Virus record (IMG/VR): IMGVR_UViG_3300023179_000009
Location: 310,001 to 374,000 of that record
Direction: 5' to 3' (one strand)
DNA length: 64,000 nucleotides
Shown in pieces: positions 1 through 64,000 of this stretch; positions within the stretch are counted from its first letter, which is position 1, and every line of letters begins with the position of its first letter. The notes beneath the pieces were generated by a model. It had not been told where the DNA came from and did no database searches. It was given only the letters and a program-made list of their open reading frames with translations. Made by a program: the position numbers and the translations under genes.

Positions 1-213
1 GAACCTGTTCTTTACATCGAGGACAAAAGCGGAATTCCCCGTACTCCCCTGTGGGCTTGTCTTTAAATGTGACAAACTTTGATTTTAGTTCATGTTTTTT
101 AGTCCAGTAACGGATAGTGGTTAAAGACTTGCCAGTTTTTTTACTAATTTGATTTAATGATAAATTTTGATTGATATAATTTTCAAGAATATGTTTTTCC
201 ATACTCTATAATA

Positions 214-3200
214 GTGGATTATTTTGATTTTTTATCCCTTTTTGCTATAATCTCCTTTTCATTAACTACAAGTAAGATTATGAGCGATAAAATCACAAAA
301 GATGAAATAGAATACGTAGAGATGTTGTGTCTTCAAACAAACACACCAGTTCCAAGCGATTTAAGAGAATATACAGTTAAGCAGTTGTTTGATTTTCTTA
401 GCATATTAAGAAAAAAAACAACTAATGATAATCGCACCAATGTGCAACTAGACAATCGTATGCCCAATGTATCCTCTGTAAATTTTGAAGGTGAATGATG
501 AGAGTTGTGGCAAAAACGCCCTCGGGTTGGTATGAAAGAAAAAATATCAAACTAACACCAACCGAACGACAAGAATTGTTTTATGGTTGTGATGATGTTA
601 AGCGTGAACAAATTGTGAAAAATTTTAAAGAACAATCCATTGTCAAATTAAACGATAACGAAATAGATTGTTTTGAAAAAATTTTTCAATCATTTAACAT
701 AGATGGCGAATTAGTTATTGCTAATTTGATGATTCACTCTTGTAGGGCCACAGTAGTTACCAAAAATAAGAACACGTTCACAAGGACTGAGCATCAATGG
801 TCAAGTTAACGCAAGAAGATATTGAAAATCTAAAAACGGTTCTTAACGAACAGTTTGAGAGCATACAAAGATTAATGCCTTTGTTGTATGCTACTTGCAA
901 ACAACCAAAAGATTTTCAAGAAATTTATCAAGATATTTTAGAGTGCAATACAGTGATGATGGAGATAATTGAAGGCCCAAAAGGCGGCATTGAAAAACTC
1001 ATAGATCGAACGATTTAATCGCAATGTGTGGAACATATCTTGAAAAGTCGTTTTGAAAATCACCCCACCGAAACGCTCATTCGATACCATCTAGCGTGTC
1101 AGAGAACACTAGTTGTCTTAAAAAGTGAAAACATCACTCAACTGATTGTTGAGTTACAAAATGAATTGAGTCGTAGAAATGAAACTGTTTGCAATTTTCA
1201 AGAATGAAGAATTTTTAGGAACAGTGAAAAATTTTAGTGGTGGTGGTCTTAGAGATTGGGCAAGTCAGTTCTATAAAATTCCTATTGTTGAAATCAAAGT
1301 TTATGAACTTGTTGAGGTGAAGTAAAATTCATCTAATCAAATTCTAATAGTAAAATGGTAAAATCATAGTATTACTAATTTACTATGACTAACATTTTAT
1401 TATGGATCGCTTTGTCCGCTCATGTTTTTTTTCTTTTTAGAGTAAGAAATTCTCCTGCTCAAAGTAAAAAGAAAAAAAGAATTCCAAAGCAATATATCGA
1501 AACAAAAAAATATATCAAAAGTTTAGAAAAACAAGTTGTGGATTTAGGACTTTTACAAACTAAGCCTTAAAAATGTCTCATTTAAATCTTGTTGATTTGG
1601 AACCAGAGTATCGTCAATCGGTTGTTGCTTTCCGCCAACTGCTCGATATGCTTCGTGAAGGTGTTGAAGAACCCGTAGGTGAAACATCGAAGATTGTGGT
1701 TCGTTGGCACGAATGCGATTTTATGGGATTGTGTAGCATTGATCCGATTGAAAGCGATTCTATAGATTCCAGGTACAGTTTTTTGGTTGAAAGGATTTTG
1801 AGTCGTTGGAACAATGTTGTTGGTTCAACGATTCGTTTAAACGACAAAATAGCATATCACTTAAATGTTGATAAGAGTTTGGTGTGGCGCAGTTTTTTCG
1901 ATGACGGAAAGTAAACGATGGAACAACAATGCGATGTAAATTTGTGGGTTGTTAAAGTGTTAGACAACCGAACCGAAAATTTTAATATTATCGGTGGTAT
2001 TTTTGATTCTCAAGAAAAAGCCCAAAAGTTTGTTGTCGATGCTGGATTATACAATATCGCTGAGATTGAATCTTTTATTTTGAACAATCATTATATTTGT
2101 TTTGCATCATGAAAATTCATTACATTCCTTTAAGTGAGTGCAAAAATAGATATTTGTATCGAATACACAGCCGTAATTTATCCTACGGCATCTACAATGA
2201 AAAAACTGAGGGGTTTATTGGAATAAGAAACAAGTTTGGAGATGATTATCTTTTTACTGAATATCATTATGATATTGGTATGCCTTATGGAACTGTTTTT
2301 CCAAAACAAGAACTATTTAAAATTCCCGACGATCTTGAATTAATAGAAACTTTGGGAACAATAGACAATAAATCTAAAAGATCTGTAGAATTTGATAAAC
2401 CGATAAGAGAAGGCGGGAAAGGTTGGTTTTATAGTGATACTGGAGAAAGCGACAAAGACATCCACCCTACAGCAGTACCTAACGAAAAACTTTTTGAGTT
2501 TTTGAAAGGCTTTATCATGGAAAAACAGAAGTTTTACGAATTGAGCGAAAAGATTGCTGCGTTGATGGAAAGTTACAAAATGAAAGTATATGATTTGGAA
2601 TTTATCAACGAATTGATTGAAAAAACAATCGAAAGAAACGAGAAAGAGTGTAGTTATTAATATGACATATCAAGAAATTTACAAACGATTTAAGCAAGGC
2701 AAAGACTTGAAAGATATTTCGATTTTTTCGTTATATTATGCTCTTAAATCAAACGGAGCGCAAGTTATATTGGTTAACGACAAACACCACAGACCGAAGT
2801 TGTATAATTATGTTCCTGAGACGAATCGCTTTTACACACTTGCCAAGGGTTAATAAATGAATCTCGACAACTACAAAGCCAGTCGATTTCCTGTAAAGAT
2901 TCCGAGCAATTTTGAATTTCAAGTAGACGATTATCATGAGTTTAGAAATATTCAACATATTCTTAAAACGACGGTGGGATTAAATTATAAGTTTGAAGAA
3001 GTAGGTTGCGACGGAAAGTATTATGCTGTTTTTTGGATTGGTAAAAAGCCGATCCAACTTATTAAAGCAACTAAAAAGTCTTTTGAAGATTACGTGTCGT
3101 GATTGGAGAAAATAATGGCTGACATTAATCTTCTTGATCATAGTTTTTCTACCGAAGTTTTAAAGTGTCTTTTTCAAGATGCGATGCGAAACTTTGGAAA

Positions 3201-3417
3201 GGCAAAACGCTGCATCAAAACTATGAGTTACGATATGGAACAAGGTTACATTGTAACTGATTGTAACGATGTAACATGGCAGATTATGACTGTAGCCAAG
3301 GTGCAAATTCCAACATTCAAAGTTATCAACGATAAAGACGCAAAACAATTTTGCGTTGAATGCAATCGTGGTATAATAGATCGTTGTGAAACGTGCGACT
3401 ATTTAAAAAGGATCTAA
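214..3417 (+). other. Cluster of ~10 short co-oriented hypothetical phage CDS (214-498, 495-809, 797-1018, 1385-1570, 1573-1914, 1918-2112, ~2109-2660, ~2662-2853, 2857-3102, 3103-3417)
   Basis: Tightly packed or overlapping ORFs with AT-rich codon use; no family recognised. Confidence 0.7.
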
Positions 3418-3419
3418 AC

Positions 3420-3899
3420 ATGAATGTTGAACAGTTATACCAGATTTTAGCCAAAAACCCCAATCAAACTTTAAGATGGCAACTGCCCGATGGTTTACAA
3501 GTGCCAAGCCATTATCATGTGACTGAAATAGGAAAGGTTACTAAGCGATTTTTAGATTGTGGTGGTACGGAGCGAACAGTTGAAACGTGCGTGTTGCAAC
3601 TGTGGGTTGCTAACGACACAGACCATCGACTACAAACTCAAAAACTATCAAAGATTATTGAATCGGCCCGATTTATTAGTGGTGATTTGCCGGTTGAAGT
3701 TGAACACGAATCGCCATTATTAACAGTGGTGAAAGAAAACAAATGTGTTGATGATACTACGGTAGCGATTTATCCTGTTGTGGATGTGGTTGTTGATGAT
3801 GGTTTGGTGGTTAGGTTGGGAACCAAACACACAAATTGTTTGGCACCCGAAAAGTGCGGATTAAATGTTTTGTCGTGTGGCAGTTCGGGTTGCTGTTGA
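3420..3899 (+). CDS. DUF6428-like protein (family usually found beside arsenic-resistance genes)
   Basis: HYHVTEIGKVTKRFLDCGG motif, LQLWVAND.DHRL, C-terminal HTNCLAPEKCG...SCGSSGCC. Confidence 0.65.
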   Translation: MNVEQLYQILAKNPNQTLRWQLPDGLQVPSHYHVTEIGKVTKRFLDCGGTERTVETCVLQLWVANDTDHRLQTQKLSKIIESARFISGDLPVEVEHESPLLTVVKENKCVDDTTVAIYPVVDVVVDDGLVVRLGTKHTNCLAPEKCGLNVLSCGSSGCC

Positions 3900-3944
3900 C
3901 AGCCAACAAAGTTTAAAGTAAAAAATACCAACTAAGCGTAAACA

Positions 3945-4184
3945 ATGAAACCCACTCACGGATGGCAGTATCGCATCTTTAAAAAAACCGGTCAGCACTT
4001 GGTCGATGAACCGGATACCATCTACGAGTTGCGTCAAGTTTTTGTTGATGAAAATGATGATGTTGTTCATATTGGAGAAAGTGTGTTGAGTGCCGATTCA
4101 ATCGAACAATTGAGCAACCATATTGATAAAATGCAAAAGTGTTTGCGTGAAAGTGTTTTAGATTACCACACTGGCGAAGAGTAA
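3945..4184 (+). CDS. Small phage hypothetical protein (W.YR...VLDY family; paralogue at 53314)
   Basis: ORF directly after motif copy 3924. Confidence 0.7.
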   Translation: MKPTHGWQYRIFKKTGQHLVDEPDTIYELRQVFVDENDDVVHIGESVLSADSIEQLSNHIDKMQKCLRESVLDYHTGEE

Positions 4185-4282
4185 AAAGGAATTTATTTTG
4201 ATCTTTGTTTTTGTGCCATTGTTTGTTTTTTGTTGTTTTGTTACTGGAACTTTAATCGGTCGTTTTATCGTAAATTATTAAC

Positions 4283-6883
4283 ATGAGCGTTTTGAAAATC
4301 TTTCGTGATTTAGACAGTAAAACACAAGATGCCCAAAAGATTCAAGCCGACATTGAATCTTTTTTTGAAGAGTTCTATGGTGAATTAGATGCTGATTCAA
4401 CCAATAAAGAACTACGTTTTTGGTTAAGAAAAAGTGTGTGTTTGTTGAATCAAGTAAAGAAGTTTCTTAATGATTAAACTGTGGACCGTACCAAAGTAAA
4501 AAAGTAACCCACACGGCTAATAGAACGTATATCCAAAAGTTAGGTGGACTTTTGAGCATAACATATTATATGATTATGCTAACATTTTTTTAACATAATT
4601 TTAATATTTCTCTAACAAATAGAATTTTGTATGAAAAACAATAAAAAGCAAGTTGATAATAAGAAAAAAGTCAATAACAAGAAAAAGATTGATTGTGCCG
4701 CAGAACAACAAAAGCAATATGAGAGCATGATTCTCCGACGAGGCACACAAGCCAAGTGGGGAGAAGCAGAGTTGTATTTGACTGCCGATGAGATGGAGCG
4801 TTATTACGGAGAACGATGCGAAGAATTTGAGCCGTACTGTGGATCGTGTCAGGCTTGGTTAGAATGGAACAAAACAGGTAAGGCTCGTTTGCTTTTTGAG
4901 CGTGATGTTTTCATGAAACTTTTGGAAGAAAATCGTCTTTAGGATTATTAACAAATGAGTTGTGACGTTACCGAGAATTGTTGCGTGTGCGGTAAAAAAG
5001 TATATTGTTGCGACAAAGAACAATCGGTTAATAACAATTATGTTTGTGATGTTCACCGTGATGGATGTGAAGTGAAGGATGGTGTTTGGGTGTGCAGTGA
5101 GCAGTGTGAAGAAAAGTATAACACAAAGCATTTGAACATTTTTGGATGTGAAGTGAAGGATGGTGTTTGGGTGTGCAAAGAAAAACGTGATACTCAAAAC
5201 TCGTCTATGAACATTTTATCAATTTGGGACAAGTGTTGTGCTTGTGAAAATGTTAGCGATGAAGAACTCGATTATGCTATCGGTTTTCTCCGAGATTTAG
5301 AAGAAAAATTAGACAAGTTGGGACCAACATTTCTTTTATCTAGGAAAGAAGTTTGTAGAATGTTGGATGTGTTTGAGGCGTTCGGGTTTGCTCGAAAAGG
5401 AATGAAGGATTTGTAATACCAACTAAAGTGGCACGATGGCAAAATCATTCAAACAACTAGCAGAAAAACACGCCACCCAAAAATCTAAGATCGTTGCGAA
5501 ACAACGAACCAAACAGTTATTAAGGAAGATTAGATTCAATGATTGTGTTATGCAAAAGCATTATGAATCATTGATCAAAAACGGTTATCATTGGCGAACT
5601 GCTGAAAGTAAAACCTTAAAAACATTCAAAGAATATGACAATTAATAAAGTTGCTGCTTTAAAAGCAGGAGACAATATTCTGGTGGGTGATCAAGTTTAC
5701 ACGGTGACTGGAACTCACCAGACTGGCATTCATGATTTAGATGTTTATGTGAAAAGTGAATTGGATAGGTACGAAAAGAAATTAGCATTGTTTGCTGGTG
5801 ATCGAGTCTGTGTTTTAGGTCGTTAATCTAAGAAAACGCTACAATGGCTGGATTGTTGTTGTTCGTGTTGTTGGGCTATATGGCTAGTGTACGCATTTAC
5901 GATTGGTGGAACGGATATGCGGATTTGTTTTAGTCATTAACAAAAAAATTATGAAAACTGAAACCTTAGAACTAACTCGATCAGAAATTCAGTACCTTAT
6001 GGAAATTGTCAAGGATCATATTGATAGTGGAGTTTATTGGGGCAACCAAGAGAGGTTTCATCAAATGCAAAACAATGTGTTTGATAAACTAGAAGAAAGT
6101 ATGAGTTTAATTGATCCTGAAATGAACGGATTCGATGGAAATTATTAACGGAGTTTTCGAGCGTGAAATATGGAAATTGTCTTGTAGGGGCGTTGTATCT
6201 TCTCTGGAAGAAAAGAAAAACTGAACCAAAGTTTATTTACAGATACAGAACGAATACAAAAGTTCCTCATTTTATGGTGCGAACAAAACGTAGACTTTAT
6301 CATTATAAGGTAGAACAGGATCTTTTTCCTTGGCCTTTTTGTTACGTTTTATTCAAGGGAACTTTTGAATCTTTGCCTGTGCGAGAAGAAGAAAACTTTG
6401 TTAAAGGATACAATTAATCCGAATCAAAATGTCGGTCGGTGCGTAGTAAAGTTACGGGTGTTGTGACGCCAACTAACTTCTAGGATAACACGAATGTTCA
6501 AGGATTATCAAGACTACCTGAATTTTCACAATAATGATTTGTTACCGTTCAGTGAAAAGCACAATATTGTTATTAGGAAAAAAACCCTTGAGCAGTTTTT
6601 GATAGAAAATTACAAGGATAGTGTTGAACATTATTTGATGACGCAATACAAGACTGATGCGTTTCATGATTTGTTTTTCGGCAAGGGTGATATGGATTCG
6701 GATGAGTTGACGAGGGAAGAAATTCTTTATGAACAAATGTATAACGTCGTTTGTAATCTTATTGAGGTTTGTAGAATTAGTGGCTTTGATATTAATAGAA
6801 CTTCTAGGTTGGTTTTTGATATATTGACTATCCAAGGGGTGCTAGTCAATAGTGAAGACGCTTCGGTTAATAATAAGATGTAG
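4283..6883 (+). other. Short hypothetical CDS (4283-4477, 4631-4942, 4955-5416, 5436-5645, 5635-5826, ~5951-6148, 6163-6417, 6494-6883)
   Basis: Co-oriented ORFs; 4955-5416 is Cys-rich and has an internal duplication. Confidence 0.65.
5062..5177 (+). repeat. 35-bp exact direct repeat inside CDS 4955-5416
   Basis: TGGATGTGAAGTGAAGGATGGTGTTTGGGTGTGCA at 5062-5096 and 5143-5177 (GCEVKDGVWVC twice). Confidence 0.9.
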
Positions 6884-7763
6884 ATTTGTGGGTTAGTTGC
6901 CCAAAGTGATATTTGATATGATTGTTGTGGTGGGTTATTGGCCCAAAATGTAGAGAAAAGTGTTTCTATGTATTTTAGAATAGAAATTTCCTAATGGAAG
7001 ATAAAAGTTGAGTTTTATTTGAGTTTTTGAAAAATTAAGTCTGGTCTGCCCAACTCTTGAGTCACTCTTTATTCACAAAAAATTTGCTTATAATTGCCTT
7101 TTATTTGCGTGTTTTTTGATGTTTATAGACGATTATAAGATGCTTATAATTCGATGTAACCAGGAAAAAGCAACGAAACCAACAGTCAAAAAGCAATTTG
7201 TATGCAATTAAAATCAAATCAAAAGTGACTAAAAGTGACTATATTGAATTGCCACTACCACCATGAGTGAATAGTGATCTTGAGTCGTTGAGTGAAATCA
7301 GCGACTCTTGCATTTTTGATACCAACTAGCCACCATGTTCAGTCCTTAGATTCTTATTCAAAACAAGGAATTTTCTATGTACGTTGTAGTTGCTTCTACG
7401 AACCTCACGCACTTCAATGTTTACGGACCATTTGTGAATGAAGAAATTGCCGAGAAATGGGGTGATGAAAATATCGGCAAAAATGACTTAGAGTGGTTTG
7501 TTGAAAAAGTGCAAAAGGAAATTGTTGTTGATGATCCAAACCTGCCAGAGCATCACTTGACATAGTTTTTTGATACCAACTAGCCACCCAACAAATGGAT
7601 ACGATATGTCTGCAATAGAATGGCTTAAGGAAAATGACATCGAACCAGACTCGGTAAGCGATACGCTTATTGCCCTGTTAGATGCTTGTGATGACCAAAA
7701 AGTGGCTAATATGATGCGAACCACACTGATCGCATTAGAGATTTTTGATACCAACTAGACCCC

Positions 7764-7791
7764 TTGACAACCAGTTTTTCAAGCGTACAAT
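7764..7791 (+). promoter_or_regulatory. Sigma70-type promoter
   Basis: TTGACA-N16-TACAAT just after motif 7747 and upstream of ORF 7843 (RBS AGGA). Confidence 0.55.
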
Positions 7792-7842
7792 TAGTTACTA
7801 GTAGTAACTAATTCGCCCCCACCCTCCCTTTTAGGAAACATT

Positions 7843-8328
7843 ATGTTCCGCTCTGATGATGAACGTGCTTGCGCTTATGCGACTATGAAGGTGCTGGAGC
7901 GTATGCTGGCAAAAGATGGAGTTATTCCGCCAGGATACCAGCGTGATTTTAGTGGATCTTCAGTGTGTGTTACTCTGCCACCAGACAGCATTGTAAAGCG
8001 TGAACTTGGTGAAAATGGGGATGGAACCGTACTGAAGACTGCTGTGCAGAATCTTTACGGTTATGCACTGTGGGCTTTTTTGATCCAAAAGTTGCGAAAG
8101 TTTAATCAGTGGAAACTGATTCGATCTGCTATTATCGAAAGTATGCAAGAGGTGATTGTTCGTGGCGGCAGCAATATGCGTGACGAAATCACAAAGGAAT
8201 ATCCTGAAGTTGCTAAGGAAATCGAAGATTTGCAGCGTGATCTGCAAATTCCTGATCGAATCGAAGAAACTCCTAGGAACTTTAAGAGTCCCAAGTTGCC
8301 TGCTACGGTGACGATAAAGATCAAGTAA
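7843..8328 (+). CDS. Hypothetical protein
   Basis: 161-aa ORF with RBS and upstream promoter. Confidence 0.75.
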   Translation: MFRSDDERACAYATMKVLERMLAKDGVIPPGYQRDFSGSSVCVTLPPDSIVKRELGENGDGTVLKTAVQNLYGYALWAFLIQKLRKFNQWKLIRSAIIESMQEVIVRGGSNMRDEITKEYPEVAKEIEDLQRDLQIPDRIEETPRNFKSPKLPATVTIKIK

Positions 8329-8401
8329 GGTATACTACCTAGGATCGTGTTGCTCTTTGACAATTTGCTGCGGTGATGAAATTGGAAAACATAGCGGACT
8401 T

Positions 8402-9144
8402 GTGCATTTAATGTATTGAAAAATGTTTCTGCCATACTATAATAAAGTATGGAAAAAACATTAAAATGCGTTAAATGCAGTCAAGATCGTGATGTTGGCA
8501 GAAAAATGTGTCGGCCATGCTATCTTGAATACAAGCGTTCTTTGGAAAAACAACGCTATCAAGATAATGGAAGAAATAATTACCAAAAGACCTGTGCTGC
8601 TTGTCAAACAAGTTTTGAGGCATGGCGTAAGAAACAAATTTTTTGTTCTAACTGCCATAAATTAAAACTCAAGTTTGCAGCAGAAAGCAAAAGTACCAAT
8701 CAATATGTAAATATTGGTGGTAAAAATGAACACAGATCTATTGCTGAAAATGTTTTAGGATATAAATTGTCTTATAACATGGTTATTCACCATGTAGACG
8801 ATAATCCTAAAAACAATAAAATTAGCAATTTAATGGTAATGGATCGAAGGACACATGGAAGGCTACATCAATATCTTGATTGCCAACGAGTCATCATAGA
8901 GAAATCTATGAATGAGAACTGTGGAAATTGCTGGAAAGCCCTGATAGTTCCCATGACTACAGCATGGTTGGAAACGACGGGTGCGAAAGTTATAAAACTA
9001 TGGGAAATTGGGTAATCAGCAGCCGAGCCTCTTTAAAATGAGGAAGGTTCAGAGACTTATGCTCACAGCACCTTAACGAGTAAAGTCGAAGGTGAAGATA
9101 TAGTCCAAATGAGTAATCATGATGTGAAAGCATCAATCTCATTG
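8402..9144 (+). ncRNA. Group I intron carrying an HNH endonuclease gene
   Basis: P AAATTGCTGGAAA (8925), Q AATCAGCAG (9014), R GGTTCAGAGACT (9046), S AAGATATAGTCC (9095); exon ends in U and intron ends in G. Confidence 0.9.
8449..9015 (+). CDS. Intron-encoded HNH homing endonuclease
   Basis: EHRSIAE...VIHHVDDNPKNNKISNLMVM...H; N-terminal CxxC pairs; ORF runs into the intron core. Confidence 0.85.
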   Translation: MEKTLKCVKCSQDRDVGRKMCRPCYLEYKRSLEKQRYQDNGRNNYQKTCAACQTSFEAWRKKQIFCSNCHKLKLKFAAESKSTNQYVNIGGKNEHRSIAENVLGYKLSYNMVIHHVDDNPKNNKISNLMVMDRRTHGRLHQYLDCQRVIIEKSMNENCGNCWKALIVPMTTAWLETTGAKVIKLWEIG

Positions 9145-9256
9145 AAAATCCGCTGGTCGCAAGACCTTGAGGGTTCGAGTCCCTCCCGCAGTATTAGACA
9201 TTTGCAGTATAATTCAATAACACTTATCATTATGGGAACTATTCGTTGTTCCCATA

Positions 9257-9691
9257 ATGATAAAATACTATACTGCAAGAAAATATAAGAAAAATATAGA
9301 TTGCTTACGTCAAACAGCACTAGATCATCGTGTGTATCGTAACGGATGGTCTGTGCGGAGCATACTACAAACTTATCCTCATTTAATATCAAGAATAAGT
9401 TTGGCATTTGATGGATCACAGGCAATAGGTCTGGCGATCCTAATAGACCATAAGAAATTAAATCAATATAAAATCCACTCTTTGAGTCGTCGTGAATATA
9501 ATTTCTATTTAAGCATCTGGCTAGACCCGTTAAAGAACGAACGGCGGTTAATGGTTTATGTGAAACCAGGATACCGGAAACGTGGAATCGGAACCGACTT
9601 GATTCGCAATTTACAATTGACCGGCCGAGTAACTTTCAAACAAGGCATACGGGGAACACGCACTTTCTATAGAAAAGCACTAAGTTCATGA
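9257..9691 (+). CDS. GNAT-family acetyltransferase-like protein
   Basis: Motif A: VYVKPGYRKRGIGTDLI. Confidence 0.6.
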   Translation: MIKYYTARKYKKNIDCLRQTALDHRVYRNGWSVRSILQTYPHLISRISLAFDGSQAIGLAILIDHKKLNQYKIHSLSRREYNFYLSIWLDPLKNERRLMVYVKPGYRKRGIGTDLIRNLQLTGRVTFKQGIRGTRTFYRKALSS

Positions 9692-9701
9692 ATTTCTAAA
9701 C

Positions 9702-9729
9702 TTGACAACGATTTGCGGATTGGTATAAT
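9702..9729 (+). promoter_or_regulatory. Sigma70-type promoter with extended -10, overlapped by a 26-bp palindrome
   Basis: TTGACA-N16-TATAAT with TG; ATAATGTAACTTATAAGTTACATTAT at 9725-9750. Confidence 0.65.
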
Positions 9730-9759
9730 GTAACTTATAAGTTACATTATACCAACTAG

Positions 9760-9815
9760 GCGGATATGCCGAAGCAAGTTTATGATTTGTGGGTTCGATT
9801 CCCACCCCGAGGACT
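9760..9815 (+). pseudogene. tRNA remnant
   Basis: tRNA-like 5' start GGCGGATATGCCG and T arm GTGGG-TTCGATT-CCCAC, but no anticodon arm. Confidence 0.4.
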
Positions 9816-9842
9816 TTTGATTAGATACTATATTAAATATAT

Positions 9843-9917
9843 GCCTAGGTAGCCCAACTGGCAGGAGGCGGATCACTCAAAATGATCACAGTGCGAGTTC
9901 GAATCTCGCCCTAGGTA
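9843..9917 (+). tRNA. trnL: tRNA-Leu(CAA), short variable loop
   Basis: GCCTAGG/CCTAGGT, GATCA-CTCAAAA-TGATC, GCGAG-TTCGAAT-CTCGC. Confidence 0.9.
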
Positions 9918-9988
9918 CTTGAAAAAAAGGCTTTTTAATGTCGAACCTTTATTTGTAAAAAATTGTGTTTGCCACACTACTATAGAGT

Positions 9989-10774
9989 ATGGCAAGACAA
10001 CGAAAATGGACAGATGATCAACTAATAGAGGCGGTTAAAACATCTCAAAGTTATTCGCAAGTTATTCAAAAACTTGGCTTGAAACTTTCTGGGGGAACTC
10101 ACGCCAATATCAAGTTAAATATTAGAAAATTAGGACTCGATACAGAACATATTACAGGTCAAGGTTGGTGTACTGGCGATTTTCATGTTCATTTAATTAA
10201 AAATTTTGTTAAGATACCTACTGAAAAAATATTGGTTAAGGACTCCGAATACACATCCACCCACAGACTAAAACATAGACTGTTTAAAGAAGGTTTGTTA
10301 GAACAGAAGTGCAGTAGTTGCGGATTAGGAACCAAATGGAATGGTAAATTTATTTCACTTCAATTAGATCACAAGGATGGTGATCGTTGTAACAATCAAA
10401 TTGACAACCTAAGAATTTTGTGTCCTAACTGCCACAGTCAGACCGAATCGTTTTGCGGCAAAAACATAAAGAAAAATAAAATAAATTGCCACAGTCAGAC
10501 TGACTCGTTTTGCGGTAAAAAGAAAAAGAAGAATAAAATAAAAGTCCGCAAAACAATTTGTGTTAACAAATGTGTTTTTTGTAATTTAGATTACGAAGCC
10601 AAAGATAAAAAACAAAAGTATTGTTCTTACGAGTGCCATAAAAAAAGTCTAAGGAAAATAGATCGTCCTTCAAAAGAACAATTGATAAATGAACTAGCGG
10701 AGAGTAATTATGTTCAAGTTGGAAAAAAATATGGCGTATCAGATAATGCGATAAGAAAATGGCTTAAACTCTAA
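9989..10774 (+). CDS. Free-standing HNH endonuclease between tRNA genes
   Basis: CSSCG...LQLDHKDGDRCNNQIDNLRILCPNCHSQT; C-terminal HTH-like segment (YVQVGKKYGVSDNAIRKW). Confidence 0.88.
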   Translation: MARQRKWTDDQLIEAVKTSQSYSQVIQKLGLKLSGGTHANIKLNIRKLGLDTEHITGQGWCTGDFHVHLIKNFVKIPTEKILVKDSEYTSTHRLKHRLFKEGLLEQKCSSCGLGTKWNGKFISLQLDHKDGDRCNNQIDNLRILCPNCHSQTESFCGKNIKKNKINCHSQTDSFCGKKKKKNKIKVRKTICVNKCVFCNLDYEAKDKKQKYCSYECHKKSLRKIDRPSKEQLINELAESNYVQVGKKYGVSDNAIRKWLKL

Positions 10775-10783
10775 GTTATTTCT

Positions 10784-10856
10784 GGGGCGTTCATCTAATG
10801 GTCTAAGATGTCACTCTTATAAGGTGGTCAAGAAAGTTCGATTCTTTCACGCCCTA
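10784..10856 (+). tRNA. trnI: tRNA-Ile(UAU)
   Basis: GGGGCGT/ACGCCCT, D stem ATCT/AGAT, loop CTTATAA, T arm GAAAG-TTCGATT-CTTTC. Confidence 0.8.
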
Positions 10857-11015
10857 TTTTCTACAATTTGACTCAGAAAAAAGTTCAACTCTCGTTATCT
10901 CTATTTTTTGTCATTTGACTTAAGTGTTTGATATTAAACAACTTACGTCAAATGGGAAAAACTTTCTAGTCGTAAGTCTTTGTCTGATAATACTTTAGGT
11001 TAAAGGAGCAATAAA

Positions 11016-11510
11016 ATGCCTAAGTTTGAAGTTACTATTGAGCGAGAAGTTCCTTGTTATCGTGAACGTGCTACTGTGGTAGTAGAGGCTGATTGTGCAG
11101 AAGATATTGAAGACAATTTTGATTTTGCTTTATTGGATGATATTGAATTAGATTGGGAAGAAGTTATGGAAGGTCATGGTGGTTTTCCGTGTGACTATGA
11201 CATTTGGAGCGTAGACTCTGTTGACGAATCTATGCCTACTGATATTGACTTGAAAACGTCTTAGGAACTTATCATGCGTTTGCTCATGGGCTTTGTTCAA
11301 GAGCCAAAACTTGAGATGCGTTTAAGTATAATCTGTCAGGTTTGCAAACTGAGTGTTGCGACTCGTTCCAATTTTGATGTCGTGATTCTCGGAACACGCA
11401 CCAAGTACAATGTTTGCAAATGTGGCAGAGAAATAGAATCGCCTGATACCAACTACAAGCGTAGGTGGCGATACTGGAATAAAAAAGTTAATTTCCATAA
11501 AGAGAATTAA
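11016..11510 (+). other. Two small hypothetical CDS (11016-11264 acidic; 11274-11510 Zn-ribbon-like CxxC...CxC)
   Basis: RBS GGAG upstream of 11016. Confidence 0.65.
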
Positions 11511-11511
11511 T

Positions 11512-12195
11512 ATGCCTTCACAAATTACTAAAACTGTTTATTCATTTTCTGAGTTACTCAAAACCGGAAAAGAATCTGCTATCGAACGTGCTAGATGCCG
11601 CCTGAAGGAAATTGCGCTCAGTGATGATTGGTATGAATATGAGATTTCGGTATGGAAGAGTGCATTAGAGCAAGTTGGTTTTGTCCGTCCTGAGATTAAC
11701 TTTAGTGGTTTTGGCTCTCAGGGTGATGGTGCAAGTTTTACTAGCTCGTGTGATACTGAACGATTGTTTTGGTACAGTACCCACAAGATTGTTGGCAAGA
11801 ACTGCATTAAGCCTACAAAGCGTACCGGACTAGATGAGGATTTTCTTCCGTGGCTGGTAAGTCAGATTGGCGGGCAGTATGGTTATTGTTCGGGCATCAA
11901 GCGGTTAGGATCGAAGATTATTGAAGGGCTGTCTTTTTCTGTTGATCGAATTGATAACCACTACTCGCACGAGAATACGTGTCGATTGGTTGTTAAGGAT
12001 ACGACATTGAGTGATACCGACTATGTTCGGGTACAGAACTGGGTTTCGGATCTGGAAAATCTGCGTCTCAGGATTTGTCGGGCAATTTATTCGGGACTAG
12101 AGATTGAGCATGATTATCATGTGTCCGACGACAACCTGACTTCTTTGGATGAAATTAACGGTTATCACTGGGACATTAACGGGAGGATGGAATGA
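11512..12195 (+). CDS. Conserved phage/ICE protein (family often labelled 'antitoxin of toxin-antitoxin stability system')
   Basis: VYSFSEL...AIERAR...DDWYE...INFSGFGSQGDGASF motif. Confidence 0.45.
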   Translation: MPSQITKTVYSFSELLKTGKESAIERARCRLKEIALSDDWYEYEISVWKSALEQVGFVRPEINFSGFGSQGDGASFTSSCDTERLFWYSTHKIVGKNCIKPTKRTGLDEDFLPWLVSQIGGQYGYCSGIKRLGSKIIEGLSFSVDRIDNHYSHENTCRLVVKDTTLSDTDYVRVQNWVSDLENLRLRICRAIYSGLEIEHDYHVSDDNLTSLDEINGYHWDINGRME

Positions 12196-12749
12196 ACAAA
12201 ACTACGTTCCGGGCTACGTTGGTCGAATCGAGCGATAGCGATTTTGAGGACATGGTTGATAGTGCCGGTACTCTGTGCATTAAAAATGATGCTGGTTATT
12301 TCCTTTGTGGCGGAGATTCTATAGAGTTTACGAATCATCGTGCTTCTTTTAATGGCAATACCGTTAAGGTAAAAACCAAGATTGGTAACACTTTTGTTTT
12401 TGAACTCAACAGCAAGCGTGATGTGGATGATGTGCTTCATAATCTGCAAGACGCTGCTGAGATTCTAAAGTTGATGGGATACGATTCTGCCAGCATTTCA
12501 ATTTACAATGTTGTTGAAGAAGTAGCCGAATTGGCTGGAGTATAAAATGTTCAAGAAATGGCGAGTTGATTATGTTGGTTGGGATTTAACGAATCTTTTT
12601 TCTACGGGTTCTAGACTTAATGGCGGCGGCTTTTTGGGCGGTGCTGCGCCCTATAAGTATTGGCGTGTTGGTCCGTTGATGTTCAAGCATTATTGGTAAC
12701 GAATACCAACTAGAGTGAGTGTTCCACTCACTCGTTATAAAGGATTTAT

Positions 12750-13496
12750 ATGCTCACTATCATCGACTCTGTCACGGAAGTCAGTTTGTATTCGGGTGAC
12801 GTTACGGTTGACCTTGGTTTGATTCGTAATTTGACTCATGCCGTTAGTATTTTTGGCGGTTTGAGCAAGCCTGATAAAATGCCGTGTTATTGCTACAATC
12901 TGCCAGCAAGTCGTTGTAAGATGGGCAGCAAACTGAATACGGTTCCGGGCAGTGTTTGCTACGGTTGTTACGCCGCTGACGAACTGTCGTGGGTGAAGCG
13001 TAAGAATGCTGCTAATGGCAAGTGGGCGTTGACTCGTTACACGATGCACACGGTACAGCGGGCATTGCAGCGGCGGTTTGAATCGTTGAGCGATCCGCTT
13101 TGGGTTCCCGCTATGGTTTACGCTATCAATCACTATGCCCGTAAGGGCAGTGATTATTTCCGGTGGCATGATAGTGGCGATATTCAGGACCACAATCATT
13201 TCCAGAATATCATGACTGTGTGCGAGTATACTCCTTCGGTAAAACATTGGTTACCGACTCGGGAGTATGCTATTGTCCGGGGGTTTTGTTATCCTGATAA
13301 TCTGTGCGTGCGGTTGTCTGCCCATATGGTTGATGGCATGCCGCCTGATTTTGATATACCAACTAGCACGGTAAGCACTGGGTCGCCTGTGACCGGCGTC
13401 CGTTGCAATGCTCCTTCGAATGATGGGCGTTGTGGATCGTGCCGCTGGTGTTGGGACCGTAATGTCACGAATGTGGATTATCACCATCACAATTAG
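12750..13496 (+). CDS. GP88-like Cys-rich phage protein
   Basis: YNLPASRC, GSVCYGCYA, YFRWHDSGD, HWLPTRE, C-terminal CGSCRWCW. Confidence 0.7.
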   Translation: MLTIIDSVTEVSLYSGDVTVDLGLIRNLTHAVSIFGGLSKPDKMPCYCYNLPASRCKMGSKLNTVPGSVCYGCYAADELSWVKRKNAANGKWALTRYTMHTVQRALQRRFESLSDPLWVPAMVYAINHYARKGSDYFRWHDSGDIQDHNHFQNIMTVCEYTPSVKHWLPTREYAIVRGFCYPDNLCVRLSAHMVDGMPPDFDIPTSTVSTGSPVTGVRCNAPSNDGRCGSCRWCWDRNVTNVDYHHHN

Positions 13497-13717
13497 GATG
13501 GTTTATGTGGTTGTTTGCCAGTATAGCGGATGATTCCGTTTTTGCCGGGGATTTTACCTTTGTACATAATGTCGATATAGGTAATCAGGTCGGCTGCGAC
13601 TGGGATGCCGTATAATGGTGGGTACTGACCTAGGGCATCGTTAATACTAGGATACAATCCTAGTTTGGCACCTGTCCGGGTGGCATTCTCTTTTAGCAAC
13701 CAGTCTTTAAATTTCAT
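13493..13717 (-). CDS. Small protein with capsid-targeting-like N-terminus, antisense to the array
   Basis: MKFKDWLLKE; CGTAAATA just upstream (13722-13729, minus strand). Confidence 0.7.
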   Translation of the reverse strand: MKFKDWLLKENATRTGAKLGLYPSINDALGQYPPLYGIPVAADLITYIDIMYKGKIPGKNGIIRYTGKQPHKPS

Positions 13718-13758
13718 ATTGTATTTACGATACCAACTACTGTTTCTGGAGGACCATT

Positions 13759-16700
13759 ATGACTGCCAAGGCTTTTTGTGTTGATTATAAAAGTAGCGTG
13801 ATGAATCGTATTGCCGCTGTTGATGCTATTTTGGCGGCTGAGATTGATAGTCAGGCACGTTGCTTGACGTTGGAGCAGGTAGATCGTTTGGAAAAGATTG
13901 ACCGATTTATCCAGGTACTTGTTCGAACGAACAACGGCAGGTTTTTAACGGCTGTTCAAAATGTTCGCTGGTACTGTGGATTGATTGAGAACCATTACCA
14001 GATGGTTAAGGCCGCTATCGGTTCGGAGCCTGCAAGCAAGTACAACACGGATTGGGTTCGAGATATTAGTATTCCAGTGGAGAGGGAGAATGACTGATCG
14101 TAAATTTTATCGCACGGTGATTCACGTTGAAGTGCTGAGTGAAGAGCCGTATACGTTTAGTGGCAATCTCGTGGATGTTGCCAATGATATTAGTTCGGGC
14201 GATTGCAGCGGGGTAGCCCGGACGATTCAGGAAGAAACGTGTGATGGTGCCCGGATGGCACAGTTGCTCGTGGCACAAGGGAGTGATCCTGAATTCTTTA
14301 TGTTGGATGACTCTGGAAACGATACCAACTAGCCTGATATGAATACCAAACAACTTATAGAAGTCCTTGTAAAAATTTGTGTATATGCTCAGGATCATAG
14401 TGGCGACATCTCGGCTTGGGGGCCGAGGAACAGCGACTATCTTCATGAGGCCATGGAACACACGAGTTACGTTGTGGCGTGTTTTCTGGCACAGAATACT
14501 CGTGGCGGGAATGATGGTGTTTCTTTTGACGTTGTGCTTGACAAGCTGGCTGGTCCGGTATTGTCCGAGCGGCAATGGACTCGTGTAATCACTAATCTTG
14601 TCAATGTCTTGGAGGGTAGTCATGAGCGTATTTGATTCAGTTTACGAGCGTTTACAACTTGCGGATAAGATTGCCCATTTGTTTGATTTGGAAGGCGTGC
14701 GGGTGGATGACTTGGAAGAGATTTGTGGTTTTGTCAAGAAAATGGTTGAGAACCATGACAAGGTTACCAAAGTCGCTGAGTCTAAGGCTGTGGAGGCTTT
14801 GTGTGAGTGGTACCGAAACGAAGCGGACATGGACGATATTGCCCGAGAGTACAGTCGTATACTTGGCGTTGGTCCTGTGCAGGTGAAGGGTGAGCAAGCT
14901 GCTGACAGTGACGTTTTTGAAAATGGCGAACGAATTGAATTTGAAGAACAAAACGAATCGGAGGAACAATGACCGCCACTGAAGAGATGGTTAGCGTTGA
15001 GTTTTATCTTTTGGGCGACGATTACACTTGGGACACGGACTTCATTTCGTTTCCTAAAAAGTTGTATGCCCGATACTTGAAGGATAGTAATCCTAGTCCG
15101 ATTTTGGATTGGGTTTACGCTAACGTAAAGTTTCGCAAGAACATTTGTATGGTTGGCATTTATAACGACGAGTCTGTTGACATGGAGGAAGATGATGCCG
15201 AAGTTTAAAGTACACGCTCAACGCACACAGGTGCAGTCTCAAGTGTTTTATGTTACAGCGGCTAGTCGAGAGGAACTTGAGAAGAAACTTCAAGATGTTA
15301 GTTTTGATGAGATGGATAACGTGTTTGATGAAGGGGAAGTAGACTCGATTGATTACGAGGTTATAGAGACTTCTCCTTGTAAAAGTGGCCCGTCTACCTT
15401 TGCTAGCGACGAGTTGCAAGAACAGTTGGATAATGTTTGATACCAACTAGCGACCCAGGAGGTTTCTATGAAAATCATTTCTAACGACTTGTATTGTCAA
15501 ATTGAGCGGTGGGACGATCCGGGCGATTACCCGAATGGCTTGGCTGCGGGTCCGCTGCCGAGTTATTCCTATTGTGAATTTGGTGGCGAGTTTGTTTTTG
15601 AAACTGAAAATGACGAGGAACTGAAAGAACTTGATAATGTTGATGATTGGATTGGCGATTGGGTGAGAGATCAGTGTGATATTGGCGGTCATATTTATCC
15701 TTCGTACCGTTGTGAGGTTGAGGGTAATCGTTGTGTGGTGACGATTACCGAAGCCGAAGTTGAAGAGTACGATCCGGCTGACGATTATTGATACCAACTA
15801 AGAACTTGGAGAAAAACAATGAAGACTTTTAACAAAGACTATAAGGCTCGCAACCAAATCATTTTTGGTGACAACAATACGGATAATTGGCCGGGTGGCG
15901 TTAGGCGAATCGAGTCGCTCAGTCTTAAGCAACTGAATGATTTGATTCAAAATGACTTTATTGATCTTGAAGATTGCCAGAATTGCTCTCCTACTGTCGA
16001 GGCTTTTCTAGACTTCATGAAAAAGTATCCGAAGGTTGAGGCCCACGGTTACGCCGTGAGTCACACCCGAGATGATTATCGTGTAAGTCTTGAAGGTTTG
16101 GCTTTTGCTGGCGATGTGAACAAGCAAATGCTTCTTGATTTTGTACACCTGTGTCGTGATGCTGACGAGTTTGTTGCCGATGATAACGAACTGTACGCTT
16201 GGTGGGACTGATACCAACTAAGGGCGTGGAGGTGCTACATGAATGACTTTAGAACAGATCATCTTTCTGGCGAAGCCTTGAAGATTGCAAGTGCAATTTC
16301 AGAAATGATCAAGAATGATAAGGGTGAAGATCCCCATGGTGGCGGATGTACTGCTTTTTATACACCAGAGCATTGGCGAGAGCGTGGTGAAAAATATGGC
16401 AAAGACAGCGTGTTGATTCTGTGTCACGATGGCGGTGACTTGGCTCTTTATTGCAATCTTGACTATGCCTACTATCGTGGCCAGGAGCGCATCAATAGTT
16501 GTTTGAAGAATCTTGGTTATTATGTTGAGGCTTGTACTTGTTGGTACAGTGCTGTTTATCCTCTTTAATTAATACGAACTAGTAAGTCACTCAATTATTA
16601 GGAGAATAAAAAATGGGAATGGGTAGTTTTGCTTGCGATAGTTACGTCATCAGTTACGACAATCTCAAGAAGTTGTGTCCCAAGGAAGTCGAGGCCATCG

Positions 16701-17522
16701 AGACTGCCAAGTATTGGGAATTTGTTGGCTGGGGTCCGCTTGCCAACGGCATGAGTTACAACGACACCCAGACTATTGGCGAAGGCGTCTTTGATAGCGA
16801 GGAAGAACTGAGTGATGCTCAGGTTGTGAAGGTTTGCAAGGGTTTCGAGAAGTTGGCAAAAGCATTGTGTGCCGCCTTCAAGAAACGTACTGGCGGTCTG
16901 GAGTTGTTTTTCGATCATTATAACGAAGATGAAGGTGATCGGTACGATAGCGTGGAACACAAGGATGGGTGTGTGTTCTGCGTTGGCAATATGGTGCAGT
17001 TGACTCCTGCTGGCAAGAAGTTCCAGAAGGTTGTTGAGAAGCGTCGTTGGGTTCAGTTTGGTTAAAGGGAAAAACATGAACTATCATCGTGAAGAAGAAT
17101 CCCCGGAGCGGGTTAGTTATTACGACGAAAAGTGGAATACTCGTGACGGAGAAATCGTTGAACGTAACGGGTATTTGATACTAGTTAGAGATTCGGAAAC
17201 TGGGCAGGAACTTTGGAAGTGCAATTTTGAAATTGCTTAATCACAAAGGCAAACAATGGAACGTAAACAACTAACTGCTGGTCAGAAGTATCGGGTGATG
17301 AAGGCTGGTGCTTTTCTTCAATACGAGATCCCGCATTACGGTTACTCAGAGTTTCGCTCTGTCAAACTGTCTGAGGGTGATGTGATTGAGTATGTTCGCA
17401 ACGCTTATGGTGGTGGTAGTGACGATGTGAACTACGACTACTTTTTGAGCGGCGACAAGCGAGGCAAGTTCTGGCCCAATAACTGGGGAGTTTGTGACGC
17501 CAGTTATCTTGAGCCTGTCTGA
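13759..17522 (+). other. Array cargo hypothetical CDS (13759-14097, ~14090-14332, 14339-14635, ~14622-14972, 14969-15208, 15192-15440, 15468-15791, 15819-16211, 16239-16568, 16613-17065, ~17076-17240, 17256-17522)
   Basis: ORFs with GGAG/AGGA RBS; most end in or at a motif copy; many are acidic. Confidence 0.75.
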
Positions 17523-17647
17523 TACCAACTAGGGGGCAACTGTTAAGTAACGCTTAACAGTTGCCCCCTAAGTGCTAAAACTGGCACTTATCTCAAATAA
17601 ATCGCTTTTAAGTGACGTTTTTGGCATTTAAGTACAAGGAGAAAATC

Positions 17648-18016
17648 ATGGGACTTGATCAGTACGCATTTGCTCGTCGTGGTGAGCCGGTCGAGAAGGA
17701 CGGTCAACTCGAATATCCCGACAAGGTGGAGCTTGCCTATTGGCGTAAGCACCCGAACCTTCAGGGCTGGATGGAGAATTTGTACCGGGAGAATGGTGGT
17801 ACTGAGGAGTTCAATTGTCAGGAAGTTGAACTGACTCTTGAGGATCTGGATTCTCTCGAAGCGGCCATCACTGGTACGGAACTGCCGGAAACCTGTGGGT
17901 TTTTCTTTGGCGAGAACAGCGATGATTACTACAAGGACAAGGACTTGCAGTTCATCGAGGAGGCCCGTCAGTACATTAATGATGGATACACGGTCGTTTA
18001 CTATAGCTGGTGGTGA
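17648..18016 (+). CDS. Conserved phage hypothetical protein
   Basis: MGLDQYA...YWRKHPNLQGWM...LPETCGFFFG, a pattern I recall from many phage proteins. Confidence 0.7.
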   Translation: MGLDQYAFARRGEPVEKDGQLEYPDKVELAYWRKHPNLQGWMENLYRENGGTEEFNCQEVELTLEDLDSLEAAITGTELPETCGFFFGENSDDYYKDKDLQFIEEARQYINDGYTVVYYSWW

Positions 18017-18209
18017 AAAAACATGGCAATTCATATTGAAGTTTTAAAAGATTTTATTGATGAAGCTTTTCGCTACGACTCAAACTGTAAATTCTGGGTC
18101 GTCGAAGATAATGGATATTTTTTAGTATCCAATCGGGGACATTTGATGGATCTTGGAGAACCATTTGAAGAAAATGGTGATACCAACTAGCACATCAGGA
18201 GGACCAAAC

Positions 18210-19612
18210 ATGAAACTTGGATCTGAAACTGGTAGTCTGATGAATCATGTCATGACTGGTAGCAACCAGCGTGAGCCGAAGGTTGGTGATGGTGCCACGA
18301 TCTGCATGTGGACTGATCGACATGCGGGTACGATCATCAAGGTGACTCGTTGCACGGTTACTGTGCAGGAGGACAAGGCGATCAGGACGGACACGAATGG
18401 CATGAGCGAGTCGCAGACTTACTCATACGAGCCTGATCCGAATGGTGCTACTTATGTGTTCCGTAAGACCAAGAACGGTTGGAAGTCAAAGGGCGTAGGC
18501 TTGCTGATTGGTGTTCGGCGTCACTATTACGACTATAGTTTTTGAGGAAATTATATGATTAAGTCTGCAACACAAGTAAGAGATGAGATGTTGGGTAACG
18601 ACGAGTACATGACATCTTTAGATAATAGTATTCGTCATGTCATGGACCGCATTGAATGGGCGAAGTCTCAGGGGTTTACCCGTATTTGTTTTTGCCCCGA
18701 AACACGCCACGAGGATCAAATCAGGCGAATGTTTTTGGACAAGGGCTACACGTTTAAGCCCACGGGATACAACGGTGGCGTTTGGCAACTGAGCGAAGAT
18801 ATCTGTTGGTGATACCAACTAGGAGAACACTATGGCTACTACCAAGAAAACTAAAAGTCAGCGAATGAAAAATATTGAGCAGGAAATTATTTGGTATAGG
18901 ATTCGCAAACCTATTGCTGAAGCCATGCGTAAGTGTGGCCAACTAGGCTTTGAAGTCTCAGGACATGGTTGTGGTTTTGGCGGTGAAGATTTTAGCCTTT
19001 TGAATAAGCGTAAAGATCTTTATGTGAACTTTTGCGACCGGGGAAACAGTTGCAAGGTGACTGTTAGCACTTGTGATACCACCAATGATGATGGTTATCC
19101 CATCGAGTTGATCAGCGGGACTATTGGCAAAGCCATGAAGTTTATTGAAGGACGATAATGAAACCACTACTTCAATACGACCGATACAGTAGCAGTGCCG
19201 AGTACGCAGACTACATTTATCACTTTGCAATTGGCGAAGATGGGCTTGGTGGTTTTCTCCGGGTTACTCTTAACAATGAACCCGTACAAAAGCCTTCTGC
19301 CACTCTCGACATCTGCATCAATAATGAAAGTGGCGACGAGTTGATCGAGCAGAGTTTTGAAATTGACCGAAAAGTTGCTCGTGACATGCTGGCAGTTCAT
19401 TACCCCAAACAGGAAGTTATCCAGTGATAGTTTATTCTATTGTTTATTATGATGGCGGAGTTGCAGGTTATTGTTTGCACAAGACCTACAAGAATCTTGC
19501 CGATGCTGAAAAAGAACTTGAAAAAATTGATCAATTAATTGATGACGGAGAATTTGGAAGCGACGTTAAAAGCGCTGGTGTTATCGAAATAAACTGCGCT
19601 GCTGCTGAGTGA
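18210..19612 (+). other. Array cargo hypothetical CDS (18210-18545, 18555-18812, 18832-19158, 19158-19427, 19424-19612)
   Basis: RBS and motif punctuation. Confidence 0.75.
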
Positions 19613-19738
19613 TGGTAATTTAGGGCAAAAAATTGGAAGAATAGATAGAATTTTTCACAATTTTTGCTCTTTACAAATTTCTTTTTTTGTGAATAATGTG
19701 TTTGTTCAATGGAATGGTTCCGTTGAGTTTGTTACCCC

Positions 19739-20044
19739 ATGGAGGTAGTTATGAAGAGTTTTGTTTTTGCTGCTCTTGCAGTTGTTTCGTTTTCGGCTTT
19801 TGTTAATGCCGGTGAGGAAAAGAGTGTTTTGGTCAACACTCCCACCCCGGTTGCAGCCCTGACCGTAGTAGCCGCTCCGGTAGAAACCGTTGTTGTTGCT
19901 TCGGATTGCAAGAATGGCCGCTGCTGTGCCAACGGTCGTTGTTGGCTCACTCCACGGTACGAGAGAACCGTTGCTGTTGAACGCACCTGCACCGATTGTG
20001 AGCAGTCGTACAAGCGGACAGTGACTCGTACTCGTCGTCGTTGA
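19739..20044 (+). CDS. Small secreted Cys/Arg-rich protein
   Basis: Signal peptide MKSFVFAALAVVSFSAFVNA; CKNGRCCANGRC; Arg-rich tail. Confidence 0.65.
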   Translation: MEVVMKSFVFAALAVVSFSAFVNAGEEKSVLVNTPTPVAALTVVAAPVETVVVASDCKNGRCCANGRCWLTPRYERTVAVERTCTDCEQSYKRTVTRTRRR

Positions 20045-20089
20045 TCTTGTCAGATTCCTCAAATTCCTCCTTTCGTTTGAGGGACAATG

Positions 20090-20132
20090 CAGGGGTGTGT
20101 GAGATGCGCTTCTCACACACCCCTGTTTTTTT
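20090..20132 (+). terminator. Intrinsic terminator
   Basis: CAGGGGTGTGTGAGA-N6-TCTCACACACCCCTG followed by T7. Confidence 0.8.
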
Positions 20133-20161
20133 AATACCAACTAGAAAACTACCGATTTTTC

Positions 20162-20896
20162 TTGGAGGTTTTTATGCACACAAGACGATCAGATATTGAA
20201 AAAGGTGAATGTGTTGTTCCCACGGTCAAAGGTCAGTCAGTGGTTTTTGAAAGTTACGAAGAAAATCCTGGCGGCACAAGTTACGTAAGATTTATCGACA
20301 AAGACAATAACGAACTTTTGTATTATAACTGTGAGGAATGGCGGGAAGAACCCGAACTTGTAATGGGTTGCATTATGGCCGCTATTCAAAATGGCGCTCG
20401 TGAATAAAACTTAATACCAACTAGAGGTCAGGTTCGAAACATTATTTCAAAGGAGTGAAAATGTTTTATCTTCAAATTGCTATCGGCATCGTTAGTCTGC
20501 TTGTCGGTTTTGCCCAAATTGCTAAAGAGGGAACCCCTCTTGTTCAAAAGGCTTTAATTCATCAACAGCAGGTTGCAGCACAACAGCGTGCTACTCAACA
20601 GGCTCAGATGAACATTCAATATTATTATCGTGGAAATGATAATGTTTGGCGATATTACAGCGATGCCACTGGTCGATATTGGACTCGGGTGAATGTTCAG
20701 GGTGTTGTCGAATATTGTCAGAATCACAATGGAGGCTGACATGACTCGCTATGAAATGCAAGCGTTCGTTCAAGATCAAATAAACAAAGGACTTGAAAGA
20801 ACAGACGCTATTAGGAATCTAGCCTTTCATTTAGACGAAGATGATCCTGGTGATTTTGCAGAAATATGGTTCCAGCAAAAAATTAGTGGTGAGTAA
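20162..20896 (+). other. Array cargo hypothetical CDS (20162-20407, 20455-20739, ~20741-20896)
   Basis: Follow motif copies 20133 and 20413. Confidence 0.65.
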
Positions 20897-21157
20897 TTAG
20901 TGGTCTTTACGCCAGTCGTATCGTCCACCTTTTTTACCGCTTCCGCCACGTTGTTTATCACGGTTTGTCAACATGCGTCTTGCCTTTGGTCCCTGATAAT
21001 GACCTATGGAAGTGCGACTTTGATAAACCGGCATGGGTGCTTTTCCACGAATATACAAATTCCATTGACGGCAAAACTCACGATCATCAGGATGCGGACA
21101 GTCCAGCTCATTCTTTTGTGATTCGCTAAACCATTGTTGAAAACTACGTAATGCCAT
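20897..21157 (-). CDS. Small basic protein with capsid-targeting-like N-terminus, antisense to the array
   Basis: MALRSFQQWFSE; TATAAATA at 21165-21172 (minus strand). Confidence 0.7.
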   Translation of the reverse strand: MALRSFQQWFSESQKNELDCPHPDDREFCRQWNLYIRGKAPMPVYQSRTSIGHYQGPKARRMLTNRDKQRGGSGKKGGRYDWRKDH

Positions 21158-21190
21158 AATAATCTATTTATACAAAGATTTTTAAATTAT

Positions 21191-21382
21191 CTCGCCAAGA
21201 AATCCCACTTGCTTTAGCGGGTGGTTTGAATTGGCAAAAAGTGAAAAAATTGAAAAAGACACACTACATTAAAACATACCGTAGGTACTACGGGAATTTA
21301 CGCTTGCGGACTCAATATAAAACCTATATGGTAGTTGAGGTTGAAGCAAGAAACCCAATTCCTTTAGGGGTTGGGTAGTTCA
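21191..21382 (+). mobile_element. Non-autonomous IS200/IS605-family mini-element (left-end hairpin + omegaRNA-like right end, no tnpA/tnpB)
   Basis: LE-like CAAGAAATCCCACTTGCTTTAGCGGGTGG; ACCGTAGGTACTACGGGAATTTACGCTTGCGGA; RE-like GAAGCAAGAAACCCAATTCCTTTAGGGGTTGGGTAGTTCA; preceded by TTAT. Confidence 0.7.
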
Positions 21383-21387
21383 TTTTT

Positions 21388-23623
21388 ATGACAACTAAAG
21401 ATAAAGTTTGGTTAATCGTTCTGGCTCTTTTGGACAATAGAAATACCGATCAGGAAATTATTACCCACAGCGGTAACAAGTTAAACAAAAGCGATTTAGA
21501 TCGTTTGTTTAAGTCGGCCGAAAATATTATCGACAAGGCGATTACCAAACCCGAGGAACGTCCCCGTGGTAAAATCATTACCGAGGCGTGCCGTTCCTGG
21601 CTTGATTTCTATGATTGGCCTGATTGATACCAACTAGGATGTCGAAAGGAACCCCAAAAATGCCTACTAAAAATATCCGTATCGTTTCCGGCAAAACTAC
21701 TTTTCGTAGCACCTATGCTGATAGTAATGCTCTTTGGAAGGTGATTGCTCCGAGAGGTAAGGGAACTTATCTTTGCGAAATTGTGAATGAACCCATCGAG
21801 TACGATGGTCGTATTCTCGACGGTGATTACGCTGGTGTTCAAAAGGCTTTTCTTCGTGAAGAAATTTTGCGGTCATTGAATTGGCAAAATGTTTTCGAAA
21901 ACATTCATGATGAAAGCGATAAGTTTTACAACAACCTGAGTGTTGATGACGTTGTTCATTATAATAATGGTTTTAGTCAATACGTTCGATGCAAGGTTGT
22001 TTTAGAGAACAATGAGAAAAGGTTGCTTCCGGTTGCGCTCGTGGGCATTTGGAGAGAGTACGACCTACCTCATCGTCGAATCAATGGAGAAATTGAATAC
22101 GGTTATCATGCAAGGCAGATCAATGAGCAAGTTTCCATGCGACCTAATGCTACCAATATTTGGGAGTTTAATCGCAAGGGAGCAAACCCTGCCAACCTGC
22201 TGCCGATTGATTTGAGTGTTCCCGATATGACCCCTGATCAATCCGATATTGCAAAAAAGTGGCAGACTGTTCAGGCAATTAATAGTGTTACTTCGGATTA
22301 TTCCACCGATAATCCACAAGATATTATTGATAGAGTGAAGAGTTTGCTCAATACCAACTAGTATCTCGGAGGACCAAATCATGCGACTTAATATTGGCGA
22401 TAAGGTTATTGTTAGAACCGAAAGTGGTTCAGATCGTCGTGGGACTATCCTTGCTCTCGGTCACAATCAGGATGTAAAGATTGGTGTTGGAGAACCTCAT
22501 TACTATAACTATCACGAAAAGTGGTTTGCGAGTAATAAGGTTCTTGCCTTTCACGAGTTGCCATACGAAGAGGCTGAAAAAACTTGGCAGACTGAACTTC
22601 CTCATGCTTTTGAGTATGCCAAGAAAGTGTTTGCAAAGTCTCTTCCCGATAGCATCTTGGAATTTGATGGTGAGATGATTCGTGATACTAGAAGCGGCTT
22701 TTATATCGCTGGTGCGATTATCGAGCGACGTACAATCGGTTCTGTGATGGAAATGGCCGGTTACGGTGTTTTTGCAGAGCAGGTTGTTCCTGGAATCAGG
22801 ACTTTTTCAAACGGTGATCCGGGCTATCCTGATGATGTTGAGTGCGTCGAGTTTGGAACGCATAGCACTTATCAAAGTGCCGTCATCGTGATGGCAAAAG
22901 AAGTATTTGCTAGTAACCTGCAAGCCGCTATCGAATTTGAATCAGAGCAAGAACTTGCAAAACTGTATATTGATGATACCAACTAGGTGATCGAAAGGTT
23001 ATAATTATGCTTGAATTTGAAACTATCTATGTTTATTCCGAAGACGGTCTGGTTCGAGTTGATCTCGATTGGATTGGCGAGGGAATTGACGGCGACTATG
23101 ACGAAAATGATCCGAAGGATGTTCCGCTGCTTCGTTATGGAGTGAGTCGCAAGTTTACGAAAGAGTGTGAAAACCACGAAAATTTTCAAGATGGAGAAAT
23201 TGGTGAGTGGTTTGATATTGAAGATAGCAGTTATTGCACTCAATTAATCGCAACTGCTCCTCGTGAACAATTGATTGAAGCCGCTCAATTTATTCTTGCT
23301 CATGTTGAGGATAACGTAAGGTATTTGCAACGTCAAAAACGTTTGTATGAAGCATTGAGTTGGATTTGTATTCAAGACGGTCAACCTTATTGTGAATACG
23401 GTACATTTAAGGTGTAATTATGAAGGTTTACATTGATGGCGAATCGGTAAAGGTTCAAAATGATGTGCGCATCATTTATGACATTGTTGAAAACGATCAA
23501 GAAGCCGAGTTGCATGTAGTTGCAACAAGTGAAGGTTTGATTTACGACGTTATTAACAATGAAGAAGTTGTTGCGACTATGTGTAGTTTGGCTCAAGATT
23601 TAGTCGATGATGTGATCGGCTAA
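21388..23623 (+). other. Array cargo hypothetical CDS (21388-21627, ~21660-22361, 22381-22986, 23007-23417, 23420-23623)
   Basis: ORFs bounded by motif copies; two end in ...NTN*/DTN*. Confidence 0.75.
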
Positions 23624-23859
23624 TAATCGTACATAATTAGGTAAATTAGCCTAGTTATGTACGGAGGGCGGAATGTTTCGAGTAAAATTAGAAAGACAAA
23701 TCAAACACATCGTCAGCACTATTGTCATTGAAGTAAAAGCAAAAAATGAAACACAAGCGGCTAATTTAGCAGAGCAAGTAATGGGTAAAAACTGGCGTTT
23801 CAGGGCTATTGTTCGATAATCCAAAATAAGTTATACCAACTAGTCAGCCGTGATGATTT

Positions 23860-24148
23860 TGCCCGATAGCTTAACTGGTAGAGCAAGGGATTTAACACAA
23901 AAAACTAGGATGCTTAAAAGGAAACTTTCAAAGTAGAACTGCTCAAATTCGGTGAACGGCCTGTTTCGCAAGAAACGACCCAATGCCGAGCCAAGCCGGG
24001 AAACCGGAAGGTGTAGAGACTTGACGGGCAGCACCTAAAACCACAAGGTAATGGTGAAGGCAAAGTCCAGACTACAAACCGAAAGGGTAGTGAAAACTAT
24101 AGTAGTATGTGGTTCCCTGGGTTGCAGGTTCGACTCCTGCTCGGGCAT
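23860..24148 (+). tRNA. trnQ: tRNA-Gln(UUG) split by a group I intron (exons 23860-23893 and 24110-24148)
   Basis: U1-A72 acceptor TGCCCGA/TCGGGCA; joined loop AGGGA-TTTTGGT-TCCCT; T arm GCAGG-TTCGACT-CCTGC. Confidence 0.8.
23894..24109 (+). ncRNA. ORF-less group I intron (216 nt)
   Basis: P AAATTCGGTGAA (23945), Q AATGCCGAG (23982), R GGTGTAGAGACT (24010), S AAGGCAAAGTCC (24057), terminal G. Confidence 0.88.
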
Positions 24149-24254
24149 TTTTAATTTAACTTTTATTTTTAGACCAATATCCTCTAGGTGGCTTGCTAAT
24201 CTCATAAAATTTGGCAAACATTAATTAATATGTAAAATAAATAATGACCTGTAA

Positions 24255-24335
24255 ACCAGAGTGGCGGAATGGTAAACGCAGTTGACTGTTAATCAACCGT
24301 CGAAAGACCTGTAGGTTCGAGTCCTACCTCTGGTG
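24255..24335 (+). tRNA. trnN: tRNA-Asn(GUU) with long variable arm
   Basis: ACCAGAG/CTCTGGT+G, GTTGA-CTGTTAA-TCAAC, variable CGTCGAAAGACCT, GTAGG-TTCGAGT-CCTAC. Confidence 0.85.
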
Positions 24336-24368
24336 TTAGTTGATACCAACTAAGGACACAGTTTTATT

Positions 24369-24441
24369 GGGCCTTTAGCTCAATTGGCAGAGCAAGGAGC
24401 TTTTAACTCTTAGGTTCGGGGTTCGAGTCCCCGAGGGCCCA
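24369..24441 (+). tRNA. trnK: tRNA-Lys(UUU)
   Basis: GGGCCTT/AGGGCCC, loop CTTTTAA, CGGGG-TTCGAGT-CCCCG. Confidence 0.93.
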
Positions 24442-24475
24442 CTGTCGGTTTTTCTTATCTTCTAAGAGAATCTAT

Positions 24476-27400
24476 ATGCAAATTTCAAATGATTGGTTTG
24501 CTAACGAGCGTGGTAATACTTGGTTGATGGACGATGACGGCAATCATGTGATTTGGGTCAACGTCAGCGATAAAATCAGGATGGAAATTACAATTTGTCC
24601 GCAGGATTATCCTGGTCTAAATATTTGCATCCTGAACGAGCAAGAGTCTACTGATGAGCATCTTGCAAAGCGTATTCATGGTCATTGTGTCGGATGGTAT
24701 GCCCGGAAATGTAACATTCAGGGCGTTGTTGTCGATAGTGATGACACGATTGCTGATACCTCTGAAACTGTTGATACTAACTAAGGTCGTACTTGCTACC
24801 GGCTGTTTAGACGGACATGTGCCGTCTCGAAGAAGCATAGGGTAGCCCCGATGCCGGATAGGGGCCACCCATTTTTTCTGAGGATTAAATATGAATCGCT
24901 ACAATATCGACACAGAAAACGACGACCTAATCCAGATTGATATAGATGGTAGTTGGACGGTTGAAAAAGGCGAAACAGCGATGTTTTGTATCGTCAGGAT
25001 GGAGTATCCTAGTACCAAACAATGCACTATTGGTGTAACCCACAAGGATTTAGTGCAAATTAGAGACACCATTAATCGTATTTTGGGTGATACTAACTAG
25101 CGAATCGAAAGGAGACCGTTGTGAAAAGTTCAACCCTTCCGATTTATAAAACGTGGCTTGCTGCTGCTACTCCTGAGCAGATTGATTTTGTCGATCAGGT
25201 TTATGCGATTTGCGAAGAGCATTACGAACACGGCGGAGATCGTGTTGTCGAATGTTTCGATCCTGATTTCGTTCTAGAAACATTCGAGAATATTAACGAT
25301 GTCCAGGAATTCTGTGGTCTGGCTGTAGAACAGGAACTGAATTGCCGTTGGGGCGAGGACGATGATCCTGAGCTTCAACGACACGAAGACTTTAAAAATA
25401 GCGGCAACTGGTAACCAAATAACTGCAAGGAGAAATAAAATGGGATGGATTGCTAGCGTTCCGAATTCATTTGGAAGTGGTTTTATTGAGTGTCTCGAAC
25501 AGATTGTCGAAGATAATGGGATTCTTTTACGAGAAAGTTTTAGAAAAATTCTTGCAAAAACCGCTACTGATTGGGGTCATATTGCAGGAAGTTTAAATGG
25601 AGGAAATGAATCCTACTACAATCTGTATAGGATGGGTTCAAAGATAGATGAGATAACTGAGCGGTGCCGCAATCCAGTCTTTCGCCAAGGCGATAAAGGA
25701 GTTAGGCCAGACATTGATTGGGAAAGAATTCTTAAAGATGTGAAGTGGGTTTCCGATATTGTTTTATTTGAGTTGCAGAACAACGTTGTTGCTGTTGACC
25801 CCTTTAATCGTTATGTAGAAATGGTGGATTCCCCTCATATTCCTGAGTGGAGAAGAACCAGAGAATATGTTAAATATAAGTCTTTTTCAAACGACGATTG
25901 TGCCTGATACCAACTATAGCGTCAGTTCGATTCACCCCCACACAAGGAGACTCGTATGAGCGACGACATTTGTGAGTTCATGGGCGAAGGCTATGGCGAG
26001 GCCCAGTTGGCGATTCGTGCGGCCCGTGAGGTCGAGCAGACGCTGGAACGTCTGGGAGGCGATCAGGAACTCCACTACATGGAGTATTGGCACGGTAGTG
26101 ATGATCGGTACGACGACAACTCCTACGATGCTGGGAGCCGGTGGTGCGAAACCACGCTTCGGGAAATCCTCGAAGACATGGTGATTTACCAGAAGGAGAT
26201 TCTGGTAAAGACTCCGCCGACTGATCGTTACCCCAATGGTAATTTTTATTACCAGCGGCGGGACGCTGTTCTCGACATGAGCGAGATCAACTGGCTCGGT
26301 GATGTTTCGTCCATGTTCTGCGATATGCGTGAAGGCGACGGCGGTGGCGTGTATTGCCTCTGCACCGCTGCTGAAGCCAAGGCCAAGCAGTTGGAAGACC
26401 GCCGGAAGGATTTGGAGCAAACCGCTGCCGACTTCGCCCGTCAGTGTGGTTACAAGGTGGGAACGAGGGAATATGTCCTCGCCGCCTACGAAGCTCTGGA
26501 GGATGTTCGATACGAGCGTGATCGCTGGAACGACGGCGAGACTCGTATGGAGCAGTGGGCGGCGTGCCAGTTCGCCGGGGTTGGATCGAGTGTGTATTAC
26601 GACGATCTCAACTTCGAGAATGGTCGTTATGCGGCCCGGACGGACAAGTTGCGGGATGTGTTGGATTGGTTGGAGGAGGTTTGTCCGCTCTTGATGCGGC
26701 AAATGGAGCTTCAGGTTTCGAAAAATCAGGATTATGATGAGTGATCCTGAAGTTTATCACAGTAAGTGCAAAGCACTTACTGTGATAAACTAATACCAAC
26801 TAAGATCCCGAACCCAAAAACTGGAGAAAACCATGTATCGTTTTCGTGATAATGTTTCTGGTGTCACTCATGTCAGCATCGAAAGTGTCAACAAACACTT
26901 GCACAAGATAGGTCTTGTACAAACTGTGAGGGGCTATACCTATAACAGCAAGCACGGACCTGACACTGCTGTTCTCATCAAGGGCGACAAGGGTACTATG
27001 CGACTCATGGGCCTGAGTTGGGGATATGGTGGAGAAGGACCGAGGGGATTGCACTACGTGTTGACGAAGATTGGTGTTGAGAAAAACGAAATAGATCGTG
27101 TTTTGAAAACAAGTTGGGATGATTGCGACAAGATTGGCACCAAGTGGATTGTTGATATGGATTATCCCATAATTGGTCTTTCTTAGTGTTGTTGTTGATT
27201 TGTTTATGATACCAACTAGGGTGGTGTTGGATGTGTTGTCCATCATTGTCCCAGTAAAGAAGGAGACTCGTAATGAGTAAGAATGAAGAGACGGTCGAGA
27301 AGGTCGAGAAGGTCGAGAAGGTTGCGAAGCGTGGTCGGGTTCGGATCGACGATGTGCAGTTCGTCGATGTGTGGCTGAAGCACTACAAGGCGGGTGGCAC

Positions 27401-28309
27401 GCTCCATGACGTTGCAGCCGAACTCGGTTGCAGTTATGGCGGCGCTGCCCAGAAGGCCAAGGTTCTTCAGGAGGATGACGGCGTGGAACTGCCGGAACTG
27501 ACGAAGAAGGTTCGTCGCCGGTCGGTCGATGCCGCTGCCCTGAACGACCGGATCAAGAAGGCTCTGGCCAAGTAGTTTCTGGTAGCCGGGGGAGCGTAAA
27601 AACTCCCCCGGCTACGCTTTTTTTATGAATCGAAATCTTGTTTTAGGCACTTACTACTTCAATAAAGTCGATTCTAACGATTTGCGTGTTATTGTATACG
27701 CTCTTGACGCAATCATCGGTGATAAAACAACTCCAGATAATCTCGAATCAAATGCCGTAGTGTTGAAGGATTATATTCAATCGCTTTTGCTTCACCGAAA
27801 AGAATCTGGCGATACCAACTAGGTAAACAAAGGAGTATCTCATGACCACTAAAAACATTGAAAAACCTACTCTAAAAATCATTGGTACCGATGGCAATGC
27901 TTTTGCCATCCTTGGCAAGGCTCGTCGTGTTGCAATCCAGCATAACCTCGATTGGAATGCTATTCAGGCCGAGGCCACATCCGGCGACTATAATCATCTC
28001 CTCGCCACCATGACCAAATATTTTGACGTTGAGTGATACCAACTAAAGCATCAGTTCCTCTACCTTATGGAGATTCACATGAGCAAGATTCGTCTCGCTT
28101 CCGCCCCGATGATTCATACTCCCGGTGTGATCGCATGGGCAAAAAATGGCTACCAGTTTCCTCGTGATCGTAAAAATATGGTCAAGATCATCACAGAAAG
28201 TTTTGGTCTGACCCCTGAATGTGCTCACGATTTGCTTTCTGGTCGTGTCGAGTACAAGGTCAACGACGATAGCGTTGAGTTTGAGTATGACGGTTTGGCT
28301 ATTGCTTGA
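24476..28309 (+). other. Array cargo hypothetical CDS (24476-24784, 24891-25100, 25121-25414, ~25440-25907, 25956-26744, 26833-27186, 27273-27575, 27625-27822, 27842-28036, 28067-28309)
   Basis: Roughly one ORF per motif interval, each with an RBS; 27273-27575 looks like a small HTH protein. Confidence 0.75.
27582..27624 (+). terminator. Intrinsic terminator
   Basis: GTAGCCGGGGGAG-N8-CTCCCCCGGCTAC followed by GCTTTTTTT. Confidence 0.75.
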
Positions 28310-28350
28310 TACCAACTAGGTTGTTGTTCTCTTTTACACAAAGGATTTAT

Positions 28351-28758
28351 ATGTCTAACGAAAAGAATGTTATGAGTCGTGATAAGGTTTTCGCCACACT
28401 CAAGGGCATGAATGTTGCCAAGGTTGAAGTGTTCTACAGTGGTGGAAACGATGAGGGTGGAGTGAATCAGATCGACCTTTTTGATGCTGATGGTAAGAAG
28501 ATTCGTTCGATGGAAGAGTATTACGGCGGCAGTAGCGTTTGGGATGAAGCAACCAAGGGTTGGAAGCAGGCCGAGGCTCCTACAGACGAACAGCGTCTTT
28601 CACAGGCGCTTTGCATCCCGGTGTATGACAAGTACGGTAGTTTTGCCGGTGATTTTTACGTCGATGGAACTATCACATGGGACGTTGAGAATCGCAAGGT
28701 GCGAGATCACGGAACAGAGCAGGTTAGTCACGACGAGAGTTTCGACGACGATCTTTGA
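28351..28758 (+). CDS. DUF6878-like hypothetical protein
   Basis: VEVFYSGGNDEGGV...F.G.ITWDV pattern. Confidence 0.4.
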   Translation: MSNEKNVMSRDKVFATLKGMNVAKVEVFYSGGNDEGGVNQIDLFDADGKKIRSMEEYYGGSSVWDEATKGWKQAEAPTDEQRLSQALCIPVYDKYGSFAGDFYVDGTITWDVENRKVRDHGTEQVSHDESFDDDL

Positions 28759-28824
28759 TATTGTTTGATACCAACTAGGGGGAGTGTGAACAACACTCCC
28801 CCTAGTTCCTTTTAGGAGAAGACC

Positions 28825-30850
28825 ATGAACCGTTCCAAGTTTACTGTTACTCGCCAACACCGTTGGAGCGATGGTTTGAAGATTGTCGAAGTTTCGCAGG
28901 GCGGCGTTGACTATGCCAATCCTGATGCTCTCTGCAAGAAATGGCAGGGAGAGTTTGACGAATACACCGGCATGACTGCTGCTGTCGAGGCTGCAATCGG
29001 TATCGCCAAGGCTTGGCAGGAAACGACCACCGATCAAATCTTTATCGGTGTCGGTTTTACCCATGGTATGACGATGGAGTTTGATGCTCTCACCCTGAAT
29101 GATGAAACTTTCGATATGCTTCTCGAAAAGGCTGAGAAGTTTGACGCTGATTTGCCCCGGTGTGAGCATTGTGGCGACATTCTGACCGGCGAAAACTACG
29201 GTCACGAGTTTTCGGATGGATACTGCTTCTGCTCCGAGAACTGTGCCGAGAACGCTTATCACGAAATGTTGCAGGAAGAGGTCTAATACCAACTAGGGGG
29301 GAGTAGGACATCTACTCCCCCCTTATCGGAGACAAATATGATTTTTCATTTATTCAACGGCGCTAAAACTAAAGAGGCTTGGAATCCCGAGAGCCCAGAG
29401 TTTATTGACGATTGGAAGCCGGAAGAACACACGATCAAATGCGATGCTGTCCAGGTCACCTACTGCGATCATGTCAAAGTTATTGCCGGTGACGATCTGA
29501 TCGAGTTTCACTGGGACAAAGACGGTTTCATTGAACACAATGGTGTTTTCTACGGCGATTTCATTGTAGACGTTGATACCAACTAGAAAATCAAAGGAGA
29601 CGCCATGAACATCAAAACCTGTCGGTACGTTGAAGCAACAGAGATTTTCAAAGGATTCGGACTTGCTTGGGACGTTTTTATCAACAGTGATCCTGCCTGC
29701 ACATGGGGCGATAATAACCGCTCTATGGTAACTGCTGACGTTATTATCAACGCTCTGGAACAAAGCGATTTGAACGTCGGTAATGAAGCAAAGCAGGTGG
29801 AGCAAGTTGTCAAAATCCTCGATACTCTTGAGCCTGATGTCTACGTTGATCTGGAGAACTAATACCAACTAGGTGGCTGTGTCATCCCTTACCCAAAAGG
29901 AAAATATCATGGACTACCAGACTGCATCTAACGAGTTGAATCGTGGCCGGAATGGTCGCCGCAAGGTAGACAACAATACCTATCTGTATCCCGTGAATGA
30001 TGGTATCGCCGTGCGACTTCACGCTACCGATGTGGTTGTTATTCACCCGGACAATACCTACACGCTCAATACGGGCGGGTGGCGTACCGTCACGACTAAG
30101 GATCGTATCAACAAGTTTTCACCCGCTCGTGTTTTTTCAAACAAGGGCATTTGGTACGCCGGTGAATATCCTTTTGTCGATGGCATCAAGGTTGACGCTA
30201 ATGGCATCGCCATCAACGCCGATAAGGAATCTAATAAAATCCAAAGATATAAGAACCGTCTCGATAAGATGGTTCGGGAATATATCAACGGATTTGCCCA
30301 TGACGCTTTTGAAAATGGTTTGCAGCAACCTAATAGCGGCGATTGCTGGGGTTGTCACTTTACCACTGATGGTAAGGATGATCCTATGGGAGTCGATCAT
30401 CTTTTGAGCCACTTCGAGGAAAAGTATTACGTTCCTTCGCTCCTATGGAAAGCGATCAACTCTCGTGGTTACTCGAATCCAGGTTTGATTTGGAGTTTGA
30501 TCCAGACCGACGTTGAAAAGGGGAACTTTCGCCTTTTGAATGACGTTTTGCGAGCCTATTTTCGCAAGAAAAAGCCTGCCTTGCTTGATATGATGATGAT
30601 GGTTGCCTAATACTAACTAGGGGGATGTGAGCGATCACATCCCCCTAGTTTCTTTTCTAAGGAGCACATCATGGCTGCGATTTTCGTTGATACTTTCGAG
30701 GAGCGTGTTGCCAACATCTTTGCCGGTCTGATGGTTGAGGATTTGGTTGGAGCAGAACCGAAGATTGTAAAGATGCTTATTGCTGCCAAGTATTTGATGA
30801 TCGTTGAAACCGAAGATGGCAAGCAAGTTGCACATTACAATACCAACTAG
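28825..30850 (+). other. Array cargo CDS (28825-29286, 29338-29586, 29605-29862, 29909-30610, 30671-30850)
   Basis: 29909-30610 has LNTGGW.TVTTKDRIN, related to GWSTNTTKSRLN in 41280-41603. Confidence 0.75.
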
Positions 30851-30873
30851 GCTCATACCCGAAAGGAAAACAA

Positions 30874-31245
30874 ATGGCAACTGCATATCATCACAGTTTA
30901 TCTAGTGTGAAAAAGTGGGGCGGCGAAGTCAAAGATTATCTCGCCATCCATGAATGGTTTGACGCCAGCAAGGCTTTACACGGCGATTTTCGTCACCGTG
31001 CCTTGCGGCATCATGCCGAGGGAATCCAAATGGCAATCCTACTGTTTGGACACCCGGACGATCATACAATAACTGTAAGCACGGGACGCAAAGTTCCTGT
31101 GACATGGATAGGCGAACAGCACGTTATTGAGGATTGTGGATTCATCCCCACGTTCGGGGATTGGGCAATCCAGATTCAGCCCCAACCGTGGATGAATCAA
31201 CCTGTCAAGTTGAGCAAGATTCTTGAAAAGGAGAAAGTTGCATGA
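30874..31245 (+). CDS. DUF6915-like protein
   Basis: YHHSLSSVKKWGG...YLAIHEWFDASK...DFRHRALRHHAEGI...IGEQHVIEDCG. Confidence 0.7.
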   Translation: MATAYHHSLSSVKKWGGEVKDYLAIHEWFDASKALHGDFRHRALRHHAEGIQMAILLFGHPDDHTITVSTGRKVPVTWIGEQHVIEDCGFIPTFGDWAIQIQPQPWMNQPVKLSKILEKEKVA

Positions 31246-33741
31246 CCATCGACGATGCTATCAAACAACTTGAAAGCGAAAAGCAAGGCGGCACCAAAAA
31301 CATCATTTTTGCATGGTGGGATGCGAGTTGTTTTGGTCGTAAAGATGATGATGATTGGGGTGCTGTTTGTGATATTGTTGAAGATAAAATGGATTGGTCT
31401 GACGCCCACGACCAAATAACTGATCTAATCAACCTATCCGAAAGTGATACCAACTAGACAACCGAAAGGAACCCTATATGAGCAAAGATGGTTGGATACT
31501 TTGGGATTACGGTCAAGGCAAACCTTTTTACGACGGTATTCCCACGGTATACGATACAGAGCGTGAGGCTCTGCTAGAGATTGCCGATTATGTTTCAACT
31601 CGCATCGACGAGTTTGTGAGTGGTGATCGAGAAGAACTGGACACCGAGTGTGATGCCGTCGCTGTCCCAGTCACAGTGCATCCAGACGGTTTTATTAGCG
31701 GCGAAGATTTTGAATGGTCACCTAATACCAACTAGAAGCACGAAAGGAGAAATCAATGGCTTTTACAGCAGTGGGTTTTAGTGCTGAACACGAAGGTTTC
31801 TGTGCTTCTCGTAGTGTTGCCACTGATGTTCCACAGTCTGTTGCCGATTATCTGAAAGTAGAGTTTGGTCTGTATTTCGACCAGATTCTTCTGATGAAGA
31901 ACGGTGATGATTCGCCTGAAGTGGTTCATCACTGGAGTATCGGTGAGGAATACGACGAGCAGTGATACCAACTAGGTGTGCATGAGTTCGATAACCTCTT
32001 ATGGAGAAAACCATGAGTGTCAATCTTGATCTGTTTCGTAGCACGAAGGGTCAGTATCTCCCGGCTGCTTGGCGTAAGCCGGTCAAGCCTGCGGCTGCTC
32101 ACAAGAGCCGGGAGTTGGTCAAGCGTACCAGCGGAATCTTTCGGGCTGGTATCGACTTTAGCCATCTCGGCATGATCGAGGAGGCGATTCGTGACGGTGA
32201 ACGTGGTGAAGTTGGCGAACTGCCGTGGGGCGAGTGGGAGAAAGATGGTTTTCCCTACTTTATTGCCCACAAGGGTAATCGGTACATTCGCCTGTATCCT
32301 CCGTATCGCCGGAACGACGAGGGCAAACTGGAGCCGTGTTGGGCTAATGCCCAACTGGTTGTTCAGTATTGGGTTGATGGAGTGGAAGTGGATCGTGACA
32401 CTTTCAAGTCTTTCTTGACTCCCAGCGATGCCAAGTCGATGGAAAATGACCCGCCTTGCATCACGGTCAACATCGACCACCTGGAAGTGCTTGGCGAGAC
32501 TGACCCGAATCGACCCCGGCGGCGTGCGGCTTGATACCAACTAGGGGGGTGTGAATAACACCCCCCTAGTTTCTTTTATGAAACTTGACATAAGAAAGGA
32601 CTTATATGTGTAAGTGTGCTTTTACAACTTGGGATCTTTTGGATTCTATCAACAAGCGTCGTGCAAAACTTGGCTTGGATGAAATGCCATATCAAAATAT
32701 GCTCATGTTTTACCGAGTAATCCAGCCATTTCTTCCTCCTGATACTATCATTGGACGTTCTTACATCTTTCGCAAGGGCAAGATGCGTCGTATCGTAGCG
32801 GCGCTGTATAAAAAGCCCTATCGAAAAGTTCCACGAGTTGATTGGTACTCTTGGAAGGTTGCCTGATACCAACTAGGGGGGTGTGAATAACACCCCCCTA
32901 GTGGAAACATATGCTACCTCTCGCCGTAGTAGATGGAGTAACAGCCCAGCCGTGTGTAAATAGCGGGTATTGTTGCAAACAACGCCCTTGCCCGTTTGGC
33001 GAAACTCTCCCCAACCAAACCGTTTGTAAACACTTGGAACCAATGAATAATGAAGGACACCCCCGGTACACTTGTGGCATCGCAGCGTTCATTATCACAC
33101 AGCCCGGTTGGGAAATGTCTCCAGCCTTTGGGGCGGGATGTAGCAGTACCATCGGCAACCGAGATCGACAGATTATCCTTAGAGAACTTCGCTCTCAAAA
33201 GCATGGTTGAAGGTTTGATATTTTTCATCATGAGCGGTGATTGTATCAAACTTGCAATGTATCGTGCCGAACACACTTGTATGCAAGCGGGTTTAGATCC
33301 CGAGGAGTTCATGCCGATTATTCAATCGGTCATGAATAACTTCCAGTCAACAACCAAGAAAAACCCGATGAGTTCCATGTTCTGATACCAACTAGAACAG
33401 AACTTTGGAACACAAAACTTGACACAACCGATATAAGGGATATAATCGGTTTTTATTGGAGAAATCAAATGAATGAATGGCCTTATGGTGATTACATCTA
33501 TAAAAGCAATCACCAGGATAAGTTCATAAAGAAGTTCCCCAAAAAGGTACGACCATATCTACATAAAGTTCTAATGTATTTGGAACTTGAATATGGCGTT
33601 CATGTAAAACTATTGAGTCCTGCCGCCATAGCCATGACCGATGGTGTTCCTTGGGGCGGCAAAACCGTTCCTGAATCGGCTCGTTTGATTATGGAAGGTT
33701 TATGGCAGCAAGGTTACCCCAGACCGGATTTTGAAGAATAA
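31242..33741 (+). other. Array cargo CDS (31242-31457, 31478-31735, 31756-31965, 32001-32534, 32606-32866, 32911-33210 Cys-rich, ~33202-33385, 33469-33741)
   Basis: Motif-delimited ORFs with RBS. Confidence 0.75.
33419..33446 (+). promoter_or_regulatory. Sigma70-type promoter with overlapping inverted repeat
   Basis: TTGACA-N16-TATAAT; AACCGAT...ATCGGTT flanks the -10. Confidence 0.6.
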
Positions 33742-33773
33742 ATACTAACTAGAGGACTGCTCAACTTTTAAAT

Positions 33774-33845
33774 GCCCCGTTCGTATAGAAGTTAGTATAT
33801 CGGGCTTTCATCCCGAAGACGCCGGAGCGTTACCGGCACGGGGTA
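33774..33845 (+). tRNA. trnE: tRNA-Glu(UUC) with non-canonical T loop
   Basis: GCCCCGT/ACGGGGT, TCGGG-CTTTCAT-CCCGA, T arm GCCGG-AGCGTTA-CCGGC. Confidence 0.8.
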
Positions 33846-33848
33846 CTT

Positions 33849-34454
33849 TTATACTTGATTGTGTTTGATTACTTTTTTGCAAAGTTCGAAAAACTCCTCT
33901 ACCAAAAGATCGCCTTTGGCTTGATTTGCTTCTCTGCAAGCAATTTGACAATTATTCAAAGAATCATCTCCCCCTCTAGACCTGGGGACAATGTGATCTA
34001 GGTGATAAGACCTGGGTTTATTTAAATTTATAGGTATTCCCGTCAAATAGCATACTGGGTTTTTTCCTATTTTTTCAAGTAAATCTTTTGATGAAAACAT
34101 AAATTCTCCATATGTTGTGTCTTTGTTTTGAAAAAAACGGGCCATTTTAATTCTCAATCTCTTAATTATTTTTTCATTATCAATTTTGTCTTGTTTTGAT
34201 AAGTTATAATGTTCATTTGTGGCTTTGTTTACAAGCGAGCAAAAACGATTTATTTTGAACTGTAGAGGATTTATCTTTCTTCTTTTGTTGTTGCGAGCAA
34301 GGCTTTTTTCTTTCTGGCCTGCCCCACAATGAAATGAAATAGTTCCCTTTGAACACCCCAAGACATTTTCGATATAATTGTAAGAATGACCTTGACTTCT
34401 TAGTTCGATTATTTTATTCTTAAATTCTCCATACATAACACTTGAACTCCCCAA
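33849..34454 (-). CDS. HNH endonuclease
   Basis: CYLTG...YHLDHIVPRSRGGDDSLNNCQIACREANQAKG; N-terminal HTH-like segment. Confidence 0.88.
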   Translation of the reverse strand: MGSSSVMYGEFKNKIIELRSQGHSYNYIENVLGCSKGTISFHCGAGQKEKSLARNNKRRKINPLQFKINRFCSLVNKATNEHYNLSKQDKIDNEKIIKRLRIKMARFFQNKDTTYGEFMFSSKDLLEKIGKNPVCYLTGIPINLNKPRSYHLDHIVPRSRGGDDSLNNCQIACREANQAKGDLLVEEFFELCKKVIKHNQV

Positions 34455-34532
34455 GCATATATAAGCCTGAGGAATTCAAAAAAAGTTGCCCGATACCAAC
34501 TAGAACACCAGTTCGGTACTCTGGAGTATGTC

Positions 34533-35123
34533 ATGCTTGTTATAGGTGATGTTCACGGTCATCATGCCGACTATCTCGACTTGATTGATAATGTCGAAAC
34601 TTCTGTGCAGGTCGGTGATTTTGGACTTAGTTGGGAAATACTAACTAAGGCTAATGTCGATCCAACAAAGCATCGTATCATTGGTGGCAATCATGATAAC
34701 TACTCTGTGGCTCATACCTTTCCTCATTATCTTGGGGATTTTGGCTTGGTCACTCACGGAGGAGTAACTTTCTTTTTCGTGAGAGGCGAGCGCAGCGTTG
34801 ACGCCCACCTGCGAACAGAAAACATTAGTTGGTGGCGTAACGAAGAACTTGACATGGCAACGGCATATAACGCTGTTGCGGCATATGAGGCATCTCAGCC
34901 TGATATTGTTATAAGTCACGGTTGTCCTGCGGATGTTCTTCCTTTTTTTGTAACCAATCCATCCAAGTATCATCCCAGCAGAACAGCACAGTTGCTCGAT
35001 GTGATGCTAGAGATTCATCGGCCACAGTTGTGGCTTTTTGGTCACCACCACACGAGTGAAATTCTTACAGATCGTGGCACAGTATTTCAGTGTCTCAACG
35101 AACTAGAAACTGTGAATATCTAA
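34533..35123 (+). CDS. Calcineurin-like metallophosphoesterase
   Basis: GDVHG, QVGDFG, GGNHD, SHG, FGHHH motifs. Confidence 0.9.
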   Translation: MLVIGDVHGHHADYLDLIDNVETSVQVGDFGLSWEILTKANVDPTKHRIIGGNHDNYSVAHTFPHYLGDFGLVTHGGVTFFFVRGERSVDAHLRTENISWWRNEELDMATAYNAVAAYEASQPDIVISHGCPADVLPFFVTNPSKYHPSRTAQLLDVMLEIHRPQLWLFGHHHTSEILTDRGTVFQCLNELETVNI

Positions 35124-35150
35124 TACCAACTAGGATATCAGGAGGACCAC

Positions 35151-38100
35151 ATGAAAGATCACGGTTGGACTAGGTGCAAAGATCAACTGCCCGAACCGGG
35201 CCAAATCGTTTATTACTTCGGGCCTTACATCGGCATTGGAATCGGCCGATTTGACCCGACGATACAAACTCAATGCTGTCACGAGGATGAAAATGGCCAC
35301 ATTGTTTACGAAGAAATGTCGCAGAAACTTATCGACATGATCAACCACAACAAGTTCATCAACAATAACTTTGGTGTGGTTGATGCTGATGATGCCCCCT
35401 TCTGGCGTGAATACGATGAAAAAGACGCCAAGGGTTGGTGCCCGATTCCTCCCGATTACATCACTCTCGAAGAAAGGTTGGAAAAAGATGCGCAACGATG
35501 AAAAGCCCCAGTTTGATCCTGATAGCGACGATGAGTACGACTATCTGAAGGAAAACTGGGTTCTCGGTGACGAACCTATGACCGAAGCCCAACGCCGAGA
35601 AAATGAAGCGTGGGATGAAGAGTGTCGCCGCAATAAGTGGTGATACTAACTAGGTGGGTGTTATCTTCACTTCACAGGAGTTTCAAATGGATCTTGCAAC
35701 CAGCAGCAATCTGAACGAACTGATCCGAAAGACAATCAAGCAAGAATGCGCTCCGGTAGATGTCCGTGCTCGATTTGTCGAGATGCTCGATGATTCATGG
35801 GCTGAGAATGATTTCCTCCGGACGTTTCATCTTACAGCCTCGACCGTAATCGAGGAATGTGATCCGACGATGTTTCAGCAGGAACTGCTGAACTTCACGG
35901 ACTCGTGCGATGATCTTATCGAGATCGACGAAGAGTATTACGACCGTGAGGCGGTAGAGTCTGTCAAGGCCGAACTGATTCAAGAGATCGAAAGCCTCTA
36001 ATACCAACTAGGAACAAGGTGAGTGAATCACTCACCTTGTTCCTACCTTTATGAAAGGAAGCGATTATGACTTTTGATCGTTGTTGTGAACTTGCCAATG
36101 AAGGTGTTCCAGGTGTGCTGATCGACTTTTGCGGCTATGAAGTGCCGCACAGCATCCACCGGCTCACGAAGAAAGTTCTTCGTCGCCTGAAGCGTGATGG
36201 CATCGTTGTGGTCAACTATGACGATAGTTTCGGTCGAGTTGCTGCCGAGGAACTTGAGGACATCGCCGGTGCGATTGGACTCACGTTCGCCCATGTGAGG
36301 AATCATCAGTTCGTCATCGCTGATGAGGACGGCGGCAAGATCAAGGCCATGGAACTCGAAAGTACCGATCAGGACTTCGAGAACACCTAATACCAACTAG
36401 GGGGGAGGTAACACTCCCCCCTAGTTTTTTTCGAAGGAACATCATGAACCTTTATTCCGCCGCCGATTACCACACAACAAAGTCCATGCACACTCTTTCG
36501 TGGATTTACGCCCACGGTGAAGCCGAAGATTTCATGCGTCATGATGTGCTTTTGACTCCTTATCCGGTGATTCGCCCGGAACCGGGACTGTATAGTGTCA
36601 CACTGCACAATCCTCAAGGTAAAGCCAAACAGGCTTTTATGTTCGTTTGGAAATATCAAGTTTCAGATGTCAGGGGGTTGGTTGTGCTTGGTGATGATCT
36701 CGAATCGGTGGATCACTGTTGTTCAATATTCAGAAAGGCGTTTGTCACTTTGTTTGATACCAACTAGAGCATTGTTCGATCACCCTCACTAAAAGGAATC
36801 AACATGATCAACGAAGCCTTCTTCAGTATCTGCCGGGATGCCAAGCCTGCTGTGAGCGGCTACGTCAGCCTGTATATGAATGTTCCCTACTACGGTGGCC
36901 CAGAGGAGGGCGGTTGGTGGGGCAGCGATACGGTGCTGGTGGCTCATCATCACTGTGGCAACGAAGTCGAAGCCGAGGCGGTCAAAATCAAGGTCGAGGA
37001 ATATGCTCGTGAACTGAGCGATGATGCCCGAAAGGATTTTGGTCGTGCTTGTCTCGCTCAGTGTGAATGGCTTGAAGCAAGGGGGCTCGATAGTGATAGC
37101 CTGCCCGAAGTGGACGGCGAGGTGAGTTACTTTGTGGTAGTTGAGGAAGTTCCGGGCGAACACGCCTCACGGGGTTGTCGTCACTACGAGTGATACCAAC
37201 TAGGCCGCTGTTCCTTCACACCAACCGAAAGGGAAACCATGATCATCAACGGAAAAGTTGAAACGATTGACGATTTCATCGCTATGGTTGATCGGGTAGT
37301 GAGTCGCAAGACTGGCATGAGCGTGCATGATCTTCCTGATTTCGCTTTTTGCGATTATTTCGAGGAAGATATGGATTACGAGGACGCCAAAGAAGCGGCC
37401 CGTGATTGTGCTTGTGAAATATTGGCCGATCTTGGTTTCGATGAAGACGAGTGATACCAACTAGATCGGTGTTCCTTCCCTCTATCTCTTGAAAGGAGAT
37501 TCATATGGATGAGCATGATATGCACATGGAAAGTATCCTGTGGCCGTGGATTGACGACGATTCACTGGATGTTCAGGACTATGACCCGAGTTGCGACCCT
37601 AGCGACGAGGACAACTATGACGATATGGACGGCGATCACGAGAGTGGTCTAGCCTCCGCCGGTTGGGGCACTGACGAAGATTATGGTTGCCATGGAAACG
37701 ACGAGTACTAATACCAACTAGGGGGGGTGTGGATGTGCCACACCCCCCCTAGTCCCTCAAATCCAGGAGAACGACATGAAGTTCGTCACGAAGTTTTTTA
37801 CGGATTGCATCGAGACGGTTGTTCGCAAGGTTCTTGCCGATGAGCAGTTCAAGAGCATGGTTGGCGAATCGGTCAAGACCCAGTTCGACAACCTCGACTA
37901 TGGACGACTCGCAGAAGAACTGCACGAGCGAGACGTTATCAACTACCGAGAACTCGCCAAGCACGTTGATGCTGACGAGATCGCTCAAAATGTCGATACC
38001 GGCGAAATCGAGAACAAGGTAGTCGAGCAGATTGATATGGACAGCGTCACTCAGGGTGTTGTCGATGCCATTGATACCGATGACATCGCAGAGCAGGTCA

Positions 38101-38449
38101 GGGAACATATCGAGATCGACTACAGCGAGATCGAGATCGACTATCAGGCACTTGGCCGTGCGTTGGTCGATCTGGCTGCGACCCGTAGGTAATACCAACT
38201 AGGGGGGAGGTAACACTCCCCCCTAGTTCCTTTTAGGAGTTTCAAATGGATCCGGTAGCAAACAAACTCGAACAAGTTAGCATCGCTCTTGAAATCGCCC
38301 GGATTTGGGACGATTGCAATGCTGATGGAACTCTCACAACCGGCCAAATGGAAGCGGTTGCCGATCTTGCCAATCGTTTGGCCGAGTTGGTAACGGCTCT
38401 TGCCGGGTGGGAGGATTGGAAAAGCCTCAAGTCCACCTACTGCCGGTAA
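35151..38449 (+). other. Array cargo CDS (35151-35501, ~35488-35643, ~35687-36001, 36067-36390, 36444-36767, 36804-37193, 37239-37454, 37505-37711, 37776-38192, 38246-38449)
   Basis: One ORF per motif interval; several are strongly acidic. Confidence 0.78.
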
Positions 38450-38510
38450 TACCAACTAGGGGAGTGTGAGAAAAACAAATCTCACACTCCCCTAGTTTGG
38501 AGGAAACAAC

Positions 38511-38990
38511 ATGAAGGTTCTGTTTCTTGATATCGACGGAGTTCTCAACACCCCAAAAATGCTTGGGCGTTTCGGTTTTGACTTTATTGACACTGTTCTT
38601 GTGGCTCTCGTGGCAAGAATCGTCAAAGAAACCGAGTGCAAAATCGTATTATCGTCAACATGGCGAATTGACGAAAAAGATCGGTTTGTTGCTACCCGTG
38701 AACTATCCGAGCATGGATTGACTATCCATGATTGCACCCCGGTAATTACCCGTAAGCCACCCGACGATCCATCTAATCTTCTTGACGAACTTTGGGAAAC
38801 ATGGAACTGGCCCAAGCGTCACGAAGAAATACAGTTATGGCTTGATCAAAATCCTGTATCTCGATTCGCTATTCTTGATGATCTTCAAGAGGCTTGTATT
38901 GAAGGATCGTTCTTCAAGACCGACGAGAATCGTGGCATAACTGTGGAGATTGCAGAAAAGATCATTCAACATCTGAATGATACCAACTAG
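38511..38990 (+). CDS. HAD-superfamily phosphatase (Swiss-Army-knife RNA-repair type)
   Basis: LFLDIDGVLN, IVLSSTWR, FAILDD. Confidence 0.82.
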   Translation: MKVLFLDIDGVLNTPKMLGRFGFDFIDTVLVALVARIVKETECKIVLSSTWRIDEKDRFVATRELSEHGLTIHDCTPVITRKPPDDPSNLLDELWETWNWPKRHEEIQLWLDQNPVSRFAILDDLQEACIEGSFFKTDENRGITVEIAEKIIQHLNDTN

Positions 38991-39035
38991 TAGCGTGTAG
39001 TCACTGTGGCTACAACACAACCCAAAGAGGAAATC

Positions 39036-39473
39036 ATGATCAACGTCGAAATGACGGTGCGTGAGGCGGTGGAACTGCTGCACAACCTGCCCGAAGGCAA
39101 CACGCTTCGAGAGCGAGTTTTCTCGGTTCTGGAATCGCAGGTAGGCGAGGGCAAGCGAACCCTCACACTCCACAGTTTTCCTGCGGAGCGAAAGATCGCC
39201 TGCATCAAAGCCGTTCGAAACGGTATGCAGTGGGGTCTGAAGGAGTCGAAGGATTGGGTCGAAGTTGTGCAAGGCGAACGGGTCTGCACGAATCCTCATG
39301 CCATCCGCACGGATGACTATTCGTGGAACCGTTGGGATGATAGTGAGCCGTGTTTGCCGCTTGAATACGAGTGGGTGAACGGCAAACCCAACACGCTCAC
39401 GGCTCCGACCGCCACGGTACTCCAGATGGCATCGGAAATGCGGGCTGTCGGTGCGGTGGTCACCACCGCTTGA
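39036..39473 (+). CDS. Protein containing a ribosomal bL12 C-terminal-like domain
   Basis: KIACIKAVRNGMQWGLKESKDWVE matches the KI.VIK.VR...GLKEAK..VE signature. Confidence 0.6.
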   Translation: MINVEMTVREAVELLHNLPEGNTLRERVFSVLESQVGEGKRTLTLHSFPAERKIACIKAVRNGMQWGLKESKDWVEVVQGERVCTNPHAIRTDDYSWNRWDDSEPCLPLEYEWVNGKPNTLTAPTATVLQMASEMRAVGAVVTTA

Positions 39474-39535
39474 TACAAACTAGGGGAGTGTAGGAAACAC
39501 CTACACTCCCCTAGTCTTTTTCTGAAAGGACCACA

Positions 39536-40356
39536 ATGATCATCCTCGATACCGACCTGAGCAACGCTCCGGGTTGCGTTTGCAAGATTCTGAACGAGCG
39601 GGAAACTCGGAGTATCCTAGTCCAAACCGACTATGATGCTCCGGGCGTGGCCCGCACGTTCGGCTGGGATATGACCGAAGTCCAGCCGCAGAACTACGGT
39701 TACTACGGGTTGAAGTGTCATCACCGTGGCACCGATGGCACGATTGACTGCCCCGATTGTGGCGTCAAGGCTGGCACGTTCATTGCAGCCGCCATCGAGT
39801 TTATCGACTCGAATGACGGTGCAACGGCGGAAGATCCGGGGTACTTCGAGTAATACCAACTAGCAGGGTGTGGGAAAAACCTACACCCTGCTAGTCCCTC
39901 TAACAGAAAGGTCGATCATGCGAACGATTCAAGATCTGGCAAAGGAAGCCCTCCAGGTTCAGGACGCCTGCAATCTTTCCGGTGTGGTTCACGGTTTCAG
40001 CCGTGCGATCACCGAGTTGCGGGAAATCCTCCGAACAACCGGCGGAGACCTGTCAACCGATGCGGTAAATACGCATCCCATCTGCAAGATGTGGGCAAGC
40101 AAGATCCACGATTTGACACGAATGGGATTTGGTGACGCTGATAGTTTCAGTGACGCCTTCTACCAGTGTTCAAATCTCTCTGAGGGAAAGACTGCCGCTT
40201 GATACCAACTAGGGGGGAGGTAACACTCCCCCCTAGTTCTTTTTCACGGAGGAAAAGATGTTTCGACGGATTGTAGGACAACTTGCCGATTGGCATTTTT
40301 TGGTTGAAGTTCTTGTTGGTTTCACAATCATGTGGTTCGTTTTGTTGATGTTGTGA
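39536..40356 (+). other. Array cargo CDS (39536-39853, ~39918-40202, 40258-40356 32-aa hydrophobic peptide)
   Basis: Motif-hairpin-RBS-ATG architecture. Confidence 0.7.
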
Positions 40357-40401
40357 TACCAACTAGGTGGATGTTCCAACCACAACCCCGGAGAACTCAC
40401 A

Positions 40402-40950
40402 ATGAGTTACACCGCAGCCCCTGCCTGTCAGTTGTTGGCAACACATTGTTGTTGCTGTGGTCGTCCGCTGGTCGATAGTGTTAGTGTCGAACTGGGCATC
40501 GGCCCGGAATGTCGCAAAGGCGATACTGGTGGTATCGACGCTGCCACCCAGGATGATTGCAACCGGCTTACTCGTTCCGCTGCTGTTGCCGCTCAGAGTG
40601 GTAACGTGGAGCGTGTTCGAGAGATTGCCGAAACAATCGAATCGCTCGGTCTTTCGGAACTGGCAAACAAGATTCGCAAGCGTTTCGTAAACGCCGAAAA
40701 GCGATGCAAAATCACCATCGTTGACAATGGTGATATGCTTATCGTTGAAACTCCTTTCCGTAGGAAAGATTCGAGTGGCTTCATCGAAGCGTGGCGAAAC
40801 ATTCCCGGCAGGCGGTATGACCGCAACCGTAACGCCAACGTGGTTCCTGTGAATCAGAAGCGCCAGTTATGGCAACTTCTGCAACGGTTCTTCCCCGGAG
40901 AGTTTGGCAAAGGGCCACAGGGAATATTCAGAATCCCTGAGGCTGCTTGA
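40402..40950 (+). CDS. DUF6011-like Zn-finger protein
   Basis: CCCCGRPLVDSVSVELGIGPEC. Confidence 0.6.
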   Translation: MSYTAAPACQLLATHCCCCGRPLVDSVSVELGIGPECRKGDTGGIDAATQDDCNRLTRSAAVAAQSGNVERVREIAETIESLGLSELANKIRKRFVNAEKRCKITIVDNGDMLIVETPFRRKDSSGFIEAWRNIPGRRYDRNRNANVVPVNQKRQLWQLLQRFFPGEFGKGPQGIFRIPEAA

Positions 40951-41001
40951 TACCAACTAGGTGAGCGTGAGGGTTGTTCCTCACGCTCACCTAGTCCTTT
41001 T

Positions 41002-41603
41002 ATGAAAGGGTTTATCGTGGCAACCAAAGTCAAAGTCACAAATCGAATCAAGCGGCAGATCCAGGCCGAGGCTCTCCGGGCATTGCACGACCGGGGACAC
41101 TTCACCGCCGCCGAGCGGCACGCCGGAATCGAGGCTGACCGCTGCATGTGTGGCGGTTTCGTGTGGGGCACGAATCTGCTCTGCAACGAGTGTGTGATGG
41201 AACTCGCCCGCAAGCAAAAGTAATACCAACTAGGGGAGTGTAGGAATCACCTACACTCCCCTAGTCTTTCAAAGAAAGGTTGACCATGCGAAAGATCGAA
41301 AAGAAAATGATCGAGGCGATTCAGAATCGCAAGGACATGAGCCTCAACAACACCGTGGTCAAGCACGGTACAGCCACCAGCGTTGTGTTTCTCCACAATC
41401 ATCCCATTTGCATTTTCATGTGGGCTGATAATGCGGTGGCTGTCAGCAATTGTGGCTGGTCAACGAACACCACCAAAAGCCGCCTGAATGCGGTTTTGGG
41501 TTCGTTTTGTGATACGGGGATTCACCAGCACAAGCATGTCTGGTACATGGGCAAGGAAGAGTTCCGCAACGGAACTCGTGTCCCGATGAAGCAGATCGCC
41601 TGA
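41002..41603 (+). other. Array cargo CDS (41002-41223; 41280-41603)
   Basis: Motif-hairpin-RBS architecture. Confidence 0.75.
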
Positions 41604-41667
41604 TACCAACTAGGGGAGTGTAGGAATCACCTACACTCCCCTAGTTCTTTTTCCAGAAAGGGAAAAC

Positions 41668-42129
41668 ATGAAACTCATCCTGATGCGTGGCGTGAGCGGC
41701 AGCGGCAAAAGCACGCTGGCCGAAAAGATTTGCAGCGAACAGGAATTTGCTGTAATTGTTTCAACCGATCACTATTTCATGGTCGATGGTGAATACCGAT
41801 TCGACCCGAAGCGTCTCGGTGAGTATCACTCCGCTAACGTGAACCGAACCGAACAGTTCATGGTTGAACGGTGTGCGTGTATCATCGTGGACAACACGAA
41901 CACACAAGCGTGGGAAATGAAACCCTACGTCGAGTTGGCCATGAAGCACGGCTACGCTATCGAAATCCATCAGCCCGATCCGGTCAGTTTCGAGGAACTG
42001 ATGCAGCGGCAGGCAAACCGGGCCGACAGCAACAAGGCTCTGCCCGCCGAAGTGGTAAAGCGGATGCTCGACCGATTCGAGCACGATGTGACAGTGGCAA
42101 AGATTCTCCAATCGAAGCGACCCTTCTGA
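41668..42129 (+). CDS. P-loop kinase, AAA_33 / polynucleotide-kinase (N4BP2-like) family
   Basis: LILMRGVSGSGKSTLA, VSTDHYF, IIVDNTN...EMKPY. Confidence 0.82.
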   Translation: MKLILMRGVSGSGKSTLAEKICSEQEFAVIVSTDHYFMVDGEYRFDPKRLGEYHSANVNRTEQFMVERCACIIVDNTNTQAWEMKPYVELAMKHGYAIEIHQPDPVSFEELMQRQANRADSNKALPAEVVKRMLDRFEHDVTVAKILQSKRPF

Positions 42130-42186
42130 TACCAACTAGAAGGAGTGTGATAAGCACTCCCCCTAGTTCTTTTTCCAGAAAGGAAC

Positions 42187-43286
42187 ATGATGGATCACGA
42201 ACAGGCCATGCGGAATGCCATGAAGCGTGTGATGACGTTCATGGATAGCCTCTCGCCGGGGAACAGTCCCCGTGCCACAACAACTGACAGCCCGATGATT
42301 CACTTCAATGGCTGGAATCGGTGGTGTGTCAAGTTCGACACACACAGCGGTAAAAACTATCACGCATTTGGTTCTACGCTCGTCGAAGCGTTCAATCGGT
42401 TGGTCGATGAACCAACCGTGTCTGATACCAACTAGACCAGTGTTCCCTTCCCCTCTTCAAAGGAGTCTGCCATGCAGATCAATTTCCTCGGTGAGAACTA
42501 CAACGTCGAGCCGGTTGCCATGCGATACACAGACGGCAATCTGGCAATTCAAGTTCTGCGTGCCGATGGGCCTTTCGGTATGCTCTCGACCAATGTCGAG
42601 GGTGTGCAACTCGCCCCGAACGAGTTCTGCGTGAAAACGTGGAGCGAGAACGATCCGTGGGCATTGGATCTTATCCGCCAGTGTCCGCAGTTCGAGAACA
42701 CTGGACGCACGTTCCGTAGCGGGTTCGTCAGCGGCCCGATCTACCGGATGGTTGGTTGATACCAACTAGATCGATACCGAACTACGGCCCTCGTCGTTCA
42801 AGACAGAAAGGACGCTGTAGTGTCATGCCAAAGCGGTGGCCACCGCACGGCAATCGTTGCCAAAGTACACGGCAACGATCAGCACACTACGGAAATGCGG
42901 GTGCGATACCCGCCGGGGTCAGCATACACTGTAGGCCAAAAGCCGAACAACGAGGCGTCTATCCCACGCCTACAACCCCGAAAGGGGAGAGAGTGTATGG
43001 GGTCTAATACCAACTAGGGGGACATGGGGAGACAACCCATGTCCCCCTAGTTCTTTTATGAAAGGCAAACATGGTTCCACGAGAAATGTATCGGTGGGAA
43101 TATTTCCATGCGATGGGCAACAACTGCCGATTGCATGGAATGTCATCTCACGATGCCCAAACCGTGATCGATAAGGCCGCTGGTTTCGGCAACGATTTCG
43201 AAAACTTCTGGACAGGATTTCTGTACGGCAGAAGTGATCAAATCGCTTCTTTGCCAAGCAAAGATTCCGTGGTCTGGGTTTTTTAG
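42187..43286 (+). other. Array cargo CDS (42187-42435; 42472-42759 DUF4313-like; 43071-43286)
   Basis: 42472 has LAIQ...PFGMLSTN...FCVKTWSEN. Confidence 0.65.
42770..43005 (+). ncRNA. Candidate structured non-coding RNA cassette
   Basis: No RBS-supported ORF; many nested stems (see findings). Confidence 0.5.
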
Positions 43287-43385
43287 TCTGTCACATTTCG
43301 ACAGGCCGTGCGTAATACCAACTAGAACGGTATCGAGAATGGCTCTCGACGCCCACAACCCTCCTGTCCAGAAAGGACAACTGTC

Positions 43386-43700
43386 ATGAAGTTCATCCTC
43401 AATGCGTTTTCTCTAAACATGATCGGCACATTTCCGGCGACCATCACGGTCGAGGAAGTCTCGACCCACGAAGCCTGTGTCGAGGCTCACGGTGTCACCA
43501 GTGGCGTCGGCCACCCCGATACGGCGGCGGTGTTCGCTTCGATTCTCGGTACGCCCGTTCCGATGAATCGTGCAACCGTCAGTCTCGTGTCTGGTGATCG
43601 TGTGCTGGTGGGCCAATACAGTGGCCCTCGTCTGCCCGAGGGTGCAACTACGCTGCCCGAGGGTGCCACGATCAAGTGGCTCGTCGTCTCTGTCAACTGA
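43386..43700 (+). CDS. acrIII-1: DUF1874 / AcrIII-1 cyclic-oligoadenylate ring nuclease homologue (anti-CRISPR type III)
   Basis: ILNAFSLNMI...SGVGHPDTA...PMNR...LVGQYSGPRLPEG: GH, NR and RLPEG signature of the STIV B116/SIRV1 gp29 family. Confidence 0.8.
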   Translation: MKFILNAFSLNMIGTFPATITVEEVSTHEACVEAHGVTSGVGHPDTAAVFASILGTPVPMNRATVSLVSGDRVLVGQYSGPRLPEGATTLPEGATIKWLVVSVN

Positions 43701-43771
43701 TACCAACTAGCAGGGTGTGGTGATGAGCCACACCCTGCTAGTCCTTCAACCCCCAACCCTGAAAGGCAATC

Positions 43772-44149
43772 ATGCCCTACACCGCTTGCGTCCTCGAAGA
43801 GTCATCCCGCACCACGCTCGTGGAGTGGATGTATTCCAATCACGAAGTGCCCGAGCACTTCGAAATCGTCGGCCACCACTGCACCGTCGATCTGAAGCCC
43901 ATCGCCAAAAGCATGGGCTGCGATCTGGATGGCCAGCGACACGAAATGCGTGTCGTTCGTTTCGGTCGTCTCGACGGCATCATGGCTGTCGAAGTCGAGA
44001 CGGTTGTTCCCAGCAAGAACGACCGCAAGCACATCACCTTGTGCTACGACAAGCCGAATGGCTGGAAACCGAAGCAGTCGAACGACATCGTGGAATGGAC
44101 TGACATCGAACCGTTCGTTCTGCACGGTGTCGTGAAGGAATGTGCGTGA
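43772..44149 (+). CDS. 2H phosphoesterase (RNA-repair type)
   Basis: Two HxT-like motifs: HHCTV and HITL. Confidence 0.7.
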   Translation: MPYTACVLEESSRTTLVEWMYSNHEVPEHFEIVGHHCTVDLKPIAKSMGCDLDGQRHEMRVVRFGRLDGIMAVEVETVVPSKNDRKHITLCYDKPNGWKPKQSNDIVEWTDIEPFVLHGVVKECA

Positions 44150-44212
44150 TACCAACTAGGGGGATGTGATGAAAGTCACATCCCACCTTTCCTTTTCACA
44201 AAAAGGCCGATC

Positions 44213-45325
44213 ATGAACACTGATTTTCAAATGATGGTCGAGGCGCAGGTGGGTGACAAAACGGTCACCGTTTATTGCGAAACCCATGCAGAAGCGTGGG
44301 CTGCGGAAAATGCCATCCGCAACATGGCACGACAGTTCGGCTTGCAAGTGGGCACGGTGACAATCACCGTCAACGACACACCACGGTGGCGAGTCGATAC
44401 AATCTGGCTCAATCCTCCATACAGTGTTGTGCAGGATCAGTGATACCAACTAGGGGGGTGTGAACAACACCCCCCTCTTCTCTTGAAAGGAGAACGACGA
44501 TGGAAAACGAAGGCCAGATGCGAAGTAGGACATGCACGTTCGTCAACAGAACGTACATGTTCGAACACATCGAAGAGGCACTGATGTTTGCTCCTCCGGA
44601 GCAGACGATCAGCATCGAGATTCTGCCAGATGGACGCTACAGTGTTACCGAAACGTGGCGGGATGCGGAGCCTGCCGACCGCAGACGGTTCGCCAGCATC
44701 TGCAATCGTGGCGGTAACTGATACCAACTAGGGGGACACGGGGAACAACCGTGTCCCCCTAGTTCCGTTTTCCCTCAAACCAGAGAGGCCATCATGACGA
44801 TCAAAGTTCAGATTCCGGGCCGAGTCACAGCCTCTGCCCTTGTCGAGTCCGGACTCGACGCTTCTAGCAACGGAGTGCTGACATTCCACGCTTTCAGCGA
44901 CGCCATGAAAGCGAGGGTGTTGGAACTGATTGCCGCAGGGCAACACGTGGTGGTCAAGGCCACCACCGAAGTGCCCCGAACCGGCGATTGGTTCGAGCCA
45001 GCACAGTGATACCAACTAGGTGGACACGAGGACACAACTCGTGTCCCCCTAGTTTCGTTTCTCCTAACCCCGGAGTTTTTCCATGAACGATACAATCAAA
45101 TGGCGAAACTTGCCCGCCCGCATGACCCCGAAGGTCGATCCCTCGTTCGATGAACTGTGTCGTGCGATGAAGAATCGTACACAGATCACGGTCATCGGAG
45201 CATGGGGCCATCCCATCACTGGCCTCGTCAACAAAATCGAGGCAGAGGGTGGTAGCGGTCGATGCTGGAACGTGACGATCAGTCACGGCATCCACACCAG
45301 CACGATCTTCGTCCGCACGGCGTGA
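44213..45325 (+). other. Array cargo CDS (44213-44443, 44500-44721, 44794-45009, 45083-45325)
   Basis: Each ends exactly on the TGA of a motif copy. Confidence 0.78.
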
Positions 45326-45393
45326 TACCAACTAGGGGGACACAGGACACAAGCCTGTGTCCCCCTAGGTTCGTTTCCACCCCGGAGGATCAC

Positions 45394-45945
45394 ATGATCC
45401 ACATCGCTAGTTTCGTTCGGCGTCAAACCGCCGACAGTCGGTTCAGCCACTGGACGCTGGACGACAATGCTCTCGTCCAAAGGATCGAAGCCGGTCTGCC
45501 CAATGCCAAACCCGGATACCGGGATGGCGTGGTGCTCGTGCCGGTCGATCCCGATGGCTTCTTCAGTGCCACGGTCACGCTGACCAACGGCCAAAAGCTG
45601 GTGGGCGAGTTCGCCAGCCGTCGCACCGGCGAAGAGCCTCGTAAGAGTCTCGCCGCCATCGGCCAGAAGCAGCCCGCCGGTACGGTGTGGGTCGTGCTCT
45701 ACGCCCACCACGTTCTCGCTGAGAAAAACGAGAACGAGACCGATGCCGACTGGGAAGTGGTCAGCGTCAACGCCAGCCCGAGCGTGGACGCTGAACCGGC
45801 TCCCATGCCGCCGGAAACGCTGATCGCCAACCACTTCGAGTTGGATGGCGGGACGGCGACGAAGATGAGCGACAGTGACTTCGTCGCATCGCTCAAGGCC
45901 AGCGTCCTCTACTGGAAGGACAAGGCACAGGTTCAGCCTGAGTGA
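45394..45945 (+). CDS. DUF3228-like protein
   Basis: FVRRQT, KPGYRDGVVLVPV, RRTGEEP, VVLYAHHVLAE, DWEVVSVNA, PM.PET, GGT. Confidence 0.7.
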   Translation: MIHIASFVRRQTADSRFSHWTLDDNALVQRIEAGLPNAKPGYRDGVVLVPVDPDGFFSATVTLTNGQKLVGEFASRRTGEEPRKSLAAIGQKQPAGTVWVVLYAHHVLAEKNENETDADWEVVSVNASPSVDAEPAPMPPETLIANHFELDGGTATKMSDSDFVASLKASVLYWKDKAQVQPE

Positions 45946-45979
45946 TACCAACTAGAACAGTGTCGAGGGGGATGGCAAC

Positions 45980-47405
45980 GTGCTGTCCCCCTCGACGGTT
46001 CGATTCCTTCAGGAGAACAAAATGGAGTTGCACATCTACCAGCTCGGGGGTCTCGACAACGACTCCCTGATCGGCATCGCTCACGACACGCACACGATGC
46101 GGTCGCTGATCGAACTGGCCGAACGCCGGGGTGCCACGGGCGTGAGCCTGCACGGCACCGTCCCGCACTTGCGGGAGAGCGTGAGCGGTGAGTTCACGCT
46201 GGACGAGGCCAAGCGGGAATACAACAGGGCCGTCGATGCGGTCAACGCCGTCATCATGGACGGCATCGACCCGGCGTTCGGGATGCAGCCCTGATACCAA
46301 CTAGGGGACTACAGGAACGGCCTGTAGTCCCCTAGTTGCGTTCCTGCCCCGGAGACTTCGCCATGATTTCTGAAGGGCCGAACGATCTTTTCATTGAAGA
46401 CGGCGAAAGCCTGTCCTCGATCATCGAACGGATCGGCAAGAAGTGGCCCGGTGCCACACTCGATCATTGCAAGATCGAGCACAACGACTGGTTCGAAAAA
46501 ATGATCGTGAAGTTGGTATCGCCTCAGTGATACCAACTAGGGGGACACGAGGACACAACTCGTGTCCCCCTAGGCTCGTTTTCCTCAACAACAGGAGCCT
46601 TCCCCATGAAGGTGCAAAAGAAAGTTTTCCGTTTCCACGCCAAGCGTGGGCAGCAGGATATGGTGATCGAACTGCTGCGGCAGTATGGTCAACCGTGGAC
46701 GACCACGAGCGCCGAGGGCATTCGTGTGTTCGTCGAGTTGCCCGAGGGCGTCAGCAAGCGGAGCGTCGATAAGATGCTGCGTGATGCTGGTGTGCCGGGT
46801 GCGGCATCATGCCGTAACGTCCCCATCGTGGACGTTGGATATGATGCCGGAAGGATGGAGCCTGCCCTTGAACGGCTCTATCGAGCCGGATACTTGAACC
46901 GAAAGGTCAAGATCTCGTGGGGCGGCACACGGGTCACCATCGGCTATCTTCGGGCAGAAGATTACTGCGACGGGCCGGGATTCGGCTTGTACGTAGACCC
47001 CGACAAAAAGATGAACGGCTACCAACTGCCGACATCGGCAGTTCAAGGAACACCGGGACAGAAACTGCCGTGGTGTTGATACCAACTAGGGGGACACAGG
47101 ACACAAGCCTGTGTCCCCCTAGGTTCGTTTCCCCTCCAACAAGAAAGATTCTTCACATGAAGAACTTCCTCAAGCTGCTCCTCTGCTCTGTTCTGGTCGG
47201 ATCGTGCTTCGCCGCCATCATCTGCGGCTACGTGATGGTCGGAACGGCCATGGGGTATTTCCACCCCAACTACGTTCCCGAAGCGGGTGAAACGCTTCTC
47301 GGTTTCTACGTCACGCTGTACACATGCAGCGTGGCCCCATTCCCGTTGCTGGTGCTGCTCATCAGTACCAGTACGGCCGTTGCGAGTGTGTTCGAGCATC
47401 GGTGA
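45980..47405 (+). other. Array cargo CDS (45980-46294, ~46363-46530, 46606-47079, 47157-47405 membrane protein)
   Basis: Each ends on a motif TGA. Confidence 0.75.
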
Positions 47406-47415
47406 TACCAACTAG

Positions 47416-47601
47416 AACACCACACGAGTGAACACCGTCTACGGCTGGTCATCCTCACCCCCTGCTTGCAGGCGTAGAGGGTGCCAAACCGGAAGCGTGG
47501 GCCGACATGCGGGTTCGATCCCCGTAGTCGTTTCCTGTCTGGTGCGGATCATAGGGGCTGATCGTAAATGCTCCGCCAGCCGTAGACGGCTTCACCTTGT
47601 T
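47416..47601 (+). ncRNA. Candidate structured RNA with a tRNA-like T arm
   Basis: 14-bp terminal stem 47435-47448/47576-47589; GCGGG-TTCGATC-CCCGT at 47509-47525. Confidence 0.5.
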
Positions 47602-47681
47602 AATACCAACTAGGTTGGTGTCGAGTGAGTCACAACGTGTGACACACTGACGTTCGGTAGGTTTCTTTCAGGAGGATCGCC

Positions 47682-48056
47682 ATGAGCAAGCCCAAGGTCA
47701 AGTCCGAGCCCGTCGCCCGCACCGCCAAGCCCAAGTCGGCCAAGCAGTTGGCCAAGCGGGCGGCGAACATCGCTGCCTGGGAAGCCCGCAACGCCGCCCT
47801 TCGGAACGGCACCTTCAAGGGCGTGGTCGAAAAGGCCGCTGAGGCGAAGGCCCGACACGTGGCCGAGCGGATGGCCGAGACGGAGAAGGCCCGCACGATG
47901 GTGGTGACCCACATGAGCCACCCGGTCTACGGCCAACGGCTCAGCCGTTTCCTCAACGGCAGCAAGGCCGACCCGAGGTTGCTGGCCAACGTGGTGATCC
48001 CCAACTGGATCAAGACGCAGGGTATCGTCGTCGATCACGTGCGACCCACCACGTGA
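47682..48056 (+). CDS. Basic Ala/Lys-rich hypothetical protein
   Basis: AGGAGG RBS, MSKPKVK start, high-GC codons. Confidence 0.75.
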   Translation: MSKPKVKSEPVARTAKPKSAKQLAKRAANIAAWEARNAALRNGTFKGVVEKAAEAKARHVAERMAETEKARTMVVTHMSHPVYGQRLSRFLNGSKADPRLLANVVIPNWIKTQGIVVDHVRPTT

Positions 48057-48306
48057 TCTGATACCAACTAGGGGGGTGTGAGTGATGCAAGTCGCTCACA
48101 CCCCCCAGCGGGTTGACGGCCCGCCATCCTGTCCCCGTCTCGACCCCTGAGTCATCCACACTCATACGCTTCGAGTGACTCAAGTCGGGGGATGGGATAA
48201 CTGGCCGTCGCCAGTCTTCCACCTAGTGATACCAACTAGGGTGGTGTCGAGTGAGTCACAACGTGTGACACACCGACGTTCGGTAGGTTTCTTTGGGAGT
48301 CATGCC

Positions 48307-48675
48307 ATGAGCAAGACGAAGAGCAAGGTCAAGCAGCCGGAGGCCGTGGTCGAGCAGCCGGTCGCCCCGGTCGAGACGAAGAGCATCGCTTGGCCGGTCG
48401 AGGCCGAGAAGGAACTGCTCTCCTCCGGTGGCTACATCAGCGGCGGTCGTTTCTATCTGCCGATGAATCGTGCGGCGGGTACGTGCGAGTACACGAGCAA
48501 GGCTGGTCGCACGGCGACCTACTGCATCTTCCGGGCCGACACGAACGGCTACAACTTGCTGCCCATCAGCAAGAGTGGCAAGGTCGCTCACAGCGACATC
48601 AAGCAGAACGGCAAGTACCTCAACGTGGGCTTCCGTGTCAGCAGCGAACGTGTCAGCAAGGTCGTGATGCGGTAG
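48307..48675 (+). CDS. Hypothetical protein; shares leader and N-terminal style with 47682
   Basis: GGGAG RBS, MSKTKSKVK start. Confidence 0.75.
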   Translation: MSKTKSKVKQPEAVVEQPVAPVETKSIAWPVEAEKELLSSGGYISGGRFYLPMNRAAGTCEYTSKAGRTATYCIFRADTNGYNLLPISKSGKVAHSDIKQNGKYLNVGFRVSSERVSKVVMR

Positions 48676-48735
48676 TGATACCAACTAGGGGGGAGCGTGG
48701 TGAAGAGCCACGCTCCCCCCGACTGTCGAACGGAG

Positions 48736-48770
48736 TGCCGCAGGGTCGAGCGATGACCCTGCGGCACTTT
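48736..48770 (+). terminator. Intrinsic terminator near the array end
   Basis: AGTGCCGCAGGGTC-N7-GACCCTGCGGCACT-TTT. Confidence 0.6.
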
Positions 48771-49098
48771 TCGAAACTCAGAAACTCTGAGTGATACCAA
48801 CTAGAGGGGTGGGTACCCTATGCCACTGCTGGCGGATACCGCACCACCCTATTGTTTATAACCCTTTAATTTTTTATTTTTATCTAATAGGGTTTTGTTT
48901 TTCAAGAACTCTGCGGCAAAAATTTCCGCCGCCGAATTTTTCTCACCCTCTATTAGGCTCAAAAAATTATTAAAAGCCGTTTTCTGTAAAAATCGCCGTT
49001 AAAAATTTTTGCAAGTACTACTATGATTATAATGAAGACTTAAAAGTATTTTATTTCGCTTTAAAATTTGTAAAATAATTAAAAATATAAGGACAATT

Positions 49099-50577
49099 AT
49101 GGATAAAAATACAAAAAAAAATACTAGTAATAACAAAAATAAAAAAGGTTTAGATTTTAGAACTTTATCTTTTTCTTTAGTTTCATTGGGGGGTTTCTAT
49201 AGAGATTACACTAAAGGACAAGTTCAACTTCCGTCTCATCAAAATCCCAGATTTTTAGCTGGGGGGTGGAACGATAGAAAAAAGAAAAAATGGATAAATC
49301 GAATTAAAAGAGTGGCAAGTGATAAGAATCTTCCATCAAATCAAAAAGCAATAGGGGGAGTTATAACAACATATCAAATTGAAAAGAACAACTCCCAAAA
49401 TATGTCTGGAAATATTCAAGAACCAAAATTCATCAATGACGGCGCACATAGGGCAATACACGCAATTAAGGATTATTTAGAAAAAACAAAACCAGACCTC
49501 AAATTAAAGAAAAAAAACTTGAAAAAATTCAACCAACAGCAAAAAAATTATGAAAAATTTTTAAGTATGTTAGATGAAGTTTTAATTGGAGAAGAGTTCA
49601 AACTTTACAAAGATGAAGATGCCGCCATGCAGGACTTTGTAAGCCTCAACACGGAAGGTTCTCGTGCCACGGCTTATGAAATTTTAACTGGTATAATGGA
49701 AGGAAAAATAGAAAAACACTGGGGTATTGGTAAAGATAAAATTCTTTCTTTAAAAGAAAGAATAGAAAATGTCACACCAGACAGATTGATCTTCTTGGGA
49801 TTTAAACCAAAAGATGTTGGGGCAATATTGATTGGAGATAGCGATGTTAAAAAGAAACAAAAACAAAACACCATAAGAGATAGTCGTGCTTCTTTTCTAA
49901 GATTTGTGAACAAAAATATTTTCCAATCACCTTATTTCGGAATTTCTAGAAGCCGTTTTTCAGACAATACTGGACGAGGGCAAAGCGGACATAAAAAAAT
50001 AGAACCAGAACTATTTGATTTTTTTAAAAATAATAGCTTGGACTATTGCTTACAACAAATTGAGAAATGGGAGTGTTTTGCTCAAGATGCTTTTGCTTTC
50101 TATAAGCAAATTTGTAAACAAAAAGAATTTCAAGAATTTGAAATAAATTATGATGAAAATGCTATTCGGTGGTGGTTTGCAGCATTTATTTATATAAATA
50201 ATAATAATTTAGGCATTGAATTTGCAAGAAAATTCACTGAGTCTTTTCTTATCAAGCAAAAAAACGGACAACAATTAACTTATACAAATAAAAAAGGACA
50301 AATAAAAGTATTAAATTTACAATTACAAAAATTTAATAATACTTATGTAACAAGTCTTGGTTTGGATGCTATAAACCTTGAAGAAAAATCAAACAAACCT
50401 TGTAGGAAAAAGCCAAATTTAAAACCAGTGGCTGGTTTTCATAATAGTCATATAAAAAGTTTTGCAAAACACGGAGAAGGCGAAACTGTGCCCGAAAACG
50501 CAATAGAAAACAGGGCACGAGGAGTAAAAGATATGACTGTGGTTGAAAAACAAAGAATTTTGTTTGCTAATGTGTAA
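49099..50577 (+). CDS. DUF262 (ParB/Srx-like) + C-terminal HNH-like protein, GmrSD/SspE-like architecture
   Basis: LPSHQ..R...W...KKWI, IGGVI, FINDGAHR; C-terminal HNSHIKSFAKHGEGETVPENAIENRARG. Confidence 0.55.
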   Translation: MDKNTKKNTSNNKNKKGLDFRTLSFSLVSLGGFYRDYTKGQVQLPSHQNPRFLAGGWNDRKKKKWINRIKRVASDKNLPSNQKAIGGVITTYQIEKNNSQNMSGNIQEPKFINDGAHRAIHAIKDYLEKTKPDLKLKKKNLKKFNQQQKNYEKFLSMLDEVLIGEEFKLYKDEDAAMQDFVSLNTEGSRATAYEILTGIMEGKIEKHWGIGKDKILSLKERIENVTPDRLIFLGFKPKDVGAILIGDSDVKKKQKQNTIRDSRASFLRFVNKNIFQSPYFGISRSRFSDNTGRGQSGHKKIEPELFDFFKNNSLDYCLQQIEKWECFAQDAFAFYKQICKQKEFQEFEINYDENAIRWWFAAFIYINNNNLGIEFARKFTESFLIKQKNGQQLTYTNKKGQIKVLNLQLQKFNNTYVTSLGLDAINLEEKSNKPCRKKPNLKPVAGFHNSHIKSFAKHGEGETVPENAIENRARGVKDMTVVEKQRILFANV

Positions 50578-50635
50578 GTTTATGTGTTATAGCACTTGTG
50601 TTTTAATGATTAAAACACAAGTGCTACATACTTGT

Positions 50636-50956
50636 ATGAAAAAATTCAAACAACACTTAATCGAACAAGGATTCTTTGGCAACATGCTCAATCGTGCCAA
50701 AGGAATTTTCGCTCCACAAACCGATCCGAAACAACCTAGAAATGGCGATTATTTAAAAATATTCAACCTCTATAAAGACAACGGAACATACTTGTTATCG
50801 TCTATGCTAGAAGGATATCTGCTTATTAATAAAGACGGTTCTGTGCATATACAATTTGATAATAATCACACTTCTAAATTAGCAAATAACCTACAACAGG
50901 CCAAACTTGAGCCAAACGGACCAAGAAGATGGAAGATTAATCGCTATATGCAATAA
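50636..50956 (+). CDS. Hypothetical protein with capsid-targeting-like N-terminus
   Basis: MKKFKQHLIE. Confidence 0.65.
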   Translation: MKKFKQHLIEQGFFGNMLNRAKGIFAPQTDPKQPRNGDYLKIFNLYKDNGTYLLSSMLEGYLLINKDGSVHIQFDNNHTSKLANNLQQAKLEPNGPRRWKINRYMQ

Positions 50957-51186
50957 ATACGATAACTTAATTAAAAAAGGTACAAACTCTATGATCTTTC
51001 TTGTTGTTTTCGTTGCTTCGTTACTTTACATCTTATATTCAAGAAAAAAACGATCTAATCAAATTCAATCTCAATTCGTTTTGGTTACCGGAGTCTTTTT
51101 AACAATCATGTATATCGTTTGCTTGTTGTCGGGCATATGCACTATATTGAATTTCATATGGGAATGGATGTTGTAGTTTTAATAAT

Positions 51187-51795
51187 ATGATGAGTTTCAA
51201 AGAATATATTCAAGAAGTATCCTTGTATCATGGCACACACGGTGAATTTGAGTTAAAACCCCACAAAGCAAGATACGGAACTGGCGTTAGTTTCACCACC
51301 AGCCCAGAGGTTGCAAGAAATTATGGTCTTGGACGATACAAAGGTGGCAAAAAATCAAACAATCCAGTTATAAAGACAATCAACTACAGTGGCACATCGT
51401 TTAATTTTTACGAACCTGTCCCAGAACGCATGGTTTCGCTTATAAAACAAAAATTAAATCCTTACCTCTCCGAGTTCACTCCTGATAAAAAAGATTTATT
51501 CTTAAAACAAATACAGGGCTTGTGGGCCTCTAGCGGCGAACGCTTCTACAAAGAAGTTCAAAGAAGTTTCGCTAAACGAGGAACTGATCGGGAATGTAAA
51601 TTAGCTAAAAGCCGAAACGACAATTTAGAAATTTGTCAAAAATGCAGTATTTTTGACCAAATGCCTGATTTATTAAATCAAATTTTGCTTGATATCGGCT
51701 ATGATTCGTTGTGCTACGACGACACGAACGACGGCGTTTCTCATAAATGTTATTTTTTAATGCATAGTGGCCAACAAACCGGCCAAAATAAGTAA
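51187..51795 (+). CDS. ADP-ribosyltransferase-fold protein
   Basis: LYHGT...YGTGVSFTTSPEVARNY; N-terminus MMSFKEYIQE. Confidence 0.55.
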   Translation: MMSFKEYIQEVSLYHGTHGEFELKPHKARYGTGVSFTTSPEVARNYGLGRYKGGKKSNNPVIKTINYSGTSFNFYEPVPERMVSLIKQKLNPYLSEFTPDKKDLFLKQIQGLWASSGERFYKEVQRSFAKRGTDRECKLAKSRNDNLEICQKCSIFDQMPDLLNQILLDIGYDSLCYDDTNDGVSHKCYFLMHSGQQTGQNK

Positions 51796-51864
51796 AAAGT
51801 ATTGCTTTTTCCAATATTCTAAGCGGCCAACAAAACGGCCAAAATCAATAATCAAATTTATCAT

Positions 51865-51872
51865 TATAAATA
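51865..51872 (+). promoter_or_regulatory. T4-type late promoter
   Basis: TATAAATA 5 nt before ATG 51878; same 8-mer at 21165 and 57163 (minus strand). Confidence 0.6.
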
Positions 51873-51877
51873 ATTTT

Positions 51878-53161
51878 ATGAGTGAAATAAAAGGCGAATA
51901 CTGGATAACAGACGGCTCTGTGGATTTTGCTGATGGCGATATTGGCGAATGGAACCATGAAGGCAAGGCTTTGCAGTATCTCGCATCAAAACATGTAGAC
52001 GATGTATTGAATATCGCTGCTGATTTGGGCGTTGAACTTGATCACCACAGAAGCGAAGAATACCCGGCTGGCGATATCGAAGAAATCAGAAAAAAACTCA
52101 CAAATGCTGTAGAAGATAAAGAGATCGAATGGAATCTTCCTGATGGTGTGGAGCCTTTACAAAGTGTAGATCATTATCTGCAACAATCTCTAGGAATCAG
52201 TGATGAAGAATATAGCACCATGATCGGATTTGGAGATCCTGGGTTGTATTGCATGGAACACGAAGGTTGGATTGCTGTTCGTAGTAACAATGTAGAGTTT
52301 TATGGTTTTGACAATAATAAAAAACAAGAAATTATTAAAGGTTTGGATGAAATATTAGAACAAGAGGGCATAGAAGACCCGGACGAAGAAATAGAACTGC
52401 ATTTATTTGATAAAAAAACAAAAAGAAGTTGGTATGCTACACTTGCAGAACTCAAGGGCGGTTCGGGCGTTCGACCAAATATACTACCCAATACCACGTA
52501 TAATAAACCCATCTTTATTCCAACGAATAACTCTGGCCCCAAAGGAAGCGAATCGCCACGATTCACCGATATTCAAACCCGTTACAATCAGAATACTAGC
52601 GAAAACGTTCACGAATCAAACAAACCACGCAAAGGTATGAAACGTCGCTGGAGCATAGGATATAAAATAAGCATCAATTGCAACCATCCACGAGGCTTTA
52701 GCCAAAAGAACTACTGCAAACGCCAACGGCGTGGGGGCAGGTATACCGAAAGCTTTAAAAATTGGCTAAAAAACAATTTGCAAGAAAACATTGCTACAAA
52801 TGTATTGTCTGGGTGGATGTCACCTTCAGGGCGTTTTTATCCATGTCAAAGATACATGTTTGACCATTTGAATGTGATACTAACCAACCCGGAACTTGAA
52901 AATTTCATGACGCCTGAATTTAAAGATGCTCTTGAAAAGTTAAATGTTGCAAAAGGATCAGATGATGATAATCTACACGATACTTTGGAGCAAATAGCCT
53001 ACAATCAAATGTACAAAAAAGGTTATTTGAGAGTTGCCCCAGAAGGCAACACAGTTCATTTTGAAGGAACTCCACAAAGTATTTTAAATTTGTATAATAA
53101 AGCCAAAGAAATAGCCTACCAGCACGATAAAAAGGCGGAGTTTCAAAGGGTCGTTTTATGA
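51878..53161 (+). CDS. Multi-module hypothetical protein (probable virion-associated)
   Basis: Repeated GW-containing modules; internal RRWSIGYKISINCNHPRGFSQKNYC module; internal ESFKNWL. Confidence 0.7.
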   Translation: MSEIKGEYWITDGSVDFADGDIGEWNHEGKALQYLASKHVDDVLNIAADLGVELDHHRSEEYPAGDIEEIRKKLTNAVEDKEIEWNLPDGVEPLQSVDHYLQQSLGISDEEYSTMIGFGDPGLYCMEHEGWIAVRSNNVEFYGFDNNKKQEIIKGLDEILEQEGIEDPDEEIELHLFDKKTKRSWYATLAELKGGSGVRPNILPNTTYNKPIFIPTNNSGPKGSESPRFTDIQTRYNQNTSENVHESNKPRKGMKRRWSIGYKISINCNHPRGFSQKNYCKRQRRGGRYTESFKNWLKNNLQENIATNVLSGWMSPSGRFYPCQRYMFDHLNVILTNPELENFMTPEFKDALEKLNVAKGSDDDNLHDTLEQIAYNQMYKKGYLRVAPEGNTVHFEGTPQSILNLYNKAKEIAYQHDKKAEFQRVVL

Positions 53162-53313
53162 GCTTTAAAAAGTGGCTAGAAAATAATCTGTTATTAAGTT
53201 GTTCTAGGGTGATGAGTGATAATTAAAAAGCACTTACGAGAATTTAAATAACAAAAAGTTAATTTTGATTAATTTTTTGTTATTAATTTAACTATGCGAG
53301 GTGGGCGATAAAA

Positions 53314-53548
53314 ATGAGTTGGAATCATAGAATAGTGAGAAAGTTTTACAAACACGTTCATCGTGATGATACAATGTTATTTCAAATACACGAAGTTTTT
53401 TACAACCCTGACGGTTCGGTAATGTCGATCACCGAAGAACCGATAAGAATAATGGAAGAAAGCGTAGAAGATTTGCAAAAAACCTGAACGATTGCAAGAA
53501 TGTCTAAAACACCCAGTTTTAGATTACGACACTCTCAAGGAATGTTGA
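53314..53548 (+). pseudogene. Frameshifted paralogue of 3945-4184
   Basis: MSWNHRIV...EDLQKT* then ERLQECLKHPVLDYD in the +1 frame after an A6 run. Confidence 0.5.
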
Positions 53549-54418
53549 AAAATATTGATGGCTTACTTTTTGTATTGATTCAAAAGAAGGTTCGTAGTGC
53601 TTTCCAGCATTGGATCTTATCAAATCTGCTAATTTTTCAACATCTGTTGCTTCTATACAAAATTCTTGTGGATAAAAAAGTTTTTGAGATTCGGTGTAGG
53701 CTCCAGCACAATATTTTCCCAATGCTGCTGCGTCTAATTGGAACCTTCCCCATGTATAACGGTTATCCAGAGAGGCAAACATAGAACACTCGGCTGATTT
53801 TTCTAAATAATCTTGCCATCCCAAATGAGGAAAAATTTGCCAATTATTAACATTTGCCTTTTTTATAATTGAATTCAATTCTTTGGTATTGTTGCAATAA
53901 GAAACAAATTGAAATTCAGGCATTATCTGACATAGTCTTAAAGTTCCAGCGATATTTGATTCAAAAGTAAACAAGCGAGATATATTTAAACAAATTTTAT
54001 TTTGAATAATTTGTTTTTTTTCTAATTTTTGCACACGCTCAAAAGGATAAGGTGGATAAAAATCATAAACAGGTCTGTTCAGTGATTGAAATAACGGTTT
54101 TAGCTTAGATGAATGAACAAATATACCATCAAAATTTATGTCTTGTAATTTTTCATAAAACCAATGAGTGTTTAAAACACCAAAGCCAGATTCTTCTACA
54201 ATGATTAATTTTTTCCAACAATCAGGCTTAAAAACGTTATCTGTTCCGGTTGGACAACAACAGAGAACTAAATCATAAGGTTCTTTTGTTTTTTTAGACA
54301 ACACATGCCATTCACCGTCCAAACAAGCGGCAATATTTTCATAACCACTTCCTGAGTTTTCAGGGGTGTATGTTGTATCATCTATCTCCCGGCTCCAACT
54401 GCCAAAAATTATTTTCAT
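53519..54418 (-). CDS. Glycosyltransferase-like (GT-B) protein
   Basis: TWGRFQLDAAALGKYCAG motif, 299 aa. Confidence 0.5.
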   Translation of the reverse strand: MKIIFGSWSREIDDTTYTPENSGSGYENIAACLDGEWHVLSKKTKEPYDLVLCCCPTGTDNVFKPDCWKKLIIVEESGFGVLNTHWFYEKLQDINFDGIFVHSSKLKPLFQSLNRPVYDFYPPYPFERVQKLEKKQIIQNKICLNISRLFTFESNIAGTLRLCQIMPEFQFVSYCNNTKELNSIIKKANVNNWQIFPHLGWQDYLEKSAECSMFASLDNRYTWGRFQLDAAALGKYCAGAYTESQKLFYPQEFCIEATDVEKLADLIRSNAGKHYEPSFESIQKVSHQYFSTFLESVVI

Positions 54419-54430
54419 TAGTTGCTTAAA

Positions 54431-56584
54431 TCAACTATAACCAAGAGGGTTTCCTTGAACAATTGGATTGCCCGATGGTATTGGAGAACTCAAAGATTCA
54501 GGCTCGTCTGTTATGGTTTCCCCATCTTTAACCAAAGCAACCTTTCTTTTGCCTTGACTATTTATAATTTCAAAATAACCATCTCTTTGTAACGATCTTC
54601 TTTGTCCATTTTCTATAACAATAGCAGTGTCTAGACCACCTTCTCCAAAATAACTAACCGATTGAGGGGAAAAATCATAGTTATAAGTCTGAACTGACGT
54701 AAAACCACCTGCAACCTCAAGAAACTTCAACGCAATATTTTCTGCATCTTCATTGGAGAGATATTGACTATCCTTTCTTGCAATCACAAGATATGCAATC
54801 GACTTCCTTCCCGACAATCCTTGGACACAATGATCATCACTATCATCGCCATCTTCATTAATCAGTTGTGCTAGTCCAGTAGAGTCTCCTGGAACTATTA
54901 TTAGTTGATTGACTGAAGGATCGCTTCCCGATTCTCCGCCATCGCCCTCCCTGTTAACTTTGATAAAGACCGTATATGTCGATCCCTGATGGGCCACTAT
55001 AACGGCGGATTCATTTTGAGTGTTGTTGTCCGAGCCTAGATTTCCAGTGACAGAGAACTCTTCTATGTTCACATTAGTGGCCATCATTACAAACATTCCT
55101 GGATAAAGGTTAGTAAAGTAGCTACTTCCTTCTCCGAAATAAGCATCGCCAGAAGACACCTGTCCGTCCATAAAAGGATTATAAACAGGGTCGCTATTTT
55201 CGTATTCTTGGAAATTATCTTCATCCAAACAGGCAGAATGGGTGTAAGGAATGCAAGAACCTCTATCTGCATTATTTCCTTGAACATCCTCCCAAGCCTG
55301 GGTCAGATTGGTGTTCAAGAAATTTGAACCATCATACATGTCATCTCCGCCATCACCGATTCCGAAGGAAACATAACCGAACAACCTCTTGCTGGTATCT
55401 ATTTGGCCTGTAGAACTTAGCTTGAGAAAACCATATACCGCACGGTCACCAAATGAATTGAAGCCGCCAACACAAAGCACATCTCCACCGGAGGTTATCA
55501 CTATATTTTGTATTCTAGCACCCTCCCAATCGTTTGTATGGTCTCCAACTCCAATTCCTACATTGAACGATGTGTCTTTTGTGCCGTCAGTGTTGAATCT
55601 GACTATGTGGCCGCATCTTTCTCCATCTAACTCATTGAACCATCCGCCGACAACAACCTTGTTGTCGCCTTGCACAGCAACAGCTTGAACATTATCGCTG
55701 AGACCAGAGCCTGCTATTTCGAATGTTGAATCTAAACCTCCATCATTGTTTAAACGAATGACTTTGTTGCAGGGTGAGCCGTTGAATTCGCTGAACCAAC
55801 CCCCAACCAACAACTTTCCATTAGAGTCTTTTTTAATTGATGCAACTCTGCTGTTGGACGAAGCTGAAAAACCACCATCTGTTGTCCCATCGTTGTTTAA
55901 CCTTGCTATTTTTCCTGAAAATTCTCCACCGATATAAATCTTTCCATCAGAATCAACAAGAATATCATGCACTTGGCCGTTGGCTACAGTTACATTGCTT
56001 GTAAATGTTCCATCCAAAACACCATCTGAATTTAATTTTACAATTCTATCAACAGAAGTTCCATTATATTGATTAAAAGCTCCTCCAACCAAAATACTAT
56101 CGTCAGAAAGAACTCTTACAACCAAAGCATTGTTGTTAAACCCAGACTGCCCAACATTAAACGTTGTGTCAACCGATCCATCTGTATTAAGTCTGGCTAT
56201 TTTTCCGTAGGATGTTCCTCCAATACTGCTAAAATGACCAACAATGATTAATTTGCCACTAGACTGAGTAGCGACTGATCTCACAAAACCACTATCTGAT
56301 GTAGGAAAATTTGGGCATGTAAAAGTTTCGTCCAATGTAAAGTCGCTGTTGTATCTGCGAACGTTTTTTCCAAAATTATCGCCACCGTCAATGCCAACCC
56401 AAATGTATTTTCCGTTGGACAATGGATAAAATTGGCTACCAAGCGGATCATAATCTACATTATCTCCGTACTCGTTCTTAGCATACGAAAAGTCGTCCGT
56501 AAAAACTCTCAGATCTGGAACGAGATCTGTTATTTCTTCGTAATTAGAATTTAGATTCGACAGTATCTCATTAATATTTGACAT
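54431..56584 (-). CDS. Delta-60 repeat (DUF5122) beta-propeller protein
   Basis: Repeated Q/D-SDGKI.VGG.F......I.RLN.DG.LD.TF units. Confidence 0.85.
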   Translation of the reverse strand: MSNINEILSNLNSNYEEITDLVPDLRVFTDDFSYAKNEYGDNVDYDPLGSQFYPLSNGKYIWVGIDGGDNFGKNVRRYNSDFTLDETFTCPNFPTSDSGFVRSVATQSSGKLIIVGHFSSIGGTSYGKIARLNTDGSVDTTFNVGQSGFNNNALVVRVLSDDSILVGGAFNQYNGTSVDRIVKLNSDGVLDGTFTSNVTVANGQVHDILVDSDGKIYIGGEFSGKIARLNNDGTTDGGFSASSNSRVASIKKDSNGKLLVGGWFSEFNGSPCNKVIRLNNDGGLDSTFEIAGSGLSDNVQAVAVQGDNKVVVGGWFNELDGERCGHIVRFNTDGTKDTSFNVGIGVGDHTNDWEGARIQNIVITSGGDVLCVGGFNSFGDRAVYGFLKLSSTGQIDTSKRLFGYVSFGIGDGGDDMYDGSNFLNTNLTQAWEDVQGNNADRGSCIPYTHSACLDEDNFQEYENSDPVYNPFMDGQVSSGDAYFGEGSSYFTNLYPGMFVMMATNVNIEEFSVTGNLGSDNNTQNESAVIVAHQGSTYTVFIKVNREGDGGESGSDPSVNQLIIVPGDSTGLAQLINEDGDDSDDHCVQGLSGRKSIAYLVIARKDSQYLSNEDAENIALKFLEVAGGFTSVQTYNYDFSPQSVSYFGEGGLDTAIVIENGQRRSLQRDGYFEIINSQGKRKVALVKDGETITDEPESLSSPIPSGNPIVQGNPLGYS

Positions 56585-56644
56585 TTTTCCTCTTTAATTT
56601 TTAAATAATAAATGTGGGCTACACTTCAATAGATGTAACGAAAA

Positions 56645-57584
56645 TTAAATATTGTTTTGAATAAAAGCCTGAGTTGAGTTGCTTTGATCAGGGCTGTTAT
56701 TTTTTTGTTCGTGATTTCTAATATTTTCACGAACCGCATTGGCAACCTGGACGGGTGTAGCAAAAAAACTATCTTGATCAGGTCTATGCAAACGATGAGA
56801 AGCGGTGAGAGTTTCACTTCCGTATTTCATATTACCGCCAAGTTCATCTAAAGAACTAAGATTAAAAACTATATTTTTTGAACCATTTTTATGATCATAT
56901 TCTATAGGTCCAGGCTCTCGGGCAGCATACATTTGATCAATAATACCAACTGTTAACAGATAGTGGCGACCACTCTCGCTCATGCCACGATAAGTTGCCT
57001 CAATTCCCATCTTGGCACCACCGCCGTACAAACTAGGAAGTTCTTCTTTATTTTTTAATGTCCAAGTTCCCATATCGAAATAATTTAAAACTTTTTCAAA
57101 ATCATCTGGAAAATTTTCCATTGTTGCTTCAGTCAGGTATTGTTTAAAATTTCTCATAATTATATTTATATATAATTTTATGTTAACTTTTGAAGAGTGG
57201 ATACAAAAAAATCACGCTGATTTTATAGATGAGGGAAAACTAGCCGATTTTGGAAAAGCAGCAGTTGCAACGGCTGGTTTATTGGGCGGAACCCTGTTGT
57301 CTAATCAAAGTTTTGCTGATAATAACCGTCCAGTAATGCAACAAGTTTCTGCCAATCCAACACAAGCAAATTACTCACAAAATCATGGCAAAGTGCCATT
57401 TAATCCAAAAATTGGACCGCAACCAGCAAACAAAAAAGCCAACCCGCTGCAAATTTGGAAACACCAAGTTAGATATGTACAAGATGTTGAAGCGAAAATG
57501 CGAAGAGGCATGAGACCTACACCGGAGTATTTAATATTAAAACAATATTATAAAAACACTCTGCCCGACGCTCCTGTTAATTAA
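56645..57584. other. Divergent pair of hypothetical CDS (56645-57157 minus; 57180-57584 plus)
   Basis: MRNFKQYLTE and MLTFEEWIQ starts; TATAAATA (minus strand) in the 22-bp gap. Confidence 0.7.
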
Positions 57585-57863
57585 GTAGTTTGATTAGCAT
57601 AGAAATAAGGAAAAGTGCCAATCCAATCGGTAAAATGTAATTTTTTACCAACTCCTCTGGACGAATATAGACGAGATAATAGTCATAAACAGCACGTTCT
57701 ATTTCTCTTTTGCTGTATCCTTCAAGACCAGCAATATATTCTAATTGATTAAGAGTTATATCTTCTGAGTGGTATCTTTTTGCAAATTTAAGCAACTTTG
57801 CATCAGTATCAATATTTCTGTATTCGTACATAGCGGAGCCTTTCTCCGCCTTAATTAAAGTAG

Positions 57864-58454
57864 TTACATACTTGCAAATTCTGGAATCCTTTGTTTGATC
57901 ATGTTCCAATTTTGTTGAACCCAATTATGGAAATTAACTTCAGCATTTTTTGGACCACGCTCATCGGTTTTTCCGTAATTTTGCATTTCTAATTCATGTG
58001 TTGCTTCGTGAACAATTGTGCTTGCAATCTCTACAATTGCTTCTTTTGTGTCTCCCAATTCACGAACTACCCTAGCAACATTTACTCTTATGGTATCGGA
58101 AGGTTGTAGTTGTCTCTCATCGATATCTGGGAAGTACTGTTTTATTACTACTGTCGGAAGAGTTTGAAGTTTTTGGTTGATCATCATATCTTTTGGAAAC
58201 AACAACTTAAACTTGTCTACTATATCTTTGCCTATTGTACGGCGATTTTCACGACTCATGTACATGCCGTAAACCCCAGAACTAAGATTTGCTATTGTAT
58301 TGATATTTTTTAATAATTGTTGTTGAGTTGATCTTCCATATAATTGGACTAATTTAATACTTAATTTTGCTTTATTGTAAATAGATTCTATTTGAGACGA
58401 ATCCACGTTCTCTGTTCCTAGCGTTGTTTGGTTAAAAAATTCTTTAAAATTCAT
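57864..58454 (-). CDS. Putative zinc metallopeptidase
   Basis: STIVHEATH (HExxH); N-terminus MNFKEFF. Confidence 0.55.
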   Translation of the reverse strand: MNFKEFFNQTTLGTENVDSSQIESIYNKAKLSIKLVQLYGRSTQQQLLKNINTIANLSSGVYGMYMSRENRRTIGKDIVDKFKLLFPKDMMINQKLQTLPTVVIKQYFPDIDERQLQPSDTIRVNVARVVRELGDTKEAIVEIASTIVHEATHELEMQNYGKTDERGPKNAEVNFHNWVQQNWNMIKQRIPEFASM

Positions 58455-58514
58455 TTACTTTTAAAAAGATATTAGGTGTTTAAATATTATAAGATACAAT
58501 AGATAGTATAAATT

Positions 58515-59381
58515 ATGAGAGATTTTTTACAATTTCTATCCGAAGAAAGAACAAAGAATAAAAATGCTAAAATAAAAATTTTAGCCATTCAAGGTTCTGC
58601 CAGAAACGATAATTGTTGCCCTGATCACGAATCTAAAAGTTATCGATTATTAAAAAATGCAATCAAAGATAGACAAGATGTGATTTTTGATGTAATAGAC
58701 CTTTCTGTGAAGTGTGACGGAAATGTTATTCAACCTTGCAAAGCTTGCATAAGTACAGCCGGGGGCATTCATTGCCATTTTCCTTGCGATTGCTATAGTA
58801 AAGGCAGTAAAGTAAAAGATTTCATGCACGAGGAAGATGTTTATAAAAAATTAGAAGAATGCGACGGATTTGTTGTTTTTTCTCCGATTAATTGGGATGC
58901 TCCCAGTAGCGTGGTGAAAAGTTTTTTTGACCGATTGGTTTGTTGCAGCCTTACTCTAACCACACAAGATGCCAATGAAATATTGGGGGATGATTTAAAA
59001 AATAGTGAAGTGACACGACCATTAGCCAAAAGTGGGAAATATAACAAATTGTTGAAAAATCACTTGGAAGGAAAACACGCTGCCTTTTTTATGCAAGGCG
59101 ACAATGGTGCAGATGATTACGTGGATATAAAAAAACCAGATTCTTACATCGAATATACCAAAGGCAAAATCTTGAACTCTGATCCTATTCGAAGTATTGA
59201 ACCCATTGTAAAGCAAATGGTTTACTCTGGCATTTATGTAAAAGAAGGATGTGTAGATGGTTTAATATCTGGTTACGGTACAGACTATCCAACAAATGAT
59301 GACAAATTGGAGCAAGAATTATTTAAAAGATCTAGAAAAGTTGTTGATAATTTAATTGATTTTATATCAAAAAATAAATAA
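58515..59381 (+). CDS. NAD(P)H-dependent FMN reductase / iron-sulfur flavoprotein (flavodoxin-like)
   Basis: ILAIQGSAR, IQPCKACISTAGGIHCHFPCDC, DGFVVFSPINW...KSFFDRL. Confidence 0.82.
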   Translation: MRDFLQFLSEERTKNKNAKIKILAIQGSARNDNCCPDHESKSYRLLKNAIKDRQDVIFDVIDLSVKCDGNVIQPCKACISTAGGIHCHFPCDCYSKGSKVKDFMHEEDVYKKLEECDGFVVFSPINWDAPSSVVKSFFDRLVCCSLTLTTQDANEILGDDLKNSEVTRPLAKSGKYNKLLKNHLEGKHAAFFMQGDNGADDYVDIKKPDSYIEYTKGKILNSDPIRSIEPIVKQMVYSGIYVKEGCVDGLISGYGTDYPTNDDKLEQELFKRSRKVVDNLIDFISKNK

Positions 59382-59391
59382 AATAATTCAT

Positions 59392-60099
59392 TTAATCCCA
59401 ATAATTTACTTTAGACTTTTCGAAATGAACTAGATTATTTCTATTTAAAAAGTTAGAAATCATATACCTCATCATTCCAAAATAACCTAATTTTTTAAAT
59501 CTTCTTTCATCTTGTCCGAAATAATAATTTGCTATTTTAAATTTTTTAACATCATATTGCGAACTCAAGATATAATCTTCTGCTGTTTCGTATTTATTTG
59601 GGAATCCTCCCAGTTCGTCAAACTTACTTTTTCTTGTTAAAAAAAAGGCACCTATCGCAAATGGTGTAAATTTCGTAAAAATTTTATTCACCAGACCGAA
59701 TAAAATAAACAAAATGGAAGCTCTTGGATCTTTTCCGTAATTTTTGGGCGACAAACCTACTAAGTCTAAATCTTCTTTTATAATAACTTGTAGCGATTCA
59801 TAGATTGTCTTGTTGTCAAAAAACTTAACGTCTGCATCCAAAAACAACATATAAGGTTTCGTCGATATCGCCGCACCGTTGTTTCTTCCAACTGAAACGT
59901 TTCCTCCTGGGATTATTTTAAGATTTAATATATTTTTATATTCTTCTATATTTTTCAATGTGTTGTCTGTTGAGTTTGCATCTGCAACTATAATTTCAAC
60001 ATCTTGAATTTGATATTGTTTGCTTAAATCATTTAGTAGATTTGGCAAATAGTTTTCTTCATTTTTACACGGTATGATTATAGTGAGTAAATCTTTCAT
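59392..60099 (-). CDS. Glycosyltransferase family 2
   Basis: IIIPCKNEE, IIVADANSTD, GRNNGA, LFLDADV, EDY. Confidence 0.92.
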   Translation of the reverse strand: MKDLLTIIIPCKNEENYLPNLLNDLSKQYQIQDVEIIVADANSTDNTLKNIEEYKNILNLKIIPGGNVSVGRNNGAAISTKPYMLFLDADVKFFDNKTIYESLQVIIKEDLDLVGLSPKNYGKDPRASILFILFGLVNKIFTKFTPFAIGAFFLTRKSKFDELGGFPNKYETAEDYILSSQYDVKKFKIANYYFGQDERRFKKLGYFGMMRYMISNFLNRNNLVHFEKSKVNYWD

Positions 60100-60122
60100 G
60101 CATTATATTAGTATTTTATTTT

Positions 60123-60548
60123 TTAGAATACTGATTTTGTCATCTTTTTTAATGGAATTCGAAATAATATTTGCGATTCACCACCGCTGTAGTTATATTC
60201 TTTTCCACGATATTCAAAAGTAACATGATCCGCAAAAGAGTCTTCGTAATCTCTTATTATAAAATTTGCTAAACCGGGTCTTGGTAAAACTGGTGGTTTT
60301 AATTCTTTGTTTCTTTTTCTATTTAAAAAATATTGCTTTATTCTATCACGAAGATTTCGAACTTCGTGAATTGATGCTGGCTCATATCCAAAATGCTGTG
60401 CTAAATTTGCTGCTATTTCATAACAATTGCTTTCAGATTGATTCATGGCTGTTGTTCCGCCACGAATCAATTTCAATTTATCAGCAAACTGAAAGCCGAT
60501 ATCATTAACGTGTGGTAAATTTATTTCTATAAAATTTTTAAATTTCAT
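60123..60548 (-). CDS. Hypothetical protein with capsid-targeting-like N-terminus
   Basis: MKFKNFIE; TGTAAATA upstream (60553-60560, minus strand). Confidence 0.65.
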   Translation of the reverse strand: MKFKNFIEINLPHVNDIGFQFADKLKLIRGGTTAMNQSESNCYEIAANLAQHFGYEPASIHEVRNLRDRIKQYFLNRKRNKELKPPVLPRPGLANFIIRDYEDSFADHVTFEYRGKEYNYSGGESQILFRIPLKKMTKSVF

Positions 60549-60555
60549 GCTGTAT

Positions 60556-61373
60556 TTACAGCACATCATTCGAAATATATTTTTCTAAACCGACTGCCAA
60601 CTCTGGACAAAGAGTTTGAATCCATCCATTCTTCTTAGCATACAAACAACCGGGCTTGCCCGTTTCTTCACAAATTTTATAACTAATTGCTTCGGCTGTT
60701 CGCACCACGCCATGAACAAATTCATCCCCGCCTTCATAATAAAGACGCAAACCACCGAATTTTTCTTTAACCTGGGTGAAGTAAAAAGGTATTGTTTTTT
60801 TATTATTTTGTATGTGGGTTTTTATAGCAAAACAACACCTGTCGATAAGGTCATACCATCCATCGCCGCAACGAAAATAAAAAAAAGTATCTTTTAATGT
60901 CCTGGGTTCTTCCGGAAGCGGAAAAAAATCAGGATATTTTTCTACTATTTTTTCATTTAAAATTTTATTCATTTTGTATATCTTTCAAAGCCTAATTTAT
61001 TTGCTTCGTTTTCACACAAAGTTTTATACCACATATTTCGAACATGAAGTTTTCCTGGGTTGCCTGTAACTTCACAAACGCAAGAAGATAAAGCCTCGGC
61101 CATATCAACTACGCCAGATACAAAATCATCACCACCTTGACAATATAACCTAAGAGTTCCAAATTTCTCCTTAACTTGTAAAAATTGGAAGTCTATTTCT
61201 TTTTTGTTTTTATAATGATGTTTAATCAAAGAGCAACACGTTTCTATAATAGAATACCAACCATCATCGCACTCTAAACCAAAAGCAAGGCAAGACTCTT
61301 GAGGAGTCTTGCCAATGCCTTTAAAAAATTCAGGGTAGTCGTTCACTAATTTATTTTGAAGTTCTGGAGTCAT
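60556..61373 (-). other. Tandem paralogous phage hypothetical CDS (60556-60972; 60969-61373)
   Basis: Both have C.DGWY.....QVKEKFG.LRLY..GGD..V.G....AE..S...CE.TG.PG....W..TLC. Confidence 0.8.
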
Positions 61374-63232
61374 TTTTTTCTTCCTTTATGTTTGTGGTGT
61401 AAAGATATTCTGTTGCTTGAGTTCCACTATTGTATCCTTCATGCCAAATTTGACTAACACGCTCTTTTTTTAAATCTGAACTTAAAATTCCGGTCATGAA
61501 TCCTTTTAAGTCAGCATTCTCTTTTTCGTAGTTTAGATTGCCTATTGTGTTGCTGTATTCAAAGATTTGGTCATTTAAGAGACCTATTTGTTGTTGCAAG
61601 AGTCTATTTTCTCTTCTTAGACTAATCGTTTCGTAAATCTGGAACACTGCAACTTGACCCACAAGAAACAAACCGGCTAAAATGTAAAATTTTTTCATCT
61701 TAGAATTCCTTTATTCAGAACACTTCCAATGACAACCTTGACACTTGCAAGTTTTAACTTGAACCACATTCATGCCATCAGCGGTGTACATCTCTGTTGT
61801 GATTGTTAGTTCTGGATTGCTCAATGTGTATTTTGTGTTTTCTTGTTCGGCTGTAGTTTTTGCTAATGTGTTTAAAGGTGGTACTTTTTTGTTTTGTTTG
61901 AAAAACAAAAAAGTAACAAAGAAAACAAAAAGAATCAATATAAAAATTAAGCGTTTCATTTTTTAAAAATCCAATTTTCAAGTACCGACTTGATCCCAAA
62001 AAACAAAAAAGGAAAAGCTACCAAAAGATCTAAAAGATCTAAATGAGAATGGGAACAAGGGCAAATTCCCAAAAAGTGCAATAGATTTAAAAACATTTAT
62101 GCCGCCGGATTTTGTATTTTTTCTTGGGAAAAAGTTTCTTTTAGATGGGATTCAATTTCTTTTAACCCTATCTTTTTAGATGCGTTTATTATCTCCAATC
62201 GCATCTTATCTGATTGGTGTAAATTTTGCCAAACATCTCGTCTAATGGCCCAATTTTCAGAAACTACATCCTCTGAATAAGAGAAATCTTCTGTTTCTTT
62301 GGGGATTGTGTATTTTTCCAAAAATAAACTGAGTGGGACTGCGTAAATCTTGTTTTTGTAAATAAAAACATCGATACCAGCGTCTACACAAGCGTAAGAA
62401 TTTTTGTTTTGATTGGCACTGGATTTAATTAACTCTTCAATCATAAATTGTATTTGAATTTCTTTTTTGTTTTCTTTCAAAAAAGTTGTCAAATCTAATT
62501 TTTTATTATTAATTCTTTCTTTTTGGTAGATTTTTATAGTCTCCATCGTTATGCTCTCATGAGATTGAGATTGCATAATACGATTTGCTATTGTGATTGC
62601 TTGTTCGAAACAAAAAGATTTAAACGATGGCAAGAAAATTTTTTCAAAAGTGTCACAATTCATCCGGCAAGCTTTTGATAAGTAATTCATCACAGACTCC
62701 CTTCTGGTGTTTAAAAAACTAACTAAAAAATTCTACAAAAAATTTTTTGCTTGTCTAGTAAAAAATCTTTGATCTCAGGTCGCTCGGCTAACAAATGCAC
62801 CCCGGAATCCTCGGGACCGATTTGCACCATCTAAATAGTGGGTTAGGGAGTAAGCCTAATGCTTTTGTTCACGTTTTAGTGACGCACCGCCCTCAATGAA
62901 TCAAAGAATTTTTAAACAATTTGTACTTGGTTGCCGTTTATCTTTACTTTTTTAATCTCTACTTCATCGCCATTTTTGTTTTTCATTTGGCTTTTGGATA
63001 TTTCATCCAAGAGCCAAATGTTTTTTTCTTCATTTTTTTCAAAAACTATTAAATAATCTTCAAATATTGCGGCATAAGAATTGCAGTAAGCAAGTTGTCT
63101 TCCTTTTTTGTGTTCTAAATCTACAAGATTTTGAAATCTGTTTTCTCCAATCAAGTAATCTGGTCCGTTTTTTTCAAAAAAAGAATCTATTTGATTGGCA
63201 ATCAAACCCACTGCTTCTTTTTTATCGTTCAT
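61351..63232 (-). other. Hypothetical CDS (61351-61698, 61711-61959, 62097-62693, 62912-63232)
   Basis: Co-oriented minus-strand ORFs; the first two have N-terminal hydrophobic segments. Confidence 0.65.
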
Positions 63233-63441
63233 CTTTGCTTCGCCAAACTTTTAAAAATTTTATGCCAAAAATTTTCATCTTGAGCATTTCTTTGATTGCT
63301 CAGAAATAAATTCGATTTCTTCGAAGGAACGATTCCTAGCCCACGACATTTTGCACACTTTATGTTGGCACCGGATACGCTACTCCGATGCCAACCACAA
63401 CCCCTACAATTTTTGCAAACTCTGTCTTCGAAATCGTTCAT
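63229..63441 (-). CDS. Small DnaJ-type Zn-finger protein
   Basis: CKNCRGCG...CAKCRGLG. Confidence 0.6.
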   Translation of the reverse strand: MNDFEDRVCKNCRGCGWHRSSVSGANIKCAKCRGLGIVPSKKSNLFLSNQRNAQDENFWHKIFKSLAKQR

Positions 63442-63803
63442 AAAACGACTGCTGAGTCTTTTAGTTGCTTCACTGGTTTAATTTTTAATCGGACAGAGGC
63501 TGGTTTTGCCTTAACTGTGATTTCTTGCTTTGTTAAAGGAGAAATCATTTTTCTTTCTGGTCTTGCTGGTTTAATTACCTTGGTGATTTTGCAAACGCCC
63601 GGAACAGTGACTGTTCCGTTTGAATTTACTTGCTCTACAACCAAATTTTGCAAAGCCTCTAGAGCTAATTTTGATTGTTGTAGAGTAAGACCAGCAAGAT
63701 CTGCAACTTTTTGTCTTATTTGACTGGCTGTCATGTTTTTGTTTTTTTGCGTCATTTTTAAATTCTCCAAAAATTTTGGTTTCAAAAATTGAAACTTGTT
63801 CAA
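63438..63803 (-). CDS. hup: HU/IHF-family DNA-binding protein (true start probably ~63755 or later)
   Basis: MTASQI...VA...L....L...VTVPGVCKI....KPARPERKMISPLTKQEITVKAKPAS..LKIKP.K.LKD. Confidence 0.85.
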   Translation of the reverse strand: MNKFQFLKPKFLENLKMTQKNKNMTASQIRQKVADLAGLTLQQSKLALEALQNLVVEQVNSNGTVTVPGVCKITKVIKPARPERKMISPLTKQEITVKAKPASVRLKIKPVKQLKDSAVVL

Positions 63804-64000
63804 CCATCTTACAACATTAAGAAATAAAAGTCCATAGTGTTTTTAAGAATTTTTTGACGAACAAGCATCTAGACGAAAAAAATTTTTTTTGTTAAGATTA
63901 AATAACAACTCTTAATTTAAGGAAAAAAATGAAAAGAAAAGTTTGGGTTATAGAAGAAATCGAAGTTGATGGCCAAATCAACCACAGGCAAACAGAGATA

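What the first reader, a model, noticed from the sequence alone, without database searches (positions are those of the whole stretch)
3924..48804. 45-kb phage gene-cassette array punctuated by ~85 same-strand copies of T(G/A)ATACCAACTAG
Seen: a 13-nt asymmetric motif recurs about 85 times, always on the + strand. From ~14 kb onward there is usually exactly one small gene, tRNA or structured non-coding unit per interval. The motif sits flush with the upstream stop codon and about 15-70 nt before the next RBS/ATG. It does not occur in the flanking 49-64 kb module. Known precedents: PeSL promoter/stem-loop cassettes that shuffle ORFs in RB49-type T4 phages, integron attC arrays, 13-bp unidirectional stoperators in mycobacteriophage L5, and RNase III sites between T7 early genes. 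This sequence matches none of them. Inference: this is a modular accessory-gene (anti-defence) acquisition/expression platform. The motif could be (a) a recombination site, (b) a single-box phage promoter, (c) a repressor/terminator site or (d) an RNA processing site. No recombinase is visible in this window.
Basis: partly seen in the sequence, partly recalled or inferred. Interest (0 to 1): 0.95.

Follow-up and report, generated by a model that had tools for sequence, protein, structure and literature searches.

The report
One-per-gene promoter/terminator cassettes, huge phage
A 459-kb freshwater phage marks over 100 mostly small same-strand genes with an identical 13-base signal that most likely acts as a phage-specific promoter, and related phages have shuffled single genes exactly at this signal.

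Summary
TRATACCAACTAG occurs 60 times exactly and 88 times with at most 2 mismatches, all on the + strand, against about 2 expected by chance. The region is larger than reported: 21 more copies lie up to 26 kb upstream of the window, next to helicase, UvdE and ligase genes.

Anatomy points to a promoter. Nothing is conserved upstream of the 13-mer. A variable 5-nt gap follows, then a pyrimidine-purine pair at positions 19/20. Ribosome-binding sites start at position 20 or later, almost never before. This 13-mer + 6 nt + purine layout matches the published early promoters of AR9/phiKZ virion RNA polymerases, but the sequence differs.

In the GC-rich distal part the motif is fused to a G/C hairpin plus T-tract. 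The inferred start site lies inside the hairpin's 5' arm, so only read-through RNA could form the terminator.

At least four related metagenomic lineages keep the 13-mer while gene content is mosaic. Homology blocks start and end at the motif, including a clean one-cassette indel. This is PeSL-like modular shuffling.

No RNA polymerase, sigma or adjacent integrase gene was found in about 110 kb examined. A GC3 gradient (0.45 to 0.9) remains unexplained. Verdict: a new variant of known kinds.

The parts
1082..48804 (+). Window part of the motif array: 88 same-strand copies of TRATACCAACTAG (60 exact). The array continues about 26 kb upstream of the window.
15438..15470 (+). Typical short-leader module. 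Motif 15438-15450, 6-nt spacer, inferred RNA 5' end at 15457 (motif position 20), which is the first base of AGGAGG. ATG at 15468.
14320..14341 (+). Leaderless-type module. The ATG of ORF 14339-14635 sits exactly at motif position 20. Similar cases with ATG at position 23: 3923, 5414, 18810.
32532..32580 (+). Typical hairpin module. Motif 32532-32544; stem-loop 32539-32571 whose 5' arm starts in the motif (AACTAG...CTAGTT); then a T-rich tract.
36388..48804 (+). Dense distal zone: about 35 copies (36 with up to 2 mismatches in 36-49 kb, 35 of them exact, 27 with strong hairpins). Median spacing 334 bp. Gene GC3 rises to 0.7-0.9.
20092..20144 (+). A conventional terminator-like hairpin plus T-run sits immediately upstream of a motif copy (20132). 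The same arrangement occurs at 7282-7329 and 26751-26803.
24341..24442 (+). Motif copy between two tRNA genes, preceding tRNA-Lys (24369-24442). A second case is 33740, preceding tRNA-Glu (33774-33846).
47601..47690 (+). Motif plus an 80-nt 5' UTR plus the first three codons, nearly identical to 48227-48315. The two coding sequences are otherwise unrelated.
48059..48226 (+). Non-coding unit with its own motif copy, conserved in relatives (L019, L033). Similar ORF-less units: 47403-47600 and 48676-48791.
48792..49010 (+). Last motif copy and the abrupt boundary from about 60% GC to about 33% GC. The boundary is conserved (about 77% nt identity) in relative L019.
45323..46304 (+). Two adjacent units (genes 45394-45945 and 45980-46294) that appear in the opposite order in relative L033. 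Homology blocks start at motif +0 and end at the next motif +12.
33419..33446 (+). Perfect sigma-70-type promoter match (TTGACA-16-TATAAT) inside a unit. Others: 9702-9729 (12/12) and 7764-7791 (11/12). These are a separate, sparse promoter class.

Best explanation
The 13-mer is the core of a phage-specific promoter. It would occupy about -19 to -7 and direct initiation at a purine 7 nt past its 3' end (motif position 20).

It drives, nearly gene by gene, a roughly 75-kb same-strand block of early or middle genes. These include small ORFans, tRNAs, small RNAs and some DNA/RNA-metabolism genes. The host genome is a 459-kb freshwater phage.

The layout is a 13-nt invariant block, a free spacer and a Y/R start. 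There is no -35 element. This is the layout of promoters read by a multisubunit RNA polymerase with a phage-encoded specificity factor, as for the injected virion RNAP of AR9/phiKZ-type jumbo phages. Which enzyme reads it here is inferred, not shown.

In the GC-rich distal part the promoter is fused to a G/C hairpin plus T-tract. The hairpin's 5' arm contains the start site. RNA arriving from the upstream unit can form the full hairpin and terminate. RNA started at the module lacks that arm and runs on.

The same 13-45-bp module is repeated more than 100 times in direct orientation. It therefore also serves as a recombination substrate. Relatives differ by insertion, deletion, replacement and transposition of single promoter-gene cassettes, as described for PeSLs of T4-type phages.
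For: Shown by sequence:
- Copy number and strand bias are far above chance.
- Information content is confined to positions 1-13 with a sharp upstream edge, plus Y19 (73/82) and R20 (77/82) in hairpin-free sites. There is no -35-like conservation.
- Shine-Dalgarno cores start at position 20 or later: none at 15-19, 16 at 20-23, and 3 of about 130 sites with a detectable SD start earlier.
- ATG lies exactly at position 20 or 23 in several SD-less units.
- Terminator-like hairpins or T-runs lie directly upstream of some copies.
- Copies precede individual tRNAs and ORF-less units.
- In an orthologous promoter pair from genomes with 62% aa identity in the adjacent gene, the flanks are 95% identical while the spacer (positions 13-19) is completely diverged.
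- The 13-mer is identical in at least four further lineages with 38-56% GC and unrelated or diverged genes.
- Hairpins: 34 of 81 sites. The 5' arm spans motif positions about 8-24. Mean dG is -31.3 kcal/mol for RNA from position 6 and -11.1 for RNA from position 20. In the 36-48.8 kb zone, 61% of motif windows reach -25 or lower, against 8% of control windows.
- Shuffling: a one-cassette 672-bp indel bracketed by motif+hairpin repeats. Homology blocks begin at motif +0/+2 and end at the next motif +12. Units are swapped or transposed.
- The cassette proteins are not paralogues.

From papers:
- The AR9 early promoter is AAATATATATTAT-(6N)-G+1, and phiKZ/phiR1-37 start 6 nt downstream of their element (PMC5312081).
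- PeSLs are a promoter plus a G...C stem-loop terminator, with ORFan shuffling (PMC2839356; PMC4122927).
Against: - There are no RNA data. The 5' end at position 20 is inferred from sequence statistics and could equally be a processing end.
- No RNA polymerase, sigma or gp55-like gene was seen in the roughly 110 kb of this genome that could be examined (contig 272-383 kb).
- The motif is not AT-rich, unlike published vRNAP promoters.
- One unit (18810) has an SD-like AGGAG inside the motif, upstream of the inferred start.
- Only about half of the hairpins are followed by a clear T-run.
- The recombination mechanism (general homologous versus dedicated) cannot be told from sequence.
Confidence: 0.6

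Rival explanations
1. RNA processing signal. Long transcripts from a few sigma-70-type promoters are cut by a phage or host endoribonuclease 6-7 nt downstream of the 13-mer. This yields monocistronic mRNAs that begin at the SD.
For: A fixed 5' end at position 20 is equally predicted. A few perfect sigma-70-type promoters exist in the array. T7 early mRNAs are processed between genes (established knowledge).
Against: - In hairpin units, motif positions 8-13 are base-paired in RNA; in other units they are single-stranded. One RNA-recognising enzyme is therefore less likely than dsDNA recognition.
- Terminator-like hairpins directly upstream of some copies would keep the site from being transcribed.
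- The Y-1/R+1 pair after a free spacer is the usual signature of start-site choice.
- To my knowledge, no endoribonuclease with a 13-nt single-strand recognition site is known.
Confidence: 0.12
2. Promoter for a T7-like single-subunit RNA polymerase, starting at the G of position 13/14. The G-rich hairpins would then be 5' stabilisers of the mRNA, as in T7 phi10.
For: Positions 14-18 are G-rich in hairpin units. There is a superficial likeness to TAATACGACTCACTATAGGGAGA followed by a 5' stem-loop (from memory, not tested). The information content (about 24 bits) is high.
Against: - In 82 hairpin-free sites, positions 14-18 are unconstrained, and conservation reappears at 19/20.
- In an orthologous pair the spacer is fully diverged.
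- T7-type promoters are conserved without a gap through +1 (established knowledge).
- SD onset is at position 20, not 14.
- No such polymerase gene was seen in the part examined.
Confidence: 0.1
3. Dedicated site-specific recombination site (integron/attC-like or serine-recombinase target) of a cassette acquisition system. The promoter-like features would be secondary.
For: Breakpoints between relatives lie at the motif. AACTAG...CTAGTT inverted repeats flanking a variable palindrome recall attC architecture. A serine recombinase is itself a cassette in one relative. The gradient in GC3 and motif perfection could be an age gradient.
Against: - No integrase or recombinase lies in or next to the array in about 110 kb.
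- More than half of the copies have no palindrome.
- The fixed relation to SD, ATG and tRNA starts, and the copies in front of conserved core genes in syntenic positions in a distant relative, are not expected for att sites.
- Repeats of 13-45 bp are enough for phage homologous recombination (PMC2839356).
Confidence: 0.08
4. Binding site for a DNA-binding regulator that blocks or modulates transcription (stoperator-like roadblock, or an anti-termination loading site).
For: Copy number is high.
Against: - It does not predict the Y19/R20 pair, the sharp SD onset at position 20 or leaderless ATGs at 20/23.
- It leaves each unit that follows a terminator-like hairpin without a promoter.
- No sign of a temperate lifestyle (integrase or repressor) was found in the part examined.
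Confidence: 0.07

Closest known systems
PeSL (promoter-early stem-loop) cassettes of T4-type phages RB49/phi1, PST, nt-1 (PMC2839356, PMC4122927)
   Same: A composite promoter plus G...C stem-loop terminator sits between small ORFan genes in a plastic region. The stem-loop can overlap the promoter or start region. Relatives differ by insertion, deletion or replacement of single ORFs with crossovers inside the element. There is no dedicated recombinase.
   Different: The promoter here is a single 13-bp box with no -35/-10 sigma-70 consensus and no AT-rich UP region. The scale is larger: about 109 copies over 75 kb, one per gene. The genome is a 459-kb non-T4-like phage. The motif also serves core genes. 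A strong GC3 gradient is present. Mini-circles were not tested.
Early promoters of the virion RNA polymerase of phiKZ-related jumbo phages (AR9: AAATATATATTAT-(6N)-G+1; PMC5312081)
   Same: The geometry is identical: a highly conserved 13-nt element, 6 nt, then a conserved purine start. There are many copies in front of early genes. Deviations from consensus are few.
   Different: The sequence is unrelated and not AT-rich. There are 2-3 times more copies. The presence of split beta/beta' RNAP genes in this genome is unknown. There are no transcript data.
Single-box promoters read by phage sigma-like factors (T4 late promoter TATAAATA with gp55; phiEco32/7-11 type)
   Same: One -10-region element without a -35 element, with the start a few nt downstream (established knowledge; PMC8948821 listed).
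   Different: The box is longer (13 nt). The gene class is small early-type genes, not virion genes. No gp55 or sigma gene was found in the part examined.
Integron attC cassette arrays
   Same: One-directional array of single-gene cassettes separated by a repeated element with a variable palindrome flanked by short inverted cores. Cassette-level gain and loss occurs.
   Different: There is no intI, attI or Pc. More than half of the elements have no palindrome. The element has a fixed relation to the downstream SD/ATG. Each cassette appears to carry its own promoter.
Mycobacteriophage L5 stoperators
   Same: 13-bp asymmetric sites, in one orientation, intergenic or overlapping stop codons.
   Different: Here a start-site-like Y/R pair and SD onset lie at a fixed distance. 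Copies follow terminator-like hairpins. No repressor or temperate functions were seen.

Membership tests
PeSL cassettes (T4-type phages) | Strong sigma-70-like early promoter (-35, -10, AT-rich upstream region) | tested here: not met
   No conservation upstream of the 13-mer. The 3' hexamer AACTAG shares 2 of 6 bases with TATAAT. Sigma-70-type matches in the array are at chance frequency.
PeSL cassettes (T4-type phages) | Stem-loop (often polyG...polyC) adjacent to or overlapping the promoter, acting as a terminator | tested here: inconclusive
   34 of 81 window sites have a G/C hairpin of about -31 kcal/mol overlapping motif positions 8-24, often with a T-rich tail. Terminator activity was not testable. 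More than half of the sites lack a hairpin.
PeSL cassettes (T4-type phages) | Location among ORFans in a hyperplastic region; indels or replacements between relatives with crossovers in the element | tested here: met
   Most cassettes have no family match. Relatives are mosaic, and homology blocks are bounded by the motif.
PeSL cassettes (T4-type phages) | Formation of excised mini-circles | not testable with these tools
   Needs raw reads or inverse PCR.
phiKZ/AR9-type virion-RNAP early promoters | Extended, highly conserved element of about 13 nt with a conserved purine start 6 nt downstream | tested here: inconclusive
   The sequence signature is met: 13-mer, free spacer, Y19/R20, SD onset at position 20. 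The start site itself is not measured.
phiKZ/AR9-type virion-RNAP early promoters | AT-rich consensus | tested here: not met
   TRATACCAACTAG has 5 G/C in 13 positions (G variant; 4 in the A variant) and no AT run.
phiKZ/AR9-type virion-RNAP early promoters | Genome encodes split beta/beta'-like RNAP subunits (virion and non-virion sets) | not tested
   None was seen in contig 272-383 kb.
Integron (attC array) | Adjacent tyrosine integrase intI with attI and Pc | tested here: not met
   No integrase or recombinase domain in the window ORFs scanned or in the flanking loci.
Integron (attC array) | Every cassette ends in an imperfect palindrome with inverse core/core sites | tested here: not met
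   Only 34 of 81 sites have a palindrome. None occur in 0-14 kb, and none were seen in the C-lineage promoter listing.
T7-type single-subunit RNAP promoter | Uninterrupted conservation from about -17 through +1 | tested here: not met
   Positions 14-18 are unconstrained in 82 hairpin-free sites. The spacer is fully diverged in an orthologous pair.
L5-type stoperator | 13-bp asymmetric operator in one orientation within transcription units, bound by the phage repressor | tested here: inconclusive
   Size, asymmetry and orientation are met. No repressor or integrase was identified. Binding is not testable.

The most novel reading that the evidence does not exclude
The array is a polarised gene-capture platform. 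New promoter-gene cassettes, drawn from a high-GC phage or mobile-element pool that shares the same 13-mer, would enter preferentially at the distal end by recombination targeted to the motif/hairpin module. The gradient in GC3, motif perfection and hairpin presence would then be an age (amelioration and decay) gradient. This would be an integron-like system without an integrase, in which the promoter doubles as the attachment site.
Probability: 0.12. Interest if true: 0.85.

Novelty: new variant of a known kind. Interest (0 to 1): 0.6.

Why it matters
The motif gives a sequence-readable map of about 109 transcription units in an uncultured 459-kb phage, and a precise, testable prediction: an RNA 5' end 7 nt after the 13-mer.

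If the overlap design holds, with the start site inside the 5' arm of the upstream unit's terminator, it is a very compact way to insulate one-gene units.

The comparison of relatives extends PeSL-type modular shuffling from T4-type phages to a huge-phage clade with a non-sigma-70 promoter, and at a much larger scale. This may help explain how huge phages build and turn over large sets of small accessory genes, some of which look like counter-defence functions.

A 13-bp, apparently very specific promoter is also a candidate orthogonal expression signal once its polymerase or specificity factor is identified.

Tried and rejected
- Close relatives in GenBank phages: none for 36-49 kb or 49-64 kb (megablast). 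tblastn of the 464-aa flank protein found nothing.
- Literature search for the motif string found only unrelated primer hits.
- Tandem duplication as the origin of the array was rejected. Of 127 + strand ORFs only one real pair is similar.
- T4 late promoter TATAAATA is not enriched.
- PDB sequence searches of the 699-, 492- and 464-aa neighbours for RNAP likeness found only a weak GHKL/HSP90-N match or nothing.
- Hunting the RNAP gene. A 460-kb contig from a sample with a neighbouring accession number looked promising. Its close relatives include many giant-virus (GVMAG) bins and did not include this contig.
- Walking the genome with 6 of the 9 exact-protein look-ups covered contig 272-383 kb and found no polymerase or sigma. 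One look-up had no record.
- Bacterial and archaeal genomes: the two-motif pattern gave 2 hits, about the number expected by chance, and neither is an array.
- A marine contig with ten copies is a 35-bp tandem repeat, judged unrelated.
- The same phage in other samples is 99.97-100% identical, so it gave no polymorphism.

Full report
WHAT THE WINDOW IS

The window is positions 310,001-374,000 of a 458,813-bp contig (IMGVR_UViG_3300023179_000009, also Ga0214923_10000003). The same phage is 99.97-100% identical in other lake assemblies, including a 428,612-bp ENA contig. Phage-type families are present: an HNH endonuclease, GP88, a metallophosphoesterase and PHROG hits. One protein has distant homologues in Rak2-like jumbo phages. 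There is no nucleotide-level relative in GenBank phages.

THE OBSERVATION

TRATACCAACTAG occurs 60 times exactly, all on the + strand, with 0 expected. With up to 2 mismatches there are 88 + strand copies between 1082 and 48804, plus two chance-level hits elsewhere, against 2.2 expected.

In 65 of 88 copies, the motif's own TGA/TAA (positions 1-3) or TAG (positions 11-13) closes a long open frame. The next start codon is usually 17-68 nt downstream.

- 21 more + strand copies lie upstream of the window, back to contig position about 283.9 kb.
- Nothing convincing lies further upstream, in 49-64 kb, or in the next 10 kb, judging by gene content.
- One 16-mer variant of the motif occurs in the whole contig only inside this region.

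The unit is therefore about 109 copies over about 75 kb. In the upstream part, copies precede the SNF2 helicase and a 699-aa GHKL-like protein. They lie among UvdE, DNA ligase, a PP-loop ATPase and PcfJ genes.

ANATOMY OF THE MOTIF

A position-by-position profile shows no conservation upstream of the 13-mer. Positions 3-12 are almost fully conserved. Positions 14-18 form a variable stretch. Conservation returns at positions 19 and 20.

I pooled 137 distinct sites from this phage and its relatives:
- In the 82 hairpin-free sites, position 19 is a pyrimidine in 73 and position 20 a purine in 77.
- The 55 hairpin sites show the same bias.

Ribosome-binding cores have a sharp onset:
- None starts at positions 15-19.
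- Sixteen start at 20-23, many as Y|AGGAGG or Y|GAAAGGAG.
- Three of about 130 sites with a detectable SD start earlier.

In several units without an SD, the ATG sits exactly at position 20 (14320) or 23 (3923, 5414, 18810).

In an orthologous promoter pair from this phage and a distant relative, the adjacent protein is 62% identical. The flanks are 95% identical, but positions 13-19 have diverged completely.

Some copies lie directly after terminator-like hairpins or T-runs (20092-20131, 7282-7316, 26751-26790). Others precede single tRNAs (24341, 33740) or ORF-less units.

Together these features indicate a DNA signal that fixes an RNA 5' end at position 20. That places the 13-mer at -19 to -7, followed by a free discriminator-like spacer and a Y-1/R+1 start.

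HAIRPINS

In 34 of 81 window sites the motif's AACTAG (positions 8-13) begins the 5' arm of a G/C hairpin that ends in CTAGTT, often followed by a T-rich tract.
- Mean folding energy is -31.3 kcal/mol if the RNA includes the motif. It is -11.1 if the RNA starts at position 20.
- In the 36-48.8 kb zone, 61% of motif windows reach -25 kcal/mol or lower, against 8% of control windows.

The inference follows. The hairpin is a terminator for RNA coming from the upstream unit. RNA started at the module lacks the 5' arm and escapes. This step is inferred, not shown.

HOW IT COMPARES WITH KNOWN PROMOTERS

The AR9 transcriptome paper gives the virion-RNAP early promoter as AAATATATATTAT-(6N)-G+1. It states that phiKZ and phiR1-37 also start 6 nt downstream of an extended conserved element (PMC5312081). 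The geometry here is the same. The sequence is not, and it is not AT-rich.
- A T7-type promoter is unlikely because of the unconstrained spacer.
- A sigma-70 promoter is unlikely because there is no -35 element and the -10-equivalent hexamer is AACTAG.
- A few perfect sigma-70-type sites exist separately (9702-9729, 33419-33446).

I could not find the polymerase or specificity factor. About 110 kb of the genome was examined through annotated loci without one, and pattern-based hunts failed.

RELATIVES AND SHUFFLING

A two-motif pattern scan of metagenomes and IMG/VR recovered other lineages that keep the identical 13-mer:
- A' (L013, L019)
- A2 (L033: 34 copies in 11.95 kb)
- B (L012, L014, L017, L018, L021: 56% GC, with cassettes encoding a serine recombinase and an ArdC-like protein)
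- C (L030: a 177-kb contig, 38% GC; its listed promoter regions show no G/C hairpins and it is syntenic with the upstream part of this phage)

The array proteins are not paralogues. Between lineages, homologous cassettes (30-93% aa identity) are interspersed with unrelated ones and are partly reordered.

Nucleotide homology blocks begin at motif +0/+2 and end at the next motif +12 or just after the hairpin. Units 45323 and 45943 are swapped in L033, and unit 41221 is transposed.

Two near-identical B strains differ by one 672-bp cassette, bracketed by a direct repeat of motif plus hairpin. Within the window, units 47601 and 48227 share only the motif, an 80-nt UTR and three codons.

This is the behaviour described for PeSLs: a promoter plus a G...C stem-loop terminator, ORFan shuffling by recombination between elements, and no dedicated recombinase (PMC2839356; PMC4122927). 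Bacterial genomes have no such arrays.

THE GRADIENT

Along the array, GC rises from 0.33-0.38 to 0.59, then drops to 0.33 at 48.8 kb.
- Gene GC3 rises from about 0.45 to 0.71 on average, up to 0.9 (rho 0.69, p 4e-11). GC1 stays above GC2. Flank genes have GC3 of 0.22-0.36.
- Exact-motif fraction, hairpin fraction and copy density rise in parallel.
- The same polarity is present in A' and A2, so it is old or maintained.
- One high-GC cassette (DUF3228) is 65% identical to a protein of a 58%-GC phage-like contig that lacks the motif.

Candidate explanations, none tested:
- influx from a high-GC gene pool with slow amelioration;
- GC-biased repair in the most recombining part;
- selection of the earliest genes for a GC-rich host's codon usage. 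The five phage tRNAs read UUG, AUA, AAY, AAA and GAA.

VERDICT

The best-supported reading is a phage-specific single-box promoter class, fused in part to overlapping terminators, which also acts as the substrate for PeSL-like cassette shuffling. The enzyme is unknown and there are no RNA data.

It is a new variant of known kinds rather than a new category. The integron-like 'acquisition platform' reading is not excluded but lacks a recombinase and does not explain the start-site anatomy.

Noticed in passing
window 8868-9123 (+): Group I intron (Rfam RF00028, 70 bits) overlapping the end of an HNH-type ORF (8449-9015), in the tRNA/HNH-rich part of the array.
   Followed up: no
window 9843-9918, 10783-10857, 24255-24442, 33774-33846; also 9760-9830 and 23850-23900: Five tRNA genes (Leu-CAA, Ile-TAT, Asn-GTT, Lys-TTT, Glu-TTC) read mostly A/U-ending codons. 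Two tRNA-like fragments lie directly after motif copies 9747 and 23831 and were not called by ARAGORN.
   Followed up: partly
window 12000-48800: Monotonic gradient of GC and GC3 along the array (GC3 about 0.45 to 0.9), with an abrupt return to 0.33 GC at 48.8 kb. It is conserved in relatives and has no tested explanation.
   Followed up: partly
window 38511-38990, 41668-42129, 43772-44149; L170 7471-9657: RNA-repair-type functions appear as separate small cassettes: HAD_SAK_2 phosphatase, AAA_33/polynucleotide-kinase-like, and a weak cyclic-phosphodiesterase hit. Upstream of the motif region lie an RNA ligase, a metallophosphoesterase, an exoribonuclease-like gene and a NYN domain gene.
   Followed up: no
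window 48059-48226 (also 47403-47600, 48676-48791); L019 108-371, 1213-1382, 1825-2000; L033 10869-11038: ORF-less units with their own motif copy, conserved across three lineages and predicted to fold into a multi-helix structure. Covariation is weak and there is no Rfam match. They are possible small RNAs.
   Followed up: partly
L170 2167-6106 (contig about 274-278 kb, upstream of the motif region): An AcrVA2-like protein, an HTH protein and a 541-aa TnpB/Cas12f-like (Cas12f1-like_TNB) gene sit just outside the motif region, followed by MscL.
   Followed up: no
L021 1176-2853 (- strand) and L025-L028: In the 56%-GC lineage B, motif-bounded cassettes encode a serine recombinase (Resolvase+Recombinase) and an ArdC-like antirestriction/zincin protein. 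They lie next to RuvB-like and AAA ATPases and an SNase. Whether B is a phage or another mobile element that shares the promoter is open.
   Followed up: partly
L024 1458-1785: A 1.8-kb marine metagenome contig carries ten copies of TAATACCA(A/G)CTAG as a 35-bp tandem repeat. It has no other similarity and was judged coincidental.
   Followed up: no
window 11512-12195: A 227-aa protein of unknown function has about 30% identical homologues in Rak2/121Q-like E. coli jumbo phages and in Acinetobacter and Caulobacter phages. In some E. coli phage records it lies inside the annotated direct terminal repeats.
   Followed up: no
L011 7897-12478 and L030 4244-8824: A conserved trio lies in the same order in this phage and in the 177-kb relative: a 699/704-aa protein with a weak HSP90/GHKL N-terminal match, a 439-aa PcfJ-domain protein and a 346/339-aa protein. 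Motif copies occupy the same positions, including the same deviant ...CTAT copy.
   Followed up: partly

What the first reader, a model, noticed from the sequence alone, without database searches (positions are those of the whole stretch)
7318..48804. The motif donates stop codons in two frames, leaving shared 'DTN/NTN' protein tails
Seen: most cargo ORFs stop on the motif's first triplet (TGA/TAA). At least 13 instead read GAT/AAT-ACC-AAC-TAG (or TAA) and end ...DTN*/NTN*, e.g. 7758, 14332, 22361, 22986, 24784, 25100, 27822, 29586, 30850, 31457, 31735, 36767, 38990, 42435. The third frame (IPTR/S) is open. Inference: an incoming ORF need not bring its own stop, so even a truncated or newly made ORF joined at the site becomes a terminated gene. 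That fits site-directed capture or de novo gene birth.
Basis: partly seen in the sequence, partly recalled or inferred. Interest (0 to 1): 0.62.

Follow-up and report, generated by a model that had tools for sequence, protein, structure and literature searches.

The report
Phage cassette joint with built-in stops
A 13-base signal repeated about 120 times between the small genes of a 459-kb freshwater phage ends the upstream gene in two of three reading frames and marks where genes are swapped between related phages; it looks like a compact promoter/terminator joint, not a trap for broken or newborn genes.

Summary
T[GA]ATACCAACTAG occurs 119 times (90 in the window), only on the + strand and only in a 93-kb block of a 458,813-bp virus record. 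In the window, 46 upstream ORFs stop on its first triplet and 16 stop on its TAG/TAA, ending ..[DN]TN. One ORF reads through in the open third frame. All 14 listed ends are real.

The capture and gene-birth inference is only partly supported. Orthologues in related phages switch between own stop, frame-A stop and frame-B stop after small indels, so the motif works as a two-frame backstop. But all four families tested are full length. Homologues outside such arrays end within 0-10 residues of the same point, and relatives at about 50% identity already carry the DTN tail.

Homology blocks, cassette permutations and strain deletions break exactly at the motif. No integrase, serine recombinase, Y1 transposase or reverse transcriptase was found. 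A second huge-phage lineage has the same architecture around a different motif (AATTGTACCCTA), with the same fixed downstream spacing.

My best reading is inferred, not shown: a single-element promoter for a phage sigma factor, overlapped by a hairpin. It resembles the promoter/stem-loop cassettes (PeSLs) of T4-type phages and doubles as a recombination joint.

The parts
1..48804 (+). Window part of the co-oriented cassette array. The array starts upstream at genome 265,394 (window -44,606) and ends with the last motif copy at 48792-48804.
7317..7329 (+).
48792..48804 (+). Last motif copy. GC drops from about 0.59 to 0.33 within 40 nt after it.
48805..48850 (+). Terminal non-coding element after the last motif. 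It is conserved in relative L202. Contigs from independent samples bridge this boundary.
22381..22986 (+). 201-aa ORF ending ..DDTN* on the motif's TAG (frame B). Its orthologues at 50% identity end the same way, except in L198/L199, which lack the motif there and run 9 aa further.
21660..22361 (+). 233-aa ORF ending ..LLNTN* (frame B). Homologues outside such arrays end within 0-6 aa of the same column.
38511..38990 (+). HAD_SAK_2 protein ending ..HLNDTN* (frame B), with its full-length domain intact.
42187..42435 (+). 82-aa ORF ending ..SDTN* (frame B). Its orthologue in L202 carries a 13-nt insertion and ends on the motif's TAA (frame A).
45394..45945 (+). DUF3228 cassette that stops on the motif's TGA (frame A) at the modal native C-terminus. 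It is absent, motif to motif, from a strain in run X5, and it sits in swapped order in L202.
12750..13496 (+). GP88 / phrog_1392-like ORF that reads through a motif copy at 13354-13366 in the open frame C (..IPTS..). This is conserved in L197 and L198.
32539..32571 (+). Example of the perfect G-run/C-run hairpin. Its 5' arm starts with AACTAG of the motif and its 3' arm ends CTAGTT, followed by a T-rich tail. There are 34 strong hairpins, 31 of them in the distal half.
24341..24353 (+). Motif copy lying between tRNA-Asn (24255-24335) and tRNA-Lys (24369-24442). Other copies precede tRNA-Leu (9843) and tRNA-Glu (33774).
34491..34503 (+). Motif copy after a minus-strand HNH gene and 29 nt before the start of a metallophosphatase gene. 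No upstream + strand ORF ends here, and T0 is C.
44147..45019 (+). Three cassettes missing, exactly motif to motif (860 nt), from a divergent strain in run X7. The same holds for 46292-47403 (1111 nt, X7) and 45323-45943 (620 nt, X5).

Best explanation
The window lies in a 93-kb early or accessory gene block of an uncultured 459-kb freshwater phage. The 13-mer is the conserved core of the joint between expression modules.

Shown:
- It is a sharply bounded element under strong purifying selection, on one strand only.
- It is kept in relatives whose cassette proteins are only about 50% identical.
- It stands before protein genes, tRNA genes and multi-gene blocks alike.
- Homology blocks, cassette permutations and natural deletions between related phages begin and end exactly on it.
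- Upstream ORFs use its TGA/TAA or its TAG as their stop, and orthologues switch between these after small indels.

Inferred:
- The motif is a single-element promoter read by a phage sigma factor. Three sigma-like genes are present, and one is the second gene of the array.
- Transcription would start about 7 nt after the motif, at a conserved pyrimidine-purine step.
- In the distal half, a G-run/C-run hairpin whose 5' arm begins inside the motif would stop read-through from upstream, while transcripts that start inside that arm escape it.
- Tight packing puts the end of each gene onto the next gene's promoter. Because the motif happens to hold stops in two frames, it becomes a backstop that tolerates 3' indels.
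- Recombination between the repeated joints, whether ordinary phage recombination on short homology or an unknown enzyme, shuffles the cassettes. This is what is described for PeSLs of T4-type phages.
For: Distribution and strand.

Logo: no conservation upstream of T0, a near-invariant core, then N5, Y18 (77%) and R19 (88%).

Spacing: in hairpin-less copies the Shine-Dalgarno never starts before position 18 (mode 19-21) and the start codon never comes before position 30.

Placement: copies lie before tRNA genes and after a minus-strand gene. In the proximal half, copies precede rIIA, the SNF2 helicase and multi-gene blocks.

Sigma factors: there are three Sigma70_r2 / phrog_351 ORFs, one at genome 267164-267826 inside the array.

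Sister system: G003 (381 kb), G004 and L205-L209 carry wAATTGTACCCTA + N6 + TGT. They show the same core-to-YR spacing, the same polarity and the same rising density. An isolated copy lies 90 nt upstream of a sigma-like ORF.

Precedents: compact single-element promoters read by phage sigma factors, also found upstream of the sigma gene itself (phiEco32 TAATGTATA, phage 7-11; PMC4331800).

Hairpins: 34 strong ones, and in 29 the 5' arm starts within the motif.

Recombination joints: L197 blocks break at motif edges. L202 cassettes are permuted, with alignments starting at T0 and ending at T0+12. Strain deletions of 860, 1111 and 620 nt are exactly motif to motif.

PeSL anatomy and role: PMC2839356 and PMC4122927.

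Stop switching.
Against: No RNA data were available. No listed run holding this DNA is RNA, so no transcription start, terminator or processing site is shown.

The motif matches neither a sigma-70 -35/-10 promoter nor a T4 late promoter.

R19 could simply reflect purine-rich Shine-Dalgarno sequences and G-rich hairpin arms.

Some copies leave only 9 nt before the start codon (18810), which fits a start at +19 badly.

In L198/L199 the motif is absent at one junction and the downstream gene overlaps the upstream one. The motif is therefore dispensable for at least that gene.

Only about half of the hairpins have a convincing T-run.

The excess of frame A over frame B and the GC gradient are not explained by this model.
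Confidence: 0.5

Rival explanations
1. The motif is the core site of a dedicated site-specific capture system (integron-like) run by an unrecognised recombinase. Cassettes enter at the motif, perhaps preferentially at the distal end, and the stops in the site let captured ORFs terminate.
For: There is an exact 13-nt joint with no flanking conservation. Cassette presence/absence, replacement and permutation occur exactly at the joint. All cassettes share one orientation. Copy density and GC rise toward one end, in two phage lineages. Hairpins abut the site.
Against: No tyrosine integrase, serine recombinase, Y1/HUH transposase or reverse transcriptase was found in a 91%-complete genome. Hairpins are perfect, variable and absent from half of the copies, unlike attC. 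Copies also precede conserved early genes, operons and tRNAs, and one lies inside a gene. Distal cassettes are permuted between relatives rather than simply added at the end. All tested cassettes are full length. GC1 against GC3 shows no amelioration lag.
Confidence: 0.15
2. The motif acts at the RNA level. It would be a cleavage or binding site that cuts polycistronic early RNA into single-gene messages with 3' hairpins, as RNase III sites do in T7. Alternatively it would be a termination-reinitiation signal tied to the stop codon.
For: The stop codon is part of the motif in most copies. The hairpin directly follows, and the Shine-Dalgarno follows at a fixed minimum distance. The motif is strictly strand-specific. 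Its position next to tRNA genes would suit a processing signal.
Against: Copies before tRNA genes and after a minus-strand gene have no upstream ORF to couple to. An isolated sister-motif copy lies 90 nt upstream of a sigma-like gene. No cognate nuclease was identified. No RNA data exist.
Confidence: 0.2
3. One reading: the joint turns truncated or de novo ORFs into terminated genes, so the array is a cradle of new genes.
For: Most cassettes are ORFans in Pfam and PHROGs. The two-frame backstop is real.
Against: Four of four testable families are full length with native ends. DTN tails are shared by relatives at 50-55% identity. Codon-position GC looks like that of established coding sequence. 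A lack of family hits is usual for phage early genes.
Confidence: 0.05

Closest known systems
PeSLs (promoter-early stem-loops) of T4-type phages (Arbiol et al. 2010, PMC2839356; Comeau et al. 2014, PMC4122927)
   Same: Both are short composite regulatory joints between small ORFan genes in a hyperplastic early region. In both, the upstream stop codon lies at the start of the joint, there is a G-run/C-run stem-loop, and a Shine-Dalgarno and start codon sit at the end. Indels, replacements and swaps between related phages break at the joints.
   Different: PeSLs hold a sigma-70-type -35/-10 promoter and are loosely conserved. Here there is an invariant 13-mer with no -35/-10. It occurs about 120 times in one 93-kb polar block, supplies the stop itself in two frames, and comes with a GC gradient. 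The host phage is a 459-kb genome not shown to be T4-type.
Single-element promoters of phage-encoded sigma factors (phiEco32 TAATGTATA; phage 7-11 TGATGT..TATA; PMC4331800) and T4 late promoters (TATAAATA, from general knowledge)
   Same: These are compact 8-12 nt elements without a -35 box. They are specific to one phage lineage, diverge between lineages, and also occur upstream of the sigma gene.
   Different: Those phages have about 6-40 such sites. Here there is one per small gene. Promoter activity is not shown here.
Integron cassette arrays (attC, IntI)
   Same: Both are co-oriented arrays of small, mostly unknown genes. The recombination joints sit at gene ends and can overlap the stop codon. 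Cassette content varies between strains.
   Different: There is no IntI or other known recombinase, no imperfect attC hairpin with R''/R' cores, and each unit seems to carry its own expression signal.
T7 early region (promoters, RNase III hairpins between genes; general knowledge)
   Same: Both have conserved short signals and hairpins between co-oriented early genes. A 5' or 3' hairpin adjoins the Shine-Dalgarno.
   Different: No T7-type polymerase was detected, although that search had no positive control. The copy number here is far higher.

Membership tests
PeSL-type regulatory cassette | Lies between small, mostly unknown genes in a plastic early region of a large phage | tested here: met
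   The block holds rIIA-like, sigma, helicase, AAA and tRNA genes plus about 200 small ORFs, almost all co-oriented.
PeSL-type regulatory cassette | Contains a sigma-70-like -35/N17/-10 early promoter | tested here: not met
   No conserved -35/-10 is present. The logo is one 13-nt block, and the sigma-70-like scan is at shuffle level, 21 against 16.6 +/- 3.6.
PeSL-type regulatory cassette | Stem-loop (G-run, loop, C-run) overlapping or next to the promoter | tested here: met
   There are 34 strong hairpins, and in 29 the 5' arm starts inside the motif. They are missing from most proximal copies. Terminator activity was not tested.
PeSL-type regulatory cassette | Differences between related phages break at the elements | tested here: met
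PeSL-type regulatory cassette | Excised mini-circles with one chimeric joint | not testable with these tools
   Only contigs were available.
Integron | Adjacent tyrosine recombinase IntI | tested here: not met
   PF00589 is absent from the genome, and the controls rang.
Integron | attC: imperfect hairpin with RYYYAAC / GTTRRRY cores | tested here: not met
   Hairpins are perfect and variable, half of the copies have none, and the flanks do not fit the cores.
IS200/IS605 or REP/RAYT elements | Y1 (HUH) transposase acting on hairpin ends | tested here: not met
   PF01797 is absent. One TnpB-like ORF is present, at genome 277156-278781.
Promoter of a phage sigma factor | A cognate sigma gene in the genome | tested here: met
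   There are three Sigma70_r2 / phrog_351 ORFs, one inside the array.
Promoter of a phage sigma factor | Transcripts start at a fixed distance downstream | not testable with these tools
   No run holding the stretch is RNA. Only indirect evidence exists: the Y18-R19 step and the lower bound on the Shine-Dalgarno position.
T7-type promoter | Single-subunit RNA polymerase gene | tested here: inconclusive
   PF00940 was not found, but nothing rang in the controls.

The most novel reading that the evidence does not exclude
Huge freshwater phages may carry a dedicated, polar gene-cassette platform. It would have a lineage-specific 12-13-nt joint (TRATACCAACTAG in one lineage, AATTGTACCCTA in another) used by an unrecognised recombination system. 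The rise of GC from 36% to 59% toward the distal end would then record either position-dependent GC-biased repair at a recombination hot zone or the order in which foreign genes entered.
Probability: 0.12. Interest if true: 0.85.

Novelty: new variant of a known kind. Interest (0 to 1): 0.6.

Why it matters
Accessory and early genes of large phages turn over fast, and how they do so is known in detail only for PeSLs of T4-type coliphages and vibriophages. This case has features that make it a good natural system for study:
- The joint is an exact 13-mer that can be found by eye.
- The array covers a fifth of a 459-kb genome.
- Swaps, deletions and permutations at the joint are visible in lake metagenomes from several studies.
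- A second phage lineage has the same design with a different motif.

Questions it opens include how expression modules are insulated and exchanged, how overlapping a stop codon with the next gene's signal buffers 3' indels, and what drives a 23-point GC gradient within one phage genome. For annotation, it also explains the recurrent ..DTN and ..NTN tails as motif-encoded, not as a protein motif.

Tried and rejected
Assembly chimera as the cause of the GC jump: rejected. The distal 6 kb is held at 0.94-0.99 of words in samples from three studies. Independent contigs bridge 48572-48978. Relative L202 ends with the same terminal element and shows the same GC rise.

Mobile-element and polymerase explanations (integron, IS200/IS605 or REP, serine recombinase, retroelement): no enzyme was found. 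A T7-type polymerase (no positive control) and a canonical RNA polymerase beta domain were also not found.

Searches for other holders of the motif:
- A 14-mer scan of IMG/VR gave only single chance hits, and a 17-mer scan gave none.
- The one 465-kb contig hit (G001) has no array.
- Relatives were reached only through cassette proteins.
- INPHARED phages held no match for two DTN proteins, only a 33% DUF3228 match in Microcystis phage MaAM05, and rIIA matches of at most 32%.
- A genome-contig scan with DUF3228 found no close cellular relative, so recent capture from a sequenced bacterium is not shown.
- Literature searches for either motif string returned only primer matches.

Other ideas tested:
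- Amelioration of foreign GC-rich genes: GC3 does not lag GC1 in any bin and exceeds it distally.
- Replication-linked cause of the gradient: cumulative GC skew shows no turning point at the array.
- Suppressor tRNA after the motif at 23831: this is a weak group I intron hit beside tRNA-like sequence, not a suppressor.
- Large-scale cassette duplication: only three weak paralogue pairs were found.
- Structure in the terminal element: not significant, z = -1.6.

Caveat: many loose ends at motifs are contigs from other array positions that cross-map onto similar hairpins. I counted only joints with long flanks and an exact motif-to-motif period.


Full report
CONTEXT. The window is bases 310,001-374,000 of a single 458,813-bp IMG/VR virus record (CheckV completeness 91%, about 32% GC). 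It carries baseplate, rIIA-like, helicase, AAA ATPase and tRNA genes and group I introns. It is therefore a huge tailed phage. Its nearest cultured relatives share at most 32% identity in rIIA. The same DNA occurs in freshwater and lake metagenomes from several independent studies.

THE OBSERVATION.
- Distribution. The core ATACCAACTA (up to 1 mismatch) gives 96 matches in the window against 3.4 expected. Genome-wide there are 98 exact copies. All are on the + strand, all lie between 265,394 and 358,794, and none lies elsewhere.
- Logo. It is one sharply bounded block. There is no conservation upstream. T0 is 81% T and position 1 is 94% purine. Positions 2-11 are nearly invariant and G12 is 80%. 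Five free positions follow, then Y18 (77%) and R19 (88%).
- ORF ends, counted over the 90 window copies. The upstream ORF of at least 40 aa stops on the first triplet 46 times and on the TAG/TAA at +10 16 times (tails DTN or NTN). It stops on its own stop within 60 nt upstream 15 times and reads through in the third frame once. Twelve copies have no such ORF.
Every one of the 14 listed ends is correct.
- Standard genetic code. The motif stops coincide with the ends of homologues, so the standard code applies.
- Independent conservation. The motif holds a stop codon even where no ORF uses it: T0 is T in about 70% and position 1 is a purine in 41 of 43 such copies. The element is thus conserved for its own sake, and the ORFs exploit it.

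IS THE C-TERMINUS REPLACED AT THE MOTIF? I tested four families.
1. HAD_SAK_2 protein (38511-38990). The Pfam domain is complete. Phage homologues were found in 71 loci. Those aligned to the C-terminus mostly end with the conserved HLN plus 0-10 variable residues, and the window protein ends HLN-DTN.
2. The 201-aa protein (22381-22986). Relatives at 94% and about 51% identity end ..DTN on the same motif. One relative (L198/L199) lacks the motif at this junction, runs nine residues further, and overlaps the next gene. The Asp of DTN aligns with an invariant Asp.
3. The 233-aa protein (21660-22361). There are 36 homologues, including ones at 34% identity named from Euzebya and Sinorhizobium. Those outside motif arrays end within 0-6 residues of the same column.
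4. The frame-A DUF3228 protein (45394-45945). Of 120 homologues, 21 end at exactly the same column and most end within three.

Nothing is truncated. The motif sits where the gene ends anyway and replaces only a short variable tail.

THE BACKSTOP IS REAL. Across orthologous pairs in related phages the end type is labile.
- The SNF2 helicase has the same last residues with either the motif's TGA or its own stop 4 nt upstream.
- Two genes have their own stop here and ..DTN in the relative.
- ORF 42187-42435 ends ..SDTN* here. Its L202 orthologue carries a 13-nt insertion and ends on the motif's TAA.

Small 3' indels are thus caught in two of three frames. Frame C is almost never used. Its single use is a motif embedded in a genuine GP88 / phrog_1392-like gene, and that is conserved in L197 and L198.

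THE MOTIF IS THE JOINT OF MOBILE MODULES.
- Against L197, a relative at 79-90% nucleotide identity, homology blocks start just after a motif or at its first base and end at its last base, with unrelated cassettes in between.
- L202 is the GC-rich array end of another relative, with 34 copies in 12 kb. It holds the same cassettes in permuted order. Seven alignments start within 2 nt of T0, and two end at T0+12.
- Contigs from other lake samples carry deletions of 860, 1111 and 620 nt. Each equals the distance between two motif copies, and 13-14 shared letters sit at the joint. One further deletion lies between 61-nt hairpin repeats.
- Junctions in relatives at about 67% nucleotide identity still carry perfect 12-mers.
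- No tyrosine or serine recombinase, Y1 transposase or reverse transcriptase was found.

WHAT THE MOTIF PROBABLY DOES (INFERENCE).
- Copies stand before tRNA genes (9843, 24369, 33774) and after a minus-strand HNH gene. In the proximal half they stand before rIIA, the helicase and multi-gene blocks. The function is therefore not tied to translation termination.
- In copies without a hairpin, the Shine-Dalgarno never begins before position 18 and most often begins at 19-21. This suits a transcript starting at the Y18-R19 step.
- The genome has three sigma-like ORFs, and one is the second gene of the array.
- There are 34 strong perfect hairpins, 31 of them in the distal half. In 29 the 5' arm begins inside the motif. 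A transcript arriving from upstream would form the hairpin, while one starting at position 19 would lack the 5' arm.
- This is the logic described for PeSLs: stop codon, promoter, G-run/C-run stem-loop, Shine-Dalgarno, start codon, with recombination between copies shuffling ORFans (PMC2839356, PMC4122927).
- Compact single-element promoters read by phage sigma factors, also found upstream of the sigma gene itself, are known from phiEco32 and phage 7-11 (PMC4331800).

A SISTER SYSTEM. Homologues of the DUF3228 cassette led to arrays in other phages that lack this motif but carry wAATTGTACCCTA followed by N6 and TGT. In the 381-kb record G003 there are 71 forward copies between 272.0 and 322.6 kb, and their density rises toward the end. 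The spacing between the core and the downstream pyrimidine-purine step is the same as here. An isolated copy lies 90 nt upstream of a sigma-like ORF. In that array most genes end on their own stops in the AT-rich part of the element, and only six use a stop inside the core. Stop donation is thus a by-product of what the motif happens to spell.

UNEXPLAINED.
- GC rises from 0.36 to 0.59 along the array and falls to 0.33 within 40 nt of the last copy.
- The same rise is seen in L202 (0.53 to 0.63) and in G003 (0.38 to 0.55).
- Motif density and GC correlate (Spearman 0.78).
- GC3 does not lag GC1, so simple amelioration of foreign genes is not indicated.
- GC skew shows no replication landmark at the array.
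- The threefold excess of frame A over frame B is also unexplained.

VERDICT. It is not supported in its strong form (capture of truncated ORFs or gene birth). The system works like a PeSL array but fails the PeSL promoter criterion. It is larger and more regular than described cases and recurs with a different motif in a second huge-phage lineage. I rate it a new variant of a known kind. The promoter function is inferred and unproven.

NOTE ON OPERATOR RULES. The reads tool was given 6,000 letters. No alternative genetic code was used.

Noticed in passing
window 10000-48840; also L202:1-11951 and G003:C1:271000-322700: GC climbs steadily from about 0.36 to 0.59 along the array (GC3 reaches 0.9) and drops to 0.33 right after the last motif. 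The same gradient appears in a relative and in the sister-motif array of another huge phage. No amelioration signature was seen, and GC correlates with motif density (rho 0.78).
   Followed up: partly
G003:C1:272015-322629, G004:C1:38242-88856, L205-L209: Other huge freshwater phages carry the same kind of polar array built on a different motif (AATTGTACCCTA + N6 + TGT). They share cassette families with this array (DUF3228, DUF6011, Kyano_Gp96, L12-like).
   Followed up: partly
window 8868-9123 and 23883-24091: There is a group I intron at 8868-9123 (70 bits) and a second, weaker hit at 23883-24091 (41 bits, below gathering). The second lies beside tRNA-like sequence just after a motif copy and may be an intron-split tRNA gene.
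   Followed up: no
window 9989-10774 (+) and 33849-34454 (-): HNH endonuclease genes sit next to tRNA genes inside the array. The second is one of the few minus-strand genes in the block.
   Followed up: no
window 33419-33446: A perfect sigma-70 consensus promoter (TTGACA, 16 nt, TATAAT) lies 35 nt after a motif copy and before ORF 33469-33741. It is the only one of its kind in the distal array.
   Followed up: no
L193:2156-3781 (genome 277156-278781): A TnpB-like ORF (Cas12f1-like TNB domain plus IS605 OrfB HTH) lies inside the proximal array. There is no Y1 transposase in the genome.
   Followed up: partly
window 45323-45383 and 47077-47137; 47602-47650 and 48228-48276: Near-identical motif-plus-hairpin units (97% over 61 nt) recur at non-adjacent joints. 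One strain deletion (45060 to 47133) lies between such units, so the longer repeats also recombine.
   Followed up: partly
L198:3700-3740 and L199:1225-1262: In one relative the joint between the orthologues of 22381-22986 and 23007-23417 has no motif. The first gene runs 9 codons further, and the second starts in an ATGA overlap.
   Followed up: partly
window 48805-48850: A short element after the last motif is conserved in relative L202 and contains a TACCCTAT stretch reminiscent of the sister motif. No significant fold was found.
   Followed up: partly
genome 34792-34956 (-), 159075-159254 (+), 267245-267409 (+): The phage encodes three sigma-70 region-2 proteins (phrog_351). Only the third lies in the array.
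   Followed up: partly

What the first reader, a model, noticed from the sequence alone, without database searches (positions are those of the whole stretch)
12702..48245. Second conserved box: the site is bipartite, ...AACTAG-N4-GTGT
Seen: many copies carry GTGT (or ATGT/CTGT/GCGT) 4 nt, occasionally 5, after the TAG. This holds with and without a hairpin: 27208 GGTG-GTGT, 35642 GTGG-GTGT, 37453 ATCG-GTGT, 38979 TAGC-GTGT, 39852 CAGG-GTGT, 41222 GGGA-GTGT, 42424 ACCA-GTGT, 45944 AACA-GTGT, 47602 GTTG-GTGT, 48228 GGTG-GTGT. Fixed spacing with a free spacer suggests a protein reading a ~21-bp bipartite site, not just a stop-codon or structure constraint.
Basis: seen in the sequence. Interest (0 to 1): 0.7.

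Follow-up and report, generated by a model that had tools for sequence, protein, structure and literature searches.

The report
Start-site box of a phage cassette promoter
The "second box" is real, but it is a loose pyrimidine-purine step exactly 7 bases after a 13-base motif repeated about 119 times between the small genes of a 459-kb freshwater phage. This is the geometry of a bacterial transcription start site, so the motif is most likely a phage-specific promoter that also serves as the seam where gene cassettes are shuffled.

Summary
The window lies in a 458,813-bp freshwater phage record. The motif T-R-ATACCAACTA-G occurs 119 times (at most 1 mismatch), always on the + strand. All copies fall in one 93-kb run of mostly single-gene cassettes.

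All ten cited GTGT copies are correct, and GTGT four bases after TAG is strongly enriched: 19 of 119, against at most 4 at any other offset. However, GTGT is only the spelling used by the hairpin-rich, GC-rich end of the array. After collapsing look-alike copies it falls to 2 of 37.

What survives is a pyrimidine-purine step at motif positions 17-18: 29 of 37 collapsed copies against a 23% background (P = 2e-12). CA, TA, CG and TG are used about equally. The step is present with or without a hairpin, and also in related arrays from other lakes.

The step sits 7 bp after the last motif base, follows a purine-rich spacer, and reads YRY or YRR. That matches the start-site rule for bacterial RNA polymerase. 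Ribosome-binding tracts pile up exactly at position 18. The motif also precedes tRNA genes. The phage encodes three sigma-like proteins, two of them without a detectable region 4.

My reading is a -35-less phage promoter set into the 5' arm of the upstream gene's terminator hairpin. No RNA data exist to test this. Other lake populations show whole-cassette gain, loss and reordering at these modules.

The parts
7317..48804 (+). The part of the motif array inside the window, from the first exact T-G-ATACCAACTAG copy to the last. The array starts about 44.6 kb upstream of the window, at genome position 265,397. Copy density, motif exactness, hairpin frequency and GC content all rise toward 48.8 kb.
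   Evidence: GC3 rises from 0.31 to 0.64
37452..37472 (+). Model copy without a hairpin: 13-nt motif (37452-37464), free spacer ATCG (37465-37468), box GTGT (37469-37472). Y17-R18 is T37470-G37471. A pyrimidine-rich leader, a ribosome-binding site and ATG at 37505 follow.
25088..25123 (+). Model copy of the short-leader class: motif, a 5-nt spacer, then C-G at positions 17-18. The purine of that step is the first base of the ribosome-binding tract GAAAGGAG, and the start codon GTG lies at 25121.
   Evidence: about 22 copies have their ribosome-binding tract starting exactly at position 18-20
41601..41656 (+). Model copy with a hairpin: motif 41601-41613, and a 17-bp stem 41608-41646 whose 5' arm begins with the motif's AACTAG and contains the GTGT box. 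A T-rich tail follows (terminator-like).
24341..24442 (+). A motif copy (ending TAA) whose last base lies 15 nt before tRNA-Lys, with C-A at positions 17-18. A second case is the motif at 33740-33752 before tRNA-Glu at 33774. Here the motif is used where no stop codon or ribosome-binding site is involved.
43313..43710 (+). One cassette bounded by two motif copies (43313-43325 and 43698-43710). Contigs from two other freshwater runs lack exactly these 385 bp, and the 11 motif bases are shared at the joint.
   Evidence: joint 43314->43700, both = 11, side 83 in X5
37716..39516 (+). Two hairpin modules (37716-37754 and 39478-39516). In another lake population they are fused inside their 3' arms, which places cassette 37722-38202 after cassette 38991-39483.
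   Evidence: X7 contig of 1147 nt, joint 39507->37746, 8 shared letters, side 255
48792..48804 (+). Last motif copy. The array and the GC-rich DNA end here. A relative from another metagenome (L140) ends its array at the corresponding place.

Best explanation
The second box is the transcription start element (Y at -1, R at +1, usually Y at +2) of a compact phage-specific promoter that has no -35 element. The recognition element of that promoter is the conserved block R-ATACCAACTA-G.

If the G of TAG is taken as position -7, the free N5 spacer becomes the discriminator, which is purine- and G-rich. Y17-R18 then falls at -1/+1, exactly 7 bp downstream.

GTGT is only the spelling of this step in the hairpin families. 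There the promoter is embedded in the 5' arm of the upstream gene's terminator hairpin. Transcripts arriving from upstream contain the whole hairpin and stop. Transcripts started at position 18 lack most of the 5' arm and read on into the next gene.

Because the module is repeated between nearly all the genes, it also provides the homology at which cassettes are lost, gained and reordered.

Shown here: the positional signal, its independence from hairpins and from family structure, the geometry, the cassette joints, and the presence of sigma genes. Inferred: that transcription starts there, which sigma reads the motif, and that the hairpins terminate transcription.
For: 1. Geometry. Y-R is centred at position 18 in 88 of 119 copies (YRY 57, YRR 31). 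No other centre exceeds 23 for YRY. That is 7 bp after the last conserved base. Bacterial RNA polymerase prefers to start 7 bp downstream of the -10 element, with a non-template purine at +1 and a pyrimidine at -1. GGG-type (purine-rich) discriminators favour position 7 (PMC5730371). A Y-1/R+1/Y+2 'start' element, with YRR second, is reported across Bacteria (bioRxiv 10.1101/2025.01.23.634641).
2. The spacer is purine-rich: position 12 is a purine in 97 of 119 copies. It is free to vary between orthologous junctions while Y-R is kept.
3. Class conservation. The four Y-R dinucleotides are used about equally in unrelated copies.
4. In copies with short leaders the ribosome-binding tract starts exactly at position 18-20, only once a base earlier (the copy at -23478, position 17). 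Start codons pile up at positions 29-35.
5. The motif precedes tRNA-Lys and tRNA-Glu by 15-21 nt.
6. All 119 copies point the same way as the genes.
7. Nearly every gene at 28-48 kb is followed by a strong hairpin. Terminator-like sites number 42 against 20.7 expected, many of them these hairpins. Sigma-70-type promoters are not enriched, 21 against 16.6. Downstream genes therefore need another way to be transcribed.
8. The genome encodes three sigma-70-family proteins. Two have region 2 but no detectable region 4, which fits a promoter without a -35 box. One of them is itself a cassette at the head of the array. No upstream conservation exists out to -50.
9. Hairpins fold slightly better on the + strand, 44 against 19, with 84 G-U pairs. 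This fits an RNA-level role.
10. An unrelated 485-kb phage record (LR745208.1) shows the same layout: a promoter-like motif (a sigma-28-type consensus, judged from memory), then T-G 7-8 nt later, then the ribosome-binding site.
Against: No transcript data exist. No listed RNA run holds the region, so no start site is mapped.

The motif does not resemble any known -10 consensus beyond an A at the -11 position. The -7 position is G, not T.

The region that would have to melt is G-rich in the hairpin copies.

The motif is far more uniform (11 near-invariant bases) than most promoters. Its first bases double as the upstream stop codon in 39 of 57 cassettes. A pure promoter does not require that.

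Between 15 orthologous junction pairs with a close relative, positions 17-18 are not clearly more identical (70%) than their neighbours (63-71%). Y-R is kept in both members in only 9 of the 15.
Confidence: 0.5

Rival explanations
1. The motif plus box is the binding and cleavage site of an unrecognised site-specific recombinase or nuclease that moves the cassettes, in the manner of an integron. The flexible Y-R step marks the kink or cut position.
For: Whole cassettes are missing or reordered in other lake populations, with the joint inside the module. Related arrays carry other cassettes behind the same motif. The motif supplies stop codons in two frames, and 47 of 57 cassettes end their ORF in it. 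Y-R steps are the most deformable DNA steps (general knowledge).
Against: Six-frame Pfam searches found no tyrosine recombinase, serine recombinase, Y1 transposase or reverse transcriptase. The joints lie at different places: within the 11-14 motif bases in two cases, and in the 3' arm of the hairpin in another. That is the pattern of homology-driven exchange, and a RecA/UvsX-like gene is present. About half the copies have no hairpin. The box carries too little information to be a half-site.
Confidence: 0.15
2. There is no second functional element. The signal is a by-product of common descent of the intergenic modules together with two unrelated local constraints: the inner stem of the hairpin families (GTGT/ACAC), and a ribosome-binding tract placed at a minimal distance (C-GAAAGG, C-AGGAGG).
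For: The literal GTGT disappears on collapsing (2 of 37) and is confined to the hairpin-rich end. About 22 copies owe their purine at position 18 to the ribosome-binding tract. Conservation between orthologues is weak.
Against: Copies with neither a hairpin nor an adjacent ribosome-binding site still show Y-R, about 17 of 21 by my own hand tally of the listing. Singletons at 55% identity show 29 of 37 with all four Y-R dinucleotides. The adjacent offsets are depleted, 7 and 12 of 119. Descent would conserve letters, not a purine/pyrimidine class.
Confidence: 0.15
3. The element acts in RNA. The array is transcribed as long RNAs, and the motif, spacer and Y-R mark an endonuclease processing site. 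The hairpins then protect the new ends, as at the RNase III sites between T7 early genes.
For: Hairpins fold somewhat better on the + strand and use G-U pairs. The modules sit between every gene, in the sense orientation. Stems of 13-19 bp are longer than typical terminators.
Against: The Y-R step is kept where there is no hairpin. Many hairpins carry T-rich tails like terminators. No Rfam family matches. A nuclease would still leave the source of transcription unexplained, given only chance-level sigma-70-type promoters.
Confidence: 0.1
4. The 13-nt motif is a stoperator-like operator: an asymmetric repressor site repeated in one orientation at gene ends, which blocks elongating polymerase. 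The Y-R step is a bend point beside it.
For: It is 13 nt, asymmetric, single-orientation, intergenic, overlaps stop codons and has many copies. This is the same anatomy as Cluster A mycobacteriophage stoperators (PMC9283540, abstract only; site details from my own knowledge). Some cassette genes belong to families common in actinophages.
Against: Stoperators have no second box and no hairpin. No repressor was identified. Silencing would not explain the fixed distance to ribosome-binding tracts or the position in front of tRNA genes. The phage shows no integrase.
Confidence: 0.07

Closest known systems
PeSLs (promoter-early stem-loops) of T4-type phages (Arbiol 2010; Comeau 2014, PMC4122927)
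   Same: A small composite promoter/terminator module is repeated between the small accessory genes of a hyperplastic region, followed by a ribosome-binding site and a start codon. Insertions, deletions and swaps between related phages have their ends in these modules (searches compared).
   Different: PeSL promoters are ordinary sigma-70-type -35/-10 pairs with the stem-loop upstream of them. Here there is no -35. The conserved block is an unfamiliar 12-13-mer that overlaps the upstream stop codon. The stem-loop starts inside the block, so the presumed start site lies in its 5' arm. The scale is also different: 119 copies over 93 kb, with a GC gradient from 33% to 59%.
Bacterial core promoter: -10 element, discriminator and 'start' element (PMC5730371; bioRxiv 10.1101/2025.01.23.634641)
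   Same: A conserved block, then 6 free purine-rich bases, then Y-R-Y or Y-R-R with the purine 7 bp after the block. An A sits at the position equivalent to -11.
   Different: The block is not TATAAT-like (AACTAG in the hexamer position). It extends 6-7 bases further upstream and has no -35 partner. This points to a phage sigma rather than the host's primary sigma. No start site has been mapped.
Stoperators of Cluster A mycobacteriophages (PMC9283540)
   Same: A 13-bp asymmetric site in one orientation relative to transcription, with many copies in short intergenic gaps next to stop and start codons.
   Different: Those are repressor sites of temperate phages, with roughly 20-35 copies and no hairpin or second box. 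No repressor or lysogeny genes were seen here.
Integron attC sites and cassette arrays
   Same: A one-directional array of mostly single-ORF, promoterless-looking cassettes separated by a repeated site that often forms a hairpin. Cassette content varies between relatives.
   Different: There is no integrase. About half the sites have no hairpin. The flanks do not fit RYYYAAC/GTTRRRY. The joints are not at one fixed point.

Membership tests
Sigma-dependent bacterial promoter with start element | Y(-1) R(+1) (Y or R at +2) placed 7-8 bp downstream of the last base of the -10-like element | tested here: met
   YRY 57 plus YRR 31 of 119 are centred on position 18, which is 7 bp after G11. No other centre exceeds 23 for YRY. 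Singletons give 29 of 37, P = 2e-12.
Sigma-dependent bacterial promoter with start element | Recognisable -10 hexamer (TATAAT-like, A at -11 and T at -7) and a -35 element or extended -10 TG | tested here: not met
   The hexamer position reads AACTAG, so A at -11 is present but -7 is G. There is no conservation from -50 to -2. The sigma-70 consensus scan is not enriched. This is compatible only with a non-standard (phage) sigma.
Sigma-dependent bacterial promoter with start element | Primary transcript 5' ends at the predicted +1 | not testable with these tools
   No listed RNA run holds the region.
Sigma-dependent bacterial promoter with start element | A cognate sigma factor is available | tested here: inconclusive
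   There are three sigma-70-family genes, two without a detectable region 4. Which one, if any, reads the motif is unknown. The protein-DNA job was not folded.
PeSL (T4-type promoter-early stem-loop) | Composite of a promoter and a stem-loop in intergenic gaps of a hyperplastic region | tested here: inconclusive
   The stem-loops and the intergenic position are shown. The promoter function is inferred only.
PeSL (T4-type promoter-early stem-loop) | Sigma-70-like -35/-10 promoter with the stem-loop just upstream of it | tested here: not met
   There is no -35/-10 pair. The stem-loop begins within the conserved block and extends downstream.
PeSL (T4-type promoter-early stem-loop) | Indels and swaps between related phages end in the modules | tested here: met
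   Joints 43314->43700 (11 shared bases), 45321->45942 (14 shared) and 39507->37746 (8 shared, in the hairpin). Cassette order is shuffled in L127.
Integron attC / cassette array | An integron integrase (tyrosine recombinase) next to the array | tested here: not met
   PF00589 gave no match in six frames of the whole 459-kb record, although the control genomes all matched.
Integron attC / cassette array | Every site is an imperfect palindrome with RYYYAAC ... GTTRRRY cores | tested here: not met
   By one count only 58 of 119 sites have a stem of 7 or more pairs, and many fewer have strong stems at 0-27 kb. The left core reads TACCAAC and the right reads GTT followed by pyrimidines.
Stoperator (Cluster A mycobacteriophage) | A 13-14-bp asymmetric site in one orientation relative to transcription, with many intergenic copies | tested here: met
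   119 copies, all on the + strand.
Stoperator (Cluster A mycobacteriophage) | Bound by the phage immunity repressor, which halts elongation | not testable with these tools
   No repressor was identified and there are no binding data.
Intrinsic terminator (for the hairpin copies) | GC-rich stem-loop followed by a T run on the sense strand | tested here: inconclusive
   About 13 motif-linked hairpins at 30-49.5 kb pass the stem-plus-T-tail scan, which found 42 sites in total against 20.7 in shuffles. Tails in the GC-richest copies are interrupted (for example GTTCGTTTCC). Stems of 13-19 bp are unusually long.

The most novel reading that the evidence does not exclude
The array could be a directional gene-capture system of a huge phage, with no known integrase. 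In this reading the 13-mer plus the Y-R step is the target of an unrecognised recombination activity. The steady rise of GC3 from 0.31 to 0.64 toward one end would be a chronological record: foreign GC-rich cassettes enter near the distal end and slowly drift toward the phage's own 33% GC, while their motifs and hairpins erode.
Probability: 0.12. Interest if true: 0.9.

Novelty: new variant of a known kind. Interest (0 to 1): 0.58.

Why it matters
If the reading is right, one short sequence explains how about a hundred accessory genes of a huge phage are each switched on. It would act as a self-contained promoter-in-terminator unit read by a phage sigma. It would also explain why these genes come and go so easily between lake populations.

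It gives a concrete, testable promoter for an uncultured 459-kb phage. It also extends the 'regulatory cassettes drive modular shuffling' idea from T4-type phages to a much larger and more regular system.

The GC gradient along the array is unexplained. It may make the tempo of gene gain and amelioration in a virus directly measurable.

Tried and rejected
1. Searching IMG/VR for the 14-mer gave only single chance matches. The 465-kb and other contigs among them carry the 10-mer at control frequency. A two-motif pattern in IMG/VR found only coding repeats.
2. The 492-aa protein next to the array's end has no relatives in IMG/VR. Its only Pfam matches fall below the curated cut-offs.
3. RNA evidence: two run searches listed no RNA run that holds the region. 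Both read-laying runs were therefore spent on DNA variation.
It is no evidence either way.
5. Two 142-aa ORFs on the minus strand in the last cassettes were checked as possible small transposases. They are unrelated to each other and match no family, so they are probably chance ORFs in GC-rich DNA.
6. A k-mer screen for other promoter-like repeats outside the array found only a compositional or coding word (TTGGCAAAA) with no consistent context.
7. Donor analysis of cassettes by tblastn was uninformative, with one Myxococcus phage hit and one query with no match.
8. Reading the motif as an extended -10 (TG-n-TACCAA), as a -35 box or as an ECF-type AAC/CGT pair was rejected. In each case the Y-R step or the absence of a partner element falls at the wrong distance.
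9. Rfam has no family for the module.

Full report
WHERE THE WINDOW LIES. The window is bases 310,001-374,000 of a single 458,813-bp contig that IMG/VR holds as a virus record. The record is linear, CheckV rates it 91% complete, GC is about 33%, and it has no rRNA. Near-identical DNA is present in contigs from many freshwater runs of 2011-2025. The region is therefore not an assembly artefact.

THE PRIMARY MOTIF. AACTAG occurs 103 times in the window against 21 expected. It is the end of a longer block, T-(G/A)-ATACCAACTA-G.
- The 11-mer ATACCAACTAG occurs 83 times in the genome, and never on the minus strand.
- With at most 1 mismatch to ATACCAACTA there are 119 copies. All are on the + strand, and all lie between genome positions 265 kb and 359 kb.
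- No base is conserved upstream of the block out to -50.
- Toward the distal end (window 48.8 kb) several things rise together: spacing shortens from about 2,500 to about 355 bp, exact 13-mers rise from 4 of 10 to 30 of 31, strong hairpins from 1 of 10 to 25 of 31, and GC from 0.37 to 0.55, peaking at 0.59.
- GC3 of the + strand ORFs rises from 0.31 to 0.64, and the genes are almost all unrelated to each other.

CASSETTE STRUCTURE. At 27-49 kb, 47 of 57 inter-motif units hold one ORF that fills most of the unit and stops inside the next motif. Of these, 39 stop at the T-R-A and 8 at the TAG. In relatives where the ORF ends at TAG, the first T is replaced (AGATACC, CGATACC, CAATACC). The recognised block is therefore R-ATACCAACTA-G, and the T belongs to the stop codon. 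The cassette products are ordinary phage accessory proteins: an AAA_33 kinase, a HAD phosphatase, DUF6011, and PHROG families of unknown function.

CHECKING THE OBSERVATION.
- All ten cited copies are correct.
- GTGT sits at this offset in 19 of 119 copies, against at most 4 at any other offset.
- All 19 lie at 27-49 kb, where one large family of related hairpins dominates.
- Collapsing similar downstream sequences leaves 6.0 of 69 and 4 of 59 singletons. With relatives added and a stricter collapse it leaves 2 of 37.
- The logo shows what is really constrained: position 17 is C or T in 92 of 119 copies, and position 18 is G or A in 105 of 119.
- Y17-R18 holds in 88 of 119, about 50 of 69 collapsed, and 42 of 59 singletons, against about 13 of 59 at control offsets. 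The neighbouring offsets are depleted.
- In the 23 copies at 12-27 kb, which have two hairpins and no GTGT, it holds in 18.
- In the strict singleton set it holds in 29 of 37 against a 23% background (P = 2e-12), spelled CA 9, TA 8, CG 6, TG 6. R-Y-R-Y holds in 13 of 37 against 4%.

There is a second element at fixed spacing after a free spacer, and it is independent of the hairpin. But it is a purine/pyrimidine pattern, not GTGT.

RELATIVES. A two-motif pattern scan of metagenome contigs returned 39 loci. Seven of them are true arrays from other samples: L125, L127, L130, L134, L135, L140 and L151. The rest come from the source contig itself or are unrelated, mostly coding, repeats.
- These arrays carry the same 13-mer, but cassettes that are partly different or differently ordered.
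- Five junctions are orthologous among L125, L130, L134, L135 and L151. They keep the 11-mer invariant and change the N4 spacer freely. In all 23 sequences they keep a pyrimidine at 17 and a purine at 18: TCAT/TCAG, GTGT, CTGT/TTGT, GCAT/ACGT/GCGT, ACAC/ACAT.
- A 177-kb contig (G005) whose array-head sigma gene is 95% identical has 24 forward and 0 reverse copies. It is collinear with the older part of our array at 65-88% identity.
- In 15 orthologous junction pairs with G005, the motif is 95% identical, the spacer 63%, positions 17-18 70% and the following 12 bases 71%. Y-R is kept in both members in 9 pairs, in one member in 3, and in neither in 3. Letter-level conservation of the box is thus weak. 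This fits a class preference rather than base-specific contacts.

WHAT THE BOX MOST LIKELY IS. Bacterial RNA polymerase prefers to start 7 bp downstream of the -10 element. It prefers a non-template purine at +1 and a pyrimidine at -1. A GGG discriminator gives the modal position 7 and purine-rich discriminators favour upstream starts (PMC5730371). A recent survey names Y-1/R+1/Y+2 the 'start' element, with YRR second. It reports co-localisation with the start site when the element is centred 7 or 8 bp after the -10 element (bioRxiv 10.1101/2025.01.23.634641).

Here YRY (57) and YRR (31) are centred on position 18, which is 7 bp after G11. No other centre exceeds 23. The spacer is purine-rich.

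Four further observations fit a start site.
- In copies with short leaders the purine-rich ribosome-binding tract begins exactly at position 18-20, only once a base earlier (the copy at -23478, position 17). Start codons cluster at 29-35. It looks as if the shortest permitted messenger begins with its Shine-Dalgarno sequence.
- The motif stands 15 and 21 nt in front of tRNA-Lys and tRNA-Glu, where translation signals are irrelevant.
- Strong hairpins, many with T-rich tails, follow most genes at 28-48 kb: 42 terminator-like sites against 20.7 in shuffles. Sigma-70-type promoters are at chance level, 21 against 16.6. Each gene therefore needs some other entry point for polymerase, and the motif is the only conserved candidate.
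- The phage has no detectable RNA polymerase of its own (PF00940 and PF00623), although the PF00940 search also matched none of the control genomes. It does encode three sigma-70-family proteins: 297 aa with regions 2 and 4; 285 aa with only region 2 detected, and itself a cassette at the head of the array that ends in a motif copy; and 178 aa with region 2 only. A sigma without region 4 suits a promoter without a -35 box. T4 gp55 and its TATAAATA late promoters are the textbook precedent (my own knowledge).

HOW THE HAIRPIN COPIES FIT. The stem begins at the motif's own AACTAG and ends with CTAGTT. Stems are 13-19 bp, with folding energies of about -25 to -38 kcal/mol.
- Position 18 lies 3-6 bases before the end of the 5' arm.
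- A transcript coming from upstream contains the whole hairpin plus the T-rich tail.
- A transcript begun at position 18 lacks most of the 5' arm and cannot form the terminator.
- This would let one module end one gene and start the next. It is an inference.
- The + strand folds better than its complement in 44 of 77 hairpins against 19, and there are 84 G-U pairs. This mildly favours an RNA-level role.

THE MODULE AS A RECOMBINATION SEAM. Contigs from other lakes were laid on 40.0-46.0 kb and 34.0-40.0 kb.
- Some cassettes are missing exactly. One contig skips 385 bp (43314->43700) with the 11 motif bases shared at the joint, on a contig extending 83 nt on its shorter side. Others skip 620 bp (45321->45942, 14 shared), 526 bp and 860 bp.
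- Some are reordered. A 1,147-nt contig joins 39507 to 37746 inside the 3' arms of two hairpins, with 8 shared bases.
- Loose ends show the hairpin at 36395 continuing into the cassette that sits at 29.3 kb in our genome.
- The joints fall at different points of the shared module.
- No tyrosine recombinase, serine recombinase, Y1 transposase or reverse transcriptase is detectable.
- A RecA/UvsX-like gene is present.

This is the pattern described for PeSLs of T4-type phages, where conserved promoter/terminator modules serve as points of exchange (PMC4122927). It is not the pattern of an integron. Short Logan contigs can break at repeats, so I rely only on joints whose shared stretch is shorter than the assembler's word and whose sides are long.

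COMPARISON WITH KNOWN SYSTEMS. It works like a PeSL, as a regulatory module that is also a seam. It fails two PeSL features: there is no sigma-70 -35/-10 pair, and the stem-loop lies downstream of and overlapping the conserved block rather than upstream. It shares its anatomy with stoperators, but those have no second box, and no repressor is known here. It fails the integron tests: no integrase, half the sites without hairpins, and cores that do not fit. I file it as a new variant of the promoter/terminator cassette idea, carrying a non-standard promoter.

WEAK POINTS.
- No start site is mapped, because no listed RNA run holds the region.
- The block resembles no known -10 consensus beyond an A at -11.
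- The DNA that would have to melt is G-rich in the hairpin copies.
- Overlap with the stop codon in 39 of 57 cassettes, and near-invariance of 11 bases, go beyond what a promoter needs.
- The GC gradient is unexplained. The last cassettes are shared with relative L140, which argues against strictly terminal insertion on short time scales.

VERDICT. The word GTGT is a family trait. The best explanation is the start element of a phage-specific promoter (confidence about 0.5). Rivals are a recombinase or nuclease site (0.15), a by-product of descent and local constraints (0.15), an RNA processing signal (0.1) and a stoperator-like operator (0.07).

Noticed in passing
window 1-48804 (genome 265-359 kb): GC content climbs steadily along the array, from about 36% to 59%. 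GC3 goes from 0.31 to 0.64 and GC1 from 0.44 to 0.60. It then drops to 33% within about 100 bp after the last motif copy. The genes are almost all unrelated to one another. This may be a record of gene gain and amelioration, or of biased repair at a recombination hot spot.
   Followed up: partly
L121 (LR745208.1, bases 1-21916): An unrelated 485-kb uncultured phage record has its own per-gene motif: TAAA, 15 bases, then GCCGATAGGG. That is the sigma-28/FliA-type consensus (judged from memory). T-G follows 7-8 nt later, and then the ribosome-binding site and ATG. There are 10 forward copies in 22 kb of 57% GC DNA.
   Followed up: partly
window 8868-9123 (+), with ORFs 8449-9015 and 9989-10774: A group I intron (Rfam RF00028, 70 bits) overlaps the end of an HNH endonuclease ORF. 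A second HNH ORF lies 1 kb downstream. These look like homing elements inside the array.
   Followed up: no
window 33419-33446 (+): A perfect sigma-70 consensus promoter (TTGACA, 16 bases, TATAAT; 12 of 12) lies 24 nt after the motif copy at 33390 and upstream of ORF 33469-33741. It is the only such site in 30-49.5 kb.
   Followed up: no
window 9843-9918, 10783-10857, 24255-24335, 24369-24442, 33774-33846: Five tRNA genes (Leu-CAA, Ile-TAT, Asn-GTT, Lys-TTT, Glu-TTC) sit inside the array as cassettes. Three of them follow a motif copy (Leu about 84 nt downstream, Lys 15 nt, Glu 21 nt).
   Followed up: partly
window 47608-47660 and 48234-48286; also L140 at 733, 924 and 1385: The last cassettes carry a different, repeated structured element: GTGTCGAGTGAGTCACAACGTGTGACACAC, then GACGTTCGGTAGG. 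They have no convincing + strand ORF ending in the motif. Related copies occur at the array's end in a relative.
   Followed up: no
window 36804-37193 (+): This cassette gene matches phrog_24642 (E = 6.5e-42). It shows 70-85% nucleotide identity over 70-140 nt to genes of unknown function in Mycobacterium and Gordonia phages. That is unusually close for a 33% GC phage.
   Followed up: no
genome 266,969-267,826 (44 kb upstream of the window): One of the three sigma-like genes is itself a cassette of the array. A motif copy lies about 540 nt upstream, and the gene's stop codon is the TGA of the next copy. If this sigma reads the motif, it would drive its own expression.
   Followed up: partly

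What the first reader, a model, noticed from the sequence alone, without database searches (positions are those of the whole stretch)
17521..48720. CTAG-closed GC hairpins attached to the motif fall into locally clustered families
Seen: about half of the right-hand copies continue into a stem whose base is the motif's own AACTAG paired with CTAGTT, often followed by a T-rich run. Example at 30609: AACTAGGGGGATGTGA-GCGA-TCACATCCCCCTAGTT. Near-identical families cluster: GGGGGAGGTAACACTCCCCC after 36389/38191/40201; GGGAGTGTAGGAA(A/T)CACCTACACTCCC after 39472/41222/41602; GGGGACAC...GTGTCCCC after 44720/45008/45324/46529/47078; GGGGGTGTGAATAACACCCCC after 32533/32865; CAGGGTGTGG...CACCCTG after 39852/43699. 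Inference: junction elements are copied or homogenised between neighbouring units while the cargo genes differ. The AAC...GTT closure echoes attC folding. The CTAG...CTAG bracketing could alternatively be a target-site duplication of a minimal insertion.
Basis: partly seen in the sequence, partly recalled or inferred. Interest (0 to 1): 0.78.

Follow-up and report, generated by a model that had tools for sequence, protein, structure and literature searches.

The report
Terminator hairpins in phage gene junctions
In a 459-kb freshwater phage, about 80 small genes in a row are each separated by the same 13-letter signal, half of them followed by a strong hairpin that looks like a transcription stop; these junction pieces are copied and swapped between genes, much like the "regulatory cassettes" that shuffle genes in T4-type phages.

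Summary
In the window, 83 copies of T-R-A-TACCAACTAG lie on the + strand between 7.3 and 48.8 kb, at gene ends. Thirty-three are followed at once by a strong G+C hairpin, 23 of them closed CTAG...CTAG and about two thirds followed by a T-run. Near-identical hairpins lie closer together than chance allows (0 of 5000 permutations), and the genes beside them are unrelated.

In related metagenome contigs the motif never changes while genes drift to 70-90% identity. Cassette order and content differ, homology breaks fall at the junctions, and the roughly 55-nt stretch from motif to start codon can be exchanged while both neighbouring genes stay.

The attC and target-site-duplication readings fail. 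Half the junctions have no hairpin, most stems are perfect, the sequence after GTT is pyrimidine-rich, and a hairpin-free version of a junction differs over its whole length.

Best reading: the hairpins are intrinsic terminators built onto the downstream half of a promoter-like element (motif, five free bases, then Y-R-T). A sister lineage of huge phages has another 9-mer in the same frame and almost no hairpins. The closest known system is the PeSL of T4-type phages; this is a new variant. No RNA data exist, so the promoter and terminator roles are inferred.

The parts
7317..48804 (+). Array of 83 junction signals T-R-A-TACCAACTAG-N5-Y-R-T, one in front of nearly every small + strand gene and several tRNA genes. 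Motif starts: 7320 7574 7749 9750 11447 12704 13357 13731 14323 15441 15792 16212 16573 17523 18181 18813 20135 20415 21628 22352 22977 23834 24344 25091 25908 26794 27210 27813 28037 28310 28769 29287 29577 29863 30611 30841 31448 31726 31966 32535 32867 33386 33743 34494 35124 35644 36002 36391 36758 37194 37455 37712 38193 38450 38981 39474 39854 40203 40357 40951 41224 41604 42130 42426 42760 43008 43316 43701 44150 44444 44722 45010 45326 45946 46295 46531 47080 47406 47604 48062 48230 48679 48795
17528..17573 (+). junction hairpin, singleton, imperfect CTAG closure
   Evidence: -34.5 kcal/mol
28773..28807 (+). junction hairpin, family D, AACTAG/CTAGTT closure, T-run
29295..29323 (+). junction hairpin, singleton, no CTAG closure
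32539..32571 (+). junction hairpin, family D, T-run
32872..32902 (+). junction hairpin, family D, identical to 32539 copy, no T-run
36009..36045 (+). junction hairpin, singleton (TAG/CTA closure); replaced by other hairpins in L147 and L131
36395..36426 (+). junction hairpin, family A, T-run
37717..37753 (+). junction hairpin, singleton, no T-run
38197..38228 (+). junction hairpin, family A; absent before the same gene in L131
38454..38497 (+). junction hairpin kept before the same gene in L130, L149, L131
39479..39515 (+). junction hairpin, family B; family A at this place in L130, L149, X11
39859..39895 (+). junction hairpin, family E, no T-run
40207..40238 (+). junction hairpin, family A, T-run
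40956..40995 (+). junction hairpin, singleton, T-run
41229..41265 (+). junction hairpin, family B
41608..41646 (+). junction hairpin, family B, T-run; extra units inserted at this junction in X11 and L127
42134..42168 (+). junction hairpin, family D (weakened), T-run
43012..43052 (+). junction hairpin, family C, T-run
43706..43742 (+). junction hairpin, family E
44158..44188 (+). junction hairpin, singleton, no CTAG closure, T-run
44452..44476 (+). junction hairpin, family D, no CTAG closure
44726..44764 (+). junction hairpin, family C
45014..45054 (+). junction hairpin, family C (one T:C mismatch, compensated in L127)
45332..45368 (+). junction hairpin, family C, identical to the 47086 copy
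45955..46001 (+). hairpin whose main stem starts at offset 15-17 from the motif, followed by GGTTCGATTCC; possible 5'-terminal stem of the downstream RNA
46299..46337 (+). junction hairpin, related to family C
46537..46573 (+). junction hairpin, family C
47086..47122 (+). junction hairpin, family C
47610..47660 (+). family F structured leader, stem from offset 16
48071..48106 (+). junction hairpin, singleton, no CTAG closure, no T-run
48234..48289 (+). family F structured leader, 97% like the 47603-47668 copy
48688..48720 (+). junction hairpin, singleton, no CTAG closure
7282..7307 (+). terminator-like hairpin plus T-run lying UPSTREAM of motif 7320
20089..20126 (+). strong terminator-like hairpin plus T7 lying UPSTREAM of motif 20135
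26751..26791 (+). hairpin directly upstream of motif 26794
48735..48767 (+). terminator-like hairpin plus T-run 27 nt upstream of the last motif copy
48802..48851 (+). structured non-coding element after the last motif copy; marks the right end of the array, where G+C drops from 59% to 33%

Best explanation
The hairpins are transcription-terminator stem-loops. They form part of small regulatory junction modules that separate the genes of a very large accessory-gene array in a huge (459 kb) freshwater phage.

Each module has three parts. First comes an invariant 13-nt signal, T-R-A-TACCAACTAG, followed by five free bases and a conserved Y-R-T. Next comes either an unstructured C-rich leader or a G+C hairpin with a T-run. 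Last come a ribosome-binding site and the start codon.

I read the signal as a phage-specific promoter-like element, with the RNA 5' end at the purine 16 nt after the motif start. This is inferred, not shown.

Because the hairpin's 5' arm has to contain CTAG-N5-YRT, its 3' arm ends in CTAG(TT). That accounts for the CTAG closure and for the family-like look of all these hairpins. RNA arriving from upstream contains the full stem and the U-run and would be stopped. RNA that begins at offset 16 lacks most of the 5' arm and would not be stopped.

The near-identical, locally clustered families arise because these short modules are repeated dozens of times. They recombine with each other through short-homology recombination or gene conversion, with ends in the motif on the left and in the T-run or ribosome-binding site on the right. 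The same process moves, deletes and replaces whole cassettes. This is the behaviour described for PeSL elements of T4-type phages.
For: Shown by sequence:
- The motif is 40-fold over-represented, confined to one strand, lies at gene ends, and has fixed YRT at offsets 15-17 in both hairpin and hairpin-free junctions.
- Across all loci there are 229 junctions. Of these, 113 have hairpins in 96 distinct sequences, with mean stems of 15 bp and loops of 3-9. All four base pairs occur at one stem position of family B, which is covariation.
- G.T wobbles outnumber A.C mismatches on the + strand, 73 to 2 by RNAfold and 6 to 0 by a strict count.
- T-runs follow hairpins but not hairpin-free junctions. 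Terminator-like sites number 42 against 19.2 +/- 4.6 expected in 28.9-48.85 kb, and the best-scoring ones are the junction hairpins.
- Sigma-70 consensus promoters are not enriched: 17 found against 16.3 expected.
- In four junctions the terminator-like hairpin lies upstream of the motif, which leaves the motif as the only conserved element before the next gene.
- ORF 14339 starts exactly at offset 16, and ORF 18832 starts 3 nt after it.
- Stem starts are bimodal, at offsets 4-9 (87 junctions) and 15-17 (6 junctions).
- Read-through RNA folds at -28.8 kcal/mol on average; RNA starting at offset 16 folds at -7.5.

Comparative:
- The motif is invariant in relatives whose genes are 68-97% identical.
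- 48% of homology ends lie within 15 nt of a motif, against 10% expected.
- Cassette-wise insertion, loss and replacement are seen in a seawater relative.
- When neighbours change, the junction stays with the gene it precedes in 16 of 25 cases, and with the gene it follows in 8 of 25.
- The module can be swapped while both neighbours are kept.
- A sister lineage of huge phages (contigs of 381 and 146 kb) carries homologous cassettes in another order. It uses TGTACCCTA in the same frame (CTA at positions 6-8, TGT at 15-17), often with the same TGTTCGATC leader, and almost never a hairpin.
- PeSL properties are taken from PMC2839356 and PMC4122927.
Against: No RNA data exist. No listed RNA run holds the region, so neither initiation at offset 16 nor termination is shown.

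The order here, signal then hairpin, is the reverse of PeSL, which has stem-loop then promoter.

The polymerase or sigma factor that would read a 13-nt signal with no -35 element and a G-rich downstream region is unknown, and the rest of the 459-kb genome was not examined.

About a third of the hairpins lack a T-run.

One junction upstream of the window (L025:879) has a complete terminator-like hairpin after offset 16.

At 9702-9729 a perfect sigma-70 promoter lies just upstream of a motif copy, so there the motif would itself be transcribed.

The same motif also occurs in 55-57% G+C contigs that carry a serine recombinase and an ArdC-like gene. That is awkward for a signal read by a polymerase private to one phage.

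The recombination mechanism, general or dedicated, is not determined.
Confidence: 0.6

Rival explanations
1. RNA punctuation. The array is transcribed as long RNAs from a few host-type promoters. The 13-nt signal directs an endoribonuclease that cuts between Y15 and R16, and the hairpins protect RNA ends rather than terminate transcription.
For: A few near-perfect sigma-70 promoters exist on the + strand (7764-7791, 9702-9729, 33419-33446). The offset-16 boundary would fit a cleavage site as well as a start site. Motif copies precede tRNA genes, which are processed anyway. A third of the hairpins lack T-runs.
Against: In half of the junctions the 3' half of the signal and the putative cut site would be buried in a stem of about -30 kcal/mol. 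T-runs follow most hairpins. Strong terminators upstream of the motif at 20135 and 7320 would prevent the motif from being transcribed at all.
Confidence: 0.17
2. Integron-like cassette system. The motif plus hairpin is an attC-like site that folds as single-stranded DNA and is recombined by a dedicated site-specific recombinase, which captures cassettes.
For: Cassette-wise gain, loss and reordering occur with breakpoints at the motif. Cassettes differ widely in G+C. Cassette genes and the motif are shared with high-GC contigs that encode a serine recombinase inside a motif-bounded unit. The base of many stems is AAC...GTT.
Against: Half of the junctions, and nearly all junctions in the sister lineage, have no hairpin yet still behave as cassette boundaries. 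Most stems are perfect, without extrahelical bases: 69 of 96. GTT is followed by YYTTT, not RRRY. T-runs point to an RNA function. No tyrosine recombinase was found among about 40 ORFs scanned in the window. Breakpoints also occur at the start-codon side of the module.
Confidence: 0.08
3. The hairpins are small mobile palindromes (REP- or MITE-like) that insert at the CTAG of the motif and duplicate it.
For: CTAG brackets 73 of 113 hairpins. Exact copies sit beside unrelated genes.
Against: Filled and empty versions of the same junction differ over the whole stretch from motif to ATG. No empty form with the motif followed directly by the T-run exists. There are 44 families among 113 hairpins, so there is no proliferating master copy. 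The CTAG on the 3' side is what base-pairing with the fixed 5' CTAG predicts. No transposase was found.
Confidence: 0.05
4. The motif is an ops-like loading site for an antitermination or processivity factor that lets the polymerase pass the hairpin that follows. On this reading the hairpins are conditional terminators that gate the array.
For: The signal sits immediately before the terminator-like hairpins. It is strand-specific and invariant. Promoters appear to be few.
Against: The signal is equally conserved where no hairpin follows and in the sister lineage that lacks hairpins. It also lies after terminators. The conserved YRT at a fixed distance and the leaderless ORF start are not explained.
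Confidence: 0.07

Closest known systems
PeSL (promoter-early stem-loop) mobile regulatory cassettes of T4-type phages (Arbiol et al. 2010, PMC2839356; Comeau et al. 2014, PMC4122927)
   Same: Both are short composite regulatory modules between small accessory genes in hyperplastic regions. Both have stem-loops rich in GGGG...CCCC that act as terminators. In both, insertions, deletions and replacements between related phages are bounded by the modules, and crossovers occur between promoter, ribosome-binding site and ATG. Cassettes are transcriptionally self-contained.
   Different: No sigma-70-type -35/-10 promoter is present here. Instead there is an invariant 13-nt signal plus YRT. The order is signal then hairpin, with overlap, rather than stem-loop then promoter. 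The scale is much larger: 83 copies in 41 kb of a 459-kb genome. The same signal occurs in genomes of 33% and 57% G+C, and a sister lineage uses another 9-mer. Mini-circles were not tested.
Intrinsic (Rho-independent) terminators
   Same: G+C-rich stems of 8-22 bp, loops of 3-9, a U-run after the stem in about two thirds of the window's 33 hairpins (60 of 113 over all loci), an A-rich 5' flank pairing with the first U's, and G.U pairs tolerated on the sense strand.
   Different: The 5' arm is fixed by an overlapping conserved signal. A third of the hairpins lack a U-run. Activity is untested.
Integron attC sites and cassette arrays
   Same: A one-directional array of short, unrelated, compositionally diverse genes separated by palindromic elements; cassette-wise variation between relatives; AAC...GTT at the stem base.
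   Different: No integrase was found. The hairpins are optional and perfect. The conserved element is a linear 13-mer rather than a folded R''/L''-L'/R' structure. T-runs are present. The junction module travels with the gene it precedes.
Promoter families of phage-encoded RNA polymerases (T7, T3, SP6 type) - resemblance from general knowledge
   Same: A highly invariant signal of about 20 bp in the gene's orientation, a purine-rich region after it, and lineage-specific bases in a conserved frame.
   Different: No polymerase gene is identified here. The signal is shorter. The number of copies is far higher. There is no experimental start site.
REP/BIME extragenic palindromes
   Same: G+C-rich intergenic palindromes that follow genes, fall into families and are preceded by a conserved tetranucleotide.
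   Different: There are many small families rather than one proliferating family. No RAYT-type gene was seen. The hairpins are tied to a longer signal that also occurs without any hairpin.

Membership tests
PeSL-type mobile regulatory cassettes | Sits in intergenic spaces between small, mostly unknown genes of a plastic phage region | tested here: met
   About 80 small + strand ORFs. About 40 of the larger ORFs in and beside the array were scanned against Pfam or PHROGs, and most have no match.
PeSL-type mobile regulatory cassettes | G+C-rich stem-loop (GGGG...CCCC) that can terminate transcription | tested here: inconclusive
   The structure and T-runs are present. Termination itself is not testable with these tools.
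PeSL-type mobile regulatory cassettes | Strong sigma-70-like early promoter (-35, -10, AT-rich upstream part) downstream of the stem-loop | tested here: not met
   Sigma-70 consensus matches are not enriched: 17 against 16.3, 48 against 45, 21 against 23. Only about 20-25 nt separate the hairpin from the ATG.
PeSL-type mobile regulatory cassettes | Insertions, deletions and replacements between related phages are bounded by the modules | tested here: met
PeSL-type mobile regulatory cassettes | Recombination between neighbouring modules releases mini-circles | not testable with these tools
   Needs inverse PCR or raw long reads.
Integron (attC cassette array) | IntI-type tyrosine recombinase with attI and Pc next to the array | tested here: inconclusive
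   None was found among the ORFs scanned in the window or in the 10 kb to its left. The rest of the 459-kb genome was not seen.
Integron (attC cassette array) | Every cassette ends in an imperfect palindrome with R''/L''-L'/R' boxes, extrahelical bases and GTTRRRY | tested here: not met
   Hairpins occur at 113 of 229 junctions. 69 of 96 distinct stems are perfect. GTT is followed by pyrimidines.
Intrinsic terminator | G+C-rich stem, short loop, U-run directly after the stem | tested here: met
   Met for 23 of 33 hairpins in the window and 60 of 113 overall. The remainder lack the U-run.
Insertion element with target-site duplication (MITE- or REP-like) | Filled and empty sites differ only by the element plus one copy of the duplicated target | tested here: not met
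   The junction before gene 38246 was compared between the window or L149 and L131; the whole module differs. No empty form was found.
Phage-specific promoter family | Invariant signal in the gene's orientation in front of transcription units, with a fixed start-site context and lineage-specific variants | tested here: met
   (sequence features only)
Phage-specific promoter family | Primary transcripts start at a fixed distance from the signal, and a cognate polymerase or sigma factor is encoded | not testable with these tools
   No RNA run holds the region.

The most novel reading that the evidence does not exclude
The 13-nt signal is not only a regulatory element. It is the joint of a phage gene-cassette exchange system, a functional analogue of integrons without attC. 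Through it, single-gene cassettes of very different G+C content are traded among huge phages and a high-GC element that carries a serine recombinase and ArdC. A dedicated enzyme would act at the motif, and the CTAG-closed hairpins would help by exposing the site.
Probability: 0.12. Interest if true: 0.9.

Novelty: new variant of a known kind. Interest (0 to 1): 0.58.

Why it matters
Huge phages carry hundreds of small genes of unknown function, and how these regions gain, lose and express genes is poorly understood.

Here the junctions are unusually legible. One invariant signal marks about 80 consecutive genes. Relatives differ cassette by cassette at that signal. The regulatory module itself is exchangeable. 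The same signal links genomes of 33% and 57% G+C.

If the signal is a promoter whose start lies inside the 5' arm of the following terminator, it would be a compact self-insulating expression unit, which would also interest synthetic biology. It would point to an unidentified polymerase or sigma specificity that differs between sister lineages of huge phages.

The finding extends the PeSL idea from T4-type phages to huge freshwater phages. It also gives a simple sequence handle, the motif, for finding accessory-gene cassettes in metagenomes.

Tried and rejected
- GenBank phages: no nucleotide match to the array or its right flank. Short junction queries gave only chance hits, and the LR756504 hit was checked and has no repeated motif. 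One weak protein hit to Microcystis phage MaAM05.
- IMG/VR: motif plus GGGGG occurs only in the source contig. The 14-mer scan gave mostly chance hits. Contigs L166-L174, found with a two-motif pattern, hold 2-5 copies with other flanks and are not arrays.
- Bacterial and archaeal genomes: no array. One 13-kb contig binned as a Kuenenia MAG carries the high-GC version; the binning is doubtful.
- RNA evidence: no listed RNA run holds the region, so start and stop sites could not be read.
- Short-sided joints in the laid contigs of X3 and X8 (side 20-30 nt) are repeats of junction sequence and were not used.
- Tandem duplication of gene plus junction as the source of the families: rejected, because there is no paralogy.
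- Assembly chimera as the source of the G+C gradient: rejected.
- G+C gradient as stepwise amelioration from one insertion end: not supported, because G+C is kept by each cassette in another lineage where the order is scrambled.
- Rfam: no family at the junctions.
- The 492-aa ORF to the right of the array is DUF262/GmrSD-like by atlas search only, and is not a recombinase.
- PHROGs and Pfam on the flanking large ORFs gave nothing relevant.

Full report
WHAT THE WINDOW IS. The window equals positions 310001-374000 of a 458,813-bp viral contig, IMGVR_UViG_3300023179_000009 = Ga0214923_10000003. The stretch 38-44 kb is held at 96-99% of its sampled words by three independent lake or freshwater data sets from 2015, 2018 and 2019, and partly by many others. 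The region is therefore real and recurrent, not an assembly chimera. It has no nucleotide relative among GenBank phages. Its content is typical of a phage accessory region. It holds about 80 small + strand ORFs, and the roughly 40 larger ORFs scanned mostly have no family match. It also holds three HNH endonucleases, a metallophosphatase, an AAA_33 kinase, a HAD_SAK_2 domain protein, DUF3228 and DUF6011 proteins, five tRNA genes and a group I intron.

THE OBSERVATION. TACCAACTAG with at most one mismatch occurs 89 times against 2.1 expected. Of these, 83 lie on the + strand between 7320 and 48804. The position matrix shows a 13-nt element, T-R-A-TACCAACTAG. Nothing is conserved upstream of it. 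Downstream there is a free spacer and then Y at offset 15, R at offset 16 (never C) and T at offset 17. The TRA is usually the stop codon of the preceding gene, and in 14 cases the motif's TAG is the stop. The TRA is kept even after a tRNA gene, so it belongs to the signal.

Thirty-three copies run straight into a single strong stem-loop. Twenty-three of these are closed CTAG...CTAG, and 23 have at least 4 T in the next 8 nt. Representative hairpins have z-scores of -5.3 to -6.8, whereas a hairpin-free junction has z = -0.13. The repeats are 36-66 nt long. They begin at the TGA of the signal and end before the next gene. The neighbouring genes are not paralogous. Similar hairpins lie closer together than chance allows: 2.9 against 7.5 kb overall, and 1.6 against 4.4 kb within 36-48.7 kb, in each case 0 of 5000 permutations. 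The caveats are that the families are interleaved, that one spans 16 kb, and that the G+C trend contributes to the signal.

RELATIVES. A metagenome scan for motif-GGGG...CCCCTAG gave 28 loci. Twelve carry homologous cassettes at 68-97% nucleotide identity. In all of them the 13-mer is unchanged, while cassette content and order differ. For example, L131 has the order 28.8, 29.6, 35.1, 36.8, 32.9, 37.5, 37.7, 36.0, 38.2, 38.45, 39.5 kb in window coordinates, with many extra units.

Ends of homology fall at the junctions: 21% lie inside the 13-mer (3% expected), 48% within 15 nt (10% expected) and 75% within 60 nt (31% expected). A seawater relative laid on 38-44 kb shows three things: extra sequence inserted at junction 41604, a cassette replaced exactly from motif to motif (42140 to 42423), and a cassette missing, with motif 42760 joined to the next hairpin.

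When neighbours change, the module from motif to ATG stays with the gene it precedes in 16 of 25 cases and with the gene it follows in 8 of 25. The module can also be exchanged with both neighbours kept. The junction before gene 39536 has family B in the window and L131 but the exact family A hairpin in L130, L149 and X11. The junction before gene 36067 has three different hairpins in three genomes. The junction before gene 38246 has a hairpin in the window and L149 and none in L131. The exchanged piece runs from the motif to about the start codon.

WHAT THE HAIRPINS ARE. Over all loci there are 229 junctions. Of these, 113 have hairpins in 96 distinct sequences forming 44 families at 85% identity. 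Stems average 15 bp, loops are 3-9 nt, and 69 of 96 stems are perfect. Pairing is maintained through sequence change: family B has A:T, C:G, T:A and G:C at the same stem position, and a T:C mismatch at 45010 is compensated in L127. G.T pairs on the + strand far outnumber A.C mismatches (73 to 2; 6 to 0 by a strict count with p = 0.03). This points to folding of the sense strand. T-runs accompany hairpins and are absent from hairpin-free junctions. These are the marks of intrinsic terminators, or at least of RNA stem-loops, and not of attC sites.

WHAT THE SIGNAL IS (INFERRED). Both classes of junction keep Y-R-T at offsets 15-17, with R at 93-94% and C at 0-1%. Stem starts are bimodal: offsets 4-9 in 87 junctions and offsets 15-17 in 6, with almost none between. 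One ORF starts exactly at offset 16 and another 3 nt later. In four junctions a terminator-like hairpin with a T-run lies upstream of the motif (7282, 20089, 26751, 48735). That leaves the motif as the only conserved element before the next gene. Sigma-70 consensus sites are not enriched.

A sister lineage was found through a DUF3228 homologue. It includes IMG/VR contigs of 381 and 146 kb. It has arrays with homologous cassettes in scrambled order and a different signal, AAAnnAAT-TGTACCCTA-N6-TGT, in the same frame as the window's signal. The shared positions are T0, C6, T7, A8 and TGT at 15-17. Its junctions often continue with the same TGTTCGATC C-rich leader and almost never carry a hairpin.

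A conserved core with lineage-specific bases is what one expects of a promoter read by a lineage-specific polymerase or sigma factor. I therefore favour a promoter-like element whose RNA begins at offset 16. Under this model the full hairpin exists only in read-through RNA (mean -28.8 kcal/mol), while RNA begun at offset 16 keeps a remnant of -7.5 kcal/mol lying 9-12 nt from the T-run. The module would then stop upstream transcription without stopping its own. The model also explains the CTAG closure and the common GGGGnTGTG look of the hairpins, because the 5' arm is dictated by the signal and the 3' arm is its complement.

None of this is shown experimentally, since no RNA run holds the region. 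Three observations count against it. One junction outside the window has a full terminator-like hairpin after offset 16. One motif copy lies just downstream of a perfect sigma-70 promoter. The same motif is used in 55-57% G+C contigs that carry a serine recombinase, an ArdC-like protein and a RuvB-like protein, and two of their small genes are homologous to window cassettes.

WHY THE FAMILIES CLUSTER. Three things combine. The modules are short repeats that can recombine, and exact copies 1.8-3.8 kb apart, together with lineage-specific swaps, show recent copying. Families are old and shared across genomes: the largest occurs in the window, in two relatives and in the high-GC contigs. Cassettes of similar G+C, which carry hairpins of matching type, are sorted along the array. 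G+C belongs to the cassette, not to its position, because homologous cassettes keep their GC3 in the sister lineage, where they are scattered.

COMPARISON WITH KNOWN SYSTEMS. The closest is the PeSL of T4-type phages. These are composite promoter/terminator modules with GGGG...CCCC stem-loops between small genes of hyperplastic regions, and they mediate indels, replacements and mini-circle formation by recombination (PMC2839356, PMC4122927). The present system works like a PeSL but fails one defining feature, the sigma-70-type promoter placed after the stem-loop, and it has the opposite order. I therefore file it as a new variant rather than a member. Integron attC, REP/MITE insertion, RNA punctuation and ops-like antitermination were considered and are set out as rivals.

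VERDICT. The copying inference is supported. The attC and target-duplication readings are not supported. The hairpins themselves are ordinary terminator-like stem-loops. What is unusual is the invariant signal they are grafted onto, its density, its lineage-specific sister form and its presence in genomes of very different G+C content.

Noticed in passing
window 8868-9123 (with ORF 8449-9015): Rfam finds a complete group I intron (70 bits). An HNH_3 endonuclease ORF lies just upstream and overlaps it. The interrupted host gene was not identified; the flanking ORFs are 7843-8328 and 9257-9691, the latter weakly GNAT-like.
   Followed up: partly
window 7764-7791, 8416-8443, 9702-9729, 33419-33446: Four near-perfect or perfect sigma-70 consensus promoters lie on the + strand, two of them 12 of 12. 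They sit next to the tRNA, HNH and intron part of the array, although such sites are not enriched overall. A seawater relative carries the 33386-type junction after a different gene.
   Followed up: partly
window 25956-26744, 27273-27575 and 43-48.8 kb; drop at about 48.9 kb: Cassette GC3 ranges from about 0.3 to 0.9 and rises along the array. G+C then falls abruptly from 59% to 33% at the array's right end. Homologous cassettes keep their G+C in a sister lineage, except DUF3228 (0.38 against 0.78). The origin of the high-GC cassettes is unexplained.
   Followed up: partly
L153 (Ga0214917_10002300, 23.5 kb), L125-L135, L143, L154, L155: Contigs of 55-57% G+C carry the same 13-nt motif 5-6 times. 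It stands in front of a serine recombinase, an ArdC-like antirestriction protein and small genes, two of which are homologous to window cassettes (37505-37711, 19424-19612). These contigs also use family C hairpins. What these elements are is unknown.
   Followed up: partly
L163, L164, L175-L186 (IMGVR_UViG_3300032334_002567, 381 kb; IMGVR_UViG_3300037189_025222, 146 kb): Sister arrays use a different junction signal, AAT-TGTACCCTA-N6-TGT, with homologous cassettes in scrambled order and almost no hairpins.
   Followed up: yes
many hairpin-free junctions, e.g. window 36768-36790, 25918-25940; L164 throughout: The leader after the signal often reads (T)GTTCGATC(A)CCC. This resembles a tRNA T-loop sequence without its stem, and it is shared by the two phage lineages. 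Whether it matters beyond common descent of the module is unknown.
   Followed up: no
the motif itself: TACCAACTAG is identical to the antisense of a conserved 16S rRNA stretch. It was seen in a printed Staphylococcus epidermidis 16S reverse strand in PMC11723854. This is possibly coincidence; it was not tested against any candidate host.
   Followed up: no
window 48802-48851 and L135:9697-9740, L153:12454-12540, L155: The last motif copy of the array is followed by a structured non-coding element containing ...CTGGCGG.GATACCG... instead of a gene. A loosely similar element ends the short arrays of the high-GC contigs.
   Followed up: partly
window 9760-9815 and 23857-23900: tRNA-like fragments with T-arm-like sequence follow motif copies 9750 and 23834. 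Neither ARAGORN nor Rfam calls them.
   Followed up: no
window 49099-50577: The first gene after the array (492 aa, no Pfam hit) resembles DUF262/GmrSD_N-HNH nucleases by language-model and structure look-up. This is a lead only.
   Followed up: partly
window 10430-10542: A direct tandem repeat of 56 nt at 89% identity lies inside the HNH endonuclease ORF 9989-10774.
   Followed up: no
L159 (about 9.5 kb left of the window): The motif continues to the left at lower density, 7 copies in 10 kb, each heading a group of 1-6 tightly packed genes. A PcfJ-like gene lies there. L025 (contig 283-289 kb) also has copies, so the array is longer than the window shows.
   Followed up: partly
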